DNA of 64,000 nucleotides from Syntrophales bacterium (GCA_040767195.1 JAXGPA010000002.1:224001-288000), one strand, 5' to 3'. Shown: positions 1 through 64,000, counted from the first letter of the stretch. Numbers and translations: made by a program. The notes: generated from the letters alone by a model not told the origin.

Positions 1-53
1 TTTCAGGAAGGGAGGGGCTTTCCGGGGAAAGGTAAGAAGATCCCCGGTGCCGG

Positions 54-82
54 CGGGCGGCTCCCGGAACGGGAGCCGCCCG
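54..82 (-). terminator. GC-rich hairpin downstream of the SSS symporter (possible terminator)
   Basis: Perfect 13-bp stem CGGGCGGCTCCCG-gaa-CGGGAGCCGCCCG just past the stop at 96; no clear U-tract. Confidence 0.45.
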
Positions 83-95
83 TGAGAAACGCCCG

Positions 96-1625
96 TTAAG
101 ACCCGAAGATACGGTTCAGGTGGGCTTCTTCGGGCCGCTTCCCCTGGGTCGCGGCGCTGATGACGAAGTAGACCAGGAGCGAGATGACGAACGCCGGGAT
201 GATCTCGTGGACGTCCTTGAGGCCGGGGTAGTTGAAACGGAATCCGAAACGGTAGATGAGACAGGTGGCGATCCCGATGATCATGGACCAGAAGGCCCCG
301 TGGCCCGTTCCCCAGCGAAGATACAGGCCGCCGAAGATGGCGGGGAAGAAGCTCGCCGCGAAGACGGCGCCGGAGAAGGCCGTGAGTTCAACGATGCCCA
401 TGGGGGGGTAGACGGTGAGAACGAAAACGATGAAGCAGTATAACAGGATGGTCACCTTCGTCCGGTTGACGACCTGGGCCGGCGCCATGGGCCGGTACAG
501 GTTCCAGATGTCCCCGATGAAGGCCGTTCCAACGATGAGCATGACCGACGCGAGAGACGACATCCCCGCGGCGAAGAGCCCCGCCAGGCAGATTCCGCTG
601 ATCCAGGGGCTGTTGAACTTGGCGAGCATGAACCCGATGACCTCGTCGGTGTGCTTCACCAGGTAGGCCGCCTCCTGCTCCGTAGCCATGCCGTGGACGA
701 GCGCTCCCAGGCCCATGACACAGATGAGCGAGACCCCGAGGAAGATGGGCGTCCAGATCATGGCGAACCGCATGCTTTTCGCGTTATCGATGGAGTAGAA
801 CCGGATGAGGCACCGGGGTTCGGCGATCTGCTTCATTCCCACGGAAAGGCCGATCCCGAGGATGTACAGGAAGGACACCAGGGAACAGAAGGTGACGAGA
901 CCGTCCCCCATGGGTTTCCCCGCGCGGGTCACGTGGGTCGTGTAGGACACGGCGTTCATGAGGGTGTCCCAGCCTCCCACGTAGATGGCCGGCAGAACGA
1001 CCATGATGATGGCAACGAAAAACATCATGAGACCCTGGACGGCATCGGTCCAGAGAACGCTGTACATCCCTCCCCAGACGGTGTAGGCCGCCGTGATGAA
1101 AATAATGAGGAAGGCCCCCCAGGCGTAGGGAAGGCCCAGGACGGAATCGAGAAGATGGGCGCAGCCCTTGGCGATCCCCACCATGTACCACAGGGTGGCG
1201 AAGATGATGATGAAGGCGGCGAATGCCCTCATGACCCGGGACAGGGAACTCTTGTACCGGTAGTCGAAATAGTCGGGAATGGTCACCGAGTTCAGGCTGG
1301 CCGTCTGCTTCCGCATCCGGGGTCCCAGGAGGAGCCAGGATATCATGCAGAAAACGGTCCAGAAAACCCCCACCCAGGCCCAGCAGAGGCCTGTCTGAAA
1401 GGCTTTTCCCGCCTGACCGATATAGGTGTTCGTGCTGATGAACGTGGAAAAGAAGGCCAGGGAAACGACCCAGCCGGGGATTTCCCTCTTGGCGATGTAG
1501 TAGGCTGAAACGCCTTCCGATGCCTTTTTCTTGAACCACCAGCCGATGCCCAGGCAGGCCGCCACGTACACCACGATCAGAAATAAAATGACACTGTTCT
1601 GCGCCAGGTATTCCATCGTAAACAT
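96..1625 (-). CDS. Sodium:solute symporter (SSS family, PutP/PanF-like)
   Basis: 509 aa, about 13 hydrophobic segments; SSS motifs 'YTVWGGMYSVLWTDAVQG', 'TIPDYFDYRY', 'AAGMSSLAS'. Confidence 0.9.
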   Translation of the reverse strand: MFTMEYLAQNSVILFLIVVYVAACLGIGWWFKKKASEGVSAYYIAKREIPGWVVSLAFFSTFISTNTYIGQAGKAFQTGLCWAWVGVFWTVFCMISWLLLGPRMRKQTASLNSVTIPDYFDYRYKSSLSRVMRAFAAFIIIFATLWYMVGIAKGCAHLLDSVLGLPYAWGAFLIIFITAAYTVWGGMYSVLWTDAVQGLMMFFVAIIMVVLPAIYVGGWDTLMNAVSYTTHVTRAGKPMGDGLVTFCSLVSFLYILGIGLSVGMKQIAEPRCLIRFYSIDNAKSMRFAMIWTPIFLGVSLICVMGLGALVHGMATEQEAAYLVKHTDEVIGFMLAKFNSPWISGICLAGLFAAGMSSLASVMLIVGTAFIGDIWNLYRPMAPAQVVNRTKVTILLYCFIVFVLTVYPPMGIVELTAFSGAVFAASFFPAIFGGLYLRWGTGHGAFWSMIIGIATCLIYRFGFRFNYPGLKDVHEIIPAFVISLLVYFVISAATQGKRPEEAHLNRIFGS

Positions 1626-1717
1626 CCTCCCCGTTCCGATTTTGTTGAGGGTCCTTCAGGACAGGCTTCCCGAAGAAAAAAGTCGGCCTTTCACCGTTTC
1701 ATCGAACATGACCGGCC

Positions 1718-1861
1718 CTAAATGCCGGGCTGACACTTCGATGGATCCTTCTCGTGACCGGCCTCTTCCCCAACATCGACCTTCATCTTCATCACGACGA
1801 AGGCGTTCACGATGACGAGAACGGCGATTCCCCAGTAAGCGGCACCCGTTAAAAAATCCAT
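1718..1861 (-). CDS. 47-aa single-TM small protein, probable symporter accessory subunit
   Basis: Hand-translated MDFLTGAAYWGIAVLVIVNAFVVMKMKVDVGEEAGHEKDPSKCQPGI*; GAGG RBS; co-oriented directly upstream of the SSS gene; below the ORF-track size cutoff. Confidence 0.7.
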   Translation of the reverse strand: MDFLTGAAYWGIAVLVIVNAFVVMKMKVDVGEEAGHEKDPSKCQPGI

Positions 1862-1936
1862 GCGACACCTCTCTTCTCTCTTATGATCATCGGCCCTGTC
1901 GGTTCCCGGAATAAATTTCCGGGGAACCCGGCCGCT

Positions 1937-3169
1937 TTAACGCTTCCCTGGATCCCGGGGGCTTCCGATGACCCGCCCCCGAATGAGTTCCTCGATCTTT
2001 TCCACTGAAAAACCGAGAAGATCCCGAAGAATTTCCTCCGAATGCTCTCCCAGGGCCGGAGCCGGGGCATAGACTTCCCCGGGGGTTTCGGACAGATGAA
2101 TGGGCGAACCGGCTATCCTGACGGGACCCACCCCGGGCTGGTGGACCTGGACAAGCATGTTGCGATGATGGATGTGGGGATCCTCGGAGATTTCCTTCAT
2201 GTTGTTGATGGGTGACCACGGAAGTCCCGCCTCGTCAAAGAGGGCTCCCCACGCGGCGGTGGTTCTCGTCTTCAGGACCTCCGCCAGGATCGCCTCCAGC
2301 TCCCCGCGGTGCATCGTTCTTTTCAGGTTCGTCTCGAAACGGAGGTCCTCGAGGAGGTCGTCCCGCCCGATAACCCTGCAGAATGTCCTCCAGAGGCCGT
2401 CGTTGCCGATGGGGATGATGATCCATGAATCCCGGGTCTGAAATCCCTGGAACGGCGTGATGGAGGGATGGACGCTCCCCAGGGGGCCGGGGATCTCGCC
2501 GGTGATGGTGTAGCGGACGACGGCGTTCTCGAGGACGGCGAAAAGACCGTCCACCATGGCCCCGTCGTAATGCTGTCCCCTGCCTGTTTTATCACGATGA
2601 ATGAGGGCCGACAGAATCCCGATGACGGCCTGGTGGCCGGCGATGATGTCCCCCACGGAAGACCCCACCCGGCAGGGCGGCCCGCCTTCGGGACCGGTGA
2701 TGCTCATGAGGCCGCTGTAAGCCTGGGCCACCATGTCATAGGCCGGTCTCTCGTCGTAACCGGGAAGGGTGTTCTGGCCGAAACCGCTGATGGAAGCGTA
2801 AATGAGACGGGGATTGATTTTCTGAAGCTCATCCCAGCCGAACCCCAGCTTTTTCATCGTCGTCGGCCGGAAATTTTCCACCAGCACATCGGAAAGCTCG
2901 ATGAGGCGGTGGAGGATTCCCCGGCCCGCCGCCTGCTTCAGGTCCAGGACCAGGCTTTTCTTGTTCCGGTTGAGACTGATGAAATATCCGCTTCGGTTTT
3001 TGTCGTACTCGCCGAGATACGGCCCGAATTCCCGGGCGTCGTCGCCGTGGGGCGGTTCCACGTGGATAACCTCGGCGCCCAGGTCGGCGAGGAAAAGCGT
3101 GCAGGTGGGAGCGGCCAGGACATGACTCAAGTCGACGACGCGAATTCCTTCGAGAGCCCTACGTTTCAT
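1937..3169 (-). CDS. Class III CoA-transferase (CaiB/BaiF family)
   Basis: 'LEGIRVVDLSHVLAAP', 'LADLGAEVIHVE', 'NRNKKS', 'ENFRP', 'AYDMVAQAYSGLM'; start placed at ATG 3169 after AAGGAG. Confidence 0.92.
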   Translation of the reverse strand: MKRRALEGIRVVDLSHVLAAPTCTLFLADLGAEVIHVEPPHGDDAREFGPYLGEYDKNRSGYFISLNRNKKSLVLDLKQAAGRGILHRLIELSDVLVENFRPTTMKKLGFGWDELQKINPRLIYASISGFGQNTLPGYDERPAYDMVAQAYSGLMSITGPEGGPPCRVGSSVGDIIAGHQAVIGILSALIHRDKTGRGQHYDGAMVDGLFAVLENAVVRYTITGEIPGPLGSVHPSITPFQGFQTRDSWIIIPIGNDGLWRTFCRVIGRDDLLEDLRFETNLKRTMHRGELEAILAEVLKTRTTAAWGALFDEAGLPWSPINNMKEISEDPHIHHRNMLVQVHQPGVGPVRIAGSPIHLSETPGEVYAPAPALGEHSEEILRDLLGFSVEKIEELIRGRVIGSPRDPGKR

Positions 3170-3224
3170 TTTTTCTCCTTCCTGTCGAGACAGCCGGCCC
3201 AATGGGGAAAACCTTGGGGAGGAT

Positions 3225-3240
3225 TACAAAATCCATACCA
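3225..3240 (-). promoter_or_regulatory. Putative sigma54 (-24/-12) promoter
   Basis: Minus strand TGGTATGGATTTTGTA vs consensus TGGCACRNNNNTTGCW (GT in place of GC at -12), about 55 bp upstream of the CoA-transferase start. Confidence 0.5.
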
Positions 3241-3337
3241 GGAAACAAAAAAAACAAAAAAAGAGCTCCCGTCAGGCCCGATCAACATCCCCGGACCACG
3301 GCGGTTGAAATCGCCGTGGACAAGCCCTGGAATCAGG

Positions 3338-3389
3338 TCGCACAGTTGCTATCATCTGCGAACGAGTGGCGCAAATATGCACATTTGCG
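3338..3389. promoter_or_regulatory. Two dyad-symmetric sites, candidate activator-binding (UAS) sites
   Basis: TCGCA...TGCGA (about 3338-3361) and CGCAAAT-atgcac-ATTTGCG (3370-3389), 100-150 bp upstream of the sigma54-like motif. Confidence 0.4.
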
Positions 3390-3488
3390 GACCTCGGACG
3401 GCCCCGTCCCCTCCCCCGGCGGTCCCCCGTCCCTGCCCCGCTTCGGATCACCGCCCGCGGGGGACGGGCACGCCCGCACCATTTCCGA

Positions 3489-3647
3489 TCAATAGGTGGC
3501 CTGCCCCTCCTGGTAGAGCTTGCGGAGGAGTTCCGGGTCCACCGTGTCCCGGTCCACGAAATGGTTGGGTTCGGCCCCGCAGTATGGACAGGGGGCGTCA
3601 GCCACCTCGATGGCTTCCCCGCAGATGCCGCAGACAATTTCCTTCAT
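3489..3647 (-). CDS. 52-aa rubredoxin-like/zinc-ribbon protein
   Basis: Hand-translated MKEIVCGICGEAIEVADAPCPYCGAEPNHFVDRDTVDPELLRKLYQEGQATY*; CxxCG...CPxCG; strong AAAGGAG RBS; absent from the ORF track. Confidence 0.8.
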   Translation of the reverse strand: MKEIVCGICGEAIEVADAPCPYCGAEPNHFVDRDTVDPELLRKLYQEGQATY

Positions 3648-3925
3648 ACGCTGGTTTCTCCTTTCTTTTTTTGCCTTTTAAAAATACCACAGGGGTACCT
3701 TCTGAAAAAAGTTTTTCTTTTTTCGACAAAAACTCCTCAAAATCGTTCATTTTATCTTGACGATCCTTTTTCGTGATGTTATGGAAAATTCAATGTCGCC
3801 AAGCCAGCCCACAACTTTACCGATGCATGACCTTTATCATATGGACAGTGTTTTCGAACCCTTGATGGTTTCACCTCCGTTCACGACGGCCGGGGGAAAG
3901 AAATATATTGGGAAAGGAGATGATC

Positions 3926-4282
3926 ATGGCAAAGGTAAAGAAGGGTGAATTGCTTAGCTGCCAGGAATGCGGTCTCATTCTCGTAGTGGACGAGGCCTGC
4001 GGATGCGCTGTCGGGGAAATCATCTGCTGTGAGGTTCCCATGAAAAAGGGAAAGCTCGCGGCCGGGAAGGCGAGGAAGAAACTTCAGGCCCAGCCGGCGG
4101 CCAAACCGGCGGTGGCAGCCCCCAAGAAGGAAAAGGCCGTGAAAGCGGCGGCGGCAAAGCCCGCGGCAAAGGCGGCGGCGAAGGCGGTCCCGAAAAAAGC
4201 CGCCAAACCGGCGGCGAAACCGGCGGCCAAGAAAGCAGCCAAACCGGCGGCCAAGAAGGCCCCGGCAAAAGCGAAAAAATAA
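3926..4282 (+). CDS. Desulforedoxin-like Cys domain fused to a histone H1-like Lys/Ala/Pro tail
   Basis: N-terminal 'GELLSCQECGLILVVDEACGCAVGEIICCEVPM' then repeated KPAAK/KKAAK; AAGGAG RBS before ATG 3926. Confidence 0.75.
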   Translation: MAKVKKGELLSCQECGLILVVDEACGCAVGEIICCEVPMKKGKLAAGKARKKLQAQPAAKPAVAAPKKEKAVKAAAAKPAAKAAAKAVPKKAAKPAAKPAAKKAAKPAAKKAPAKAKK

Positions 4283-4303
4283 GCCCCGTTTTCCGATTCG
4301 ATC

Positions 4304-4341
4304 ATAAAACCCCGCTCCTTCACAGGTTGACGGGGTTTTAT
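4304..4341. terminator. Bidirectional intrinsic terminator
   Basis: ATAAAACCCCG-N16-CGGGGTTTTAT between convergent genes, with T-tracts on both strands. Confidence 0.6.
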
Positions 4342-7300
4342 TCGTTTTCGCCACCGGTTTTACGACGGCGGTTTCGAAAAAGGCCCTTCACGGTTCTGGC
4401 AAGAATCCCCGCTTTTTCCGGAGCCGGCCGGGGAAACCCGTTTTTCCCCGTTCTTTCGTCCACAAGGGAGAGAAGAACGGGAACCACGTTCAGCGTCAGG
4501 ACCGTGGCGAAGGCCAGTCCGAAAATGACGGCCACCGCCATGGGGCCCCACCACTGGGAAGACTCACCGCCGACGCACAGGCACAGATTCCTGAAATCGA
4601 TACTCACCCCTGTCGCCATGGGCATGAGGCCGAGAATGGTCGTAATGGCCGTGAGCATGACCGGGCGAAAACGGGTCAGGCCCGCCTGAACCAGGGCCTC
4701 GCGGGGCCCCAGGTCCCCATCCCGGAGCCGGCGGTAGTAGTCGATGAGAACAATGCTGTTGTTCACCACGACCCCGGCAAGGCTGATGACCCCGACACCG
4801 GTCATGATGATGCCGAAGGCCGTTCCCGTAATGAGAAGGCCGGCGAAAACCCCGATGAGGGAAAGAAACACCGTCGCCAGGATGATGAAGGGCATGGCAA
4901 AAGAATCGAACTGGAGAAGGAGGACCAGGAAAATGAGCATGAGAGCGGCCGCAAAGGCTTTGGTGAGGAAGGCCGCGGCCTTTTCCTGTTCCCGTTGCTC
5001 CCCGGTGAACCGATAGGTGTAATTCCGAGGCCACTCGACTTCCTGAAGCCGCATTTCGATGTCACCGATGACGTCGTTGGCCAGGCGGCCCGCGGTGTTG
5101 CCTGAAATCGTCACGACCCGCTTCTGGTCGAGGCGCATGATGGCCCCGACGCCGCTGGACAGCCTCACGTCGGCCACCGTGGTCAGGGGAACGGCTTCCC
5201 CCCCGGGGCCGGAGATGGTGAGACGGCGGATGCTCTCGACGCTTCGCCGGTCTTTTTCCGGCAGACGGGCGATGATGTCGTATTCCTCCTTTCCCTCACG
5301 GAAGACGCCGACCTTGACCCCGTTGATGGCCGCCTTCACCGTGTAGGCGATGGTAAAGGCGTCGAGGCCCAGCAGGGCGGCCTTTTCCTTGTCGATCTCC
5401 ACGACGATTTCCGGCTTCCCCCCGATAAAATTGTCCTTCAGGTCAACAAGGCCGGAAACATCCCCTATCATGCCCCGGATCCGGGCAGCCAGGTCCCCCA
5501 GCCGGAAAATGTCATCCCCGGAGATTTCCAGGTTCACCGGCGGACCCGTCGGGGGACCTTCCTCTTCCTGTTCCACCTGGACCTCGGCGCCCTGAATCTT
5601 TTCGAGCAGGCGCCGGCGGATCTCGGTCACGATGCCCGAAGACGGCCGGGAGCGGTCGGCCAGGTCCTTGAAATCCAGGGCCACCCGGTTGATGTGCGTC
5701 CCCGTCCCGCCTTGGGAAAAAGGGTCCCCGCCCACGGAGCCGATGTTGGCTATGACATGGGAGATGTCGGGATAATCCATGACCACTTCCTCCACCTGGC
5801 GGACAAGGGCGTCGGAAGCATCGAGGTTGGTCCCCTCGGGGGCCTTGAGAAACACGTAGGCCCGCCTGGGCTCCGTCTCGGGAAAGAATTCGACGCCTTT
5901 GCCAAAGAGAAGGAAGGCGCCGGCGGACCCGGCCAGGAGGATCACTGCCGACAGCACGACGAGGAACCTGTGATCCAGGGACCAGAGGAGAAAACCCCGG
6001 TAGGCCCTCTTGACCGGCGGCAGGCCCCTTGCCTCCCCGGCGTGCAGGGGTTTCGCCGACTGGTACCGGGCGGAGAGGACGGGATTGATCACCAGGGCCA
6101 CGAAAAGGGACGAGCTGAGGGCCAGGATCAGGGTCTCGGGGAGGTATTTCATGAACTCCCCCATGATGCCCGGCCAGAACAGCATGGGGACGAAGGCGCC
6201 CAGGGTCGTCACGGTGGACGTGATGACCGGCCAGGCCACCTCGTTGGTCGCCTCGAGCGCCGCCCGCACCCGCGGCTTTCCTTCCTGCATCTGGCGGTAG
6301 ATGTTTTCGACGATGACGATGGCGTTGTCCACGAGCATCCCCAGGGCCAGGATGAGAGAGAAGAGAACCACCATGTTCAGGGTGATTCCCCCGGCGGCGA
6401 GAAAGAAGAACGTGAGGAGCATGGAGTAGGGGATGGCAAGGGACACGAAGACGGCCGACCGGCCGCCGATAAAGAAAAAGATCACCGCCAGGACGAGGAT
6501 GAGGCCCGACAGGATATTGTTTTCCAGGTCCGAGACCATGAGGTTCACGTCCCTAGACATGTCCGAGGTCAGGTCGATCTGAACCGTCGGGGGAAGAAGG
6601 GGCGCCATGGCCGAAACGGCGGACTTCACGCCTTCCGCCACGGCGAGGATGTTTTCCCCGCTTCTTTTCTGCACCGCCAGGGTGACGCTGGGCCTCCCGT
6701 TGATCCGGCTCCGGGTGATGGGGTCCTTGTAATGGTCACGGATCTCGGCAAGATCGCGGAGATAGACGGGTTTGCCGTCCCGGACGAAAGCGACGAGAGA
6801 AAAAATTTCCCCGGGGTGCTTGAAATCCTCCGGGACCCGGACGAGATACTTGGTGGGGCCGATATCCACGCTTCCGCTGGGCATGTTCACATTGCCCCGT
6901 TCCACGGCGCTGATGAGGGTTGAGAACGGGACGCTGTACGCCGCCACCCGGTCGAGGTCGAACTCCACGTGTATCTCCCGCTCCAGGCCGCCCGTGATGA
7001 CCGTGTTGAGAACGCCCGGGACACCGTCGATGCGCTCCTTGAGATCGTCGGCGAAGGCCTTGAGGCGGCGAAGGCTGAAAGGGCCCGACAGGACGACCCG
7101 GATGACGGGGATGTCGGAAAAATTCACTTCCCTTATAACGGGATCGTCGGGAAGCTCCGACGGAAGGTCCCCCAGGGCCTGGTCCACCTTGTCGCGGACT
7201 TTCTGCAGCGCGTCGTCCAGGTCCACCCGGGGCAGGAACTTGATGGCGATGGTGGAGAGGCCCTCCTCGGAGGTGGAACGGATTTCCTCCACGTCCGACA

Positions 7301-7520
7301 GGCCCTTGAGTTTTCGTTCCAGGGGCATGGTGACGAGCTTTTCCATGTCCGCAGGGGCCACGCCCTCGTATTCGGTGGTCACGAAAACATAGGGTATCGT
7401 GATGTCGGGGAAGGATTCCCGGGGAAGCGTCGCGTAAGCGTAGAGACCGGCAATGACGAGGATCACAAGGAGAGCCAGGACCGCCGACTGCCGCTTCAGG
7501 GCCGATTCGTTTACGATCAT
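4338..7520 (-). CDS. RND efflux permease (AcrB/AcrD/AcrF family)
   Basis: 1060 aa; 'LPRESFPDI', 'GMLVDNAIVIVEN', 'RFRPVMLTAITTILGLMPM'. Confidence 0.95.
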   Translation of the reverse strand: MIVNESALKRQSAVLALLVILVIAGLYAYATLPRESFPDITIPYVFVTTEYEGVAPADMEKLVTMPLERKLKGLSDVEEIRSTSEEGLSTIAIKFLPRVDLDDALQKVRDKVDQALGDLPSELPDDPVIREVNFSDIPVIRVVLSGPFSLRRLKAFADDLKERIDGVPGVLNTVITGGLEREIHVEFDLDRVAAYSVPFSTLISAVERGNVNMPSGSVDIGPTKYLVRVPEDFKHPGEIFSLVAFVRDGKPVYLRDLAEIRDHYKDPITRSRINGRPSVTLAVQKRSGENILAVAEGVKSAVSAMAPLLPPTVQIDLTSDMSRDVNLMVSDLENNILSGLILVLAVIFFFIGGRSAVFVSLAIPYSMLLTFFFLAAGGITLNMVVLFSLILALGMLVDNAIVIVENIYRQMQEGKPRVRAALEATNEVAWPVITSTVTTLGAFVPMLFWPGIMGEFMKYLPETLILALSSSLFVALVINPVLSARYQSAKPLHAGEARGLPPVKRAYRGFLLWSLDHRFLVVLSAVILLAGSAGAFLLFGKGVEFFPETEPRRAYVFLKAPEGTNLDASDALVRQVEEVVMDYPDISHVIANIGSVGGDPFSQGGTGTHINRVALDFKDLADRSRPSSGIVTEIRRRLLEKIQGAEVQVEQEEEGPPTGPPVNLEISGDDIFRLGDLAARIRGMIGDVSGLVDLKDNFIGGKPEIVVEIDKEKAALLGLDAFTIAYTVKAAINGVKVGVFREGKEEYDIIARLPEKDRRSVESIRRLTISGPGGEAVPLTTVADVRLSSGVGAIMRLDQKRVVTISGNTAGRLANDVIGDIEMRLQEVEWPRNYTYRFTGEQREQEKAAAFLTKAFAAALMLIFLVLLLQFDSFAMPFIILATVFLSLIGVFAGLLITGTAFGIIMTGVGVISLAGVVVNNSIVLIDYYRRLRDGDLGPREALVQAGLTRFRPVMLTAITTILGLMPMATGVSIDFRNLCLCVGGESSQWWGPMAVAVIFGLAFATVLTLNVVPVLLSLVDERTGKNGFPRPAPEKAGILARTVKGLFRNRRRKTGGENE

Positions 7521-8614
7521 TTGACAACCACGGGAATTCCGTCTTCCACGCTGTTCTGACCGGTCACGATGAGCCGGTCGCCGGGAAAGAGTCCACCGGT
7601 GATCTGAACCCTGTCCCTCCGGATGACGCCGATTTCGACGGTCCGGGCTTCGGCGGCGCCGTTCTTCTCGACGAAGACAAGCCGCTCTCCGCCCTTGTCC
7701 ACGACAGCCGCCAGGGGAACGACCAGGGCGCCGGGGATCACGCGGCGGAGGAAGGCCACCCGGACGATCATGCCCGGCCGGATGTCCCGTCCCTGGTTGA
7801 ACAGGACCACCCGGACGGGAAACGTGCGGGTCACGGCGTCCGCCTTGAAGGAGACGAACTCGACGGTGCCGACGAGGCTCCTGTCCGGCAGGGCGTCGAC
7901 GGTGACGAAGGCCTCCTGGCCTACCTTGAGAAAGGAGATATCCCTTTCGGGAACGCTCACGGTGATCTTGATCTTCACCACGTTGACCACGTCGGCCACG
8001 GGGTTCCCCCGGTCCACGTATTCCCCTTCATCGACATAGAGACGGTTGACAAGACCGTTGATGGGGGAACGGATGAACCCCCTTTCGTATTCCACCCGGG
8101 ACTGGCGGAGGAAGCTCAGGGCCTGGGCCCGTTCCGTCATGGACTGGTCCAGCTCTTCCCGGGCCGTCACCCCCCGTTCGAAAAGGCCTTTCCGCCGCTC
8201 GTAGCGGCGGTCGGCGAGGCGGAAGGACGCCTCGGCGCTTTCCAGGGCCGCCTTCAGGGCCGACACGTCGATCTTGGCCAGGAGGTCCCCCGCCTGGACC
8301 TCGTCCCCCTCCTCCGGCCCGATCCACTCGACCAGGCCGTTCAGGTCCGCGGCGAGCCGGACGTCCTGATAGGCCTCCGTCTCGCCGGGAAGGACGAACA
8401 CGTCCTCGAGGGTTTCGGGCTCCACCGTCCGGACGGTGACGGCGACGGCCCCAACCGCTTTCTCCGGAACCTGGGAGCGGGCCGATTCCCCCTCGCAGGC
8501 GCCGGCGAGAAAGGCGAGAAGGGCGGCGAGGAGAAAAAACGGCGGCAGGTGAAATCTCTTTATGCCCGGAGCCACGACTCCCTGAATCAAAAGGCACCTC
8601 CTATGATCCGACAT
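7517..8614 (-). CDS. RND periplasmic adaptor (membrane fusion protein)
   Basis: Possible lipobox LAGAC, lipoyl half-motifs, coiled hairpin, 'TRTFPVRV', 'PGMIV'; overlaps the permease start. Confidence 0.9.
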   Translation of the reverse strand: MSDHRRCLLIQGVVAPGIKRFHLPPFFLLAALLAFLAGACEGESARSQVPEKAVGAVAVTVRTVEPETLEDVFVLPGETEAYQDVRLAADLNGLVEWIGPEEGDEVQAGDLLAKIDVSALKAALESAEASFRLADRRYERRKGLFERGVTAREELDQSMTERAQALSFLRQSRVEYERGFIRSPINGLVNRLYVDEGEYVDRGNPVADVVNVVKIKITVSVPERDISFLKVGQEAFVTVDALPDRSLVGTVEFVSFKADAVTRTFPVRVVLFNQGRDIRPGMIVRVAFLRRVIPGALVVPLAAVVDKGGERLVFVEKNGAAEARTVEIGVIRRDRVQITGGLFPGDRLIVTGQNSVEDGIPVVVK

Positions 8615-9404
8615 CGGACAGGGACGAAAAGAGAAAACCCGAAGACGGGGAAAAAGGTTTCAGGGTCTCCCCCTCGTAAAGGACCTGGTGAAGAAAAAGC
8701 CCGGACGGGGGCGCCGTGTAGTTCGCCGGCTCGTCGCTTCGGGCCGTCATGAACCGCTCCATGTCCTCCCCTTTCAGGGTGCCCCGGCCCGCTTCCACGA
8801 GAACCCCGACCATCCGCCGAACCATCTTCCAGAGGAAATGGGAGCCGGTGAAACGGAAAAAAACGAGGCCGGCGGCTGTCCTCATTTCCGCCTCCGTGAG
8901 GTCCACCAGGGTGGACCGCCCTTTCTCGAGACGGCGGTCACAGAAAGACGCGAAATCGTGGAAGCCCTTGAAAAGCTTTAGAGACGCCTCCATGGCAACC
9001 GGATCCAGGGGGTCCCGGACCCACCAGACGAATCGCTTCCCGAAAGCGGTGCGGCTCCTCGAAAGGACGTAGACGTAACTCCTGGCCACGGCGTGGTGGC
9101 GGGCGTGAAACCGGGGGGAAACCTTTTCGGCGGAAAGAACATTGATATTCGACGGCAGGGCGTCGTTCAAACGCTCCCGAAGGCTTTTTGCCTCCCAGGG
9201 CCTTTCCGTCACCAGGTGCGCCGCCTGGCCGAGGGCGTGAACCCCCGCGTCGGTGCGGCCCGATCCCTGGAAATCGCTCACGGGACCCAGCGTTTTCTCG
9301 GCTACCTGGAGAATCGTCCCCTGGATGCTTCTCGCGTTTTGCTGGGCCTGCCATCCCCGGTAGCCCGTCCCGTCGTATTCGATGATGAGCTTGTATTTGA
9401 ACAC
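8601..9404 (-). CDS. truA: tRNA pseudouridine(38-40) synthase
   Basis: 'IEYDGTGYRGWQ', 'GRTDAGVHALGQ', 'FHAR', 'FLWKMVRRMVG', 'TAPPSGLFL'. Confidence 0.95.
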   Translation of the reverse strand: MFKYKLIIEYDGTGYRGWQAQQNARSIQGTILQVAEKTLGPVSDFQGSGRTDAGVHALGQAAHLVTERPWEAKSLRERLNDALPSNINVLSAEKVSPRFHARHHAVARSYVYVLSRSRTAFGKRFVWWVRDPLDPVAMEASLKLFKGFHDFASFCDRRLEKGRSTLVDLTEAEMRTAAGLVFFRFTGSHFLWKMVRRMVGVLVEAGRGTLKGEDMERFMTARSDEPANYTAPPSGLFLHQVLYEGETLKPFSPSSGFLFSSLSDVGS

Positions 9405-9606
9405 GGTTCCCGATCCTAAGATTCTTTCACCACAGGAAAAGGGGGCCTCGAGGAGAAAACACCCGCCGGCGGACCCTTAAGTATTCTATTATACCCAAGT
9501 CAGTGGAGAATAAAAACTAAAAGGATGGCGAACCCCTTTTCAGCGTGTAGACTTTTTCACGGCGGCAGACGTCTTTGGATTCAAAAAAACACCAGGAGAA
9601 GGAACC

Positions 9607-9924
9607 ATGAAAAAAACGGTTTTGACTTTTTTGACTATCGCCATCGCCTCCTGTTTCATTTTCGCCACCCCGGCCATGGCGGGACCGGACCGAGATCGGC
9701 CGTTTCATCAGCAGAAACGGATCCACCGGGAAACCCGGTGCGGTGAACACCCGCGGGGGGAAGCGGGCAAGATGGAATGGAAGAAAAGGGATTTTCGGGC
9801 CCACAAGCGAATGTCCTGGAGAGACGATCTCCTGTCATGGCATGGGAAAGCCTTCCCGGGGTGCCGCCGGGATGGGGCGAGCCGTCATGACCACGGCTTC
9901 AGGCCCTGGGACCGGAAAAGATAG
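9607..9924 (+). CDS. Small secreted basic His/Arg-rich hypothetical protein
   Basis: Signal peptide MKKTVLTFLTIAIASCFIFATPAMA; AGGAG RBS; first gene of the ECF module. Confidence 0.65.
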   Translation: MKKTVLTFLTIAIASCFIFATPAMAGPDRDRPFHQQKRIHRETRCGEHPRGEAGKMEWKKRDFRAHKRMSWRDDLLSWHGKAFPGCRRDGASRHDHGFRPWDRKR

Positions 9925-9968
9925 TCTCCGTGGACATCCCCCCGGGGAAGGGGTAAGATCGGACTACC

Positions 9969-10640
9969 ATGGCACCGAACCGTCAACCCGAACCGGCCCC
10001 TCTCCCCGGGGGGGCCCATGATACCGCCGATCTCGTCCGGGAGGCCCGGCATGGCGGCCAGGGGGCCTTCGTAAGACTGGCGGAAATGTATCGGGAAGAG
10101 ATATATCGCATGGTTTACTACAGGACCCGCTCGCCCATGGACGCCGAAGACCTGACCCAGGACATCTTCCTCAGGGCCTTCGAAAGGATCGGAGGACTCC
10201 GGGACGGCGATGCCTTCCGGAGCTGGCTGTTCCGGATCGCCGTGAACCGGGTGACGGACTTTCAGCGGCAAAAAAGAGTCCTCTCCTGGCTCGGCCTCGC
10301 CCCCCGAAAGAGAGAAGACGAGGCCTTACCCGAAGGAACCGCCGAGCCGGAAGCCCCCCTTTACCTGGAAAAAAAGGAATTCTGGGAGAACTTCCAGAAA
10401 TTTGTCAAAAGGCTGTCCCCCATGGAAAGGGAAGTCTTCATCCTCCGGTTCCTGGACCACCTGGACATCGCCGCCATCGCCCGGGTCCTGGGAAAGAAGG
10501 ACAGCACCGTGAAAACCCACCTTTATCGAGGGCTGGAAAAATTCCGCCGGGAGGAGGCCTTCATGGAATTCGGGGCTTTCCGGGCTACCCGGGCAGGCGA
10601 ATCGATAACGAAACAGGGGACGGAGGAAGAACAACCGTGA
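9969..10640 (+). CDS. ECF RNA polymerase sigma factor
   Basis: Region 2 'DAEDLTQDIFLRAF...FRSWLFRIAVN'; region 4 'LSPMEREVFILRF...TVKTHLYRG'. Confidence 0.92.
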   Translation: MAPNRQPEPAPLPGGAHDTADLVREARHGGQGAFVRLAEMYREEIYRMVYYRTRSPMDAEDLTQDIFLRAFERIGGLRDGDAFRSWLFRIAVNRVTDFQRQKRVLSWLGLAPRKREDEALPEGTAEPEAPLYLEKKEFWENFQKFVKRLSPMEREVFILRFLDHLDIAAIARVLGKKDSTVKTHLYRGLEKFRREEAFMEFGAFRATRAGESITKQGTEEEQP

Positions 10641-11188
10641 AAGAAGGCAGGGACGGCCATCTCGATGAAAGGGAGATTCTCCAGGCTTTTCTGGGAGAGG
10701 GGGACCTCCCGGCGGAAAGAAAAGACCACCTTGCCGCCTGTCCCCTCTGCCGGCGGGAAAAGGAACGCCTCGAGAACGCCCTTGCGTCCCTGCAACAAAA
10801 GGCGTCGCTCTTCACGCCCGGGCCCTCCCGCCCGGTCACCCTGGAACGGAAGAGGCGCGCTTTCCCCGCGGGCCTGCCACCCCTCCGGGCCGCCCTCGGC
10901 GGCGCCGTTCTCGCCGCCGTGGCCATTTTTCTTCTCTGGGGGAGAGACTCCGGTATCCTTTTTCGAAACGGAGGCGGCACGGCCTTTCCGGAGACCGATC
11001 CCCTCATGACCGAAGTGGCCTTGCTCGTGGAAAACCCGCTTCCCCCGGTGGTGATGGACATGGTTGCCGAAGAGAAGGTCCCCGGTGACGAGGACTTTTT
11101 CCACTTCGTCGCCCCCCTCCCTGAAGAAGAACCAGGGACGGACACCCGCATGAAAGGAGAAATTCCGTGGAAAGAAAATTACTGCTGA
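10637..11188 (+). CDS. Probable zinc-binding anti-sigma factor, single TM
   Basis: HxxxCxxC motif 'HLAACPLC' plus an upstream His, one TM segment; overlaps the sigma stop. Confidence 0.75.
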   Translation: MKEGRDGHLDEREILQAFLGEGDLPAERKDHLAACPLCRREKERLENALASLQQKASLFTPGPSRPVTLERKRRAFPAGLPPLRAALGGAVLAAVAIFLLWGRDSGILFRNGGGTAFPETDPLMTEVALLVENPLPPVVMDMVAEEKVPGDEDFFHFVAPLPEEEPGTDTRMKGEIPWKENYC

Positions 11189-11625
11189 AAACGGCCTCCG
11201 CCCTTTTCCTGTTTCTGGCCCTCGTTCTGGGACCCTTGAGCGCCGTCGCCCAGGAGTTCCCCATGGGCAAGTGGTGGCATGACCGGAGGGCCGTCGGGCA
11301 GCTCGACCTGACGGACGATGAAATTCGCGTTCTCGATGAACAATACGTGAAGACCCGGCGGAACCTTTTCGACCTGAAGAAAGAGGTGGACCGCCAGCAA
11401 TTCGAACTGGACACGCTTTTGGAAAAAGAGTCGTCCACCCGGCCCGAGCTCGTGAGCCAGTTCGAAAAACTCGAAGACGCCCGGGCGGACCTGTCCCGGG
11501 AGCGGTTCAGCTTCATCCTCGAGGCTCGAGAGACCCTCGGCCCGGACCGTTTCATGAAACTGAAGCTGTTCTTCGACGCTCTCCGGGGCTATCGCGGCGA
11601 AGGGCCGGGAAGAAAAACCCGCTGA
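11167..11625 (+). CDS. Periplasmic Spy/CpxP/ZraP-like protein
   Basis: Signal peptide; 'GKWW...LDLTDDE' and C-terminal 'RETLGPDRF' resembling LTxxQ motifs; helical. Confidence 0.7.
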   Translation: MERKLLLKTASALFLFLALVLGPLSAVAQEFPMGKWWHDRRAVGQLDLTDDEIRVLDEQYVKTRRNLFDLKKEVDRQQFELDTLLEKESSTRPELVSQFEKLEDARADLSRERFSFILEARETLGPDRFMKLKLFFDALRGYRGEGPGRKTR

Positions 11626-11675
11626 CAGGAATTTTCAGGTTAACCGACGCCACGGCACTGCCTCTCCAGGTGACG

Positions 11676-13511
11676 TCACCGTCTCCCGGGCCCTTCCCCT
11701 CCCGGCTCCCCGACCTTTCCCGGCCCGGGGGCCGGGAGGTTGTCTTCCGCCTTTTTCCGCCAGGCCTCCGCCTCATCCGTTTTTCCCTGCCTTTCCAGGG
11801 CCTGGGCCAGTTCGCGATAAAGGTCCCCGCGGTGTTCCGGCGCGTATTTCACGACAAAGGCGAAGTGTTTTTCCGCCCCCTCGACATCCCCCTCCAGGAG
11901 GGCCAGCCGGCCCAGTTGAAAGTGGGCGTTCACGGCCTTTTGCAGGCCGATGGGGTAATACCCCCTTTCCCGGTCCTCGGGAATCGCGAGGGCCCGGCGG
12001 AAAGAGGCGGCGGCCTTCTCCGTGTCACCACCCCGGAGCGACGCCTGTCCGAGAAAATACAGGGCCACGCCGTAATGGGGCCGGATCTCCAGGGCCGCCT
12101 CGTAATGGGCCGCGGCCGCGTCCACCGCGCCTTTCCCGAGAAGAACGTTCCCTAAATTCACCTCCATGAGGGCGCTGCCGGGCACGACGTCGACGGCCCG
12201 CCTGAAAAGGGACTCGCTGTCCTTCCAGTGGGATACCTGCGAAAAGGTTATGGCCGCCAGGGCCGCGAGAACGACACCGCCGGACGCGGCGAGGAAAGCC
12301 CGTTTCCGCCGCCACCCCCCGAGAAGGTCGGGGACCCCCCAGGCGGCGATGATGAAAAGGCCGACCAGGGGAATGTAGGTATAACGGTCCGCCACGGCAT
12401 GGGATCCCACCTGGACGATCCCGATCATGGGAACCAGGGCCAGGAGATACCACAACCAGCCCGTTACCAGGAAGGGGCGGCGCTTTGCCGCCCTGAAAAC
12501 CAGGAAAGACAGGACGGCCAGGAAAACGGCCGCCGCCGCCGCCTTCAGGTGAAGCACCTGGGGCCCCATGGCCGGCCAGTCCGGAAGGTCCATGGGATGG
12601 GGGTAATAAACGGCCAGAGACAGGGGCCAGACCGTTTTCCAGATGTAAACGACATAAGAATACAGAGCGTTTTCCACCCGCACCGCCAGGGGGATGGCGT
12701 CGAGGGAACGAACGGCGCCCCCGTAATACTGGGCCAGGAAGGTCATGACACTTGACAACAGGGCCAGGCCAAGAAAAGGGGCCTTCTCGAGAAGCAGGCG
12801 CCCCGTGGACGAACCGCCGCCTTCCGGCGCCGCCGTTTTTTTTCTTTTTCTTTCCCCCCCGGCGGGCACGGCGGGCGGCGGCGGGCCCCATCTTTCCAGG
12901 GGCCAGTAATCAAGCAGGAGGAGCAGGAAGGGGAGCGTGACCAGGGTGGGCTTTGAAAGGAGGCTCAGGGTGTAAAGGAGAAGGGCCGCCAGGTAGAGAG
13001 CTCTCCCCTTTCTCTTTGCATACAGAAAATAAAGGGCGATACACCCGAAACCGAAGAAGGCGCTGAGAAGGTCTTTCCGCTCCGATATCCAGGCCACGGA
13101 CTCCACGTGAAGGGGGTGAAGGGCGAAGAGAGCGGCCACGAAGGCGCTTCTCCGGATAGCGCCGGTGCCGATTGCGAGAAGAAGAAACAACAGAATGGTA
13201 TTCGCCCCATGGAAAAAAACGCCGGCCAGGTGGTGACCGCCCGGGTTCATGCCGAAAAGGGACACGTCGGCCATGTGTGAGATCCAGGTCAGGGGATGCC
13301 AGTTGTAGGAATGAAAAGTCCGGAAGGCCCAGCGTATCCCCTCGGGACGAAGCCCTTCCTTAACGGCGGGGTTCGCCGTGACGTAAAGATCGTCGTCCAG
13401 AACGAGGAAGTCGAAACGGGCCGTCTGAAGATAGGGGACACAGGCGGCGAGGAAAAGAAGAAGGGAGAGAAGAACGATCCCGCCATGCTTTTTTGAGATG
13501 AACCTTGACAT
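11676..13511 (-). CDS. TMTC-like GT-C membrane glycosyltransferase with C-terminal TPRs
   Basis: 'DDDLYV', 'WHPLTWISH', 'FALHPLHVESVAWISERKD', 'ADRYTYIP' and a TPR tail. Confidence 0.8.
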   Translation of the reverse strand: MSRFISKKHGGIVLLSLLLFLAACVPYLQTARFDFLVLDDDLYVTANPAVKEGLRPEGIRWAFRTFHSYNWHPLTWISHMADVSLFGMNPGGHHLAGVFFHGANTILLFLLLAIGTGAIRRSAFVAALFALHPLHVESVAWISERKDLLSAFFGFGCIALYFLYAKRKGRALYLAALLLYTLSLLSKPTLVTLPFLLLLLDYWPLERWGPPPPAVPAGGERKRKKTAAPEGGGSSTGRLLLEKAPFLGLALLSSVMTFLAQYYGGAVRSLDAIPLAVRVENALYSYVVYIWKTVWPLSLAVYYPHPMDLPDWPAMGPQVLHLKAAAAAVFLAVLSFLVFRAAKRRPFLVTGWLWYLLALVPMIGIVQVGSHAVADRYTYIPLVGLFIIAAWGVPDLLGGWRRKRAFLAASGGVVLAALAAITFSQVSHWKDSESLFRRAVDVVPGSALMEVNLGNVLLGKGAVDAAAAHYEAALEIRPHYGVALYFLGQASLRGGDTEKAAASFRRALAIPEDRERGYYPIGLQKAVNAHFQLGRLALLEGDVEGAEKHFAFVVKYAPEHRGDLYRELAQALERQGKTDEAEAWRKKAEDNLPAPGPGKVGEPGGEGPGRR

Positions 13512-13564
13512 GATTTACCGTTTCTTTTACCTTTTCCCAAAAAATAAAGGCGTTCAGAGTTTTT

Positions 13565-15085
13565 ATGGCCAGGCGGCGGGAAAAAAGGAGATCCGGCACC
13601 GCTTCTTCACTGGATAAAACACAAGGGGCGGAGACATCAAGGGAAAAATTGTTTTCCCTCCTGATCCTCCTGTCTTTTCTCTATTTCGCCGCCCGGCTCG
13701 TCTATTTCGCCGTTCACGTCGCCCACGGCATTCCCCCCGACGAGGACTTTCACTACGGTCTCTGCCGTGTCTACGCCGGGGCCCTTCTGCTCCCCGGAAG
13801 CGGGGACGCCGATCCCGCTTTCGGCCCCGCGACCCACATTCCCTACCTGTATTATTTTCTCATGGGGAAGATGCTCTCACTGAATGTTTTTCCCCTTTCG
13901 GACCTGGTGTTCCTCCGTCTTGTCAACGGCCTCCTGGCCCTTTTGACGGTGTACACGGGGTATCGCTGGATCCGCCTGATGACCCCGAACCCCCTGGTCC
14001 ATCTTTTTTTCGTCGTCCTTCTCACGAACACCCCCATGTTCAGTTTCCTGGCCGCCGCCGTTTCCTATGACAACCTGACGAACCTGCTGGCCGTGTCGAC
14101 CCTCTTCTTTTTCCACGCCTACCTGAAAAAGAAAGACTCGGAGGCCCTCCTCTGTTTTTTCATCTCCCTCATGGCGGGAACCCTGACCAAAAAAACCTTC
14201 TTTCCCCTCGTGCCGGTTTTTGTTCTCCTTCTCCTTTTTCATGAGCGTAAAAACCTCCGCGCCCTGGCGCGGGCCATCGTCCCCGGGACCGGGACTTTTT
14301 CGAAACGCCGTTTCGGCTTCACGGCCCTCGCCGCCCTTCTTCTCGTTCTCAACGGCACCCTCTACATGGGCAATTACGCCCGGTACGGCACCCTCTTTCC
14401 CGGCGCCTCCCAGATTCTCGGGAAGGAGGAGGCCATGAAATTCCGGATCTATGCCCGGGACAGCGTCACGTCCCGGTATCGTGCCGGTAAAATCAGCTTC
14501 GAGGACGCTCTCGAGCAGGCCAGGGCCATTCCCCACCCCGGGGACCGGATGGATGCCCTCTATCTTCTCGAAAGGGCCAGGAGATACAAGGAGCAGCCCT
14601 ATCCCCTGATGAACCGCCTGGAGTACGTCGGGACATGGCTGACCATCGTCCTGAACCGGACGGTGGGGATCTTCGCCCACCAATCCCTCCGGAAATATGG
14701 TCATCCCTTCACCGTGTACATCGGCATATACCTTTTTGCCCTCATCCTTCTCATCCCCACCTGGCGCCCTTCCGACGGGGAAGGCATGACCACCGACGCC
14801 CTCGTGCTTTTTTTCTTCTACGCCGTCGTCCTCATGCAGTTCGTGAATTATCCCATCTACCTGCAAAGCCTGACGGTGGGAAAGACCGTTCACGGGCGGT
14901 ACCTGTTTCCCGTCATCGTGCCCTTTTACGGAATCATGAGCTTCTACATGCTGAAGCCTTTCGGCCGGAAGATCCAGCTCGGTCTCGTCGCGGTCGTCTC
15001 CCTCTATTTCATCTGGGGGGATTTTCCTTATTTTCTCATGAATGCCGGTCCCCAATGGTTCGCCCAGGGTGCCGGTCCTTTGTAA
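13565..15085 (+). CDS. Polytopic membrane protein, GT-C (ArnT/PMT/DUF2142-like)
   Basis: 'PPDEDFH' acidic loop after TM1, 'HIPYLYY', 'VSYDNL', 'HGRYLFP'; many TM segments. Confidence 0.65.
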   Translation: MARRREKRRSGTASSLDKTQGAETSREKLFSLLILLSFLYFAARLVYFAVHVAHGIPPDEDFHYGLCRVYAGALLLPGSGDADPAFGPATHIPYLYYFLMGKMLSLNVFPLSDLVFLRLVNGLLALLTVYTGYRWIRLMTPNPLVHLFFVVLLTNTPMFSFLAAAVSYDNLTNLLAVSTLFFFHAYLKKKDSEALLCFFISLMAGTLTKKTFFPLVPVFVLLLLFHERKNLRALARAIVPGTGTFSKRRFGFTALAALLLVLNGTLYMGNYARYGTLFPGASQILGKEEAMKFRIYARDSVTSRYRAGKISFEDALEQARAIPHPGDRMDALYLLERARRYKEQPYPLMNRLEYVGTWLTIVLNRTVGIFAHQSLRKYGHPFTVYIGIYLFALILLIPTWRPSDGEGMTTDALVLFFFYAVVLMQFVNYPIYLQSLTVGKTVHGRYLFPVIVPFYGIMSFYMLKPFGRKIQLGLVAVVSLYFIWGDFPYFLMNAGPQWFAQGAGPL

Positions 15086-15115
15086 CGATGAGAAGGGTTT
15101 CAGGACAAGCGCGTC

Positions 15116-16300
15116 ATGAAAAAAAAAGACCCCATCCTTGAACGATGGAAAGCCGGCGTCTCGGATTTTCTCTATGACCGTCTGGAACCCGTGGCCGTAC
15201 GATACCGGGGCATCCTGAAAAAAGTTGCTTTTATCGGTATCACGGGGAGTTATGCCAAAACCACGACCAAGGACCTCATCGCGGCCATTCTGAGAGGCCG
15301 AGCCCGAACCACGGCGACGAAGGGCACCTTGAACAGCCCGCCCCAGATCATCAAGACGATTTTCCGGACAACGCCTTTTCACCATGCCTGCGTTATCGAG
15401 CTGGGAGCGGGCGGACCGGGGAGCCTGGACCGGGGCATCAGGCTCGCCGCCCCTTCCATAGCGGTCATCACCCATGTGGGCCTGGACCACTACAGCGCCT
15501 TTCGATCCCGGGAGGCCGTGGCCGTCGAAAAATCGAAACTCGTCGCCGCCCTTCCTGCCACGGGCGTCGCGATCCTGAATGCCGACGACCCCCTGGTCCT
15601 GGCCATGGGGGAAAAAACAGGCGCCAGAAAGATCCTTTACGGCATCCAGTCTCCCGAGGCCGACCTGCGGGCCTCCCACATCCGATCGTCGTGGCCGGAC
15701 CGGCTCACCTTCACCGTGCACGCAGACGACAGGGCCTTCCCCGTGGAAACGAAGCTCTGCGGCAAACACTGGGTCCCAGCGGTCCTGGCGGCCCTGGGCA
15801 CCGCCCTGGCGATGAATCTGACCCCGGAAGAGGCCCTCCCATCCATTGCGGCCTTCGACCCCCCCGAAAGAAGGATGTCCCCCCTTCCTCTGGGTTTGAA
15901 CATCACCATCATACGGGATGACTACAAGGCCCCTTATCTTTCCGTTCCCTCATGCCTGGACTTTCTGAGGGATGCCCAGGCGAAAAGAAAGATCTTCATC
16001 CTCGGCACCCTGTCGGACTACCCGGGAGACTCCTCGAGAAAATACAAAAGGGTTCTCAAAGAAGCGCTCTCGGTGGCCGAAAAGGTTTTTCTGGTCGGAC
16101 CCTTTCGGGCCCATATCGCAAGCAAGTTGAGTGAAACGGGTTTCGCCGGCCGTACCCGTGGATTTGTCAGCATGGATGACCTGGCCAGGCATCTGTGTGA
16201 AACATCGGAACCGGGAGACCTCATTCTGACCAAGGGAGCCCGTAACCCGGACCGGTTCGACAGACTCGTCGACATCCTGCAAAAAAGACTTCCGTCATAG
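15116..16300 (+). CDS. Mur ligase family protein (MurF-like, lacking the N-terminal domain)
   Basis: 'IGITGSYAKTTTKDL', 'VITHVGLDH', 'ILNADD', 'IIRDDYKA', 'GDLILTKG'. Confidence 0.8.
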   Translation: MKKKDPILERWKAGVSDFLYDRLEPVAVRYRGILKKVAFIGITGSYAKTTTKDLIAAILRGRARTTATKGTLNSPPQIIKTIFRTTPFHHACVIELGAGGPGSLDRGIRLAAPSIAVITHVGLDHYSAFRSREAVAVEKSKLVAALPATGVAILNADDPLVLAMGEKTGARKILYGIQSPEADLRASHIRSSWPDRLTFTVHADDRAFPVETKLCGKHWVPAVLAALGTALAMNLTPEEALPSIAAFDPPERRMSPLPLGLNITIIRDDYKAPYLSVPSCLDFLRDAQAKRKIFILGTLSDYPGDSSRKYKRVLKEALSVAEKVFLVGPFRAHIASKLSETGFAGRTRGFVSMDDLARHLCETSEPGDLILTKGARNPDRFDRLVDILQKRLPS

Positions 16301-18196
16301 GCCGTCGACGCACTTCCGGAACCACAACTCCGTCATCACCAGGCGCCAGAGCTGCTCCGGCCTCGGGAAACGATGATAAACCGGCGGGCGGCCTCGCGGC
16401 GGCAGAAGAAGACGCAGCTTTTTTTCGTCCAGAATCCCCCTCTGAAGGCTCCGGGCGGACAGGAGGAGATCCCGGATTTCCTCGTAATTGCCCGGCATGG
16501 TCATCCATCGAAACACCGGAGCGGGCATGCCGAGCTTCCGCCGGCGGAACCGGATCGGGGCAGGAAGGTCCTTCGAAAAGGATCTGCGAAGGAGACTCTT
16601 TGTCCACCCGTCGCTGATCTTTTCGTTCCAGGGAAGGCGGAAACAGAAGCGGACCAGCTTGGGATCCAGAAAGGGCATTCTCAGATCCAGGGCGAAAGCC
16701 CGGCCCAGGACATGGGAGGATCGAAGCATCTCGGGAAGGCCGGAGTACCGGAAGGTGAGCCACAAGGCGTTGTTCAGCCGGCTTTCAAAGGGTTTTTCCA
16801 CATCGGAACGAAACCATGTTTCGGGGCATCTCTCCGGCGGCACCGGAGGATGGGAAAAAACGAAATCCCGGTTCAAAACGGAAGTCAAGGGCCACAGATT
16901 TGTGGTGACCTTCCGGAAGAATAGCTGTACCAGCAGGATCCGTAACCAACCCAGGGGAGAGGGAATCATTTCCATCAGTCCAAGAATATCGGAAATCAGA
17001 CCCGCCTCTTTCTTCCTTTCCTTTCCATCCCGGAGAAAGACCCGATCCGCCAGATAGGGGACAACGAGATTGGGATACCCCGCCAGCAGCTCGTCGGGAC
17101 CCGTTCCGTCGAAAACCGTGTCTCCGTGACGGACCGCTTCCTTGAACAGGAACCACTGGGCGAACCGGCCCCTGAGAGGTGTCGGTTCGTCGTGAACCCG
17201 GACGATATCCGCCATTGTCGTCAGCATGTCCCGGGGATCGGGCGTCACCCAGTGAATATCGTATTTTTCCGGGTTATCAGCAGCTGCGGCTGTGTAAACG
17301 CTTTCGTCCAGGTCTCTGTCTTCATCATAACGAAGGGCGACGCAGGAAACTTTCTTTTTCGTCATCCCGGCAAGGGTTCTCAAAAGAACCGTGGAATCGA
17401 GGCCGCCGCTTGTGAAAACGGAGAAGGGGCGGGCTTCTTCTGTCTGCCGGGAGATCGCCTGCCTCACGAGAGTCCGGAACGCTTCGTCGAGACCTTCACG
17501 GGAAATTTCCTCCTCCCCGAGGGGGGACCAGTATTCGGTGGTCTCCCGCTTCCCGGATTGGATAACGAGAAACGATCCCGGCGGCACGGACCGGATGTTA
17601 CGAAAGAAAGTCTCCTCCCCGGCGTCGGGGGACCCGCCTTCCAGGAACCAGCAAAGCTCCCGGTGATTGACCTGCCTTTCCTCCGGAAAGGCGGCGTGAA
17701 TGGCCCCGGTCTCCGAGGCGAATACAAAACGGTCGGGGGATGCGGCATAAAAGAGGGGTCTCATTCCCAGGGGGTCCCGGGCGATGGTCAGGCGCTCCGA
17801 CCGCCCGTCCCAGAAAGCCATGGCCCAGACACCTCGAAAACGGGAGAAGCACGCCGGTCCCCAGACTTCGTAGGCCCTGATCAGGATCTCCTCCGGGACG
17901 GGAGAGCGGAGCCGCACACCTTTTCCCGCCAATTCATCTCTCAGCTCATCTGCGTTCCAGAGGGTCCCGTCCCAGACAACCCGGAGGGGCCCCCTGGCGA
18001 AACCGCCTTCCTGCTCCATTTCGGAAAAGACCGGGGGAAAACAGCGGTGCTGGACGAGACCCACGCTTTTCCGGAAAAAAATCTCCCCTCTTCCGGAACG
18101 GGGCCGCGAAAGGCTTTCCGACAGGATCTCCAGGGCGGCCCGGGGGACCGTCTCGCCCGAAAGATTCCAGATGCCACCGACCCCCGCCAGGGTCAC
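16295..18196 (-). CDS. Asparagine synthase-like amide ligase with a degenerate glutaminase domain
   Basis: 'ARDPLGMRPLFY', 'FASE', 'SGGLDS', 'DGTGPDELLAGY', 'RMPFLD'; N-terminus reads VGGI instead of MCGI. Confidence 0.85.
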   Translation of the reverse strand: MTLAGVGGIWNLSGETVPRAALEILSESLSRPRSGRGEIFFRKSVGLVQHRCFPPVFSEMEQEGGFARGPLRVVWDGTLWNADELRDELAGKGVRLRSPVPEEILIRAYEVWGPACFSRFRGVWAMAFWDGRSERLTIARDPLGMRPLFYAASPDRFVFASETGAIHAAFPEERQVNHRELCWFLEGGSPDAGEETFFRNIRSVPPGSFLVIQSGKRETTEYWSPLGEEEISREGLDEAFRTLVRQAISRQTEEARPFSVFTSGGLDSTVLLRTLAGMTKKKVSCVALRYDEDRDLDESVYTAAAADNPEKYDIHWVTPDPRDMLTTMADIVRVHDEPTPLRGRFAQWFLFKEAVRHGDTVFDGTGPDELLAGYPNLVVPYLADRVFLRDGKERKKEAGLISDILGLMEMIPSPLGWLRILLVQLFFRKVTTNLWPLTSVLNRDFVFSHPPVPPERCPETWFRSDVEKPFESRLNNALWLTFRYSGLPEMLRSSHVLGRAFALDLRMPFLDPKLVRFCFRLPWNEKISDGWTKSLLRRSFSKDLPAPIRFRRRKLGMPAPVFRWMTMPGNYEEIRDLLLSARSLQRGILDEKKLRLLLPPRGRPPVYHRFPRPEQLWRLVMTELWFRKCVDGL

Positions 18197-19353
18197 CCTT
18201 CATGACCTCCCAGGATCTCGTAATTCTTCAGGGCTCTTTCGTTCCAGTTTTTCATCCGTTTCCGGAAGAGGGCTTCCGTTTCCTTCCTTCGTTGCCAAAG
18301 CACGGAAAAGCGTTCCCTGAGCAGGGGGCCGTCCAGGCTTTCAACGGGAAGATAACCCGACTCGAGAGACAGCACCTCGAAGACCCCCTGACCCTTCGCC
18401 GGGGTGATGGCGATTCCCATGACGGGAACGCCGGAAGAGGCGGCCAGGATGAGGGCGTGCATGCGGACGGCGATGACCGTGTCCATGAGACCCAGGACAG
18501 CCTTCAACTCTTCCGGGGTATAGTCGCCCTTCAGAACAAAGGTCCGTTCCCGGTTACACAGCTTTTCCCGGATTTCTTCCGAGTACCGGTCGTCGTCCTG
18601 GCCGTAATCGTCTTCACTTCTTGCTTTTCTCATGGGAACGAAGACAAGGCGGACCCCCCAGTCGTCGACAAGGGAATCGAGAAAACGGACATAGGCCCGA
18701 TCCGTTCGATCCGCCCGCTGCCTGTCTTCCACCGAAACACGCCGGGTGGAACCGGGAAGAAACCGGTGGGAAAAATGAAACCACCGCCGCAGGGAAATAC
18801 CGACAGCGGGCGTTTCATCCTGGGGGATGCCTTCCGCCTCCAGGATCGCCCGCCCCCTGTCGCGACCCGCCGAGGGAAGGGAAAACGCCAGGTCCGCCGT
18901 GAGTTCCATCTTGTCATCCCGCACCCCGAGTTGTTCAAGCAACTCCATGGAAAGCCTGTCTCTCACACCGATCCGTTCAGCCATGTTGACTACCGGTCCC
19001 GTGACGGCCTTTCCCAGGGAGGATTCGACAGGCCCGGCGCCGACTCCGAGGCAGAAAACTTTTTTTCCGAGACTCTTGGCCACCCCGATGAGAAACAGGC
19101 CGAAAAGGAGAAAAAACTGGCTCGTGAGGTCCTGAAAGGGATGCCCGCCGCCGAGGATGACGGTGTCGCAACCTACGATGGCCCGGAGCAGTTTCAGGAC
19201 CCGGCGGGGCGACCGGGTCCCCGAGTAGGAAAAAACCTCTATCCGGGCATCCGGGAATCGTTCGCGAAGGTCGGGAAGCATGGCGCGAAGAATCGCCTGG
19301 TCCCCCTTGTTGGCGGAGTCGACGCCGTCATTGCAAAGGACGATTTTTTTCAC
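18193..19353 (-). CDS. Polysaccharide pyruvyltransferase family protein (CsaB/WcaK-like)
   Basis: 'NKGDQAIL', 'ILGGGHPFQD', 'GVGAGP', 'IGVRD', 'RMHALILA'; start placed at GTG 19353, which overlaps the upstream stop. Confidence 0.85.
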   Translation of the reverse strand: MKKIVLCNDGVDSANKGDQAILRAMLPDLRERFPDARIEVFSYSGTRSPRRVLKLLRAIVGCDTVILGGGHPFQDLTSQFFLLFGLFLIGVAKSLGKKVFCLGVGAGPVESSLGKAVTGPVVNMAERIGVRDRLSMELLEQLGVRDDKMELTADLAFSLPSAGRDRGRAILEAEGIPQDETPAVGISLRRWFHFSHRFLPGSTRRVSVEDRQRADRTDRAYVRFLDSLVDDWGVRLVFVPMRKARSEDDYGQDDDRYSEEIREKLCNRERTFVLKGDYTPEELKAVLGLMDTVIAVRMHALILAASSGVPVMGIAITPAKGQGVFEVLSLESGYLPVESLDGPLLRERFSVLWQRRKETEALFRKRMKNWNERALKNYEILGGHEG

Positions 19354-20348
19354 CTCTTCTCCACCAGGCGGACCAGCGTCCCCATCCCGTAGGCCAGGGG
19401 AACGATGGCGGAGGTCACGGGAATGATGAAAAAAGCCCTGGGCGACTTTAATTTCAAGGCCCCGAGAAGGCCGTCGGCGAGAAGGAGGAAAAAATACGAA
19501 ACGGTGACGGTGAGCCAAAGGGCCATAACCTTCGCGCTGAACAAGGAGAAAAGGGCAAGGAGAACCCATAAAATCACGAAAAAGGCGGGAAAGACATGGG
19601 GCCACTCGAACGCCTCGGGGGCGTGCCTGAGAATGTCGACCCGCACCTTCCCCGAAATGAACGTCTGTTTCCAGAAAGCCGGAAGGGTGCCCCGCCGCCA
19701 GTGCCAGACCCAGGCGTCCTCCACGTATACGATCCGGAAACCGGCCTTCCGGATCCGGTTGGCCAGGTCCTTTTCCTCGCCCCGGCTTTTGAAAACACAG
19801 TTGAAGCGGCCGACTCGATCGATGACATCCCGACGGACGGCCATGTTGCAGCCCGCCGGCAGGTATCGGACGAGCGGGTTGCCGCTCTTCCTCATGCTTC
19901 CGGAACCGATGAAGGAGTGCATGGAATAATCGATGCAGCGAAGAAGCAGGGGATGATCAGGGGGGACCTTGTCGGGCCCGCCGGTGCAGCCCACTTCGGG
20001 ATCCTCAAGAGGCCGGGTGAGCTTTTCCAGCCAGTCTTCCGGGCTGAAGGCATCGCCGTCAAGAAAAACGACAATGTCCCCCCGGGCTTTATCGAGAAGG
20101 AAATTACGGGCCGTCGAAATGCCCCGGCTCTCGGCAAGGGAATAGACACGAAACCGCGCATCCCCTTCAGCGAAACGGGCCGCGATCTCCAGGGTCCGGT
20201 CCGTCGATGCATCGCTCACGACCACCACCTCGAAGTCGGACACAGTCTGTCGGGAAATGCTCCGGAGGCACGCCTCGATCGTTTTTTCGTTGTTTCTTGT
20301 CGGGATGAGGACGGAAACGGACCTGCGAATCATGTGGGTATCAACCAT
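19350..20348 (-). CDS. Glycosyltransferase family 2 with C-terminal TMs
   Basis: 'VSVLIPTRN', 'DASTD', 'FLDGD', 'GCNMAVRR'. Confidence 0.9.
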   Translation of the reverse strand: MVDTHMIRRSVSVLIPTRNNEKTIEACLRSISRQTVSDFEVVVVSDASTDRTLEIAARFAEGDARFRVYSLAESRGISTARNFLLDKARGDIVVFLDGDAFSPEDWLEKLTRPLEDPEVGCTGGPDKVPPDHPLLLRCIDYSMHSFIGSGSMRKSGNPLVRYLPAGCNMAVRRDVIDRVGRFNCVFKSRGEEKDLANRIRKAGFRIVYVEDAWVWHWRRGTLPAFWKQTFISGKVRVDILRHAPEAFEWPHVFPAFFVILWVLLALFSLFSAKVMALWLTVTVSYFFLLLADGLLGALKLKSPRAFFIIPVTSAIVPLAYGMGTLVRLVEKR

Positions 20349-20511
20349 GAGTGTTTGTGCGCCCTTAATGGCCGTTTTTCTTTACGCAGATTAAACAGAA
20401 AAATTCAATTAAAAATAAACAGGACCGTTGTCTCTTTTAACAATTCCTGATATGTTTGCGGTCAATTTCAGATGGATCGCTATTATTTCAGAAGACGCTT
20501 TGAAAAACCGT

Positions 20512-21375
20512 ATGGTTTCCCTTGAAAATGAGCAGGCCGAAAAGATCGCCGCCGAGTGGTCTTTGCGCGCCCCGCCTATCCGACCGGGATGGGAAACCCT
20601 GGATATTCTCGCCCGGGAAATGGACGGGACTGAACGCAGCCGCATCCTGATCCTGGGGGCAACCCCGGAACTCGTGGATTTCTCTCTCAGGAAAAGAGCC
20701 TCGCGGATCACTCTCATGGATCAGTCGGAAGATTGGGTGAAGGCAATGGAATCCCTCGGATCGGAGGACTGGACGGGAGTCGAAAAAATCATCGCCGACT
20801 GGAGAACGCCTCGGGAGGATCTGCGAAACGCTTTCAACACCATCTTAGGAGACGGTTCCTTCAACATGGTTTCCTACCCGGAAGAATGGGAGACCGTTTT
20901 ACGAAATCTTGCCGCCTATCTCGTCCCGGGAGGACGCGTCATCGCTCGAAACCTGACCTGTCCGAGCACCCCCTTCTCGTTCACGGCTTACCTGGAAGAG
21001 GCCCTTCGTCACTTCAGAACGGTGAATCAAAACAGGGACTCCCTGAAAATCCTGCTCTCGACCGTCCGCCAGGCGGCCTTTGTCGGATCCGTCGATTCCA
21101 CGAGTCTCGTGTTAGAGGACCTGAGGCGGAAGCTTGAAAGAGAAGCGTGCCAAAAATTGAAATCAATGGCCGACTTCCAGGAGGATCACGAAATCATTGA
21201 AATATTGTTGGGAACAGAAAAAGAGCAGAAAGCCCGGAAGGGGGGATACGTTCCTCGTAAGGAAAACATTTCGGAAATTTTTCACGCCGCAGGATTCACG
21301 GTACGATCTTTTCAACCTGTGGAAAATCGATTCGGCCTGGACGTTTCGTTCGTCCTCACGGCCGTGAAAACCTGA
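20512..21375 (+). CDS. Class I SAM-dependent methyltransferase-like protein (paralog 1)
   Basis: 'PPIRP', 'LILGATPE', 'MDQS', 'IADW', 'FNTILGDGSF', 'LVPGGRVI'; start placed at ATG 20512. Confidence 0.7.
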   Translation: MVSLENEQAEKIAAEWSLRAPPIRPGWETLDILAREMDGTERSRILILGATPELVDFSLRKRASRITLMDQSEDWVKAMESLGSEDWTGVEKIIADWRTPREDLRNAFNTILGDGSFNMVSYPEEWETVLRNLAAYLVPGGRVIARNLTCPSTPFSFTAYLEEALRHFRTVNQNRDSLKILLSTVRQAAFVGSVDSTSLVLEDLRRKLEREACQKLKSMADFQEDHEIIEILLGTEKEQKARKGGYVPRKENISEIFHAAGFTVRSFQPVENRFGLDVSFVLTAVKT

Positions 21376-21446
21376 ACCGCAGGGTCCAACCGCTTCTTTT
21401 TGCCGCAAGTGACCGTCGAGACCATGCTCGAGACAAAAGACCTTCC

Positions 21447-22352
21447 ATGGGGTATCAGATGAAAAAGGATAAAAAAGAGAGCGAAATCGAGAAAACTGCC
21501 CTCTGGTGGTCCCACATCGGCCAACCCATCCGGCCCGGCGGGGACGAAATCAGGATTATCGAAGAGCAACTTCCGACCGGGCAGGACCTTTCCGCCTTAA
21601 TCCTGGGGGCGACTCCCGAGTTCGTCAACCTCCTCCTTCGAAGAAAAGCCAAAAAAATAGTTGTTATAGACCATTACGAACCCCACGTAAAAGCCATGGA
21701 GATCCTGGGCGGACAGGATTGGTCTTCCGTGGAAGTTGTCCTGTCCGACTGGAGGACGGAAAATAAAAACCTTGAAAAAACGTTCAATGTCATTCTGGGA
21801 GACAACGCCTTTCTTTTCACCCGGTATCCCGAGGACTGGAAGAATCTCTCCCGGATCCTTCACGGATACCTGGCCCCGGGAGGGCGATTTGTCCTGCGGT
21901 CCTTTTTCCAGCCGACGAAGCCCTTCGATTTCGATCATCACCTCGACGAAACCCTGAAAAGGGTCATGGAAATCCGGCAGGAAATGCCCTCCGATGCGAA
22001 TATGTCGATTTTCCGCAATGAGATCACAAGCCTGCGCACAGGAACGACTATGGCTGTCATCGATGCCGGGTCCCGCTGTTCCGCGCGGGAGAGAGACAAA
22101 CTGATACAGTCCGCCAGAGATAAACTGGCCGGGCTGTTCAAGGAAACGCCTTACTGGAACACGATTGACAATATTCTTTTTGTGGACGCGTTCAAGAAGG
22201 GAGAATACAGCGTGTCCTCCGTCCCCCCTCTGGAAGAAGTGAGTAAACTGCTTTTAAATACCGGCTTTTCAAGCGTCTTGGACATTCCCTCCGGCGACAG
22301 GCCGTTCAAGGAAGCGGTCAGCGTTCTTGTTGCCCGAAAAACTGGATCGTGA
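21447..22352 (+). CDS. Class I SAM-dependent methyltransferase-like protein (paralog 2)
   Basis: 'PIRP', 'LILGATPE', 'LSDW', 'FNVILGDNAF', 'LAPGGRFV'. Confidence 0.7.
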   Translation: MGYQMKKDKKESEIEKTALWWSHIGQPIRPGGDEIRIIEEQLPTGQDLSALILGATPEFVNLLLRRKAKKIVVIDHYEPHVKAMEILGGQDWSSVEVVLSDWRTENKNLEKTFNVILGDNAFLFTRYPEDWKNLSRILHGYLAPGGRFVLRSFFQPTKPFDFDHHLDETLKRVMEIRQEMPSDANMSIFRNEITSLRTGTTMAVIDAGSRCSARERDKLIQSARDKLAGLFKETPYWNTIDNILFVDAFKKGEYSVSSVPPLEEVSKLLLNTGFSSVLDIPSGDRPFKEAVSVLVARKTGS

Positions 22353-22562
22353 TCTTCGGAAAAAAGATGCCAGGGTATTCATGGTCGCGTTTGTCTGAAA
22401 ACGGAAAAGGAAGAGGGGTTCACCCTGGCCTCATTTCCTCGCCTGGAAGATGTAAAGAAGTTGACGACCGATCTTGGTTTCGTTCAGAGAATGATCGCTC
22501 TTTGGGGATCGGTCTTTGAGTGGAGTGTTTAGAACTCTTGAGACCGAAAAAATCTCAAATTT

Positions 22563-23567
22563 TTGACACCTGAGCCATCGCCATCCATGAAATTTGACGA
22601 CCCATCGGCAAGTGATACAATCATCAGAAACTGGTCCATGTGGGGCTGTCCCGTACGCCCTGGACAGGAAGACATCCTCCTGTTCCAGAAAAAACTGAAA
22701 TCCATTGAAGAGTCGCGGGTTCTCATACTGGGATGCACACCCGAACTTGTCGACATGGTTCTCGAGGAAAACCCTCTCCGGGTTACAATCATGGACCGGT
22801 TTCCTCCCAATGTCACCGCCATGAAAAAAATGGCCACGAAAAACTGGTCCCGTGTCGAAGTCATTATCCGAGACTGGAGAACCCCGCTTGATGACCTGAC
22901 AGACAGGTACAACATCGTTCTGGGAGACGGACCGTTCACATTTCTTCGATTTCCCGACGATTATCTTTTGATATGCCGGAATCTCAATAGATATATTTCC
23001 GATGGAGGCCTGGTTGTCATCCGGAACATGGTGTGGATGGAAAGATCCCCCGACGAACTGGATAGCTATTACCGGCAGATCATGAACCGGCTGCGAGAAT
23101 GGAAACTCGAGAAAAACGATCCTGTGGACGATATATTCGTTAAAAACACCGTCAGTGAACTGTGGTTTTATGCCTTCTTCAAGGCAAACACGGATCCAGC
23201 CAAACTCTGTGATGAACAGTTGAGATATTGGACCGGCAAGGTCTCCTGTGACCTTTTCGAAATCTTCGGGGAACGCATATTCAAGGTTACAGAAGTCGTT
23301 CTTGATACCCGGGGTTTGAATCAGAGTTACCGGGAACAGCGAATCCCTGTCCAGTCCATACCTCGCATTGAGGAAATGATCTCTCTTTTCGAATCCTGTC
23401 ATTTTTTGCTCATGGAAAACACCACGGTGGGCTGCCAGACTGTTCCAGGCATATGGAGGATCGTGACTTTCCGCAACATGAAGGGCTTCCATCGACAGGA
23501 GCATAGGGGGAAAAGCATCCCCCACGCCGCCGTTCCGGACAGGAGCGAAACAGGGGAAATGCCATGA
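22563..23567 (+). CDS. Class I SAM-dependent methyltransferase-like protein (paralog 3)
   Basis: 'PVRP', 'LILGCTPE', 'IRDW', 'YNIVLGDGPF'; true start may be ATG 22587. Confidence 0.7.
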   Translation: MTPEPSPSMKFDDPSASDTIIRNWSMWGCPVRPGQEDILLFQKKLKSIEESRVLILGCTPELVDMVLEENPLRVTIMDRFPPNVTAMKKMATKNWSRVEVIIRDWRTPLDDLTDRYNIVLGDGPFTFLRFPDDYLLICRNLNRYISDGGLVVIRNMVWMERSPDELDSYYRQIMNRLREWKLEKNDPVDDIFVKNTVSELWFYAFFKANTDPAKLCDEQLRYWTGKVSCDLFEIFGERIFKVTEVVLDTRGLNQSYREQRIPVQSIPRIEEMISLFESCHFLLMENTTVGCQTVPGIWRIVTFRNMKGFHRQEHRGKSIPHAAVPDRSETGEMP

Positions 23568-24790
23568 ACCGAGCCCGTCTCTTCCTGAAAGATCCGAAGC
23601 AAAAGGACGGTTGCCTTCACCTGGAAGCCCGGCTGCACCTGGGCCGGGGTAAACCCCTCACCGTCTGGTACCGGGTGCCGTCAAGCGCGAAAGGACAGGT
23701 GACCGGATGGGCGGACCCCTTCGTCATCGCCATGATTTTTCCCATCATGCAGCTCGGGAAGCCCGTTCACGTGGAAGGGCGTGTTGCCCCTTCCCTTCTT
23801 TTCAACCTGTCAGAATTCATGACTATCTGGGCTGTCTGGAGGCCCGAGCGGTACCGGGCCGTCGACATAACCGCCGAGGCAGAGGTCGAACCCCCGAAAC
23901 AACCGGAGAAAGGTCGGGCGGTCATGGCTTTTTCCGGCGGCCTGGATTCCTGCTTCACCGCCTGGCGGCACCGGAAGGCACTTGCCGGCAGGAGAACACA
24001 AAACCTCCTGTCCGGTGTCTTTATTCATGGGCTGGATATCCCCCTGACGCGGAAGGCATCGTATGAGGACCTGAAAAGGCAGAATCAGCTTCTTCTTTCC
24101 AGTGTCGGCATGAACCTGATTCCCGTGGCCACGAATTACCGGGAGATGCTCGTGGGATGGGGAGACTCCCACGCCGCGTCTCTCATCGCGGCCCTGGCCC
24201 TGTTTCAAAAAGAATTCGACACCGGCCTTCTCGGCGCCTCGAGACCCTATTACAGCACGGACCCCAAAATCGTCTGGGGCAGTAACGCCGTGAGCGACCC
24301 CCTCCTTTCGAGCGCTTCCTTCCGGGTCCTTTACGACGGGGCTCAATTCTCCCGCCTGGATAAGGCGGCTCTCGTCGCCCGATGGCCGGAAGCCCTTCAA
24401 TACATGCACGTCTGCTGGGCAAACACGGAAGGTCACGAGAATTGCTGTCGCTGTGAAAAGTGCGTTCGCACGATTCTCATGTTTCGACTTCTCGGTTACG
24501 GTCAGCCCCCCTGTTTTGGGAAAATCCTGAATGAGGAGGATATCCAGGCCCTGAAACTCCATGGCGAGGTCTCTCACCGCACGTTGATGGACCTTGTCCG
24601 GGAGGCGGAAAAAAGAGGAGTGTCCGATGAAAAATGGGTTCTCAGGCTGCGGGAACTGACAAGTCAGAAAACCTGGGACAGGCGACTGCAGAACGCCGCC
24701 CGTGATGTCTTCCTTGACAAGGGTTTTTCAGGAACTCTCTTGCGATCCGCCCTTTACCGGATCCGTTCCGCCATGAAGCGTGGCAGTTGA
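23564..24790 (+). CDS. PP-loop ATPase, QueC-like, with Cys cluster (paralog 1)
   Basis: 'FSGGLDS' and C-terminal 'VCW...NCCRCEKCVR'. Confidence 0.65.
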   Translation: MNRARLFLKDPKQKDGCLHLEARLHLGRGKPLTVWYRVPSSAKGQVTGWADPFVIAMIFPIMQLGKPVHVEGRVAPSLLFNLSEFMTIWAVWRPERYRAVDITAEAEVEPPKQPEKGRAVMAFSGGLDSCFTAWRHRKALAGRRTQNLLSGVFIHGLDIPLTRKASYEDLKRQNQLLLSSVGMNLIPVATNYREMLVGWGDSHAASLIAALALFQKEFDTGLLGASRPYYSTDPKIVWGSNAVSDPLLSSASFRVLYDGAQFSRLDKAALVARWPEALQYMHVCWANTEGHENCCRCEKCVRTILMFRLLGYGQPPCFGKILNEEDIQALKLHGEVSHRTLMDLVREAEKRGVSDEKWVLRLRELTSQKTWDRRLQNAARDVFLDKGFSGTLLRSALYRIRSAMKRGS

Positions 24791-24958
24791 AAGAAGACGG
24801 AACCCAGCCCCGTTTACCTCATTCCCGTTACCTTCTGAATGAACGTCCGCCCCCGGTCATGGCCCGACCCGGGATGAAAGGTTGCGGGTCGGGTCTGTTG
24901 TGTAATTTTCTCCTTCCTGTTATGGTACCGGCACCAAAAGAACCATTATCATAAAAAA

Positions 24959-26227
24959 ATGGCCCATCACGCAGAGTTGACACTGCTTCCTTCCCGTTTG
25001 ACGGGGAAAATGATTCATCTCGAAGGGCAGCTTCGAACCGGGGGAAAATCCTCTATTCGTCTCTGGTACAGAATACCCGCTGAATTCAAGGACTGGGTCA
25101 CCGACCGGGCTGATCCCTTCGTTCTCGGCTTTCTCTTCCCGGCCATGCAGACCGGGCGGCCTGTCCTTGTCCGGGGAACCGTCTCGCCCTCCCTGCTTCG
25201 GAACCTCGAGGAATTCATGGCCGTCTGGCAGGCCTGGAGGCCGGACCGGTACCGGCAGGTGGAAATCATCCCGGACCAGGAGGAAGAGGCCGTCGAAGGG
25301 CCGGGAAACGGAGAAGCCGTCATGCCCTTTTCCGGGGGCGTCGATTCCTGCTTCACCGCCTGGAGACACAGAAAGGCCCTGGCGGGAAGGCGTTCGACGA
25401 ACCTGACGGCGGGGGTATTCATCCACGGGTTCGACATCCCGCTCAGGAGAAGCCGCTCTTTCGATCTATCACAGAGAAGGAACGAGGAGCTTCTTGGAAG
25501 CATCGGGATGACGCTCATCCCCCTTGCCACAAATTTCAGAGACCTCCCGGTCAGCTGGGCCGATTCCCATGCCGCCGCCCTTGTGTCCTCCCTGACCTTG
25601 TTCGGAAAAAGGTTTTCCCGGATCGTGGTCGCCTCGTCGGAACCCTACGTCAGCTTCGTCACCGGTAAGATATGGGGAAGCAACCCCCTCACCGACCGGA
25701 TGCTGTCCTCCGACAGGCTGAAGGTGATCTATGACGGGGCGGAATATTCGAGAATCGAAAAAATACAGTCCATGAGCGACTGGCCGGAGGCGCTCCGCTT
25801 CCTTCGGGTATGCTGGGAGGGAAAGGAGAAACACGAAAACTGCTGCCGGTGCGTGAAATGCATTCGGAATATTCTCATCTTCCGGGCCCTGGGAAAGGGA
25901 CTCCCCCCCTGTTTTCCGAGGGACGCATCGGATGATGACATTCGGAAGCTTTCCGTGAAAGGAACCTTTTCACAAATTGATTTTACAGACGTCATGGAAA
26001 TGGCAATGAGCAAAGGATATGGTGAGGCATCGTGGGTTACCGCCATGAGGGAAGCCCTGGGCAGAAAACCCCGGATCGGCGGTGCCCATGAGGCGGCAAA
26101 GAACCTGTTATTCCAGCGAAGCCCGACGAGCCATCTTTTCCGTTCCCTGATTTCCCTGATGCGGCGTTTCGGCGCTGGATCCCGGATGCATGACATCTCC
26201 CCCACAACAGGGGAAGGTTCCCCGTGA
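24959..26227 (+). CDS. PP-loop ATPase, QueC-like, with Cys cluster (paralog 2)
   Basis: 'FSGGVDS' and 'VCW...NCCRCVKCIR'; colinear with and very similar to 23564..24790. Confidence 0.65.
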   Translation: MAHHAELTLLPSRLTGKMIHLEGQLRTGGKSSIRLWYRIPAEFKDWVTDRADPFVLGFLFPAMQTGRPVLVRGTVSPSLLRNLEEFMAVWQAWRPDRYRQVEIIPDQEEEAVEGPGNGEAVMPFSGGVDSCFTAWRHRKALAGRRSTNLTAGVFIHGFDIPLRRSRSFDLSQRRNEELLGSIGMTLIPLATNFRDLPVSWADSHAAALVSSLTLFGKRFSRIVVASSEPYVSFVTGKIWGSNPLTDRMLSSDRLKVIYDGAEYSRIEKIQSMSDWPEALRFLRVCWEGKEKHENCCRCVKCIRNILIFRALGKGLPPCFPRDASDDDIRKLSVKGTFSQIDFTDVMEMAMSKGYGEASWVTAMREALGRKPRIGGAHEAAKNLLFQRSPTSHLFRSLISLMRRFGAGSRMHDISPTTGEGSP

Positions 26228-26231
26228 GCGC

Positions 26232-27761
26232 ATGGATCCTGAAGCGCAGGAAAAATCGAATCGTCTGAGCGGACCGGGAATACGCTCCATCGCGCGGAAT
26301 GCCTTCTATCTCATGGGAAGCCACTGGGTGAACATCGCCATCCGGCTGTGCTATGTCGTCTTTCTCGCCCGGTGGCTCGGCCCGGAACTCTACGGCCTTT
26401 TCAATTACGCCATGTCCTGGTACATGGTGATGCTGCCTCTCGCCGGCCTGGGGCTGGGAATCATCATGGGCCGCGAAATCCCCCGGAATCCCGACCGCCG
26501 GTCCGATGTGCTGTCGGGAACTTTTTCGCTCCGCGTCATCAGTTCGGCTTTCTGCGCCCTGCTGTGCGCCCTTTCGGGGCTCCTCCTGGAAGAAAACCCG
26601 GAAGCCCGGCGTGTTCTTCTCGTTTTCTCCACGGCCCTCATGGGAAGAAGTATGGCCTACTGGGCCTCCAGCGCCTTCACCGCTTTCGAGTCGAGCCAGT
26701 ACATCCTTCTTTTTCATTCCATTTTTAGATTCGTCGAACTTCTCTTCTCGGTGACCTGCATCCTCCTGGGCGGTGGACTTCTGGGACTGTCGCTGATCCA
26801 TTCTCTCAGCTGGTGGGCCGAAGCGATGTTCAGCCTGCTCTGGATAAAAAGATCCTTTTCCCCCGTGGCCTTCCGCATCAGGAAGAAGGAACTCGCGAAT
26901 TATTTCAGCCGCGGCCTGTTGCTCGGAATCTTCGCCCTTTCCTACGCCTTCGTTCTCCAGGGTCCTCTTATCCTGTACCGGTATACAGCGGGACTGGGAT
27001 CGGATCTCGGCCAGCTCGCCCTGGCCATGCAGGCGCTCATCCTCCTGGCCTCCCTGCCGGGATTTCTAACAGCCGGTGCGCTTCCCGTTCTGAGCCGGTC
27101 CATCCTGAGAGGGGACGGGAAAGCCCGCTTTTTCACCGAGTCCACCATCCGGGTTACAATCATCGCGGGGACGGCCCTGGGACTGACGGGCCTGGCGGTC
27201 CTGCCCTGGTTCGTCGAAAAGATCTTCGGCCCGTCATACGGAAACGCGGGAAGCCTTCTCGGCTGGACGCTCTGGTTTCTTGTTCCCGTCGCCGTGAATA
27301 CCATGATTAGGGGCGTCTTTCAGGCCAGGGGGGAATACGCGGTACCGACTCTTTTTTCCCTTGCCGGCGCGTCCGTTCTCCTTTTGGTCATCTACCCGGC
27401 CATATCCCTCATGGGACCGGCAGGAGTCATCGGTGCCCTGGGACTGGCCCTCCTTGTCGAAACCGCGGGGCTCGTCAAGGCGGCCCGGCAGGCCGTCCAC
27501 CTGGATATCCGGACCACATTTCTCAAGCCGTTCCTCACGGCCCTGGCCGCCGCCGTTGTGTTTTTATTAGGAAGCGAGTATCCCGTCGCGGCCCTTCCCG
27601 CAAGCATGGCGGTTCTTCTCGCGGGAACGGTTTTTCTCCGCCTCCTTTCCCCGGAAGAAATTTTCGCGGCGAGGCATGTCTTCCGGTCATTCTCGTCCCT
27701 TGCCAAGGAGGAAGAAAGCGGAGAACCGGGACAACCGTCGAGCGGCAAAAGCCGGTCTTGA
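26232..27761 (+). CDS. Oligosaccharide flippase (Wzx/MOP superfamily)
   Basis: 'IARNAFYL', 'LARWLGPELYG', 'GLGIIMGREI'; about 12-14 TM segments. Confidence 0.85.
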   Translation: MDPEAQEKSNRLSGPGIRSIARNAFYLMGSHWVNIAIRLCYVVFLARWLGPELYGLFNYAMSWYMVMLPLAGLGLGIIMGREIPRNPDRRSDVLSGTFSLRVISSAFCALLCALSGLLLEENPEARRVLLVFSTALMGRSMAYWASSAFTAFESSQYILLFHSIFRFVELLFSVTCILLGGGLLGLSLIHSLSWWAEAMFSLLWIKRSFSPVAFRIRKKELANYFSRGLLLGIFALSYAFVLQGPLILYRYTAGLGSDLGQLALAMQALILLASLPGFLTAGALPVLSRSILRGDGKARFFTESTIRVTIIAGTALGLTGLAVLPWFVEKIFGPSYGNAGSLLGWTLWFLVPVAVNTMIRGVFQARGEYAVPTLFSLAGASVLLLVIYPAISLMGPAGVIGALGLALLVETAGLVKAARQAVHLDIRTTFLKPFLTALAAAVVFLLGSEYPVAALPASMAVLLAGTVFLRLLSPEEIFAARHVFRSFSSLAKEEESGEPGQPSSGKSRS

Positions 27762-27795
27762 CAGGACCATGGCAAAATGAAATAAAAACAGGCTG

Positions 27796-28845
27796 GTGCC
27801 CGTCATGAAAGATAAGGGAAAAACGCCCCGATTTACCATTGTCTTATCCGTCGAACACTCCGAGAAAGACCTGGGCCTGTGCCTGGATTCCCTTGCAAAT
27901 CTGGATTACCGGAAAGACGAATACCGGATTGCAGCCGTCGAATGCGGCGCCGTGCCGGAAATCGGCAGGTTTCTTAAGGATAATGGACCCTTCGGCGTTC
28001 TTGATATTCAAGTGTTTTCCCTGCCGCCCAAAACATTGGAATCGAAGAAGGTCCCCGCTCATCTAGCCCGCGTCAACGAGGGCAGGAACAAGGCCATCGA
28101 AAGCCTTCCCGCCGAATACTATGTCTTCACGGAAACCGACTGCACGTTCCCTTCCGACTGGTTGCGAAAAATTGACGCCCACCTGGACGATCGGCCGGGA
28201 ATTCTCGGAGGACCAGACGTTCTTCCCGACAAAATGGATACCATCACTAACGTCATCGACGTTATCCTGAATTCGCCTGTTGGAACCGGTGGCATACGCC
28301 CAGGGGAAAAAGGGACGTCAAAGCAGTATTTCCCCCACAAGGAAAACATGGTCATTCCGGCCGCCGTCCTTCAATCCGTCGGAAAATTCCCGGAAAACAA
28401 TATATTCGGGGCGGAAATGGAGATGACTAACCGAATTCTCGAGGCGGGATACACCGTTAAATATATGGACGACAATCCGGTCTACCACAGGAGGATCACA
28501 TCGCTCCGGAATTTCCTTGGTATCACAAGCTACCGGGCTTCTGAAAAAATTGCCCTCCTGGGAAAGCGAATATCCCTTCTGCGAGTTCTTCGCTACCTCG
28601 TTCCGGGAGTCGCTGCTTTCATTCTCATCCTCGCGCTCCTGGCGCCCTTCTTTTCCTGGAGCCGCTGGTTTCTCGGTCTTGTCGCTCTTTTTTACGGGGG
28701 AATCATCACCTGGGTATCCCTTCGGGGGGCTCTTCAAAAAAAGAGCGTCCTTGTGGGACTGGGTGTCTTCTTTATTCTGCCTCTCTTCCACTGGAACATA
28801 GCCACCGGTGTCCTGTCCGGCATCCTGAAGAAGAAGGCTGTTTGA
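27796..28845 (+). CDS. Divergent glycosyltransferase family 2 with C-terminal TMs
   Basis: 'CLDSLANLDY', 'GRNKAI', 'FTETDC' (DxD-like), 'GGPD'; same layout as 19350..20348. Confidence 0.7.
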   Translation: MPVMKDKGKTPRFTIVLSVEHSEKDLGLCLDSLANLDYRKDEYRIAAVECGAVPEIGRFLKDNGPFGVLDIQVFSLPPKTLESKKVPAHLARVNEGRNKAIESLPAEYYVFTETDCTFPSDWLRKIDAHLDDRPGILGGPDVLPDKMDTITNVIDVILNSPVGTGGIRPGEKGTSKQYFPHKENMVIPAAVLQSVGKFPENNIFGAEMEMTNRILEAGYTVKYMDDNPVYHRRITSLRNFLGITSYRASEKIALLGKRISLLRVLRYLVPGVAAFILILALLAPFFSWSRWFLGLVALFYGGIITWVSLRGALQKKSVLVGLGVFFILPLFHWNIATGVLSGILKKKAV

Positions 28846-28856
28846 GCTGAGGACCC

Positions 28857-29987
28857 ATGGCTTCTATTCAAAGCGGAAAAATCGCCTGCTTGATCCGGGG
28901 GCTCCTCCTGCCGGAAAAATACGGCATTCTGTTCGACAGGCAGACCTTCCCGTTGAAACACCTGTCCTGGCAGAAAAAACTGAATTACGTCATTCAGGGA
29001 ATCCGAAGCGGATTCAATCCCTGGAACGGGTTTGGGTTACCCCCGGTTCTCCAGATCGAACCCGTGAATGACTGCAATCTCCGCTGCCGGACCTGCGCGT
29101 TCGGAGCCGGCCTGATCCGCAGGCCGCCTGAAGCCATGCCCTTCGATCTCTACAAGTCGATCATCGACCAGGTCGCAAACAGGGTGAGCCTCATGGCCTT
29201 CTGGGCCTGGGGCGAACCGTTTGCGCACGAAGAGGCCTGCGACATGATCCGGTATGCCAAGGACAGCGGCCTTCTCGTACACACGAGCACAAACGGTCAT
29301 TTTTTTACCACGGCGGCGGAAGCCCGCCGGGTCATCGATTCCGGCCTCGACAGCATCATCCTGTGCGTCGACGGGCTCGATCAGAGAACCTACGAAACAT
29401 ACCGCGTGAGAGGACAGCTTGAAAAAGTCCTGACCTCCACGGAAAATCTCGTGACCGAGAAAAGAAGGCTCGGGAAGGCGACACCGACAATCACTCTCCG
29501 TTTCCTTGTCATGAAACACAACGAACACCAAGTCGAGGCTTTCAAGGCAATGGCCCGGGAGATGGGCGTGGACGCCTTGAGCCTCCGCCTTCCCGCCGTC
29601 CAGCGGGAAAAGGTCAACCTGGAGAAAACCCTGGCCCCCCGTCTGATGCCGATCCAGGAGGATTCTGGGGAAAAAAGGCACCGGGGAAGCCGGATATGGT
29701 GTCCATCTTCGGCACCCTGCAGCCGGCCTTTGGCGAATCTCACGATTTTCAGCAACGGGGATGTCGTTCTCTGCGAAAACGACTACAATGCCGAGTTCTC
29801 TCCGGGGAATGCTTCCCGAAACCGCATTCGGGATATTCTTTCGTCCAGAAAGGCGAAAGCTCTTCTTGAAGCTTTCCGGCGAAATCCTGAAAGCCTGCCT
29901 TTTTGCCGAAACTGTGACAAACACGACCTGAAAGGCGACAGGCTGAACATCTACCACCGGAAAATCGAAAAGGAGACTTCCACCTGA
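28857..29987 (+). CDS. Radical SAM protein with SPASM/twitch domain
   Basis: 'CNLRCRTC', 'WGEPF', 'STNG', C-terminal 'C...GDVVLC...CRNC'. Confidence 0.88.
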   Translation: MASIQSGKIACLIRGLLLPEKYGILFDRQTFPLKHLSWQKKLNYVIQGIRSGFNPWNGFGLPPVLQIEPVNDCNLRCRTCAFGAGLIRRPPEAMPFDLYKSIIDQVANRVSLMAFWAWGEPFAHEEACDMIRYAKDSGLLVHTSTNGHFFTTAAEARRVIDSGLDSIILCVDGLDQRTYETYRVRGQLEKVLTSTENLVTEKRRLGKATPTITLRFLVMKHNEHQVEAFKAMAREMGVDALSLRLPAVQREKVNLEKTLAPRLMPIQEDSGEKRHRGSRIWCPSSAPCSRPLANLTIFSNGDVVLCENDYNAEFSPGNASRNRIRDILSSRKAKALLEAFRRNPESLPFCRNCDKHDLKGDRLNIYHRKIEKETST

Positions 29988-31099
29988 TGGAGAAGCTGGC
30001 CAAGAAGATCCTCTTCCGTCACGGCGGGTATGAGGCAGCGAGAAAAATCCATTATTTCCTGGCAACCCGGAAGTTGGAAAGAAAGATAGGTCGCTTTCAG
30101 GAAACAGGGCGCCTGCCTCTGCCCGATTCCGCCATGTTCGAACTCACCCAGCGGTGCAACCTGAACTGCCGGATGTGCTACCAGGACCGTAAGGCCCTGA
30201 CGGAAAAATCCGAGATCGAAGGCCGGGAAATCGGGAGTTTTTTCCAGGAGAATTCTTTTCTGAAAAAAGTGACCCTTTACGGTGGCGAAATATTCCTTCG
30301 GAAGGACCTTCTGGACATCGTCCGTTCTCTCGGTCCCGGCCGGAACATCATCCTCCCTACGAACGGAACCCTGGTCGGGGAGCGGCACGTGGAAGAACTG
30401 AAACGACTCGACTCCGTCAGCACGATGTGCATCTCCCTGGATGGGCCCGCCGACATTCACGATGCCATCCGGGGACGGAGCGGAACCTTCCGGAAGGCCG
30501 CAGAGACCGCTCGCTCCCTGGCTCCGGTCATTCCCGTCACGGTCACATCGGTCATACAGAACGACAACATCGAGGTCCTTCCAGAAATGGTCGATTTTTG
30601 CGCCTCCCTGGGCGTCCGCAAGGTGAAATACGAAATAGAACGCCTGTACGGAGAAGAAAGAATGAACCGGACGATCCGTTCGGCAGGTCTTCACGAAGGG
30701 GAAACGGCGGTTCTCATGAAGGGCAGAATCCGGGACTACTCACTGGAGACGTTGCGCCGTGTTTTGGAAGAATGCCTGCGGAAGGGAAAAAAGAGAGGCG
30801 TCTACGTCACATTTGAACCGCCCTACCTGATGGAGGAACTCGAAAGCTGCTATCACAACAACCTCCGCCAGAAATACCGGTGTTTCTGCCGCGGATTCTC
30901 CATGGCGACCATCGCCCCCGACGGCGACGTTCTGCACTGTTACGTCATCCGCAAAACCTTCGGAAACATCAGGGAACGATCTCTCGCCGACATCTGGAAT
31001 TCCCCAGAGGCTGCCCGTTTCCGCAAAAACCTCCTCGAACAGAACCTGACGCCGATCTGTGAGAACTGCGGGTTCATGACCCTCGGAAAGAATAAATGA
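29987..31099 (+). CDS. Radical SAM protein with SPASM/twitch domain
   Basis: 'CNLNCRMC', 'GGEIF', 'TNG', 'ISLDG', 'GDVLHC...CENC'; TGATG coupling to the upstream gene. Confidence 0.9.
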   Translation: MEKLAKKILFRHGGYEAARKIHYFLATRKLERKIGRFQETGRLPLPDSAMFELTQRCNLNCRMCYQDRKALTEKSEIEGREIGSFFQENSFLKKVTLYGGEIFLRKDLLDIVRSLGPGRNIILPTNGTLVGERHVEELKRLDSVSTMCISLDGPADIHDAIRGRSGTFRKAAETARSLAPVIPVTVTSVIQNDNIEVLPEMVDFCASLGVRKVKYEIERLYGEERMNRTIRSAGLHEGETAVLMKGRIRDYSLETLRRVLEECLRKGKKRGVYVTFEPPYLMEELESCYHNNLRQKYRCFCRGFSMATIAPDGDVLHCYVIRKTFGNIRERSLADIWNSPEAARFRKNLLEQNLTPICENCGFMTLGKNK

Positions 31100-31115
31100 C
31101 GCCGGAACCTCACGA

Positions 31116-32069
31116 TCAATAAAAGAGCCTTCCGTTCAACCGGCCGATGGCGTGAAGGGTAGCCCTGTCCAGAACGTTTCGATGTTTCAGAACAGCGGGG
31201 ACGCCCTTGAGACAATCCCTGATTCCATAAATGTAAGACAGGAAATGCCGCTCCCGAAGAGCTCTCAGAAAGAGATATCCCCACCAGAAACAGGCATAAG
31301 AAACCACGCAAGGCCAGGGAAGGTTGCGAAGAGAAAGCCATACCCGGTTTCTGGCATTGGAGTAGATCCATCGATCCGACGGCCTCGCCTCGGGGCTCAC
31401 CCGGTGGTGGACGACGAGATCGGAAGCCCGGACGATCCGGTATCCCCGCCGCAGCACCCGCCAGGAAAGATCCAGTTCTTCGCAGCCATAGAAGAAAGGC
31501 TCGAAAAAAGCACCCACCTCCTCTACGATCTCCCGGCGAATCGCGAAAGCCACGGCACAGAAATAGGAGGCCTCATAGTCTTCATGAAGGACGGCCTTGT
31601 CCCTTCGAGGAATGGCCGCGTAGTCTGTTTCTCCCGAGGGAAAGAGGCGGGAGTCGGCGTTCAGGATTCCCAGGGCCGGATCCTGCCGAAACCGTTCCCG
31701 GATTCTCGACAGGGCTTTCGAATCGGCAAAAGAGGCGTCATCATCGAGGAAAACCAGGAGATCTCCCGTTGCCAGGCGGATGCCGGCGTTCCGTCCGCCC
31801 GTCGGTCCCCCGTTGGCGTTGAGCCGCTTGAAACGGACATTCCGCCAGCCCTCGAGATAGATTTTCCCTTCCGCCGTGGAACCGTTGTCCACGACGACGA
31901 GTTCGAAATCCCCGTCCTGGCACCTCAGAGTCGCCAGGGTCCGGTTGATTTCGTCGTACCGGTTGTAGGTTATGAGGATGAGGCTGACCGACGGCGAGGG
32001 CCTTTTTCCAGTCCCGTTTCCTGTGTGCTCCATCCTTTCTGTCATGGAACCCGGGGACGCTTTTTCCAT
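31116..32069 (-). CDS. Glycosyltransferase family 2
   Basis: 'LITYNR', 'VVDNGS', 'GRNAG', 'FLDDD', 'EELDLSWR'. Confidence 0.9.
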   Translation of the reverse strand: MEKASPGSMTERMEHTGNGTGKRPSPSVSLILITYNRYDEINRTLATLRCQDGDFELVVVDNGSTAEGKIYLEGWRNVRFKRLNANGGPTGGRNAGIRLATGDLLVFLDDDASFADSKALSRIRERFRQDPALGILNADSRLFPSGETDYAAIPRRDKAVLHEDYEASYFCAVAFAIRREIVEEVGAFFEPFFYGCEELDLSWRVLRRGYRIVRASDLVVHHRVSPEARPSDRWIYSNARNRVWLSLRNLPWPCVVSYACFWWGYLFLRALRERHFLSYIYGIRDCLKGVPAVLKHRNVLDRATLHAIGRLNGRLFY

Positions 32070-33068
32070 TTACGCCTCATCGGTCCGTGACGCCTTCACT
32101 GTCTCCGGGGACGTTTGTTCTCTCTCCGGGCGGTCCAGTTCCAGTTTCCGCACGCGGTAAAGGACCTCCTCAACGAGTTTCCGGTTGAAGGAGATGACGT
32201 CACCTACGATTCCCACGACGATGAGCTGGAAACCGATGATGAAGAGGATGGCCGCCAGGATGAGTGACTGGATGTGTCCCGCCTGGTGGCTGATCAGGAA
32301 GTTGACGAGAAATCGGATCGACGGGATGAGACCGAGGAAGATGAAGAAGCCTCCCATGAGCGTGAAGACCTTGAGGGGGCGGAACATGGTGTAGGTCCTG
32401 ACCATGGTGGCCATCTGGCTCGTGACAAACCCGAAGAGGTGCTTCATGAGACGGGACTCGCGGGTTTTCGGGTTCGTGCCGATGGCCACGGTGGCGATGG
32501 CGAGCCCCTTGTTGCCCGCCTGGAGGATCGTCTCCACGGTATAGGAGTAATTGGACAGTATGTTGAGCTGCAGGGCCGCCTCGCGGCTGAAGGCCCGAAA
32601 GCCGCTGACGGCGTCGGTGACGTCCGTCCCGGACAGGCGCCGGACGACAAAGCTCCCCAGTCTTTGGAGCATCTTCTTCTTCATGGAGAAATGGGGGATG
32701 TCGTTGGTCCTGCGGTCGCCGACGACCATCTCGGCCTTTCCGTCGAGGATCGGCGCGATGAGCCTCGGGATGTCCTCTCCCCGGTACTGGTTATCCCCGT
32801 CGGTGTTCACGATGATGTCCGCCCCGAGGCGGAGGGAGGCGTCGAGCCCGACGAGGAAGGTCCTGGCCAGGCCCCGGTTCCGGATGTTCCGGACGATGTG
32901 GTGGACCCCCGCTCTCCGGGCGGCCTCCAGGGTGCCGTCGGTGCTCCCGTCGTCGATGACGAGGATCTCCACGGCGTCGATTCCGGCGATGGCCCGGGGA
33001 ATGTCCGCGACGGTCCGGGGAAGGGTCTCTTCCTCGTTGTAGCAGGGAATCTGGACAATCAGTTTCAT
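32070..33068 (-). CDS. Glycosyltransferase family 2 (polyprenol-phosphate glycosyltransferase, DPM1/ArnC-like)
   Basis: 'QIPCYNEE', 'IDDGSTD', 'NTDGDNQY', 'DAVSGFRA'; two C-terminal TMs. Confidence 0.9.
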   Translation of the reverse strand: MKLIVQIPCYNEEETLPRTVADIPRAIAGIDAVEILVIDDGSTDGTLEAARRAGVHHIVRNIRNRGLARTFLVGLDASLRLGADIIVNTDGDNQYRGEDIPRLIAPILDGKAEMVVGDRRTNDIPHFSMKKKMLQRLGSFVVRRLSGTDVTDAVSGFRAFSREAALQLNILSNYSYTVETILQAGNKGLAIATVAIGTNPKTRESRLMKHLFGFVTSQMATMVRTYTMFRPLKVFTLMGGFFIFLGLIPSIRFLVNFLISHQAGHIQSLILAAILFIIGFQLIVVGIVGDVISFNRKLVEEVLYRVRKLELDRPEREQTSPETVKASRTDEA

Positions 33069-33118
33069 CGCACGGTCCTTTCGACGGCCCAGCCTGAAGA
33101 CCGAGAAAAACCAGCCCG

Positions 33119-34945
33119 TCAGGGCTCTTTCGCCGCGTAGGCGGCATCGATGAGATCCCGGTACCGCTCGAAGACGATCCGACGCTTCAATTTCATGGTC
33201 TGGGTCAGCGTCCCGTTCTCGAGGGAGAAATTCTCCTTCAGGAAAATGAATTTCCGGGGGACTTCGTAACCGCCGTATTTCCCCTTCAGAGACAGGAGGA
33301 TCTGCCCGGTCACGTCCTCCCGGACATCGGGCCGGTCGATCCAGTCCTCCGGGTTTCCCGGGAGGTTCTTCGCCCGCCCGTGGGCTTCCAGGACGGCCAT
33401 GTCCAGGATGAGAAGACAGACATTGTAAGGACGGTTTTCCCCGTAAATCATGGCGTTTTCCACCAATGGAACGAGACGGATGTCTTCCTCCAGGGAAGCG
33501 GGAAAGACAAACTTGCCGTTCTCCAGCTTGTACTGCTCCTTGATCCTCCCGGTGATGTAGAGAAACCCGTCTTCGTCGAGCCGGCCCCGGTCCCCTGTCC
33601 GCAACCCGCCGTCCTCCATGAGAACGGCCCGGGTCTCCGCCGGCTTGTTGTGGTATCCCATCATGACATTGGGCCCGTAGACAACGATTTCACCATCGCC
33701 CAGCACCGGGTCGCCGTAGGTCTTGTCGATGACGACCTCGACCTTTTCGATGGCCCGCCCCACCGTTCCGAGACGGAAGGCGGCGGGGGCGTTCATGGTC
33801 ACCGCCGGCGACGTTTCCGTGAGACCGTAACAGTCGAAGACGGGAACGCCGATATCGAAGAAGAACTGGGCGATTTCCGGGTTCATGGCGGCGCTCCCCG
33901 ACAGGGCGGCCTTGAGGCGGCCCCCGAAAGCCTCCCGGATCTTCGCGAAGACGGCCCGGTCCCCGAAGGCGGCCTTCAGCTTCGTCCCAAACGCGGGGGA
34001 GCGCCCTTCGGCTTCCCCGAGCCGCTTCTCCCGGGCCCCCTCCAGGGCCATCAGGAAAAGCTTCTTTTTGAGCCCCCCCTCCCGGTTCATCCGTGCCCAC
34101 AGGCCGTCGTAAATGCGGTTGAACACCCGGGGCACGGCGATGAGAAAGGTGGGCCGGACACTGCGGAAGTCTTCCAGGAGGGTGTTAACGCCTCCCATGA
34201 TGCCGATGGATCCCCCCAGGTAGATCATGGTGTAAAGCTCCGCCGTCTGGCCGTAGGAATGGGCCCAGGGCAGGATGGACAGGCACACGTCCTCTTCCGT
34301 GAGCATGGGGAAATTCTTCCTCCCGGCATGAGAGTTGCTCGTGAAGTTCCCGTGGGTCAGGAGAACGCCCTTGGGGTCCCCCGTCGTCCCGGAGGTGTAG
34401 ATGAGAGCCGCCACGTCCTCCGCGGCGGGATGGAGGGCCGGCGGCGGGTTTTCCGCCCCGGTCCGTTCCAGCTCGGCCATCGTTCCGGGGCCGTCCCCCT
34501 CGATGAGGAGGACATGCTTCAGGCTTTCCATTCCCTGGATCACCGGCGTCAGCTTTTCAAGGATATCGGGGCTCGAAACGAAGAGAACCCGGACATCGGC
34601 ATCCTGGAGAATATACTGCCAGGTCCGGGGAAGCTCGGCCTCGTACATGGGGACGAAGCGGGCCCCGAGACCGTATGCGGCGAAGGCCGCCGCGGCCCAC
34701 TCGGGACGGTTGTTGGCGATGACCCCCACGGCGTCCCCCTTTGTGATCCCCAGCCTCGACAGGCCTCCCCGCAGGTTGTCCACCCGTTTTCCCATTTCCC
34801 CGTATGATATCCACCGGAAGGTCCCGTCCTCCCGGCGGACGCCGAAGAGGGGCCTTTCCGGAAACCGTCTGACGGACCTCTCGAAAAATTCCACCAGGTT
34901 GTCCGGCTTATCCAGGACAAACGACGTCTTCTTGGCTGTTTCCAT
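33119..34945 (-). CDS. Long-chain fatty acid--CoA ligase (AMP-forming)
   Basis: 'YTSGTTGDPKG', 'YGLTETSP', 'TGDRG', 'GRIKE', 'LTQTMKLKRR'; start placed at ATG 34945. Confidence 0.92.
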   Translation of the reverse strand: METAKKTSFVLDKPDNLVEFFERSVRRFPERPLFGVRREDGTFRWISYGEMGKRVDNLRGGLSRLGITKGDAVGVIANNRPEWAAAAFAAYGLGARFVPMYEAELPRTWQYILQDADVRVLFVSSPDILEKLTPVIQGMESLKHVLLIEGDGPGTMAELERTGAENPPPALHPAAEDVAALIYTSGTTGDPKGVLLTHGNFTSNSHAGRKNFPMLTEEDVCLSILPWAHSYGQTAELYTMIYLGGSIGIMGGVNTLLEDFRSVRPTFLIAVPRVFNRIYDGLWARMNREGGLKKKLFLMALEGAREKRLGEAEGRSPAFGTKLKAAFGDRAVFAKIREAFGGRLKAALSGSAAMNPEIAQFFFDIGVPVFDCYGLTETSPAVTMNAPAAFRLGTVGRAIEKVEVVIDKTYGDPVLGDGEIVVYGPNVMMGYHNKPAETRAVLMEDGGLRTGDRGRLDEDGFLYITGRIKEQYKLENGKFVFPASLEEDIRLVPLVENAMIYGENRPYNVCLLILDMAVLEAHGRAKNLPGNPEDWIDRPDVREDVTGQILLSLKGKYGGYEVPRKFIFLKENFSLENGTLTQTMKLKRRIVFERYRDLIDAAYAAKEP

Positions 34946-34950
34946 GATGT

Positions 34951-35778
34951 TCAAATTCCTTTCTCTCGAATAAAATCGACGGCATTTCGGAAAAGGGCGA
35001 GCCCCATGCCCTCCTCGGGAAGCGATTCCCGGGTCCACCGGGGATGGTTGGTGCAATGGAGAAAGGCCTCGGGGTGGGGCATGAGGCCGAAAACCCGCCC
35101 CGTCTCGTCGCAGACCCCGGCCACGGCCCGCAGGGATCCGTTGGGGTTTTCCGGGTAGTCCATCACGGCCGCCCGGCCCTCTTCGTCGCTGTACTGGACA
35201 ACAATGTGGCCGTTATTTTCCAGCCGGTCCAGGATGGATTCCTCCCGCACAAAAAACTTGCCCTCGCCGTGCCGAACGGGAAGGTACAGTCTCTCGAGGC
35301 CGCTCGTGAAGACGCAGGGGGAGGCGGTGTTCACCTTCAGGTAGACCCACCGGTCCTCGAACCGCCCCGAATCGTTGAAGGTCAGGGTCGCTTCCTGGCG
35401 GGCGTAGTTTCCATCGAACCCGGGAAGAAGCCCGAGCTTGACCATGAGCTGGAAGCCGTTGCAAACACCGAAAACGAGTTTCCCCGCCCCGATGAACCGG
35501 AGCAGCTGATCGAACAGCCTTTCCCCGCTCTCCCGGACCCGGCCGTGGAGGAAACGATTGGCTCCCGCCTTGGCTGAGCCCAGGTCGTCGCCGTCGACAA
35601 ATCCCCCGGGAAGGTTCAGGAAATCGTAGTCGTCGAGCCGTTTCTTACCCGCCAGCATTTCCCCCGTGTAGACGATGTCCACCCTGTCCGCGCCGGCCAG
35701 GCGGCAGGCGTGGGCCATTTCCATTTCGCAATTCACGCCGTTGCCCGTGAGAACGATGGCTTTGACCTTTCTTCCCAT
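34951..35778 (-). CDS. purQ: FGAM synthase glutaminase subunit
   Basis: 'GNGVNCE', 'PGGF..GDDL', 'GVCNGFQ', 'HGEG', 'NPNGS', 'LMPHPE'. Confidence 0.95.
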   Translation of the reverse strand: MGRKVKAIVLTGNGVNCEMEMAHACRLAGADRVDIVYTGEMLAGKKRLDDYDFLNLPGGFVDGDDLGSAKAGANRFLHGRVRESGERLFDQLLRFIGAGKLVFGVCNGFQLMVKLGLLPGFDGNYARQEATLTFNDSGRFEDRWVYLKVNTASPCVFTSGLERLYLPVRHGEGKFFVREESILDRLENNGHIVVQYSDEEGRAAVMDYPENPNGSLRAVAGVCDETGRVFGLMPHPEAFLHCTNHPRWTRESLPEEGMGLALFRNAVDFIREKGI

Positions 35779-35978
35779 TTTCTCTTTCTCCCTGAAAGGT
35801 TCCTTTTTCCTGCGACATGGGGTGCCGCGGCCCTGTCAACATTCCGGGACCCGCCTTTCCAGGCGGCTTTACATAAGGCCGGCGGGGGCCAGGCGTCCCA
35901 AACCGGGGAACCCGCCCGTCCGGGCCGGGTCCCGCTGCCGCCGGAAATGAGGCGCGGGCTTTTCGACCAGGCCGACGA

Positions 35979-38957
35979 TCAGAAGGCCAGGGGCTTCTGC
36001 CAGGTGTCGGTCAGCTCTTCGATACGCTCTTCGACGATCACGTTTCTTCCGAGACCCTTGATGCGAAACACCCCGTCGGCCATGACGGCGCCCACGGCGG
36101 CGAACGTGTTTCCTTCCAGGATTTTTTCAAACCCTTTCCGGTGACGGGGGGCGACGGTAACGACAAAACGGCTCTGGGACTCGGAAAACAGAAGATGGTC
36201 GTCCCGATCGATCCCCTCGGCGGGAATCCAGCTGAGGTCCACCGTCATGCCGAAGCCCCCCGCGAAGGCCGACTCGGCCAGGGCGACGGCGAGGCCCCCG
36301 TCGGAGCAGTCGTGGCAGGAGGCGACGAGGCCCGACCGGATGGCCGACGAAAGGGCCCGGTACAGCCGCCTGGCGCTTTCACCGTTTACTTTAGGCACTG
36401 AATTTCCGACTTTTCCATGGTGGGCATACCACTCCGACCCTCCCAGCTCGGGCCGGGTCATTCCCAGGACATAGACCATGTCCCCCGCTCTCTTGGCATC
36501 CATGGTTACGGTCTTTCTCACATCTTCCACCCGCCCGATGACGGAGAACAGGAGGGTGGGGGGAATGGATATTTTCGTCTCCCCGATGATGTAATCGTTC
36601 TTCATGCTGTCCTTCCCGGAGATGCACGGGACACCCAGGATCTTCGTGTAGTCATAGAGGGCCCGGTTGGCCCGGACGAGCTGGGCGAGCTTGTACCGGC
36701 CGTCGGGGGTCTTCTCGGACGCCACGGGGTCACACCAGCAGAAGTTGTCCAGGCCTGCCAGGTGGTCCAGGGTGGCGCCCACGGCGATGGCGTTCCGGAC
36801 GGCCTCGTCGATGGCCGCGGCGGCCATGTGATAGGTGTCGATGTCGCCGTACCGGGGGCAGATCCCGTGGGCCACCACCACCCCCTCCAGGGACTCGAGG
36901 ACCGGGCGGATGACGGCGCCGTCGGAGGGACCGTCATTGGCGGCCCCGACCAGGGGCTTGATGACGCTCCCGCCCTGGACCTCGTGGTCGTACTGGCGGA
37001 CCACCGATTCCTTGCTGCAGATGTTGAGCCGGGCGAGCATCTCCTTCAGGGCCCGGCCGTAATCCTCCGGCGGGGGGATCTCCGGTTCCTCGTGCCTCGG
37101 CGCCGTCCACCGGGCCTCCAGGCGCATCTGGGGCACCCCGTCGTGCAGAAAGCCCATGTCCAGGCAGGCCACGGTCCTTTCGCCGTAGCGGATGTGAAAT
37201 TTCCCCGTGTCGGTGAACCGGCCGAGGACGGTGGCCTCCACATCCATTTCTTCGGCCAGGTCGAGGAAAGTCTCTATTTTCTCCGGGGGAACGGCCAGGC
37301 TCATCCGTTCCTGGGCCTCGGAGATCAGGATTTCCCAGGGCATCAGGCCCGGATACTTGAGCGGGGCCTTCTCGAGATCCATCTCGCAGCCCCCGGACAG
37401 GGTGGCCATCTCCCCTACGGACGAGGATAGGCCGCCCGCCCCGTTGTCCGTGATGGCCCGGTAAAGACCCCGGTCCCGGGCGAGGAGAAGAAAGTCGGTC
37501 ATCTTCTTCTGGGTGATGGGGTCACCGATCTGGACGGCCGTGACGGGGGACCCTTCGTGAAGTTCTTCGGACGAGAAGGTGGCCCCGTGAATGCCGTCCT
37601 TGCCGATGCGGCCGCCCGTCATGACCACCAGGTCACCCGGTTCGATCTCCTTCACATGGCTCGGCTCCCCGAGGATCCGGGCGGGCATGATCCCCGCCGT
37701 CCCGCAGTAGACCAGCGGCTTTCCGAGGAACCGGTCGTCGAAGACGATGGACCCGTTCACCGTGGGGATGCCGCTCTTGTTGCCGCCGTGCTCCACCCCC
37801 TCCCGGACGCCTTCGTAGATCCGCCGGGGGTGGAGAATCCGCGGGGGAAGGGGCCTGTCGTAATAGGGCGACGCAAAACAGAACACGTCGGTGTTGAAGA
37901 TGAGCCGCGCCCCCTTGCCCGTGCCGAAGGGGTCCCGGTTCACCCCGACGATCCCCGTCAGGGCCCCGCCGTAGGGGTCCAGGGCGGACGGCGAGTTGTG
38001 GGTTTCCACCTTGAAGACCAGGTTGTACCGGTCGTTGAAACGGATCACCCCGGCGTTGTCCACGAAGACGGAAAGGCAGAAATCATCCTCCCCTTTCGCC
38101 TCCCGGATCTCCCGGGTCGACCCCTTGATGCAGGTCTTGAAAAGAGAGTCGATGATCTCCCGTGTTCCCTGCTCATCCTCGTAGGTGATCAGGCTGTTGA
38201 AGATCTTGTGCTTGCAGTGCTCCGACCAGGTCTGGGCGAGGACCTCGAGCTCCACGTCGGTGATTTTCGCGCCCAGGCCCGCTTCCGTCCTTTTCTTCAG
38301 GACCGCCGGGTCCTTCAGGTAACGCTGGATCACCTTCATCTCTTCCACGGTCAGGGCGAGGACCCGGGAGGCGCTGATCTTCCCGAGGGCCTCGTCGGAA
38401 ACGTCCAGGTCGATTTCCTCCACCACCGGGTCCTCTTCGATGTGGACCTTTGGAACATAGGGTGTTATGCCTTTCCGGGAATCCCAGGTGCGGCCGTCGT
38501 GGATTTCGTAATGCTGGATGAGATCGTTCGCCAGGAGCCCCGAGGCGATTTTTTCCGCGTCGTCTTTCGTCATGTCGCCGTTGAAGAGATACTGCCGGGA
38601 CGTGAAGACCTGGAGGGACCGTCCGCCTGGCGTTCCGAAGAGGAGACCCAGGGCTTCCCCCGCTGTCCGGCCCACGTTGTCCGTCACCCCCGGCCGGAAT
38701 CCCACCTCGATGAGCCAGTCGAAATCGGAGGACAGGGGGCGGTCAACGGCAAAATCCTGGATGACGGGATCGGAAAGGGGCCCCCGGGCGGCTTTTTCCA
38801 GGTCCGCCGGGGAGAGGTCCCCCTCGATGGTGTAAACCTCCACCGTCCGGACCTGCTGGACCTGGATGCCCAGGTTCTCGGTGATCTTTTTCCCGGTCTT
38901 CTCACCGAGGGCATCCCGGACGCCTTCCCTGAAACCGACTTCGATACGATGTACCAT
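35979..38957 (-). CDS. purL: FGAM synthase synthetase subunit with PurS-like N-terminal extension
   Basis: 'QTWSEHCKHK', 'KVETHNSPS', 'DNGAGG', 'SEAQERM', 'QYDHEV', 'SGKDS'; start placed at ATG 38957. Confidence 0.95.
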   Translation of the reverse strand: MVHRIEVGFREGVRDALGEKTGKKITENLGIQVQQVRTVEVYTIEGDLSPADLEKAARGPLSDPVIQDFAVDRPLSSDFDWLIEVGFRPGVTDNVGRTAGEALGLLFGTPGGRSLQVFTSRQYLFNGDMTKDDAEKIASGLLANDLIQHYEIHDGRTWDSRKGITPYVPKVHIEEDPVVEEIDLDVSDEALGKISASRVLALTVEEMKVIQRYLKDPAVLKKRTEAGLGAKITDVELEVLAQTWSEHCKHKIFNSLITYEDEQGTREIIDSLFKTCIKGSTREIREAKGEDDFCLSVFVDNAGVIRFNDRYNLVFKVETHNSPSALDPYGGALTGIVGVNRDPFGTGKGARLIFNTDVFCFASPYYDRPLPPRILHPRRIYEGVREGVEHGGNKSGIPTVNGSIVFDDRFLGKPLVYCGTAGIMPARILGEPSHVKEIEPGDLVVMTGGRIGKDGIHGATFSSEELHEGSPVTAVQIGDPITQKKMTDFLLLARDRGLYRAITDNGAGGLSSSVGEMATLSGGCEMDLEKAPLKYPGLMPWEILISEAQERMSLAVPPEKIETFLDLAEEMDVEATVLGRFTDTGKFHIRYGERTVACLDMGFLHDGVPQMRLEARWTAPRHEEPEIPPPEDYGRALKEMLARLNICSKESVVRQYDHEVQGGSVIKPLVGAANDGPSDGAVIRPVLESLEGVVVAHGICPRYGDIDTYHMAAAAIDEAVRNAIAVGATLDHLAGLDNFCWCDPVASEKTPDGRYKLAQLVRANRALYDYTKILGVPCISGKDSMKNDYIIGETKISIPPTLLFSVIGRVEDVRKTVTMDAKRAGDMVYVLGMTRPELGGSEWYAHHGKVGNSVPKVNGESARRLYRALSSAIRSGLVASCHDCSDGGLAVALAESAFAGGFGMTVDLSWIPAEGIDRDDHLLFSESQSRFVVTVAPRHRKGFEKILEGNTFAAVGAVMADGVFRIKGLGRNVIVEERIEELTDTWQKPLAF

Positions 38958-39023
38958 GGGTTTTTTCGGCCTTTCTTCCCCTGATCTCGACACTCTCGAA
39001 TACGTCTGAAAACGGCCTGTTCC

Positions 39024-39151
39024 TGACGGTCCGCCGAACAGCCCCGGAAGGCCCGGCGCCCCGAATCGGGGAAACGGATCCTTCGCCCCGCAAGCTCCCC
39101 GTGACAGGAAACGGCAGGCAAGGCCACGCAGGGACTTTTACGAACCGGTCA
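39024..39151. repeat. Degenerate copy of the palindromic MITE/REP-like element
   Basis: TGACGGT...GGACTTTTACGAACCGGTCA; same length and internal order as the 39194-39319 copy. Confidence 0.5.
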
Positions 39152-39193
39152 TTCTTGAAGAACTCGTAAAAACTCGAAAAATCTTCAGTTACC

Positions 39194-39319
39194 GACGGCT
39201 TTGTAAAAAGATCCAGAGGCAAGGCGCCCAAATCCCGAGGAATGAGACGTACTTATTGGTACGTCGCAATGACGAGGGATGAAGGGCAACGCAGCATATG
39301 GACTTTTTACAAAGTCGTC
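39194..39319. mobile_element. 126-bp palindromic MITE/REP-like element
   Basis: 17-bp terminal inverted repeats GACGGCTTTGTAAAAAG / CTTTTTACAAAGTCGTC (1 mismatch); central hairpin GACGTAC-ttattg-GTACGTC. Confidence 0.75.
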
Positions 39320-40709
39320 ACTCTTCCGAACCGGATTTGCGAAGGCTGTACCGGATCATCTTGAGCTGGAGCCCTTTCCGGCTCAAGCCGAGCTGCTGGG
39401 CCGCCCGGCTCACGTTTCCCCCGCATTCCTCGAGGACCCGGACGATCATGTCCTTCTCGATTTCCTCCGTCCTTTTCCGGAGCACCTCCTTGAAGCTCCC
39501 GGGGCCCTCCAGGGCCGGTGGTTGTTCGTGAAACCGCCTCTCGGCAAAGCGGACCTCCTGGGGAAGGTCCTCTTCGGTGATCACGTCCCCCTTGGCAAAG
39601 AGGACAAGGCGTTCCAGGAGGTTCTCCAGCTCCCGGATATTTCCGGGCCAGTCGCAGCGGTTCACGAAAATGTCCCGGACGGAAGGGGACACGGCCCGGA
39701 CGTTTCGGCCCAGTTTGGCGTTGAATTTCCCGATGAAGTGTTCCACCAAAGCCTCGATGTCCTCCTTCCGCTCCCGAAGGGGGGGCAGGTGGATGGGCAC
39801 CACGTTGAGCCGGTAAAAAAGATCCTCCCGGAACTTGCCGTCTTTCACGGCCTGGGACAGGTTTCGGTTCGTCGCCGCGATGAGGCGGACATCCACCCGG
39901 ATCGTCCGGAGCCCGCCCACCCGCTCGAACTCCTGGTCCTGGATGACCCGGAGGAGCTTGACCTGCATGTCCTTGGGGAGATCCCCCACCTCGTCGAGAA
40001 AGAGCGTTCCCTGGTGGGCCAGCTCGAACCGGCCCGGTTTGCGGTGGACCGCCCCGGTGAAGGCGCCTTTTTCGTAGCCGAAAAGTTCGCTTTCCAGGAG
40101 GGTCTCCGCGATGGCGGCGCAATTGATCTTGATGAAAGGCTCATCCATTCTCGGGCTGTTCCGGTGTATGGCCTGGGCGATGAGCTCTTTCCCCGTTCCC
40201 GTCTCGCCGGTGATCAGGATGGTCGTCGTGGTCCTGGCGACCTTGGCGATGACATCGTAGATCCGGAGCATCTCCGCGCTGGTCCCGATGATGTTCAGAT
40301 GCTCGATGTCCCCACCCTCGGGAATGATCTCGGCCTCGGAAAGGATTCGTGTCCGCCACGCTTTCTGGATCACGTTCAGCAGGTCTTCCCGGTCGAAGGG
40401 TTTCGTGACGTAGTCGAAGGCCCCTTTTTTCAGGGCTTCAACGGCCGTGGAAACGGTGCCGTGGGCGGTGATGATGATGACGGGGATGCCGGGCCAGGCG
40501 TCCGTCACCCGGTCCAGGAGACCGAGCCCGTCGAGACCCGGCATTTTCAGGTCCGTCACGACGACGGCGATGTCCTCGTCCTTCTCGAGGACCTGGAGGG
40601 CCTCCAGCCCGTCCGCCGCCTTGAGGACGGAAAACCCCTCCTTCCGGAGCATGGCTTCCAGAACGAGGAGCATGTTGATTTCATCATCGACGATGAGGAT
40701 TTTTTTCAT
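39318..40709 (-). CDS. Sigma54-dependent response regulator (NtrC/AtoC family)
   Basis: REC 'ILIVDDE...TDLKMP', 'GETGTGKE', 'ESELFGYEKGAFTGA', 'FLDEVG', Fis HTH; start placed at ATG 40709. Confidence 0.95.
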   Translation of the reverse strand: MKKILIVDDEINMLLVLEAMLRKEGFSVLKAADGLEALQVLEKDEDIAVVVTDLKMPGLDGLGLLDRVTDAWPGIPVIIITAHGTVSTAVEALKKGAFDYVTKPFDREDLLNVIQKAWRTRILSEAEIIPEGGDIEHLNIIGTSAEMLRIYDVIAKVARTTTTILITGETGTGKELIAQAIHRNSPRMDEPFIKINCAAIAETLLESELFGYEKGAFTGAVHRKPGRFELAHQGTLFLDEVGDLPKDMQVKLLRVIQDQEFERVGGLRTIRVDVRLIAATNRNLSQAVKDGKFREDLFYRLNVVPIHLPPLRERKEDIEALVEHFIGKFNAKLGRNVRAVSPSVRDIFVNRCDWPGNIRELENLLERLVLFAKGDVITEEDLPQEVRFAERRFHEQPPALEGPGSFKEVLRKRTEEIEKDMIVRVLEECGGNVSRAAQQLGLSRKGLQLKMIRYSLRKSGSEE

Positions 40710-40831
40710 GCCGCGGTGGGGTGGCCGTTCACACGGGTCCGTGTATTTTTTGTCGCCCCTCACCCTATTATGGGAAGAAAGGGCTGTCAAGGGGATTCCG
40801 CCCGAGACCTCGCCGGGAGATGGACAGGGGA

Positions 40832-42340
40832 TCACAGGCGAACCCGAAAAGCCGTTCCCTTTCCCCGTTCCGTTTCCACCAGGATCTCGCCGCCGTTGTT
40901 CCGAACGATCCGCTCACAGATGGAAAGGCCGAGTCCCGTCCCCCCCCTCTTGGTGGTGAAGAAAGGCTTGAAGATGTCCGCCATGGCTTCTTCGGGGATC
41001 CCTTCCCCGGTGTCCCTGACGATGAGTTCGACGGATTCCTTCTTCCCCGTCCTGGAGCGCGCCGTTTCGAAGGTGAGTTCACCCCCCCGGGGCATGGCGT
41101 CCAGGGCGTTCAACCCCAGGTTGAGGAGCACCTGGATCATCTGTTCGCCGTCCACTCGAGCGGTTGGAAGGCCCTCGTCGAGTTCCGTGCGGATCGTCAC
41201 CCCCCGGGGCAGGCCCATGGTTTTGAGGAGGGAAACGACCTTTTCCACGATCCCGTTCAGGTTCTGCTTTTCCGGCCGGCCCGACTGGGGCCGGGCGTAG
41301 TTGAGGAACTGGGACACGACGGTGTTCAGGCGGTTCGTCTCCTCGACGATGACATCCAGGAGTTTCCGGCTCTCGCCGGCGTCGGCGTCGAGACGGAGAT
41401 ACTCGGCGGCCCCCTTGATGGATCCCAGGGGGTTCCGGATTTCATGGGCCAGCCCCGTGGCCATCTCTTCGAGGAGAAGGGCCCGCTCCCGCTCGATGTC
41501 CTCCAGGCGGAAGGAGCGGAAGATTTTTTTCCCCGCCGGGAAGAAACGCCGCAGAAGCCGCCGGAGAAGACCCCGGACGGGATTCATGAAAACGACGACA
41601 AGCCAGGCCAGGGCGAACACGGCGGGAAGAGGGATCGGGGACACGTTTCCCGAGAGGAAGGTGACCCCGTAATAGACGGTCATGACGAAGATCATGAGCC
41701 CGAAAGAGTAAAAAACCCGAAGGATGGCCTCGTTGAGCGCCGGAAGGCGGGGGTGGCGGAGGGAGAGGTACAGGAGATAAAGAAGAACCGCCTCCACGAG
41801 ATCGGAGAGGTGAAGGACGTCCTGCCGGCCCCGGAGGAGCCCCGTGTCAACGACGGTGAGCACAAAGGCGAGGGTGGCGACGGCGAGAAGGTAGGCCGCC
41901 TTCTTCTTTTCCACGGAGGGGACGTCACTGCGGATATAGACCAGAAGAGCCGCCAGGCAAAGGAGAAAAACGATTCCCCCGTAGCCCTGGTAAATGAGGA
42001 ACAGGTGGGGCCACCGTTCAGGGGGCAGGACAAGAAAGAGAAGCAGAAAAAGACTGATCCCCGCTGAAAGGAGGATTTCACGGTAGGAGATGAAGGTGCG
42101 TCCCCTGAGGTAGGCGCGGGTGAGAAAAAGCACCGAGGGCGGCAGGGTCAGGGTCGCGGCGGACCAAGCGGTTTTCCAGGCCGTCAGGGGGAAGACGCCG
42201 TCCAGGATGAGGCTCGTTTTCTGAACGAAAACGGCGACACAGACCAGGATAAAAGCGCTGACGAGCCGGTCCCTCTTTCCCTCGAAAAGGAGAAGGACGG
42301 CAAAAGAGAGGCTTGCCAGCGCGACGATAAGACGTTCCAT
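40832..42340 (-). CDS. Membrane-bound sensor histidine kinase
   Basis: About 7 N-terminal TMs; 'LAHEIRNPL', 'QVLLNLGLNA', 'DTGEG', 'FFTTK..GTGLGL'. Confidence 0.92.
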   Translation of the reverse strand: MERLIVALASLSFAVLLLFEGKRDRLVSAFILVCVAVFVQKTSLILDGVFPLTAWKTAWSAATLTLPPSVLFLTRAYLRGRTFISYREILLSAGISLFLLLFLVLPPERWPHLFLIYQGYGGIVFLLCLAALLVYIRSDVPSVEKKKAAYLLAVATLAFVLTVVDTGLLRGRQDVLHLSDLVEAVLLYLLYLSLRHPRLPALNEAILRVFYSFGLMIFVMTVYYGVTFLSGNVSPIPLPAVFALAWLVVVFMNPVRGLLRRLLRRFFPAGKKIFRSFRLEDIERERALLLEEMATGLAHEIRNPLGSIKGAAEYLRLDADAGESRKLLDVIVEETNRLNTVVSQFLNYARPQSGRPEKQNLNGIVEKVVSLLKTMGLPRGVTIRTELDEGLPTARVDGEQMIQVLLNLGLNALDAMPRGGELTFETARSRTGKKESVELIVRDTGEGIPEEAMADIFKPFFTTKRGGTGLGLSICERIVRNNGGEILVETERGKGTAFRVRL

Positions 42341-42391
42341 CAAGGGTGTCCCTTTTCCCTGCCTGTCTCTTCGTATTCCTTGCCCGGCAAA

Positions 42392-43741
42392 TCAGGAAAG
42401 GGCCTTCCGGACGGCCTGGGAGATTTTCCGGCAGTGACGGATGGTTTCCTCCTCCGTCGGGGCCTCCACCATGACCCGGCAAAGATTCTGGGTGCCCGAG
42501 TACCGGACGAGGACCCGTCCCCTTTCTCCCAGTTTCCGCTCCGCTTCACGGATCGCCGTCATGACGGCGGGAACGGTCTCGAGCTCCGGTTTCTCCCGGA
42601 CCTCGACGTTTACGAGCCTCTGGGGATAGACGGTCATGACGGCGGCCAGCCGCGACAGGGCGCTTTTCTCCCGGACTATGACGGCGGCCAGCTGAAGGGC
42701 CGTGACGATCCCGTCACCCGTGGTCTGGTGGTTCAGGAAAATGAGATGGCCCGAATCCTCGCCCCCCAGGATGGCACCGGTGGCCCGCATCCTTTCCAGG
42801 ACGTACCGGTCTCCCACGTCGGCGATTTCCACGTCGATGCCCATTTCTTTCATGGCCCGGTGAAAGCCGAGGTTGCTCATGACGGTGCTCACGACCCGGT
42901 TGTTCCAGAGAACGCCCTCTTCCTTCATGCGCCGGGCACAGATAGCCATCATGGGGTCCCCGGTGACGATGTTTCCCTTTTCGTCCACGGCGATGCATCG
43001 GTCGCCGTCCCCGTCAAAGGCGAAACCGGCATGGGCCTTTTCCCGGATCACCCGGGCCGCCAGGTGGGCCGTGTGCTGGGAGCCGCAGCCGTCGTTGATG
43101 TTGACGCCGTTCGGTTCCGCGAAGAGGGTGACCACCGTGGCACCGAGCTCGGAAAAGGCCTCCGGCGCCACCCGGGACGTCGCCCCGTTGGAACAGTCGA
43201 GAACGACCCGCAGGCCTTCCAGGGTGAGGGCCTTGGGAAAGGTGCTCTTTAGAAAAACGATGTACCGGCCCCGGGCGTCCTTGATGTAGGAGATCTTCCC
43301 CACGTCGGCGGGCAATGTCGCCAGGTTTTCCGGGTCGTCGGAAAGGATCCGTTTTTCTATTTCTTCTTCCGTTTCATCGGGAAGCTTGAAGCCCCCGCCG
43401 GAAAAAATCTTTATTCCGTTGTCCCTGTAGGGGTTGTGGGAAGCGGAAACGACGATGCCCGCGTCGGCCCGCATGCTCCCCGTGAGGAAGGCGATGCCGG
43501 GCGTCGGAAGGACCCCGACCCGAAGAACATCGGCCCCCATGGAGCAGATCCCCGAAACGAGGGCGCTCTCGATCATGTCGCCGGAGAGCCGGGTATCCTT
43601 CCCCACGACGATCCGGGTGTTGTGGCCTTTCCGCTTGAACAGGCGGGCCGTGGCCCGGCCGACCCGGAGGGCCATCTCCGCCGTCATGGGGTATTCGTTG
43701 GCCCTGCCGCGGATGCCGTCGGTACCGAAGAGCTTTCCCAT
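42392..43741 (-). CDS. glmM: Phosphoglucosamine mutase
   Basis: 'LFGTDGIRG', 'GKDTRLSG', 'SASHNP', 'DGDGDR', 'VRYSGT'; start placed at ATG 43741. Confidence 0.95.
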   Translation of the reverse strand: MGKLFGTDGIRGRANEYPMTAEMALRVGRATARLFKRKGHNTRIVVGKDTRLSGDMIESALVSGICSMGADVLRVGVLPTPGIAFLTGSMRADAGIVVSASHNPYRDNGIKIFSGGGFKLPDETEEEIEKRILSDDPENLATLPADVGKISYIKDARGRYIVFLKSTFPKALTLEGLRVVLDCSNGATSRVAPEAFSELGATVVTLFAEPNGVNINDGCGSQHTAHLAARVIREKAHAGFAFDGDGDRCIAVDEKGNIVTGDPMMAICARRMKEEGVLWNNRVVSTVMSNLGFHRAMKEMGIDVEIADVGDRYVLERMRATGAILGGEDSGHLIFLNHQTTGDGIVTALQLAAVIVREKSALSRLAAVMTVYPQRLVNVEVREKPELETVPAVMTAIREAERKLGERGRVLVRYSGTQNLCRVMVEAPTEEETIRHCRKISQAVRKALS

Positions 43742-43986
43742 ATGAACCTTTCTTCGAGAGCGGGCAGGCTCCCGAACTCGGCATGGATTCATCTGCAATG
43801 TGCAATGGGAGGGTTTTTATCCCATTTGGTCCCCTTTTGCAATCCCGGCCTGCGTAATCGTTTTCCCGATGCGAAGGGGAATACCCTGAAAATTGTATGT
43901 CCCGGTCCTGGAAAACCACCCAGCAGGGAACAATATATATTAATGAAATCATATAGATGTAATATATAAACGAAACAGGGGCTCTC

Positions 43987-44002
43987 TGGCATAATATCTG
44001 CT
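43987..44002 (+). promoter_or_regulatory. Putative sigma54 promoter of the fab cluster
   Basis: TGGCATAATATCTGCT has exact GG-N10-GC spacing, 40 bp before fabD, preceded by a very AT-rich tract (43931-43970). Confidence 0.65.
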
Positions 44003-44041
44003 CTCTCATGAAACGCCGCAAAAAGATTAAGAGGTGTCTTC

Positions 44042-44986
44042 TTGAACAATTCGAATATCGCCGTTGTTTTCCCAGGCCAGGGGGTCCAGCGGGCCGGCAT
44101 GGGGAAGGATTTTTTCGACCATATCCCGGAAAGCCGGCGGGTCTTCGAGGAAGCATCGGATGCTCTCGGGTGGGACGCGGCCGCCCTGTGCTTCGGGGAA
44201 GACAAGCGGCTCGACCTGACGGAATACGCCCAGCCCTGCATCCTGGCGACGGAAATCGCCATGCTCCGCGGCATCGAGAGCCGCTTCGATTTCAGGCCCC
44301 GATGGTTCGGCGGTCACAGCCTCGGCGAGTACACGGCCCTCATCGCCGCCGGCGCCCTGCCTTTTGCGGAGACTGTTAAAATCGTGCACACCCGGGGCCA
44401 TCTCATGCAGGAAGCGGCCCCCCTGGGAACGGGAACCATGGCGGCGGTCATCTCTCCCCGCCTGGACCTCGGCGTGGTGGAGCGGGCCATTGGGAATCTT
44501 CCCATCGATGTGGCCAACGACAACTCGGCCCAGCAGGCGGTCATCAGCGGGGACAGGAGGGCCATGCCCGAGGCGGAGGAACGGCTTGCCGGAGCACTGG
44601 CGGGAGAGGGGTTTTTCCGTTTCGTGACCCTCAACGTGAGCGCCCCCTTTCACAGCCGCTTCATGGCCACCATCCAGGATGTTTTCCGGGAAGCCCTGGA
44701 ATTTCTCCGGCGGTTCCTTTCGCCCGCCAACGCGGGCACCGTCACGTCCAACTTCACCGGGCACTTCCACTCGGAAAACATGAACCGGATCATCGAACAT
44801 CTCACCCTGCAGCTGAGCCACACCGTCCGGTGGCGGGACAACATGAAGACCCTGGCGGAAAGGGCTGAAACGATTTATGAAATCGGCCCCGGCCGGCCTC
44901 TCCGGGACTTCTTCCGGACCCTCGATCTGGCCTGCCAGTCCGTGACCACCCTGTCCTCGGCGGAGAGACTTTTCAGAGCGAATTGA
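44042..44986 (+). CDS. fabD: Malonyl-CoA:ACP transacylase
   Basis: 'FPGQG', 'GHSLGEY', 'VSAPFHS'; TTG start after GAGG. Confidence 0.93.
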   Translation: MNNSNIAVVFPGQGVQRAGMGKDFFDHIPESRRVFEEASDALGWDAAALCFGEDKRLDLTEYAQPCILATEIAMLRGIESRFDFRPRWFGGHSLGEYTALIAAGALPFAETVKIVHTRGHLMQEAAPLGTGTMAAVISPRLDLGVVERAIGNLPIDVANDNSAQQAVISGDRRAMPEAEERLAGALAGEGFFRFVTLNVSAPFHSRFMATIQDVFREALEFLRRFLSPANAGTVTSNFTGHFHSENMNRIIEHLTLQLSHTVRWRDNMKTLAERAETIYEIGPGRPLRDFFRTLDLACQSVTTLSSAERLFRAN

Positions 44987-45058
44987 TCCCCTGCGCACAT
45001 CCCGCGGTCATCCCCTCTCCCCCCGGGGCGGGGAATTTTTTTGGTAAAGGACTCGACC

Positions 45059-46258
45059 ATGAATTTTGAATTGTCGGAAGAGCAGAAAACTTACACGGAA
45101 ACGGTTGGGAAGTTCGTCCGAAAGGAGATCCTCCCGGATGTGCTGGCCCTTGAACAGGCCCACGGGTTCCCGTGGGCCGTCGTCACGAAAGCCTGGGAGC
45201 TCGGATTTCTCAATCTTTCCGTCCCCGAATCCGTCCGGGGGTACGCCGTCGACGCCGTCTCCACGGCCCTCATTGTCCGGGAGCTTTCCTACGGCGACAC
45301 GGGCATCTCCACCTCCGCCATGTGCAACGACCTGGCCAACGTGGTCATCGCCCGGCACGGCACCCCGGAACAGCGGGAACGGTTCCTCCGCCCCTTCGTG
45401 GACGCCCCCCTCCTGGCTTCCTTCTGCCTCACCGAACCGGGTGCGGGCTCGGACAACGCGGCCATGACCACCTTCATCCAGAAGAAGGAAGGCGGCCGGT
45501 ACGTCCTGAACGGCGAAAAGTGCTTCATCACCAACGGGTCCTTCGCCTCCCAGTTCACCGTTTTCTGCAAGGTGGGGAACCCGAAGGGCCTCATGATGGC
45601 CTGCGTCATCGTCCCCCAGGACATCGTGTCCCGGGGGGAGACGGTGGAACACCCCAACGGGTCCCGGGAGATCCGCCTTCCCGGCGGCGGGACGATCCGC
45701 ACGGGGAAACCGGAAGACAAGCTCGGACAGAAGCTCTCCAACACCGCCACGGTGACCTTCGAGGACGTTCCCGTCGACGACGGCCAGATCATCGGCGACC
45801 GCAGGAGAGGCTTCCAGTACGTCGTGGACGTCCTGGATTTCGCCAGGCCCATGGTGGCCGCCATCGGCGTGGGCCTCGCCCGGCGGGCCTTCGATGTCAC
45901 CCTGGACTATACCCGGACCAGGAAACAATTCGGGCAGAGGATCTGCGACCTCCCCGTCGCCCGGGACATGCTCGTCAAGATGTGGAAAAAGGTCGCGCTT
46001 TCCGAGCTGGCCCTCATGCAGGCGGCGTGGAAGGTGGAAACGGGCGCGGAGGACCGGGGAATCTACGCCTCCCTGGCGAAGAACGCCGCCGCCGAGGCCG
46101 CCCTTTTCTGCGCCAACGAGGGACTCCATCTTCACGGCGGCTACGGGTTCATGTCCGAGTACGAGATTTCCAAGCTGGCCCGGGACGCCCACATCATCGA
46201 CATCTACGAGGGCGTCCGGGAGGTCCAGGACATGATCATCGGCCGGGAAATCGTTTAG
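45059..46258 (+). CDS. Acyl-CoA dehydrogenase family protein
   Basis: 'FCLTEPGAGSD', 'LNGEKCFITNG', 'RKQFG', 'HGGYGF', 'IYEG'. Confidence 0.92.
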   Translation: MNFELSEEQKTYTETVGKFVRKEILPDVLALEQAHGFPWAVVTKAWELGFLNLSVPESVRGYAVDAVSTALIVRELSYGDTGISTSAMCNDLANVVIARHGTPEQRERFLRPFVDAPLLASFCLTEPGAGSDNAAMTTFIQKKEGGRYVLNGEKCFITNGSFASQFTVFCKVGNPKGLMMACVIVPQDIVSRGETVEHPNGSREIRLPGGGTIRTGKPEDKLGQKLSNTATVTFEDVPVDDGQIIGDRRRGFQYVVDVLDFARPMVAAIGVGLARRAFDVTLDYTRTRKQFGQRICDLPVARDMLVKMWKKVALSELALMQAAWKVETGAEDRGIYASLAKNAAAEAALFCANEGLHLHGGYGFMSEYEISKLARDAHIIDIYEGVREVQDMIIGREIV

Positions 46259-46271
46259 GGGACGGCGGATC

Positions 46272-47261
46272 ATGCTCTACATACACGGCATGGGGCACTT
46301 CCACCCCGAAAACGTCATCACGAACCGGTTCATCGAGGATCTGGACATCGGGAGCAGCGAGGAATGGATCCAGGAGCGGGTGGGAATTCACGCCCGGCGG
46401 ACCGCCCTCGACCTCGACTACATCCGGACGACGAAAAACCGGGATCCCCGGGCGGCCGCCGCGGCAAGCCACTACACCAACGCCAGGACGGGAGCCCTGG
46501 CCGCGGAAATGGCCCTGGACCGGGCCGGGCTCACGCCCGGAGACATCGGCCTCGTCCTTTCCGGCAGCTCCGCCCCGGACCACCTGACGCCGGCGGAGGC
46601 GGCCACCGTCGCCGGGGAACTGGGAATCGAGGCGCCCTCCCTGGACCTGAATTCCGCCTGCAGCACCTTCGCCATGCAGGCGGCCTGGCTCAGCTGGATG
46701 CGGCCGGAGAAGCTGCCCCCCTTCATTCTCCTGGTCCAGCCGGAAAACCTGACCCGGAGCGTCGATTACAGCGACCGGCGGGTGGCCCCCCTGTTCGGGG
46801 ACGGGTCGAGCGCCGCCGTGGTGTCGGCGACGGTCCCCTCGAAAATCCGCATCCTCGACGCCTTCTGCGGCTCCACCCCCTCCCAGTGGGACAAGGTCTG
46901 CATTCCCCGGTTCTCCCATTTTTACCAGAACGGAAATGCCGTCCAGGGCTTTGCCATCCGCCGGAGCACCGATTCCCTGAAACAGCTCGAGGACAAATAC
47001 GGAAAGGGAAAGGGGCCCTTTGTATTCATCGGCCACCAGGCCAATTACGGCATGCTCCGGACAGTGTGCGAGCGGAGCGGCATCCCCGACGAAAACCACT
47101 GGTACAACGTGGTGGATTACGGCAACACGGGCTGCTCCAGCGGTCCCGCCGTTCTGAGCCAGCGGTGGGAGCGGCTGAACCCGGGGGACCGTATCGCCAT
47201 GGTCCTCGTGGGGTCGGGGCTTTCCTGGGCCAGCCTCATGATCGCGGTGGCCAGGGCGTAA
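46272..47261 (+). CDS. fabH: Ketoacyl-ACP synthase III (FabH-like)
   Basis: Cys-His-Asn triad 'SACS', 'HQAN', 'YGNT'; 'LFGDG'. Confidence 0.85.
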   Translation: MLYIHGMGHFHPENVITNRFIEDLDIGSSEEWIQERVGIHARRTALDLDYIRTTKNRDPRAAAAASHYTNARTGALAAEMALDRAGLTPGDIGLVLSGSSAPDHLTPAEAATVAGELGIEAPSLDLNSACSTFAMQAAWLSWMRPEKLPPFILLVQPENLTRSVDYSDRRVAPLFGDGSSAAVVSATVPSKIRILDAFCGSTPSQWDKVCIPRFSHFYQNGNAVQGFAIRRSTDSLKQLEDKYGKGKGPFVFIGHQANYGMLRTVCERSGIPDENHWYNVVDYGNTGCSSGPAVLSQRWERLNPGDRIAMVLVGSGLSWASLMIAVARA

Positions 47262-47301
47262 TCGAAAAAATGGCTATTTTCAAAATGCTTAAGGGATCAG
47301 G

Positions 47302-47895
47302 ATGACATACGAAGAATTCAACGGGAAATCGTCTTTCACCCAGGAGGAACTCCTGGCCTTCTCTTACGGCCGGCTCGTGGACAACCCGCCGGCGGCTTTC
47401 GACGCCCGGCTTCCGGCTCCGCCCTTTCTCATGATCGACCGGATCACGGAAATCAACGCCGACGGGAAAAGAGGGGAAATCCGGGCGGAGCAGGACGTGC
47501 GCCTCGACGCCTGGTATTTTCAGTGCCACATGCCCGGGGACCCCGTCCAGCCGGGGTGCCTGTGCGTCGACGCCATCTGGCAGCTTCTGGGCTTCTACTG
47601 CGTGTGGCGGGGCGGCCAGGGCGCCGGAAGGGCTCTGGGCTGCGAGGAAGTCCAGTTTTCCGGGCAGATTCGTCCCCGGAATCGAATCGTCACCTATCAC
47701 GTGGAAATCCGGCGCTTCGCCATCCTGAAGGACTCGGGAAGCTCCATCACCATCGGGGACGGTCACATCGCCGTGGACGGCGAATCCATCATGACCGTCC
47801 GGAACGCCAAATCGGGAACGTTCCAGGGAATCACCTATCCCGATTACCCGCTGGCCACCCCGCTCAGCCGGGGGGGGCTGATGAGCAAGGAATGA
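47302..47895 (+). CDS. fabA: 3-hydroxyacyl-ACP dehydratase/isomerase
   Basis: 'LPAPPFLMIDRI', 'CHMPGDPVQPGCLCVDAIWQLLGF' (His/Asp), 'GRALG'. Confidence 0.88.
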   Translation: MTYEEFNGKSSFTQEELLAFSYGRLVDNPPAAFDARLPAPPFLMIDRITEINADGKRGEIRAEQDVRLDAWYFQCHMPGDPVQPGCLCVDAIWQLLGFYCVWRGGQGAGRALGCEEVQFSGQIRPRNRIVTYHVEIRRFAILKDSGSSITIGDGHIAVDGESIMTVRNAKSGTFQGITYPDYPLATPLSRGGLMSKE

Positions 47896-47958
47896 TGACG
47901 GCTTTTTAGAAAGCCGCCCGAAGAAAACGTTTCAGGAGTGCTTGTGAGCAAAGGAATA

Positions 47959-48687
47959 ATGGAAGAAAAAAAAGTCGCCGTCGTCACCGGAGCCTCCGGC
48001 GGGATCGGAAGCGCCTGCTGCCGCGCCCTGGCGGAAGAGGGATTTCGTGTGGGCATTCACTACCGGACGGGAAAGGAAGCGGCGGAAAGACTGTCCAAGA
48101 AACTTTCCGGGAGTTTCCTCCTTCACGCCGATCTGGGAGACCCCGAAGGGATCGACCGGATGGTGGAGGAGATCCGGAAAGGGGCCGGACGGGTCGATGT
48201 CCTCGTCAACAACGCGGGCCTTTCGATCAACCGGGACATCCACACCATGAAGATGGAGGAATTCGACGCCCAGCGGCAGATGGCCCGGGGCGCCTGGTAT
48301 CTCACAAAACGGGTTCTCCGGCTCTTCATGCTCCGAAGAAACGAAGGGCGGATCATCACCATCTCCAGTGTCGTCGGCCACACGGGGAACGCCGGGCAGA
48401 TCCCCTACACCATGGAGAAGGCGGCCATGGACGCCATGACCCGCTCCCTGGCCCGGGAACTCGCCGGACGGAACATTCTCGTCAACGCCGTCGCGCCGGG
48501 CTTCATCGAGACGGCCATGACGGCGGTTCTTCCGGAAGAGATCCAGGCAGGCATCGTGAAGGACATTCCCCTCGGGCGGATCGGCCGCCCCGAGGAAGTC
48601 GCCGAGGTGGTCGCCTTCCTCGCCACCAAAGGGAGCTACATCACGGGCACGGTCATTCACGTGAACGGAGGGCTCTATGGCGGCTGA
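47959..48687 (+). CDS. fabG: 3-oxoacyl-ACP reductase (SDR)
   Basis: 'TGASGGIG', 'NNAG', 'YTMEK' (YxxxK), 'VAPGFIET'. Confidence 0.88.
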   Translation: MEEKKVAVVTGASGGIGSACCRALAEEGFRVGIHYRTGKEAAERLSKKLSGSFLLHADLGDPEGIDRMVEEIRKGAGRVDVLVNNAGLSINRDIHTMKMEEFDAQRQMARGAWYLTKRVLRLFMLRRNEGRIITISSVVGHTGNAGQIPYTMEKAAMDAMTRSLARELAGRNILVNAVAPGFIETAMTAVLPEEIQAGIVKDIPLGRIGRPEEVAEVVAFLATKGSYITGTVIHVNGGLYGG

Positions 48688-49153
48688 CGCGACGACGCGA
48701 AGGGACATCCTCGAGAGAGTTCCCCAGAAACCCCCGTTTCGTTTCATCGACCACATCCTGGAACTGGACGATCACCACGTGGTGGGGTCCTATCGATTCC
48801 GGGAGGACGAGTTTTTTTACCGGGGACATTTCCCGGGCTATCCCGTGACACCGGGAGTGATTCTCGTGGAGACCATGGCCCAGACCGGCGTCGTCGCCTT
48901 CGGTCTCTATCTCCTGGAGCGGCAGGGGATCTCCCCCGGCGACATGGACCGCATGGTAACCCTCTTCACCCTCATGGATAACGTGGAGTTTTATGAAATC
49001 GTCAAGCCCGGGGACCGTGTCCTGGTTCACGGTGAAAAGGTGTACTTCCGCAGAGGAAGCCTGAAAACGTCCGTCCGCATGACCCTGGAGACGGGGCGAC
49101 TCGTCTCCTCGGGAACGCTGGCGGGAATGGGAGTCAAAAAAAATGAAGCGTAG
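48677..49153 (+). CDS. fabZ: 3-hydroxyacyl-ACP dehydratase, FabZ-like
   Basis: 'PFRFID', 'GHFPGYPVTPGVILVETMAQ' (His/Glu). Confidence 0.85.
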   Translation: MAADATTRRDILERVPQKPPFRFIDHILELDDHHVVGSYRFREDEFFYRGHFPGYPVTPGVILVETMAQTGVVAFGLYLLERQGISPGDMDRMVTLFTLMDNVEFYEIVKPGDRVLVHGEKVYFRRGSLKTSVRMTLETGRLVSSGTLAGMGVKKNEA

Positions 49154-50435
49154 AGTCGTTATAACGGGCATGGGGGTCGCCGCCCCGAACGGCCACGGCC
49201 TCGAGGCCTTTGAAAAGGCCCTCCGGGAGGGCCGGTCGGGCATCCGTTTCGTCCCGCAGCTGAAGGAACTGAACTTCGGCTGCCAGATCGGCGGCATCCC
49301 CGAAAATTTCGAGGAAATCAGGAAAAGCTACTTCGACTTCGAGAAGCTCATGTCCATCAACGACAACATCGGGTTCTGCTCCGTGTCGGCGGTGGACGCC
49401 TGGAAGGACGCCGGGTTCGATCTTCCCGATCCGGACGACGACGAGACGGTGGACTGGGACACCGGGGCCATCCTCGGCTGCGGCATCGGCGGCATGGACA
49501 CCATCGCCGAAAAGGTCGTTCCCACGGTGAAGGACGGGAGAGTGCGGCGCATGGGCAGCCGCATCGTGGAGCAGGTCATGAACAGCGGGACGAGCGCCCG
49601 GGTGGGAGGCCTTCTCGGCCTCGGGAACCAGGTCACGTCCAATTCCGCCGCCTGCAGCACCGGGACGGAGGCCATCGCCGACTCCGCCTGGCGGATCCGC
49701 CACGGCCTGGCGAAACGGATGCTTGCCGGGAGTTCCGAAGGGGCGTCGCCTTTCATCTGGGCGGGGTTCGACGCCATGCGGGTCATCGCCCGGAAGTTCA
49801 ACGACACCCCCGAGACGGGGTCCCGTCCCATGAGCGCCACTGCCAACGGGTTCGTTCCCGGTTCGGGCGGCGCGGTCCTGGTCCTGGAGGACCTGGAAAC
49901 GGCCCTCCAGAGAAACGCCCGGATATACGCCGAGATCGCCGGCATGGCCGTGAACTGCGGCGGCCAGCGCAAGGGCGGTTCCATGACGGCCCCCAATCCC
50001 GAGGGCGTCCGGCGCTGCATCCTGGGGGCTCTCGCCGACGGCGGCATCGCCCCCGGCGAAATCGACGCCATCAACGGTCATCTGACGGCCACCTTCGCCG
50101 ACCCATACGAGGTCAAAAACTGGTCCGACGCCCTGAAAAGGGACCCGGACGATTTTCCCTGGATCAACTCCACCAAATCCATGATCGGCCACTGCCTGGG
50201 GGCGGCGGGGTCCATCGAGTCCGTGGCGGCGGTCCTTCAACTTTACAGGGGTTTCCTCCACCCCTCCATCAACTGCGAGGACATTCACCCTGACATCGAG
50301 GCGTTCACCGAGAGAATACCCAGAAAGGTCCTGGATTTTCCCGACATGAGGATACTCGCCAAGGCCTCTTTCGGATTCGGCGACGTGAACAGCTGCATTA
50401 TTTTCAAAAAATGGGAAAACGGAAAGGAGACATAA
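49143..50435 (+). CDS. fabF: Beta-ketoacyl-ACP synthase (FabF/FabB family)
   Basis: 'RRVVITGMG', 'AACSTG', 'INGHLTAT', 'KSMIGHCLGAAG', 'SFGFG'. Confidence 0.85.
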   Translation: MKRRVVITGMGVAAPNGHGLEAFEKALREGRSGIRFVPQLKELNFGCQIGGIPENFEEIRKSYFDFEKLMSINDNIGFCSVSAVDAWKDAGFDLPDPDDDETVDWDTGAILGCGIGGMDTIAEKVVPTVKDGRVRRMGSRIVEQVMNSGTSARVGGLLGLGNQVTSNSAACSTGTEAIADSAWRIRHGLAKRMLAGSSEGASPFIWAGFDAMRVIARKFNDTPETGSRPMSATANGFVPGSGGAVLVLEDLETALQRNARIYAEIAGMAVNCGGQRKGGSMTAPNPEGVRRCILGALADGGIAPGEIDAINGHLTATFADPYEVKNWSDALKRDPDDFPWINSTKSMIGHCLGAAGSIESVAAVLQLYRGFLHPSINCEDIHPDIEAFTERIPRKVLDFPDMRILAKASFGFGDVNSCIIFKKWENGKET

Positions 50436-50438
50436 AAA

Positions 50439-50687
50439 ATGGACGAAAACAAGATATTGGAAGAAATAAAGAACATCCTGCGACCCTATGTGAAAGACGG
50501 GGCCCTGCTCGACCAGGCGACGACGGAAACACACATCCTGGACGATCTGAAAGTGAACTCGGCCCGTCTCGTCGATGTCATCATCAAGTGCGAGGACATC
50601 TTCGGCCTCACCATCGAGGACGACGAGGCGGACAGGATCCGGACCATCGGCGACGCCGTGAAGCTGATCCAGGAGAAGCTTTCCTGA
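50439..50687 (+). CDS. Acyl carrier protein (atypical NSA motif)
   Basis: 82 aa, acidic, 'DDLKVNSARLVD', 'TIGDAV'; AAGGAG RBS. Confidence 0.88.
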   Translation: MDENKILEEIKNILRPYVKDGALLDQATTETHILDDLKVNSARLVDVIIKCEDIFGLTIEDDEADRIRTIGDAVKLIQEKLS

Positions 50688-50691
50688 CGAA

Positions 50692-51435
50692 ATGATGGAA
50701 GGGAAAATCGAAAAGCGGGTCCGGCGCCAGATCCTGGTGGGCCGGCTAGCCGTTTTTTTAACGGCCTTCCTGACTTTTCTGGCCATCCGGCTGTTGCGGT
50801 ACCGCGTCAGGAACCTCAAGGCGTTCCGGGAGCAGATAAAAGGGTTTTGGCGGGAACATGACGGGCCATGGCTCATCTGTCCCAATCACCTGACCATGAT
50901 CGACTCGGTTGTCGTGGCCTGGGCCCTTGCGCCTCTCCGGGAATACCTCGTTCATTTTCACAGGCTCGCCTGGAATCTCCCCGAAAGGGACAACTTCCAG
51001 AAAAACCCGGTCCTCGCCGTCCTGTGTTATTTGACCAAGTGCCTGCCCGTCCACCGGAGGGGAAGCCGGGAAGAGGTCCGGGAAACCCTGGACACATGCG
51101 CCTTCCTCCTCAACCGGGGGGAGAGCATCGTCATTTTTCCCGAGGGGGGGCGGTCCCGGACAGGCCGGGTGGACCGGGAACGGGTTTCCTACGGTGTGGG
51201 CCGCCTTTACACGCAAAATGAAAATTGCCGTATCCTGTGTCTCCATATCCGGGGCGACGGACAAAAAACGTGGAGCGACATCCCGAAGCCTGGGGAGCGT
51301 TTCACCGCCGCGGCGGCGGTTTTACGGCCAGACCCGGGGAACCGGGGACTCCGGGCCCAGCGGGCCTGCGCCGAAGAGATCATGGAAAAGCTCATCCAAA
51401 TGGAGGAGGCCTGGTTCCTTGGCCCTGGGAAATGA
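50692..51435 (+). CDS. Lysophospholipid acyltransferase (PlsC-like)
   Basis: 'NHLTMID' (HxxxxD) and 'FPEGGRS'. Confidence 0.85.
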   Translation: MMEGKIEKRVRRQILVGRLAVFLTAFLTFLAIRLLRYRVRNLKAFREQIKGFWREHDGPWLICPNHLTMIDSVVVAWALAPLREYLVHFHRLAWNLPERDNFQKNPVLAVLCYLTKCLPVHRRGSREEVRETLDTCAFLLNRGESIVIFPEGGRSRTGRVDRERVSYGVGRLYTQNENCRILCLHIRGDGQKTWSDIPKPGERFTAAAAVLRPDPGNRGLRAQRACAEEIMEKLIQMEEAWFLGPGK

Positions 51436-52060
51436 TATCGTCGACCTGAAAGACCCCTTCGCCCGGGAAAAGGGCCGGTGCCGGCGCTACGCCGACCGGG
51501 TCCTGGGTTCACGGGAAATCTCATGGTGGGAAAAAGACGGCGATCCCGCCCGTTTCCTGTGGGCCTGCTGGTCCGTCAAGGAGGCAGCCTACAAGGCCTT
51601 CCGGAAAGCCGCCGGCCCGATTCCCTTCCTGCCCCGAAACATCGAAACGACGGACCTTACGGGGGAGGAAAGGGGAAAATTTCGGGGAACCGTGTGGACC
51701 CCCTGGGGGAACGCGTGCTTCCGCTTATTCTTGGAGGAAGATTACGTGCATGCCCTTTGCGCGCCGTCAGGAGACGCCGTTCTGGACAGGGCGCGATGGC
51801 ATGTCGAAGAAATGCCTCCCCCCGGGGGAAAGGCGATGTCCCGGGAGATCGCCGACCCCTCCCGGGAAGTCCGCAAGGCGACGGTCCGCGTTCTCGCCTC
51901 CCTTCTCGGCATTCACGAAAAGAGCCTCCGGATCCTTCGGAACCGCGAAAACACGGGGTCCCCCGTCCCGAGGCTTTTCATCGGCGAAAGGGAGTCGCCG
52001 GCGGACCTGACCCTCAGCCACGACGGCCGTTACGGGGCCTTCGCTTTTGCCATGGATTGA
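51419..52060 (+). CDS. 4'-phosphopantetheinyl transferase
   Basis: 'GNDIVDL', 'WSVKEAAYKA', 'LSHDG'; start placed at TTG 51419 after GGAGG. Confidence 0.85.
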   Translation: MALGNDIVDLKDPFAREKGRCRRYADRVLGSREISWWEKDGDPARFLWACWSVKEAAYKAFRKAAGPIPFLPRNIETTDLTGEERGKFRGTVWTPWGNACFRLFLEEDYVHALCAPSGDAVLDRARWHVEEMPPPGGKAMSREIADPSREVRKATVRVLASLLGIHEKSLRILRNRENTGSPVPRLFIGERESPADLTLSHDGRYGAFAFAMD

Positions 52061-52124
52061 AACCCTTTTATGAGACACCCCGGGAAATGATCGAAAACCC
52101 GCCTGAACCCGGCTTGTCCGGCCG

Positions 52125-52922
52125 TCACTTTTTTCCGACGGCCTTGAAGAAGGTGTAGCAGAACACACCGTCCCGCTCCGCCGTCCGGTACAGGTCGGCA
52201 ATCCCCTGATTGAAAACCTCCTGGCCGATGATTCCCGCCGCCAGGGCGGCTTCGCGAACCCCCTCGATCATGGCGGTGAAGGTCTTTTTCGTGAAGCCGT
52301 CGACCAGGCCGGGTCGGCTGGAATCGACATAGACCATTCGCGGGGACACGTGAACGCCCTCGAAGCCCGCCCGGCAAAGAAGGGGATAAAGCTCTCTCCC
52401 AATCATGGCATTCCCGCCGGCCTGACGCTGCAGCTCGACCTGGCATCGAATCGCCCGGCGGGCCGCCTCGCTGTCCGGGTGAAAATACGCCGACCCGTGA
52501 TCCCCCTCGATGACCGTGATGGTGCCGCCTTTCTTCACATGGCGCTTCAGGGCCACCAGGGCCTCAAGGGGCCGGGCAAGATGCTCCAGGACGAAACAGA
52601 CGAAAACGTGGTCGAAAAAACCGGGCTCGAAAGGCAAATGGAAAATGTCCGCCCGCTGAAACCGGACGTTTCCCAAACCTTCCTCTGCGACCTTTCGTTC
52701 CGCTTCGGCCAGGGAGATTTCTGAAATGTCAACGGATGTTATGAGCGCTCCCGGGCTGTTTCTCGCCAGGGTGACCGTCTGCGCCCCGACACCGCAGCCT
52801 GCCTCGAGGACATGGCTTCCCCCCGGGTAAAAGGTATCCGCGTGGAGCAGTTCCGTCAGCGTGGAGGCCTGGTCCTGGAGCCGGATGTTTTCACGATCAC
52901 CGTAGCCGTGAACGTATTTCAC
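52125..52922 (-). CDS. Class I SAM-dependent methyltransferase
   Basis: 'VLEAGCGVG', 'VDIS', 'FDHVFVCFVLEH'. Confidence 0.88.
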   Translation of the reverse strand: MKYVHGYGDRENIRLQDQASTLTELLHADTFYPGGSHVLEAGCGVGAQTVTLARNSPGALITSVDISEISLAEAERKVAEEGLGNVRFQRADIFHLPFEPGFFDHVFVCFVLEHLARPLEALVALKRHVKKGGTITVIEGDHGSAYFHPDSEAARRAIRCQVELQRQAGGNAMIGRELYPLLCRAGFEGVHVSPRMVYVDSSRPGLVDGFTKKTFTAMIEGVREAALAAGIIGQEVFNQGIADLYRTAERDGVFCYTFFKAVGKK

Positions 52923-53165
52923 GCATCGATCTCCTCTGTCATTCCTGTCGTCTCTCCTTTTCTTTGCCCTGGCCGTCCCCCCGGGATCAGGATGGCAATG
53001 AAACGATATCTTTCTTTCCGGGCACAGGATGAAAGGAAGAGGTCAGGTAGTGCTTAAACCTCGCTTTTCCGCCTTGAAAACAGCCTTCTAAGGCTGAAAT
53101 TAAAGCAAAAATAGGCATATTATTATACGATTCAGAATACTTGCCTTGGTCCGACCCCCTGACAT

Positions 53166-53855
53166 TCATTTTCTGGCAATGCCGATCATGATGTAACGCC
53201 ATGCCTCGGGTACAAGCCTGTCCGCGACGAGCCTGTCCATACTCCCCAGAACGGTCCTCTGGAACGGCGTCCTTCCGAAACCGCCGAGAAAGCCCGCCGT
53301 GGTGAAATCGACCTCGGAAAAGACGGAGAGATACGCCAGCATTTCCCGGACGGTCACGTATCGCCAGGTTTTGCCCCACGGGACGAACCGGCTTCTGAAA
53401 AACCGATGAAAGGGGGAAGCCGCCAGATTTTCCGCAAACCACAACTCGCCCCCTCTTTTGAGGGCCTTGTGGATTTCATGGACGGCCTTCACCTGATTCT
53501 CCCGGTTATTCCCCCGGCCGACACCCCCCAGAACCGACTTGAACAGAATCACGTCGAATTCCTGACGGAAGGGAATGTCGAGGGCGTTGAGCGCCCCGTA
53601 TCGGATCCGGTCCGCGACCCCGTAGCGCCCGTGTTTCTCCCGGGCCTCCCGGGACGGGCCTTCAAGATCGGTGCACAGGACCTCCATGCCCGTGGAGGCG
53701 GCCCACAGGGAAAGCCCGCCGTGCCCGCACCCGATCTCCAGCGCCCGGAGGGGCACGGTATTCAAATGGGTGTGTTCGCGCCAGTATTTCAAGGAAACCG
53801 CCCAATTCGGTACATCCCATTCAATGACGTCTTCAAGGGGGGGAATCGGTCTCAT
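53166..53855 (-). CDS. Class I SAM-dependent methyltransferase
   Basis: 'ALEIGCGHGG', 'FDVILFKSVL', 'LKRGG'. Confidence 0.85.
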   Translation of the reverse strand: MRPIPPLEDVIEWDVPNWAVSLKYWREHTHLNTVPLRALEIGCGHGGLSLWAASTGMEVLCTDLEGPSREAREKHGRYGVADRIRYGALNALDIPFRQEFDVILFKSVLGGVGRGNNRENQVKAVHEIHKALKRGGELWFAENLAASPFHRFFRSRFVPWGKTWRYVTVREMLAYLSVFSEVDFTTAGFLGGFGRTPFQRTVLGSMDRLVADRLVPEAWRYIMIGIARK

Positions 53856-53973
53856 TTTCTGTTACCTTTTCTGCACATCCCGTCTCCGGACCCGTCCCCC
53901 GGTCCCGGTATGCCGTTTCCGAACGAACCGGGATTCCGAATCATCCGGTCCGTCCCACCGTATTCGGATGCCC

Positions 53974-55491
53974 CTACATGATGAAGAGATTCTTGGTCGG
54001 GAAATTGGGGTCGCTCGTGAGATTGACGCCCAGGCGGCGAAGCCCCGCTTCGTCCCCCGGCGTGGGGATGTGGGTCATGTGAACCTCGCAGCCATGAAGG
54101 TCCTTCAGTTTCTCCATGGCCAGCTGGGCCGCCGAGTTCGTCGTGGCGCTGACGCTGAGCGCGATGAGGGTCTCCTCCAGGTCCATGCTCACCGTCTTCT
54201 CGTGGAGCATCTCCGTCTTGAGATGGCGGATGGAATCGGTGATGTAGGCCGGAAGAAGCTTGATTTTCGGCGGGATGTCCGCCAGGTGCTTGATGGCGTG
54301 GAGCACCAGGCTGGAGGCGGCGTGCATGAGGGGTGAATTGTTTCCCGTGATGATGGTTCCGTCCCGCAGTTCGATGGCGGCGCCGCAGTAAATTCCCTCG
54401 TTTCCCTTTTCCCGTTCCCGGGCTTCCAGGGCGGCCTGCCGGGCCGGTTCGACCACGTTCCGATATTCCTGCTCCAGGTTGAAATCCTTGATGAAGAGCT
54501 CCACCCGCTGGACCGTGTCCCGCCCGGTGAACCCCATGGCGTATTCGCACCGGTAACGGAAGTACCGGCGGATGATTTCCTGCTTGGCCGCCTCCCGGGT
54601 CACCCCGTCGTCGGTGATGGCGAAGCCGCACCGGTTCACGCCCATGTCCGTGGGCGACCGGTAAAAGGACGGGCCCCCCGTTATTTTTTCGATGATTCTT
54701 TTCAGGAGAGGGAAGGCCTCCACGTCCCGGTTGTAGTTCACCGCCTTCTGGTCGTAGGCCTCCAGGTGAAAGGGGTCGATGAGATTGAAATCCTTGATGT
54801 CCGCCGTCGCCGCCTCGTAGGCCACGTTGACGGGATGCTTCAGGGGGAGGTTCCAGATGGGAAAGGTCTCGAACTTGGCATACCCCGACCGCGTCCCCCT
54901 TCGATAGTCATGGTAGAACTGGGAAAGGCAGGTGGCGAGCTTGCCGCTTCCCGGGCCGGGCCCCGTGACGATGACCAGGGGCTTGTCCGTCTCGATGTAG
55001 GTATTGGCCCCGTAACCCTCGTCGCTCACGATGAGATCCACGTCCGTGGGGTATCCCTTGGTGTACCGATGGGTGTAGACGGGGATGTTTCTTCTCTCGA
55101 GCTTGTTCTTGAACACCATGGCGGCGGGCTGATTTTCGAAACGGGTGATGACGACGCCGAGGACGTGGATGTCCCAGTCCCGAAGGTCGTCGATGAGCTT
55201 CAGGGCGTCCGCATCATAGGTGATCCCGAAATCCGCCCGGATCTTTTTCCGCTCGATGTCGCCTGCGTAAATGCAAAGAAGGATGTCCGCCTTGTCCTTG
55301 AGGCCCTGGAGAAGCCTCATTTTCACGTTGGGGTCGTAACCGGGCAGGACCCGGGCGGCGTGGTAGTCGTAGAGAAGCTTGCCGCCGAACTCGAGGTACA
55401 GCTTGTTGTCGAACCGTTCGACCCGCTTCAGGATTTCCCGGGTCTGTTCCGCGATGTATTTTTCGTTGTCAAAACCGACTTTTTTCGCCAT
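53974..55491 (-). CDS. DUF1846 family protein
   Basis: 'GFDNEKY', 'KLYLEFGGKL..DYHAARVLPG', 'GPGSGKLATCLSQ', 'YAKFETFPIWN', 'SPTDMGVN'. Confidence 0.85.
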   Translation of the reverse strand: MAKKVGFDNEKYIAEQTREILKRVERFDNKLYLEFGGKLLYDYHAARVLPGYDPNVKMRLLQGLKDKADILLCIYAGDIERKKIRADFGITYDADALKLIDDLRDWDIHVLGVVITRFENQPAAMVFKNKLERRNIPVYTHRYTKGYPTDVDLIVSDEGYGANTYIETDKPLVIVTGPGPGSGKLATCLSQFYHDYRRGTRSGYAKFETFPIWNLPLKHPVNVAYEAATADIKDFNLIDPFHLEAYDQKAVNYNRDVEAFPLLKRIIEKITGGPSFYRSPTDMGVNRCGFAITDDGVTREAAKQEIIRRYFRYRCEYAMGFTGRDTVQRVELFIKDFNLEQEYRNVVEPARQAALEAREREKGNEGIYCGAAIELRDGTIITGNNSPLMHAASSLVLHAIKHLADIPPKIKLLPAYITDSIRHLKTEMLHEKTVSMDLEETLIALSVSATTNSAAQLAMEKLKDLHGCEVHMTHIPTPGDEAGLRRLGVNLTSDPNFPTKNLFIM

Positions 55492-55608
55492 CCCTTCCCC
55501 TTTTTTCACGCCGTACTGTCACACCGGCAGGAGAATAGACGGAAAGCCGGCAAAGATCAAGGACCGGGAGAATAATTTTTGTCCCGCCGGCGAAATGCCA
55601 CGCCGGTC

Positions 55609-56523
55609 TCAGGATCGCTCGATGACCCGGATGATCCGAAAGAGTGTTTCGTTCACCGGTGTCGGAATGCCGTACGTTTTTCCCAGCTCGATCATTTTTC
55701 CCCCGAACATTTCCACTTCCGTCTTCCTCTTCGCCTCGATGTCCTGGAGCATGGAGGTTTTCCCCGCCGGTGAGAGCCGGGCCATGAAACCATACCAGTT
55801 TTCGATATCCTCCCCAGTGATGTTGACGGAGGCGGCGGCGGCGACGGCCGTCACCTCCCTCATGGCCGAGTCCATGAGTTCCCGGGCCTCCGGCGACGTC
55901 TGGAAGACCCCGTAAGGCGCCCGGAGCACCGCCGACACCTGGTTGATGCCCACGTTGATCATGTATTTCCACCAGAGGATGCGGAGCATGTCTTCCGGCG
56001 TTTCGTAAACGATGCCCGCCCGGTCGAAGAGGGCCTGGAGGCGCCTCACCCGCTCGGAAAGCACCCGGTTCTCCTTTTCACCGAAAAAGAGCTTTCCCTG
56101 GGTGGTATACGTCATGGCGTTCCCTTCCCGGAGGGCGTCGATCCCCACGGCCACCGCGTAGAGGACCTTCCCGGCGCCGAAGGCCGCGCCGAGGCGCTCC
56201 TCGCTGTCAATGCCGTTCATGACGGACAGGAACAGGGTACCGTCCCCGACAAAGGGCCTCATCTCCCCGATGGCCGCCTCCAGGTGGTGGTGCTTTACCG
56301 CGACGATGACGAGATCGGCGGGCCCCGCCTCTTTTTCCGGCGACAGCACGGGCAGCCGATAGGCTTTACCGTTCACCGTGAACCCCCGGTTTTTCAGCCG
56401 GTCATATCTTTCCCCGGCGGCGATGAGAAAGACGCTCCCCGGTTCGCTGTCCGCCAGCTTGCTCGCATAAAAGGACCCCATGGCGCCGGCGCCGACGACG
56501 GCGATCCGCTTGAACGATGTCAT
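55609..56523 (-). CDS. Ketopantoate reductase family protein (PanE/ApbA)
   Basis: 'VVGAGAMG', 'VAVK', 'MNGI', 'WWKYMIN', 'TSMLQD...TEVE'. Confidence 0.88.
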   Translation of the reverse strand: MTSFKRIAVVGAGAMGSFYASKLADSEPGSVFLIAAGERYDRLKNRGFTVNGKAYRLPVLSPEKEAGPADLVIVAVKHHHLEAAIGEMRPFVGDGTLFLSVMNGIDSEERLGAAFGAGKVLYAVAVGIDALREGNAMTYTTQGKLFFGEKENRVLSERVRRLQALFDRAGIVYETPEDMLRILWWKYMINVGINQVSAVLRAPYGVFQTSPEARELMDSAMREVTAVAAAASVNITGEDIENWYGFMARLSPAGKTSMLQDIEAKRKTEVEMFGGKMIELGKTYGIPTPVNETLFRIIRVIERS

Positions 56524-56593
56524 GTGATGAACCTCCCTTCAGTCCGCCCCGGGGGAAAAGCCCCCCTCCCCCGTCTCGGGCGTCCCGTTGAAA

Positions 56594-57541
56594 TCAGTTT
56601 TTTACATGCAGGGGAACGTCACCCCTTTCGACACGACGGATGTTCTCCGCCACGGCCTCGACGATCCCCCGGACGGAAATGTCCGTGGACCCGGCAATGT
56701 GGGGCGTCGCCAGGACATTGTACCGAAACAGGGGATCATCGGGGTCGGGGGGTTCCTCCCAGTAAACGTCGAGGCCCGCGCCTGCGATTCTCCCCGAGGC
56801 CAGGGCGTCGATGAGGGCCTCCCGCTCGATGAGGCCGCCCCGGGACAGGTTGATGATGAAGGACTCCCGTTTCATCCGTGAAAAGGCCGCCCCATCGATC
56901 ATTCCCCGGCTCTCCTCCGTCATCGGAAGGGCGAGGACGACGTAATCGGACCGGGCCAGGAGACGGGGCAGATCCCCGGGGCCTCCGGCCCACACAAGTC
57001 CCAACTCCTCCATGGCTTTTTCAGGATCGTTCAGCTTGATTCCCATGAGCCGGACGCCGAAGGGCCGGAGCCTGTAAACCAGGGCCCGGCCGATACCGCC
57101 GAGACCGACGATTCCCACGGTTTTTCCCTTCAGGGCACGGCCCTTAGGTTCCCCGACCTTGCGGTCGCGGTGGCTTCGCGCCATGCCCCGGAAATCCCGG
57201 GAAAGACCGATGAGCATGTAGATCCCCAGTTCGGCCACCGAGTCGGCATTCCCGGAAATGTCCGTAGGCACGTTTGCCACCGGGATGTTTTGCTCCCGGG
57301 CCGCCGCCAGGTCCACCCCCTCCAGGCCGGCGCCGCACTGCTGGATCAGCCGCAGGCGATCGGCGCCGCGCAGGACGTCCCTCGTCACCAGGCTCATCGT
57401 GGGAACCAGCACATCGAAACCCTCAAGGGTGCCGATCTCGAACCGGCCGCTGGCCTCGAAGGAATGTTCGGGAAGGGTGCTGCGAATCTTGTGAAAAAAA
57501 CCAGCCCAGGCGTTTTCAGGTGCTGCGAAGAGAATCTTCAT
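56594..57541 (-). CDS. D-2-hydroxyacid dehydrogenase family protein
   Basis: 'SVAE', 'GIVGLGGIG', 'INLSRG', 'LDVYWEEP', 'TPHIAG'; start placed at ATG 57541. Confidence 0.9.
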   Translation of the reverse strand: MKILFAAPENAWAGFFHKIRSTLPEHSFEASGRFEIGTLEGFDVLVPTMSLVTRDVLRGADRLRLIQQCGAGLEGVDLAAAREQNIPVANVPTDISGNADSVAELGIYMLIGLSRDFRGMARSHRDRKVGEPKGRALKGKTVGIVGLGGIGRALVYRLRPFGVRLMGIKLNDPEKAMEELGLVWAGGPGDLPRLLARSDYVVLALPMTEESRGMIDGAAFSRMKRESFIINLSRGGLIEREALIDALASGRIAGAGLDVYWEEPPDPDDPLFRYNVLATPHIAGSTDISVRGIVEAVAENIRRVERGDVPLHVKN

Positions 57542-57702
57542 GACATTCGCCCTCTCTTTTTCGTTTAAACCGATCAAAATCCTGCTTATTTTATATGGCC
57601 ACCGGCCGTGACGCCACTGTTTTTTCCATTCGTTCTTGACGGAACCCTGCATCGGTTTTATCAATAAGACTGAATTTCACAGAAAAAACGGAGGGAAAAT
57701 CC

Positions 57703-58275
57703 ATGAAAAAGTCTCTGGGTCCCGGCACGATTCTCTATCCCGCCCCGGTCCTCGTAGTGGGAACCTACGACGGGCAGGGGAAACCGAACGTCATGACCGC
57801 CGCCTGGGGCGGGATCTGCTGTTCCGATCCGCCCTGCGTCGCCGTCTCTCTCCGGAAGGCGACCCACACCTACGGCGCCATCGTCGAGCGAAAATGCTTC
57901 ACCGTCAGCATCCCGTCGGAACGGCACGTCGTGGAAGCAGACTGCTTCGGCATCACCACAGGAAGAAAAACGGACAAGTTCGCCCTCACGGGGCTGACAC
58001 CGGTCCGAAGCGGCCTCGTGGACGCCCCCTACGTCGAGGAATTTCCCTTTGTCCTGGAGTGCCGGCTTCTGCAGTCCCTGGAGATCGGCCTCCACACCCA
58101 GTTCATCGGGGAAATCCTCGACCTGAAAGCGGAGGAATCGGTTCTCCCGGAAAAAGGATGGCCGGACATCGAAAAAATCCGGCCCATCGTTTTTGCGCCC
58201 GGAATCGGCTTTTATTTCGGGCTGGGGAAAAAACTGGGAAAAGCCTTCTCCATCGGCCGGCGATTCGGGAAATAG
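57703..58275 (+). CDS. Flavin reductase family protein (flavoredoxin-like)
   Basis: '[11 protein letters not shown]', 'NVMTAAWGG', 'LECRL', 'HTQFIGEI'. Confidence 0.88.
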
Positions 58276-58288
58276 CCCGAAGGGTTTT

Positions 58289-58903
58289 CTATCCCGTCAG
58301 CCATCGCCAGGCCTCGTGAAAAAGGAAAACGGAAAAGCCGGCCAGAACGGCCGCCAGGACGACCATGAGGCCCCGGTAGGCCCTCCCCGTGAAGAACGTC
58401 CGGAACCGCCCCACCGTCAACGCGACGGCCACCTTGGAGCCGACGAGACAGAAGTAGAAAAACCCGATGAAAAGCCAGGGCTCGAGGGAACCGGCCTGCC
58501 CGGCGCGAAAGACGAGGGGGCCGCCGACGGTGATCCAGAAGAGCCAGGGGTGGGGATTCAGAAAGTTTATGAGAGCCCCCTTGCGAAGGGACCGTGCCTC
58601 TCCGGCTCCTTCTTCGGCAGGAACCGGGCCGGATCGCCAGGTTTCCCAGGCCAGCCGGAGAACGTAACAGCCGCCGCCGACAGAGAGGATTCCCAGGAAA
58701 ACGCCCGAGGGCCCGATCTCTCTCAATGCCAGGAGAACGGCCAGGACAATGGGAACATCCGTCAGGAGAGGGGCCGCCGAGACGAGCACCCCCTCCCGGG
58801 GCCCGTGGCGAAGCGTCTGCAGGATGACCAGTGTCAGAAGCGGCCCCGGGGAAAGCCCGGCGGTCAGTCCCAGGATCGCACCGGCCAGAGCAAAAGACAG
58901 CAC
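58289..58903 (-). CDS. LysE family exporter
   Basis: 'SPGP', 'NFLNPHPWLFW'; about 6 TM segments. Confidence 0.85.
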   Translation of the reverse strand: MLSFALAGAILGLTAGLSPGPLLTLVILQTLRHGPREGVLVSAAPLLTDVPIVLAVLLALREIGPSGVFLGILSVGGGCYVLRLAWETWRSGPVPAEEGAGEARSLRKGALINFLNPHPWLFWITVGGPLVFRAGQAGSLEPWLFIGFFYFCLVGSKVAVALTVGRFRTFFTGRAYRGLMVVLAAVLAGFSVFLFHEAWRWLTG

Positions 58904-59238
58904 AGGATCATTCCTCCTTCAGGACCGCGGCGGGTCCGGCTCCTGCAGGCCGGCCTCCGGGCTTTTTCATCCATTGATTCAGCCCCCGGGGCAGACGGTG
59001 GAAGAGATGCCGCCATCCACGAATCCAGGGCATTTTCGTGAATCATCCCTTGGAGATGGGGATTCATCCTCGCCGCGGTCCGCACGGAACTACAGGGTCA
59101 CCGTGACATGAAAACGGAAAGGGATCAACAAGAAACATCCCTTGATCACCCGGGAAAGATGCATTAAATTTATAAGTGTAGTTGTTTTTCTACTCCCCGG
59201 GATCGGTGGAACGGATGGAAAAAGTGGAAAAAAAGGAA

Positions 59239-59895
59239 ATGTCCATGAAATGGATTCAGATCCTCATCCGGATTTTCATCGATCCTGAAACGAAGGAAAC
59301 CCTCGAAAAAGCGCCGGAGAAGATGAGGGGATTCCAGGGTGTGGGAAATGTCCTGGCCGGCCACTTCCGAAGACCGACCCTCTTCAATCCCGCCGGCCTT
59401 CTGGCGGCCCTGGTCTTCACCGGGACGCTCTTTCATCCCTGGTGGGTCGCCTTCGTTTACAACAACGAGTACACCATAGGGGCCTACGCCTTCATTCTCA
59501 GTCACAATCTCCCGTCCGAAGGGGTGGTGTACGTCATTGAAACGCCCGTCGCTGCCGTGATTCTCCTGGTTCTTCTTTTGGCGGGATACCTCTTTCTCGC
59601 CTTCTGGGGAAGCACCATGAAGGGGAAAAAAGGGAAGCTCATTCTTTTCTGGACAGGGGTCTTCATGCTTCTGTACACCGCCGGGTTCTATGGGGCCCTC
59701 CTTTTCGCGACCCACCGGGTAGACGTGCCCGTGACAGGATACAGCTACATTGTCCACACCGTTCAGGTGGACATCTACATGGCCTTCACCCGGGCGTATG
59801 TCACCGCCGTCGGGGCCGCCGTCGCCTGTCTCCTGTCTCCCCTTCTCCACGGGCGTCCCGCCATTCCCCTCCACCGCAGGAAGGGAACCCCGTGA
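59239..59895 (+). CDS. Hypothetical membrane protein (about 4 TM)
   Basis: Hydrophobic segments, AAGGA RBS, GTGA overlap with the downstream ThiF gene; start uncertain. Confidence 0.7.
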   Translation: MSMKWIQILIRIFIDPETKETLEKAPEKMRGFQGVGNVLAGHFRRPTLFNPAGLLAALVFTGTLFHPWWVAFVYNNEYTIGAYAFILSHNLPSEGVVYVIETPVAAVILLVLLLAGYLFLAFWGSTMKGKKGKLILFWTGVFMLLYTAGFYGALLFATHRVDVPVTGYSYIVHTVQVDIYMAFTRAYVTAVGAAVACLLSPLLHGRPAIPLHRRKGTP

Positions 59896-61805
59896 ACATC
59901 CCCTACGAGCGGCTCTTCGAACGGAATTACGGAATCTTTTCGTTCCGGGAACAGGAAAGGATCCGGAAAAGCCGGGTTCTCATCGTCGGCTGCGGCGGCA
60001 TCGGGGGGACGGTGGCGGTCATGCTCGCCCGGTCGGGGGTGGCGTCCTTCACCCTTGTCGACTACGACGTCTATTCCCCCTCCAACATGAACCGCCAGGC
60101 CGGGTGCTTCACCGACACCCTGGGAAAACCGAAGGTCCTGATCATCGCCGACATGATACGCCGGATCAACCCGGCGGCCCGGGTCGACTCCCACAACCGT
60201 CTTCTCAGCCACGACGAGATCGCCGACCTGATAGAAGACGCGGACCTCGTCTTTCCCGCGGCGGACGACTTCGCTTTCAGCCTCTTCGTCTTCCGTGACG
60301 CCCGCCGCCTCGGGAAGCCGGCCCTCCTTGTCGTTCCCTCAGGAACATGGGCCCACGTGAGCCTCATCGGGCCTCACGGACCCTCCCCTGAAAGGATCGA
60401 GGGGGTTCCTGCCCTGGACTCGTACGAGTCGCTCCGGGAAACCCTGGAAATCCGGAAATACAAGCTGGGCACTTATTTTTACGTCTTCCAGGGAAACTGG
60501 AGGATCGGCTATTACCGGGATTTCGTGGAGGGAACGGCCCGGCTCGCCCAGGTCTGCCCCACCGTCTGGATCTCTTCCGCCCTGGGCGCCCTGGAAGTCC
60601 TGAAATACCTGAGCGGCCGGTGGCCTCCCGTGGCCTCCCCCTTCTACTGGCATGTGACGGAAAAAAAGATCTCCCTCCGAAAGGTGAACGGCCTGTCTTC
60701 CGACACCCTTCTCGCCTGGCAGCGCCGTGTCATGTGGGCCGTCTTCCATTCCCCCCTGGCCCCCCTTCAGGAAAGCCTTCAGAAAATCTGGTGGAAGGCT
60801 TATCTCCGGTGGGGACGATACCGGGAAAGGGGCGTGGGAAAAGAGGGTCCGGAAGAAACGGCGGACCCCGTCGACGGTTCCTATGAAGCCCTTTTCTGCC
60901 GGAATCTCGGGATCCTCACGGAGAAGGAACAGGAAGCCATCCGCAAGACCCGGGTTCTCATCGTCGGCGATTCGGGCATGGGGGAAACCCTGGCGGTCCT
61001 CCTGGCTCGGTGCGGCTTCGAGAGATTCACCCTTGCCGGCGACGGGATTTACACCGCCGGGGACATGAACCGCCAGATCGGATGTTTCAGCGACACGGTG
61101 GGCCGGCGAAAAGGGGAGGTGACGTCGGAAATGATCCGGTCCGTCAACCCGGCCGCGCGGGTCGAGATCCTGGAAGAAAACCCCGGGGAAGACGCCATGG
61201 ATGCCCTGGTGTCGGCGGCCGACCTCGTCATCCCCGCCGTGGACGACCTTTCATACAGCGTTCTCCTCTTCCGGGCGGCGAAACGGTGCGGCCGGACGGC
61301 CCTCCTTTGCCTTCCCTCCGGTGTCATGGGATGGGTGAGCGTCTTCTTCCCGGAGGGACCTTCCCTGGAAAAAATGCTCGGAATTCCCGACACGGACTAC
61401 CAGGGCCTGGTCAACGTCATGAAAACGAAGGAGTACCAGTGCGCCCAGTACCACTGCATCACCGACGGCGACTGGCGGATGGACTGGTTTTTCGATTATT
61501 TCCGGGGGCGGCGGCCGCTGCCCCTCTTGTGCCCGGCGGAATGGCTTCTCGTGAGCCTGGCGGCTCTTGAGGCCGTGAAGGTCGCCTCGGGCCGGTGGAG
61601 GCCCCTGCGGGCCCCCCGGTGCTGGCTCCTGAAAAACGGCCGGGTGTCCGTCTCCCGGTTCAGCCGTTTCATTTCCTGGCACCGCCGGCTGGGATGGGCC
61701 CTTTTCGGTTCGCCAAGGGGCATCCGGGCCCACCGGCTGACCCACCTCTTCTGGAAGCGGCTCTTCCGCTTCCTCGCGAAAGAGCGGAGAACAGCGGGCG
61801 ATTGA
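59892..61805 (+). CDS. Tandem double ThiF/MoeB/E1-like adenylation-domain protein
   Basis: Two colinear ~310-aa repeats: 'RNYG...VLIVGCGGIG...VDYD...SNMNRQ' and 'RNLG...VLIVGDSGMG...AGDG...GDMNRQ'. Confidence 0.85.
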   Translation: MNIPYERLFERNYGIFSFREQERIRKSRVLIVGCGGIGGTVAVMLARSGVASFTLVDYDVYSPSNMNRQAGCFTDTLGKPKVLIIADMIRRINPAARVDSHNRLLSHDEIADLIEDADLVFPAADDFAFSLFVFRDARRLGKPALLVVPSGTWAHVSLIGPHGPSPERIEGVPALDSYESLRETLEIRKYKLGTYFYVFQGNWRIGYYRDFVEGTARLAQVCPTVWISSALGALEVLKYLSGRWPPVASPFYWHVTEKKISLRKVNGLSSDTLLAWQRRVMWAVFHSPLAPLQESLQKIWWKAYLRWGRYRERGVGKEGPEETADPVDGSYEALFCRNLGILTEKEQEAIRKTRVLIVGDSGMGETLAVLLARCGFERFTLAGDGIYTAGDMNRQIGCFSDTVGRRKGEVTSEMIRSVNPAARVEILEENPGEDAMDALVSAADLVIPAVDDLSYSVLLFRAAKRCGRTALLCLPSGVMGWVSVFFPEGPSLEKMLGIPDTDYQGLVNVMKTKEYQCAQYHCITDGDWRMDWFFDYFRGRRPLPLLCPAEWLLVSLAALEAVKVASGRWRPLRAPRCWLLKNGRVSVSRFSRFISWHRRLGWALFGSPRGIRAHRLTHLFWKRLFRFLAKERRTAGD

Positions 61806-61856
61806 CGCCCTGATGTGCATGAACCCTTAAAGAATCTCACTATTGTTTTTTCCCTG

Positions 61857-62003
61857 CGGCTTCGTAAAAAGCGCCGGATGCAAGGCTCCCGAAGCCCGGG
61901 GAACGAACAACAAAAGGGGACAGATTTGAAATCTGTCCCCTTTTGTTGTTTATAACAAGGCAGGAAGGGCAACGGAGCATACGGGACTTTTTACGGAGCC
62001 GTC
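61857..62003. mobile_element. Further copy of the palindromic element, with a nested perfect palindrome
   Basis: TIRs CGGCTTCGTAAAAAG / CTTTTTACGGAGCCG; shared internal blocks GCAAGGC and GAAGGGCAACG.AGCATA; centre 61906-61950 is a perfect 22-bp inverted repeat. Confidence 0.75.
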
Positions 62004-62011
62004 GCCGCCCT

Positions 62012-63490
62012 TCAGGCAATCTTCCAGGTCGTCCCCTCCGGACCGTCCTTGAGAAGAACGGCCTTTTCCACCAGGAAATCCCGGATTTCGTCGGCCCGTT
62101 TCCAGTTCTTCTCCCGGCGGGCCAGGCTTCTCTCCGCGATGAGTCCCTCGATCTCCGCCGTGTCGAGGCCCCGCTTGGCCGCTTCCCTGTCCCGGTCCGC
62201 CCCGAAGTATTCGTCAGGATCAACGAGAAAGAGGCCCAGGACCTTTCCAAGCTCCCGGATTCTCTTTCTCGCCTCGGAAAGAACGAACCGGGACCGTTCC
62301 GTCGGCTCGAAGCCCTTGTCGGTCATATAGTTGTTCAGGATACGGATGAACTCGAAAAGGCTCCCCAGGGCCCGGGCGGTGTTGAAGTCGTCATCCATGG
62401 CTTCGACGAAGCGCTCGGAGAGGGCTTGAGTCTTTTCATACACGTCCTTGTCCGCGCCGGCGAGGTCATCGGCGGAAAATTCCTTTCCGTCCCCGCCCGG
62501 GAGAAGATCCTTGATCCTTTTCAGGGTTTCGTAGAACCGCTCCATGCCCGCCCGGGATTCGCGGAGGGAATCGTCGGAAAAGTCGATGGGGCTGCGGTAG
62601 TGGCTCTGCAGGATGAAGAAACGGAGCACCTCGGGGTGGAACTGGTTCATGGCGTCCCGGAGATTGAAAATGTTCCCCAGGGATTTGGACATCTTTTCCT
62701 TGTTCACCCGGATGAAGCCGTTGTGCAGCCAGTACCGGGCGAAGGGCTTGTCCCATGCCCCCTCCGATTGGGCGATTTCATTTTCATGATGGGGGAAGAT
62801 GAGATCCTCGCCCCCGCCGTGAATGTCGAAGGTTTCACCCAGGTAGCGCTGGCTCATGACGGAGCACTCGATGTGCCACCCCGGTCTCCCCCTCCCCCAG
62901 GGGCTGTCCCACCAGGGTTCCCCCGGTTTGCTTCCTTTCCAGAGAACGAAATCCATGGGGTTTTGCTTCTTCTCGTCCACGTCGATCCGGGCCCCCGCCA
63001 TCATTTCGTCGATGTTCCGGCCTGACAGTTTTCCGTAACCGGGGAAACGCTCCACGGAGAAGAAAACGTCACCATCCACCACGTAGGCGAGTCCTTTTTC
63101 AATAAGCCTGTCGATCATCCGTATCATCCCCTGGATATTTTCCGTGGCCCGGGGAGTCAGGGAAGGCCGGGCGACGCCAAGCCGGTCCATGTCGTCGTTG
63201 TGTTCCCGGATGTATCGTTCTGAAATCTCGTGGATATCCGTTCCTTCCCGGTTGGCCCTGTCGATGATCTTGTCGTCCACATCGGTGAAGTTCTTGACGT
63301 AGTTCACCTGGAAGCCCCGGTACTTGAGATACCGGGTGATCATGTCGAAGACCACGGCGGAACGGGCATGGCCTACGTGACAGGTGTCGTAGGCCGTGAT
63401 TCCGCAGACATAAATTCCCACTTTCCGGTCCACCAGGGGGATGAAATCCGTCTTCCCTTTCGTCAGGGTGTCATGGAATCTGAGGCCCAT
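62012..63490 (-). CDS. cysS: Cysteine--tRNA ligase
   Basis: 'YVCGIT', 'HVGH' (HIGH), 'GRPGWHIECS', 'FPHHENE', 'KMSKS'; start placed at ATG 63490. Confidence 0.97.
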   Translation of the reverse strand: MGLRFHDTLTKGKTDFIPLVDRKVGIYVCGITAYDTCHVGHARSAVVFDMITRYLKYRGFQVNYVKNFTDVDDKIIDRANREGTDIHEISERYIREHNDDMDRLGVARPSLTPRATENIQGMIRMIDRLIEKGLAYVVDGDVFFSVERFPGYGKLSGRNIDEMMAGARIDVDEKKQNPMDFVLWKGSKPGEPWWDSPWGRGRPGWHIECSVMSQRYLGETFDIHGGGEDLIFPHHENEIAQSEGAWDKPFARYWLHNGFIRVNKEKMSKSLGNIFNLRDAMNQFHPEVLRFFILQSHYRSPIDFSDDSLRESRAGMERFYETLKRIKDLLPGGDGKEFSADDLAGADKDVYEKTQALSERFVEAMDDDFNTARALGSLFEFIRILNNYMTDKGFEPTERSRFVLSEARKRIRELGKVLGLFLVDPDEYFGADRDREAAKRGLDTAEIEGLIAERSLARREKNWKRADEIRDFLVEKAVLLKDGPEGTTWKIA

Positions 63491-63583
63491 GGGTTCCTCC
63501 TTGGCACAAGATATCTCTGATTTAAAAAATCCCGAAAGAAGCCCTGACAAGGGGGCGGGGCTTCCACAGCCCGTGAAACGGCG

Positions 63584-64000
63584 TTACGGAAAGAGGGGAA
63601 CCAGGTCGAGAGCCGTCGTCTCGGGAAGTCCCAGAAGCAGGTTCATGTTCTGAATGGCCTGACCGGCCGCCCCCTTGATCAGGTTGTCGATGACGGAAAC
63701 GATGATGACCCGTCCCGTCTTCTCTTCCACCGCGAGGCCGATGTCGCAGAAATTGGATCCCCGGACCGATGAGATATTGGGGAAAGTCCCTGGTTCACAG
63801 ACCCGGACGAAAGGCTCCTTTTCGTAAAATTTCCAATAGATGTCGTGGAGTTCCGAGGCTGCCAGGGGGCCATAGAGGGTCCCGTAGATGGTGCTCAGGA
63901 TTCCCCGGTTCACGGGAATCAGGTGGGGCACAAAGGAAACGCGGACATCTTTACCCGCCAGGGCGGAAAGTTCCTGCTCGATCTCCGGCGTGTGGCGGTG
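63584..64000 (-). CDS. argC: N-acetyl-gamma-glutamyl-phosphate reductase, C-terminal part (runs off the window)
   Basis: '[11 protein letters not shown]', '[13 protein letters not shown]', '[10 protein letters not shown]', '[17 protein letters not shown]'. Confidence 0.95.

Follow-up and report, generated by a model that had tools for sequence, protein, structure and literature searches.

A likely strain-variable surface-glycan locus of a Syntrophales bacterium, with a conserved frame and a QueC-like family linked to pyruvyltransferases

Positions 11676-33068 of a 64,000-nt stretch of Syntrophales DNA (GCA_040767195.1 JAXGPA010000002.1:224001-288000; the whole stretch is called the window) likely form a strain-variable surface-glycan locus, in which a conserved frame is combined with swappable decorating genes, rather than one conserved system. 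The strongest association at the locus is that of a QueC-like PP-loop (PP) family with pyruvyltransferases, and this family, ATP-using and pyruvyltransferase-linked, probably makes a sugar decoration so far undescribed. Our best reading of the sequence, to which we give about even chances, is a short lipid-linked glycan that would be pyruvylated and then amidated, would receive strain-variable aminoacylation and methylation, and would be passed to a periplasmic acceptor by GT-C enzymes.

Gene content and assembly machinery

The host is a bacterium of an anaerobic digester. All 17 open reading frames listed by a first, sequence-only reading were found at their coordinates with the right types. 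They comprise four GT2 glycosyltransferases (PF00535 or PF13632), a Wzx flippase (PF01943), a pyruvyltransferase (PF04230), a PMT_2/DUF2142 membrane protein, a multi-TM protein with TPRs, a Mur ligase without its N-domain, an AsnB without Cys1, two radical SAM/SPASM proteins, two PP-loop proteins and three mutually paralogous methyltransferase-fold proteins (28-34% identity), the last as already described from the sequence. Three starts were corrected: the pyruvyltransferase probably begins at 19353 (19605 in the earlier call), and methyltransferases 1 and 3 at 20512 and 22587. The genes are as follows.

11676..13511, minus: TMTC-like membrane protein, predicted GT-C transferase; frame; multi-TM, DD after TM1, C-terminal TPRs (Pfam)
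13565..15085, plus: GT-C-like membrane protein (PMT_2/DUF2142); frame; divergent from the TMTC-like gene, 53 bp between
15116..16300, plus: MurF-like ATP-dependent ligase without N-terminal domain and Cys tail; accessory, strain-swapped allele; PF08245 and PF02875
16295..18196, minus: AsnB-like amide synthetase without catalytic Cys1; accessory; PF00733 and GATase matches
18193..19353, minus: polysaccharide pyruvyltransferase, CsaB/WcaK-like; frame
19350..20348, minus: GT2 with C-terminal TM helices; frame; 71% in G001
20512..21375, plus: methyltransferase-fold protein 1; accessory, swapped allele; longest ORF from 20428
21447..22352, plus: methyltransferase-fold protein 2; accessory
22401..22502, plus: probable remnant of a fourth methyltransferase paralogue, C-terminal 34 codons; weak sequence match
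22587..23567, plus: methyltransferase-fold protein 3; accessory; longest ORF from 22563
23564..24790, plus: QueC/QatC-fold PP-loop enzyme PP1; frame
24959..26227, plus: second PP-loop paralogue PP2; accessory; missing in G001
26190..27761, plus: Wzx-type flippase; frame; PF01943 61.9 bits
27796..28845, plus: GT2 with C-terminal TM helices; frame; 49% in G001
28857..29987, plus: radical SAM/SPASM protein 1; frame; CxxxCxxC at residue 73
29987..31099, plus: radical SAM/SPASM protein 2; frame; CxxxCxxC at residue 57; 66% in G001
31116..32069, minus: soluble GT2; frame; 63% in G001, 41% in G042
32070..33068, minus: AglJ/PgfS/ArnC-type GT2 (NCBIfam best matches), two C-terminal TM helices, predicted polyprenyl-phosphate-sugar synthase

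Profile searches of 11676-33068 gave no match to nucleotide-sugar, Wzy, Wzz or phosphoglycosyltransferase families, in agreement with the sequence-only reading, which had recognised no nucleotide-sugar synthesis, Wzy or Wzz gene; none of the 17 reading frames matched a Wzy, Wzz or initiating phosphoglycosyltransferase family of the Wzx/Wzy pathway. For the enzymes read as carboxylate-activating, this activity is predicted from their folds (Mur, AsnB and QueC).

The pyruvyltransferase, the sole PF04230 gene found in the window's own genome (G000), scores 134 bits against that model (cut-off 25.3) and 138 against TIGR03609 (cut-off 213). The terminal GT2 (32070-33068) finds the AglJ, PgfS and ArnC models at 118, 72 and 71 bits, all below cut-off. 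Beside this predicted lipid-phosphate-sugar enzyme stand two multi-TM proteins with an acidic motif after TM1 (DE and DD), a feature of GT-C proteins described in PMC6801728. The DE protein (13565-15085) barely exceeds the PMT_2 cut-off (PF13231, 28.4 bits against 26.1), and its homologue in G038 sits in a cluster of GT-C-like genes. The DD protein, which we take to be TMTC-like from its architecture, keeps D39-D40 in all 5 homologues compared; its membrane domain had no PDB sequence match, and DUF1736 (PF08409) matched neither this protein nor any control genome. What supports the GT-C calls is a motif and a Pfam score just above its threshold; no solved GT-C structure was matched. TMTC-like genes are widespread, occurring in 33 of 61 Syntrophales genomes and in as many as 15 copies, so the position of this one carries little weight as evidence.

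The same tailoring could serve another product, namely an O-antigen, LPS-core or exopolysaccharide unit, with the 506-aa membrane protein a divergent polymerase or ligase, the priming phosphoglycosyltransferase encoded elsewhere and the scattered, multicopy TMTC-like gene a bystander. We regard this as possible, though rather improbable. Wzx flippases normally serve Und-PP-linked units, a PF00953 initiating transferase lies in another glycan locus of G000, on contig C1, and many PP loci are capsule or exopolysaccharide loci with Wzc, Wza, Wzy or Wzm/Wzt. However, the locus has no match to the Wzy, Wzz or O-antigen-ligase families, the membrane protein scores as PMT_2/DUF2142, and next to each of the three orthologues that the terminal GT2 has in other genomes lies a large membrane protein, in one case a verified PMT_2.

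Stable frame and exchangeable accessory genes

A single cassette whose genes travel together, as first proposed, was not borne out by comparison with other genomes. At the same chromosomal site, a same-genus Syntrophales genome (G001) carries the GT-C-like membrane proteins, GT2s, Wzx, pyruvyltransferase, one QueC-like gene and two radical SAM genes, but the Mur ligase, AsnB, methyltransferases and second QueC-like gene are all missing, as is the terminal (priming) GT2. Orthologues are 62% (TMTC-like), 65% (PMT_2/DUF2142), 69% (PP1) and 55% (Wzx) identical. G042, from a different family, has a 33% counterpart of Wzx and a similar frame, but with sulfation genes (a sulfotransferase/CysN/CysD cassette) instead.

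Near-clonal strains (flanks 98-100%) have swapped the Mur or methyltransferase allele at 67-80% DNA identity, or lost methyltransferases. Alleles of methyltransferase 1 are 63-66% in L129-L131 and 97% in L132, where the Mur allele is 66%. In the strain comparison methyltransferase 2 is missing from L129, L130 and L131, and a joint skipping the gene occurs in sequencing run X1; methyltransferase 3 is internally deleted in L131, with a joint at 22867-23183 in runs X9 and X1.

The Mur-like protein reaches 202 bits against TIGR01143 (cut-off 288.6). Its P-loop lies around residue 41 with only 30 bp free upstream, so that the N-terminal UDP-binding domain is missing, while K48, E95, H125, K139, N155, R253 and D268, whose roles we presume to be catalytic, are invariant. 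A Cys tail is present in 100 of 115 relatives, and 49 of the 115 are long forms, for almost all of which a peptidyl-tRNA hydrolase domain is recorded. Given the missing Cys tail of the window copy and the apparently split gene in L130, the window's Mur-like gene may be decaying. The AsnB-like protein (PF00733, 164 bits) retains its SGGLDS loop and synthetase motifs, but its first Cys lies near residue 52, whereas its canonical relatives L120 and L074 begin MCGI; the N-terminus and start were read directly and are the same in three strain alleles.

The model of methyltransferase 2 (AF2, pLDDT 95) adopts the fold of class I SAM methyltransferases, with VIA Z values of up to 19.9, and Foldseek agrees. 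Its matches are tied at Z 17-20 among many class I enzymes, including CmoA, which is not a methyltransferase, and motif I reads G-x-T-P-E (GATPE in protein 1) instead of the canonical GxGxG; by their fold, the three proteins are putative methyltransferases. The fourth-copy remnant scored 12.2 bits (E 2e-5) among the six frames of the 22353-22586 gap, and two control gaps gave no comparable match.

Across genomes, co-occurrence stood for the QueC-like and glycan genes but failed for the methyltransferases (0 of 77 PP loci), Mur-like genes (2 of 77) and close AsnB relatives (1 of 77). A further explanation holds that a recombination hot spot has collected the accessory genes, chiefly the methyltransferases, as passengers with no action on the glycan, only the frame being functional. 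Methyltransferase GC is 0.50-0.52 (0.52 in protein 1, 0.50 in protein 3) against about 0.60 for the genome, the remnant and the deletions in other strains fit such traffic, and G001 manages without the accessory genes, its own methyltransferase family member lying 28 kb from the locus. Moreover, the family is found mostly outside glycan loci, usually next to an ATP-grasp-fold gene: among 35 distant metagenome loci a glycan gene is near in only 3, and 16 have such an ATP-grasp-fold partner, which G000 lacks. Nevertheless, we consider it unlikely that the accessory genes are mere passengers, as near-clonal strains show intact, diverged alleles substituting for one another at identical positions. 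In unrelated lineages, too, PP genes repeatedly have Mur-dN (the ligase without its N-domain) or Cys-less AsnB-like genes beside them: Mur-dN directly adjoins one in L046, L052 and G023, although a sample of 300 Alphaproteobacteria yielded none, and Cys-less AsnB-like genes of another subfamily occur in 10 of 77 PP loci. Finally, one distant locus (L152) has PP and methyltransferase-family genes side by side.

The QueC-like family and pyruvyltransferases

PP1 and PP2 are 46.5% identical and both keep SGGxDS and four invariant cysteines. The PP1 model (pLDDT 94) has the QueC fold (3bl5, Z 13.5, rmsd 3.0 over 173 aligned residues; Cap9, Z 12.8), and Foldseek places QatC first (E 5e-6, TM 0.42), so QueC and QatC are its nearest folds. 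S124, G126, D128, C284, C294, C297 and C300 are invariant in 115 of 115 family members. The QueC model TIGR00364 matches neither window protein and only 10 of the 115 (best E 0.012). An hhalign comparison with true QueC aligned only the Cys segment; the segment equivalent by eye to the Tyr/Asp site, the CDG-binding pair Y129/D131 of B. subtilis, reads W/Y-G-S-N-P.

A Pfam-confirmed pyruvyltransferase is present at 35 of 77 QueC-like GTDB loci, 24 times directly adjacent, in nine phyla as labelled in the database records, compared with 5 of 50 control Wzx loci; in L072 a GT2, a pyruvyltransferase and a PP domain form a triple fusion. Of 61 Syntrophales genomes, five carry PP and every one of these encodes a pyruvyltransferase, compared with 7 of the 56 others. 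The pyruvyltransferase is encoded within 10 kb at 4 of the 6 PP loci, but at 5 of 50 Wzx loci. At the remaining 42 of 77 loci, several on short contigs, no pyruvyltransferase was found, and in G021 the two genes are on separate contigs. The local HMMs placed a glycan gene at 44 of 77 loci and none at 33. The glycan context proposed at the outset holds for this family, for the frame and for radical SAM protein 1, whose relatives have GT2 genes around them or are themselves GT2 fusions, one of which is next to DUF2142. A literature search found no characterised pathway that matches the cluster.

Alternatively, the PP-loop enzymes might turn N-acetyl into acetamidino groups, as do the PP-loop enzymes WbuX, PseA and PtmG, and the methyltransferases might N-methylate the amidines like PtmH. 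The available text of PMC13317340 describes the acetamidino synthase PtmG and the N-methyltransferase PtmH as a glycan-tailoring pair, and the two PP-loop genes of the window stand directly behind three methyltransferases. However, the WbuX model TIGR03573 matched a single family member (1 of 115, E 0.008) and nothing in G000, though it found true members in G038 and G023; the locus holds no HisH/HisF-type glutaminase gene, and the PP family tracks pyruvyltransferases, not these methyltransferases. We therefore find acetamidino formation doubtful.

Two further ideas are largely refuted by gene context and, in our view, very improbable: that a lasso-type AsnB, SPASM radical SAM proteins and methyltransferases together make a peptide or small molecule, and that PP genes stand in for QueC or serve in QatC-type defence. 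In their favour, lasso cyclase models find the AsnB (186 bits against a cut-off of 525) and RiPP maturase models find the radical SAM proteins, all below cut-off, and queC was not found in G000. However, 11 intergenic gaps held no convincing precursor ORF, and no RRE or peptidase family matched. PP occurs independently of queC: the latter is missing from 34 of 61 relatives, of which only 3 carry PP, and both are present in G014 and G021. QatC models match weakly (NF041925 7 of 115, best E 0.006; PADLOC 1 of 115), and PP1 and PP2 adjoin methyltransferases and Wzx, all neighbouring ORFs being annotated as other than qatA, qatB or qatD.

Proposed pathway and comparison with known systems

From the gene content, folds, motifs, conserved frame, allele swaps and pyruvyltransferase association, we infer six steps for the lipid-linked glycan, with falling confidence. 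The AglJ/PgfS-type GT2 would load a sugar onto undecaprenyl monophosphate, and the other three GT2s would extend it. The pyruvyltransferase would then add a pyruvate ketal from PEP, and PP1 would adenylate a carboxylate of the glycan, in all likelihood the one on the pyruvate group, and convert it with ammonia or an amine into an amide. Both radical SAM proteins may modify a sugar; where present, the Cys-less AsnB, Mur-type ligase and PP2 may add amides or amino acids, which the methyltransferases would methylate. Lastly, Wzx would flip the unit across the membrane, and there a single GT-C-type protein or both would hand it on, probably to proteins. Protein glycosylation by a GT2 with a GT-C enzyme is a known design (10.1101/2024.05.05.592596, in its accessible part), and an enzyme of another fold is known to amidate a capsule carboxylate with the use of ATP (PMC11800379, likewise).

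More tentatively, and with little probability in our estimate, a TMTC-like or DUF2142 GT-C system could put the glycan on surface proteins, a QueC-type enzyme turning the pyruvate ketal into an amide or even a nitrile, with amino acids and methylation following through genes exchanged like serotype alleles. If true, pyruvylated glycans would undergo a second chemical step, none such being described in the literature searched, and a large unnamed enzyme family would gain a function.

Among known systems, CsaB and WcaK are the best models for the pyruvyltransferase, which shares PF04230 with them but misses both equivalog cut-offs. The Mur-like ligase shares the central ATP-binding and C-terminal domains and usual invariant residues of MurF, MurT, CfbE and FolC; unlike MurF it lacks the N-terminal domain, and it differs from the separate dcw-type MurF-like gene on C1 (27% identity). 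PP1 resembles QueC (3bl5), Cap9 (9nto) and QatC (9y01/9y02) in its PP-loop fold and in the SGGxDS loop and four-Cys zinc site given as QueC features in the available part of PMC13279940, and, like QatC there, has extra N- and C-terminal parts; however, identity is 12-13%, no family cut-off is reached, no YPD motif was seen by eye in the expected segment, and its neighbours are pyruvyltransferases and glycosyltransferases instead of queuosine or defence genes. WbuX, PseA and PtmG, the last with PtmH, likewise combine an ATP-using enzyme with methylation of a surface glycan, but belong to a different family; the PP enzymes here have no glutaminase partner and are linked to a pyruvyltransferase. 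Campylobacter Cj1438, in the accessible portion of PMC11800379, also forms an ATP-dependent amide on a glycan carboxylate and is fused to a GT2, as is one PP relative; it acts on glucuronate with an ATP-grasp fold, whereas the window's candidates have QueC, AsnB and Mur folds. The streptococcal PgfS/PgfM1/PgfM2 and GtrB/PgtC2 systems of extracytoplasmic glycosylation (10.1101/2024.05.05.592596) have a comparable layout: a GT2 of the PgfS/AglJ/ArnC type that ends in TM helices stands together with two membrane proteins whose TM1 is followed by an acidic motif, and the locus has no polymerase. The host here is Gram-negative and no model reaches its cut-off, and the window's locus adds three GT2s, Wzx, pyruvylation, radical SAM and amide-forming enzymes, which suggests a tailored oligosaccharide rather than one sugar.

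A hypervariable glycan locus with a conserved frame

The genes at 11676..33068 form a genuine surface-glycan locus, hypervariable and of a type known in general, whose tailoring enzymes include undescribed families; they do not amount to one conserved system. All 17 genes listed in the sequence-only reading were found in the window, with the types assigned there, and its claim that no nucleotide-sugar, Wzy or Wzz gene is recognisable held, as none of those families scores inside the locus. The phosphoglycosyltransferase family does not score inside it either, and genes of these types are located on other contigs of the same genome (G000, 2.39 Mb, 98.8% complete), of which the window spans C6:224001-288000. 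Genes referred to by name are:

11676-13511, TMTC-like membrane-TPR protein
15116..16300, + strand, MurF-like ligase without the N-domain (Mur-dN)
23564..24790, + strand, PP1, a PP-loop protein of QueC/QatC fold
24959..26227, + strand, PP2, paralogue of PP1
32070..33068, - strand, terminal GT2

The glycan block is flanked by an RND/truA/sigma region on one side and by acyl-CoA ligase-purQ-purL on the other, and GC over the methyltransferases drops to 0.50-0.52 against about 0.60 across the genome. The sequencing runs that best match the window are metagenomes from anaerobic digesters, sludge and sediment, and one sequence in the 90% cluster of PP1 carries a Syntrophales label. In a single metatranscriptome, RNA contigs cover 30 of 30 bins, which does not show expression because DNA carry-over is possible.

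The proposal of one conserved cassette was rejected. At the same site, G001, a genome of the same genus, keeps the frame at 49-71% identity (TMTC-like and GT-C-like proteins, pyruvyltransferase, GT2, PP1, Wzx, a further GT2, both radical SAMs and a last GT2); the Mur-like gene, AsnB, the methyltransferases, PP2 and the terminal GT2 are all missing there. In G042, from another family, the frame has orthologous genes for the terminal GT2 (51%), Wzx (33%), the soluble GT2 (41%) and radical SAM 1 (30%). A PMT_2 gene is adjacent and a TMTC-like gene closes the far end, with sulfotransferase, CysN/C and CysD in between. In G023, a relative of radical SAM 1 is fused to GT2 domains and adjoins a DUF2142 gene.

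Variation continues at strain level, as seen in five metagenome loci from close strains. One (L132) carries a Mur gene at 67-80% DNA identity to the window between flanks at 96-100%. Another (L130) has methyltransferase 1 at 74-77%, an upstream region at 95-100%, and lacks methyltransferase 2, which is also missing from L129 and L131; the latter has a deletion within methyltransferase 3 and a PP1 allele at 70%. Contigs from public runs carry joints that skip methyltransferase 2 or part of 3, at low depth, and what may be a remnant of one more methyltransferase, a fourth, sits in the gap separating copies 2 and 3. We infer that this allele-swap pattern resembles serotype-like surface loci.

Several other features were observed. 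The TMTC-like family (also in G042, G023 and G020) occurs in 33 of 61 Syntrophales genomes, reaches 15 copies and is frequently found in tandem. The G042 loci (L196-L197, G042:C1:27000-52000) also hold TauE, GT8, a further radical SAM and a group of adenylation/ACP-thioesterase/O-methyltransferase genes. G000 has another, larger glycan region (C1:490000-549700), which contains two Wzx, Wzm/Wzt, a PF00953 transferase, a DegT aminotransferase and MBOAT, together with several Ig-like/repeat surface proteins that could serve as glycan acceptors. Within the window, positions 44042-53855 hold a type II fatty-acid-synthase-like cluster (FabD, acyl-CoA dehydrogenase, FabH, FabA, FabG, FabF, acyltransferase, ACPS) with two methyltransferases behind it; at this site G001 has a gene of the GATPE family (relatives of the three methyltransferases of the locus). 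A 637-aa protein with two ThiF-family stretches (59892-61805) adjoins two unannotated ORFs, and a short element (39195-39320) has two intergenic matches in the G001 glycan locus (83-85% identity).

The PP family and its pyruvyltransferase neighbours

A word-seeded search assembled 224 relatives of PP1 and PP2 at E <= 1e-10. No Pfam, NCBIfam or PADLOC model describes them, and only weak DUF6395, QueC and QatC scores were obtained. The PP1 model (pLDDT 94) is structurally similar to QueC and Cap9 (Z 13.5 and 12.8, respectively). Foldseek ranks QatC first; an ESM Atlas search returned unnamed clusters, with DUF6395 and QueC as the closest named ones, and a PDB sequence search with PP1 was uninformative. 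All 115 PP sequences compared keep the SGGxDS core and the four cysteines unchanged, the ATP and zinc features that PMC13279940 describes for QueC, Cap9 and QatC.

Several identities were considered. A substitute for the queC missing from G000 was rejected, as were QatC-type defence, WbuX and RiPP identities. None of 115 members matches MurL in NCBIfam or Pfam, the Pfam copy possibly predating newer MurL models, and MurL-like epimerisation may still be an activity of the family.

Genomic context was examined around PP relatives in 77 GTDB loci, taken from the best 80 of at least 227 confirmed. A glycan gene is present in 44/77 against 16/106 G000 control windows, and a pyruvyltransferase in 33/77 against 0/106, both according to local HMMs. 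Because these glycan HMMs had been seeded from the very loci they were then run on, the pyruvyltransferases were re-checked with Pfam, which confirmed 32 of the 33, dropped one (L067) and added three, giving 35 of these 77 best-match loci. The 35 span nine phyla, as assigned from record names, and in 24 of them the pyruvyltransferase is directly adjacent to PP, loci L033, L044 and L030, from genera such as Psychrobacter and Azospirillum, being examples of such pairs; none was seen in the remaining 42 of this best-match set. Domain fusions were also found: a single Akkermansia protein (n=1) joins GT2, pyruvyltransferase and PP domains, and a GT2-pyruvyltransferase fusion adjoins PP in three further loci.

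The association is also present among 61 Syntrophales genomes, where PF04230 occurs in 5/5 with PP and 7/56 without (Fisher p = 1.3e-4, or 6.8e-4 without G001, related genomes not being independent). A PF04230 gene lies within 10 kb in 4/6 PP loci versus 5/50 Wzx loci, these controls coming from fragmented Syntrophales genomes. A predicted pyruvyltransferase-PP1 complex scored 0.00, which says nothing for or against interaction.

In three loci (L024, L025 and L029, from Pragia, Kitasatospora and Streptomyces), PP-family genes adjoin glyoxalase-fold, redoxin and aminotransferase genes, not glycan genes, suggesting that the family may include a small-molecule branch.

Accessory ligases and methyltransferases

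The Mur protein keeps its ligase residues and lacks the N-terminal domain. Such proteins are scarce (0/300 sampled Alphaproteobacteria), and Mur-dN lies next to PP in two Hyphomicrobiaceae loci; in a PglC/PglD-type locus of G023 it neighbours a distant relative of PP. Long forms make up about 49 of 115 relatives, and almost all of these are listed as carrying a peptidyl-tRNA hydrolase domain. A C-terminal Cys tail is found in 100 of the 115 (P0357-P0471; L179:8772-10631); the Syntrophales window alleles have neither tail nor hydrolase fusion.

AsnB has intact synthetase motifs and lacks Cys1, both in the window strain and in three strain alleles. In established Ntn chemistry an AsnB without Cys1 is unable to split glutamine, so the window enzyme would draw on ammonia or an amine. 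Among the 77 best-match PP loci (best 80 of at least 227), a close relative occurs in one, and a distinct Cys-less AsnB-like subfamily in 10. The latter begins with MANF (L007:6527-8335 and nine other PP loci) and travels with PP in cyanobacteria, Verrucomicrobia, Planctomycetes and others.

The methyltransferase paralogues adopt a class I fold with several tied top structural matches, and therefore neither substrate nor even reaction type is fixed by structure; a PDB sequence search with methyltransferase 1 was uninformative. The family is present in 0 of the 77 best-match PP loci (best 80 of at least 227). Distant relatives were collected from 35 metagenome loci, some redundant and many short, with a glycan gene in three and a clear PP gene in one. 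In 16 of the 35, the methyltransferase adjoins an unnamed ATP-grasp-fold gene (Atlas TM 0.70 to RimK-like) that has no Pfam match. Since this partner is of ligase type, the GATPE enzymes might methylate a ligated amino acid, in which case Mur or AsnB could be the ligase here. The two-gene unit sits amid unrelated housekeeping genes (L141:397-2116, L150:7183-8950 and 14 other metagenome loci). One protein of 1704 aa (P0130) contains six GATPE-profile stretches, and P0161 and P0166 contain two each.

Proposed product and comparison with known systems

The terminal GT2 has AglJ, PgfS and ArnC as best models, and each of its three orthologues in other genomes has a large membrane protein as neighbour, in one case a verified PMT_2. 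Together with a locus devoid of phosphoglycosyltransferase and polymerase, this suggests a short glycan built on undecaprenyl monophosphate, which Wzx would flip and GT-C enzymes would then transfer. PDB sequence searches with both membrane proteins and a TMTC-like profile were uninformative; a GT-C acidic motif is described in PMC6801728. That PP1 would amidate the pyruvate group is the simplest reading of the linkage, because pyruvylation gives a carboxylate and the QueC fold adenylates such groups. The two radical SAM proteins each have CxxxCxxC and a SPASM domain, and neither reaches the cut-off of any family. We regard the overall picture of a short, pyruvylated and amidated lipid-linked glycan as evenly balanced between right and wrong, and hold each separate chemical step with less confidence.

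A polysaccharide or LPS product is unlikely. That the accessory genes are passengers is a little less likely still, and amidine formation with N-methylation, like PtmG/PtmH in PMC13317340, is less likely again. A peptide, queuosine or defence role is highly improbable.

New from this locus are the frame-and-cargo structure, the strain-level allele exchange, the sulfation alternative, the finding of Mur-dN beside PP in three lineages and the pairing of the methyltransferase with an ATP-grasp gene. In the literature searched, with incomplete coverage, neither the PP family nor amidation of pyruvate ketals was described; there was nothing on DUF6395, no pairing of pyruvyl transferase with 7-cyano-7-deazaguanine synthase, an unrelated phage paper as the single match on QueC-like enzymes in polysaccharide gene clusters, and no listed glycoproteomics paper on Syntrophales. 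PMC4616057 and 10.64898/2026.04.15.718822 have no bearing on the family.

Bacterial surfaces often owe negative charge to pyruvate ketals. If the PP family edits them, glycan prediction from gene clusters would change and a widespread, model-less family would gain a function. The near-clonal digester strains, differing in tailoring alleles only, form a natural experiment; together with the related frame that has sulfation genes instead, they would allow genotype to be matched to glycan mass. The surprise is limited, the organism being uncultured and hypervariable glycan loci commonplace.

Among known systems, streptococcal GT2/GT-C glycosylation operates by a route like the one proposed for this locus (10.1101/2024.05.05.592596).
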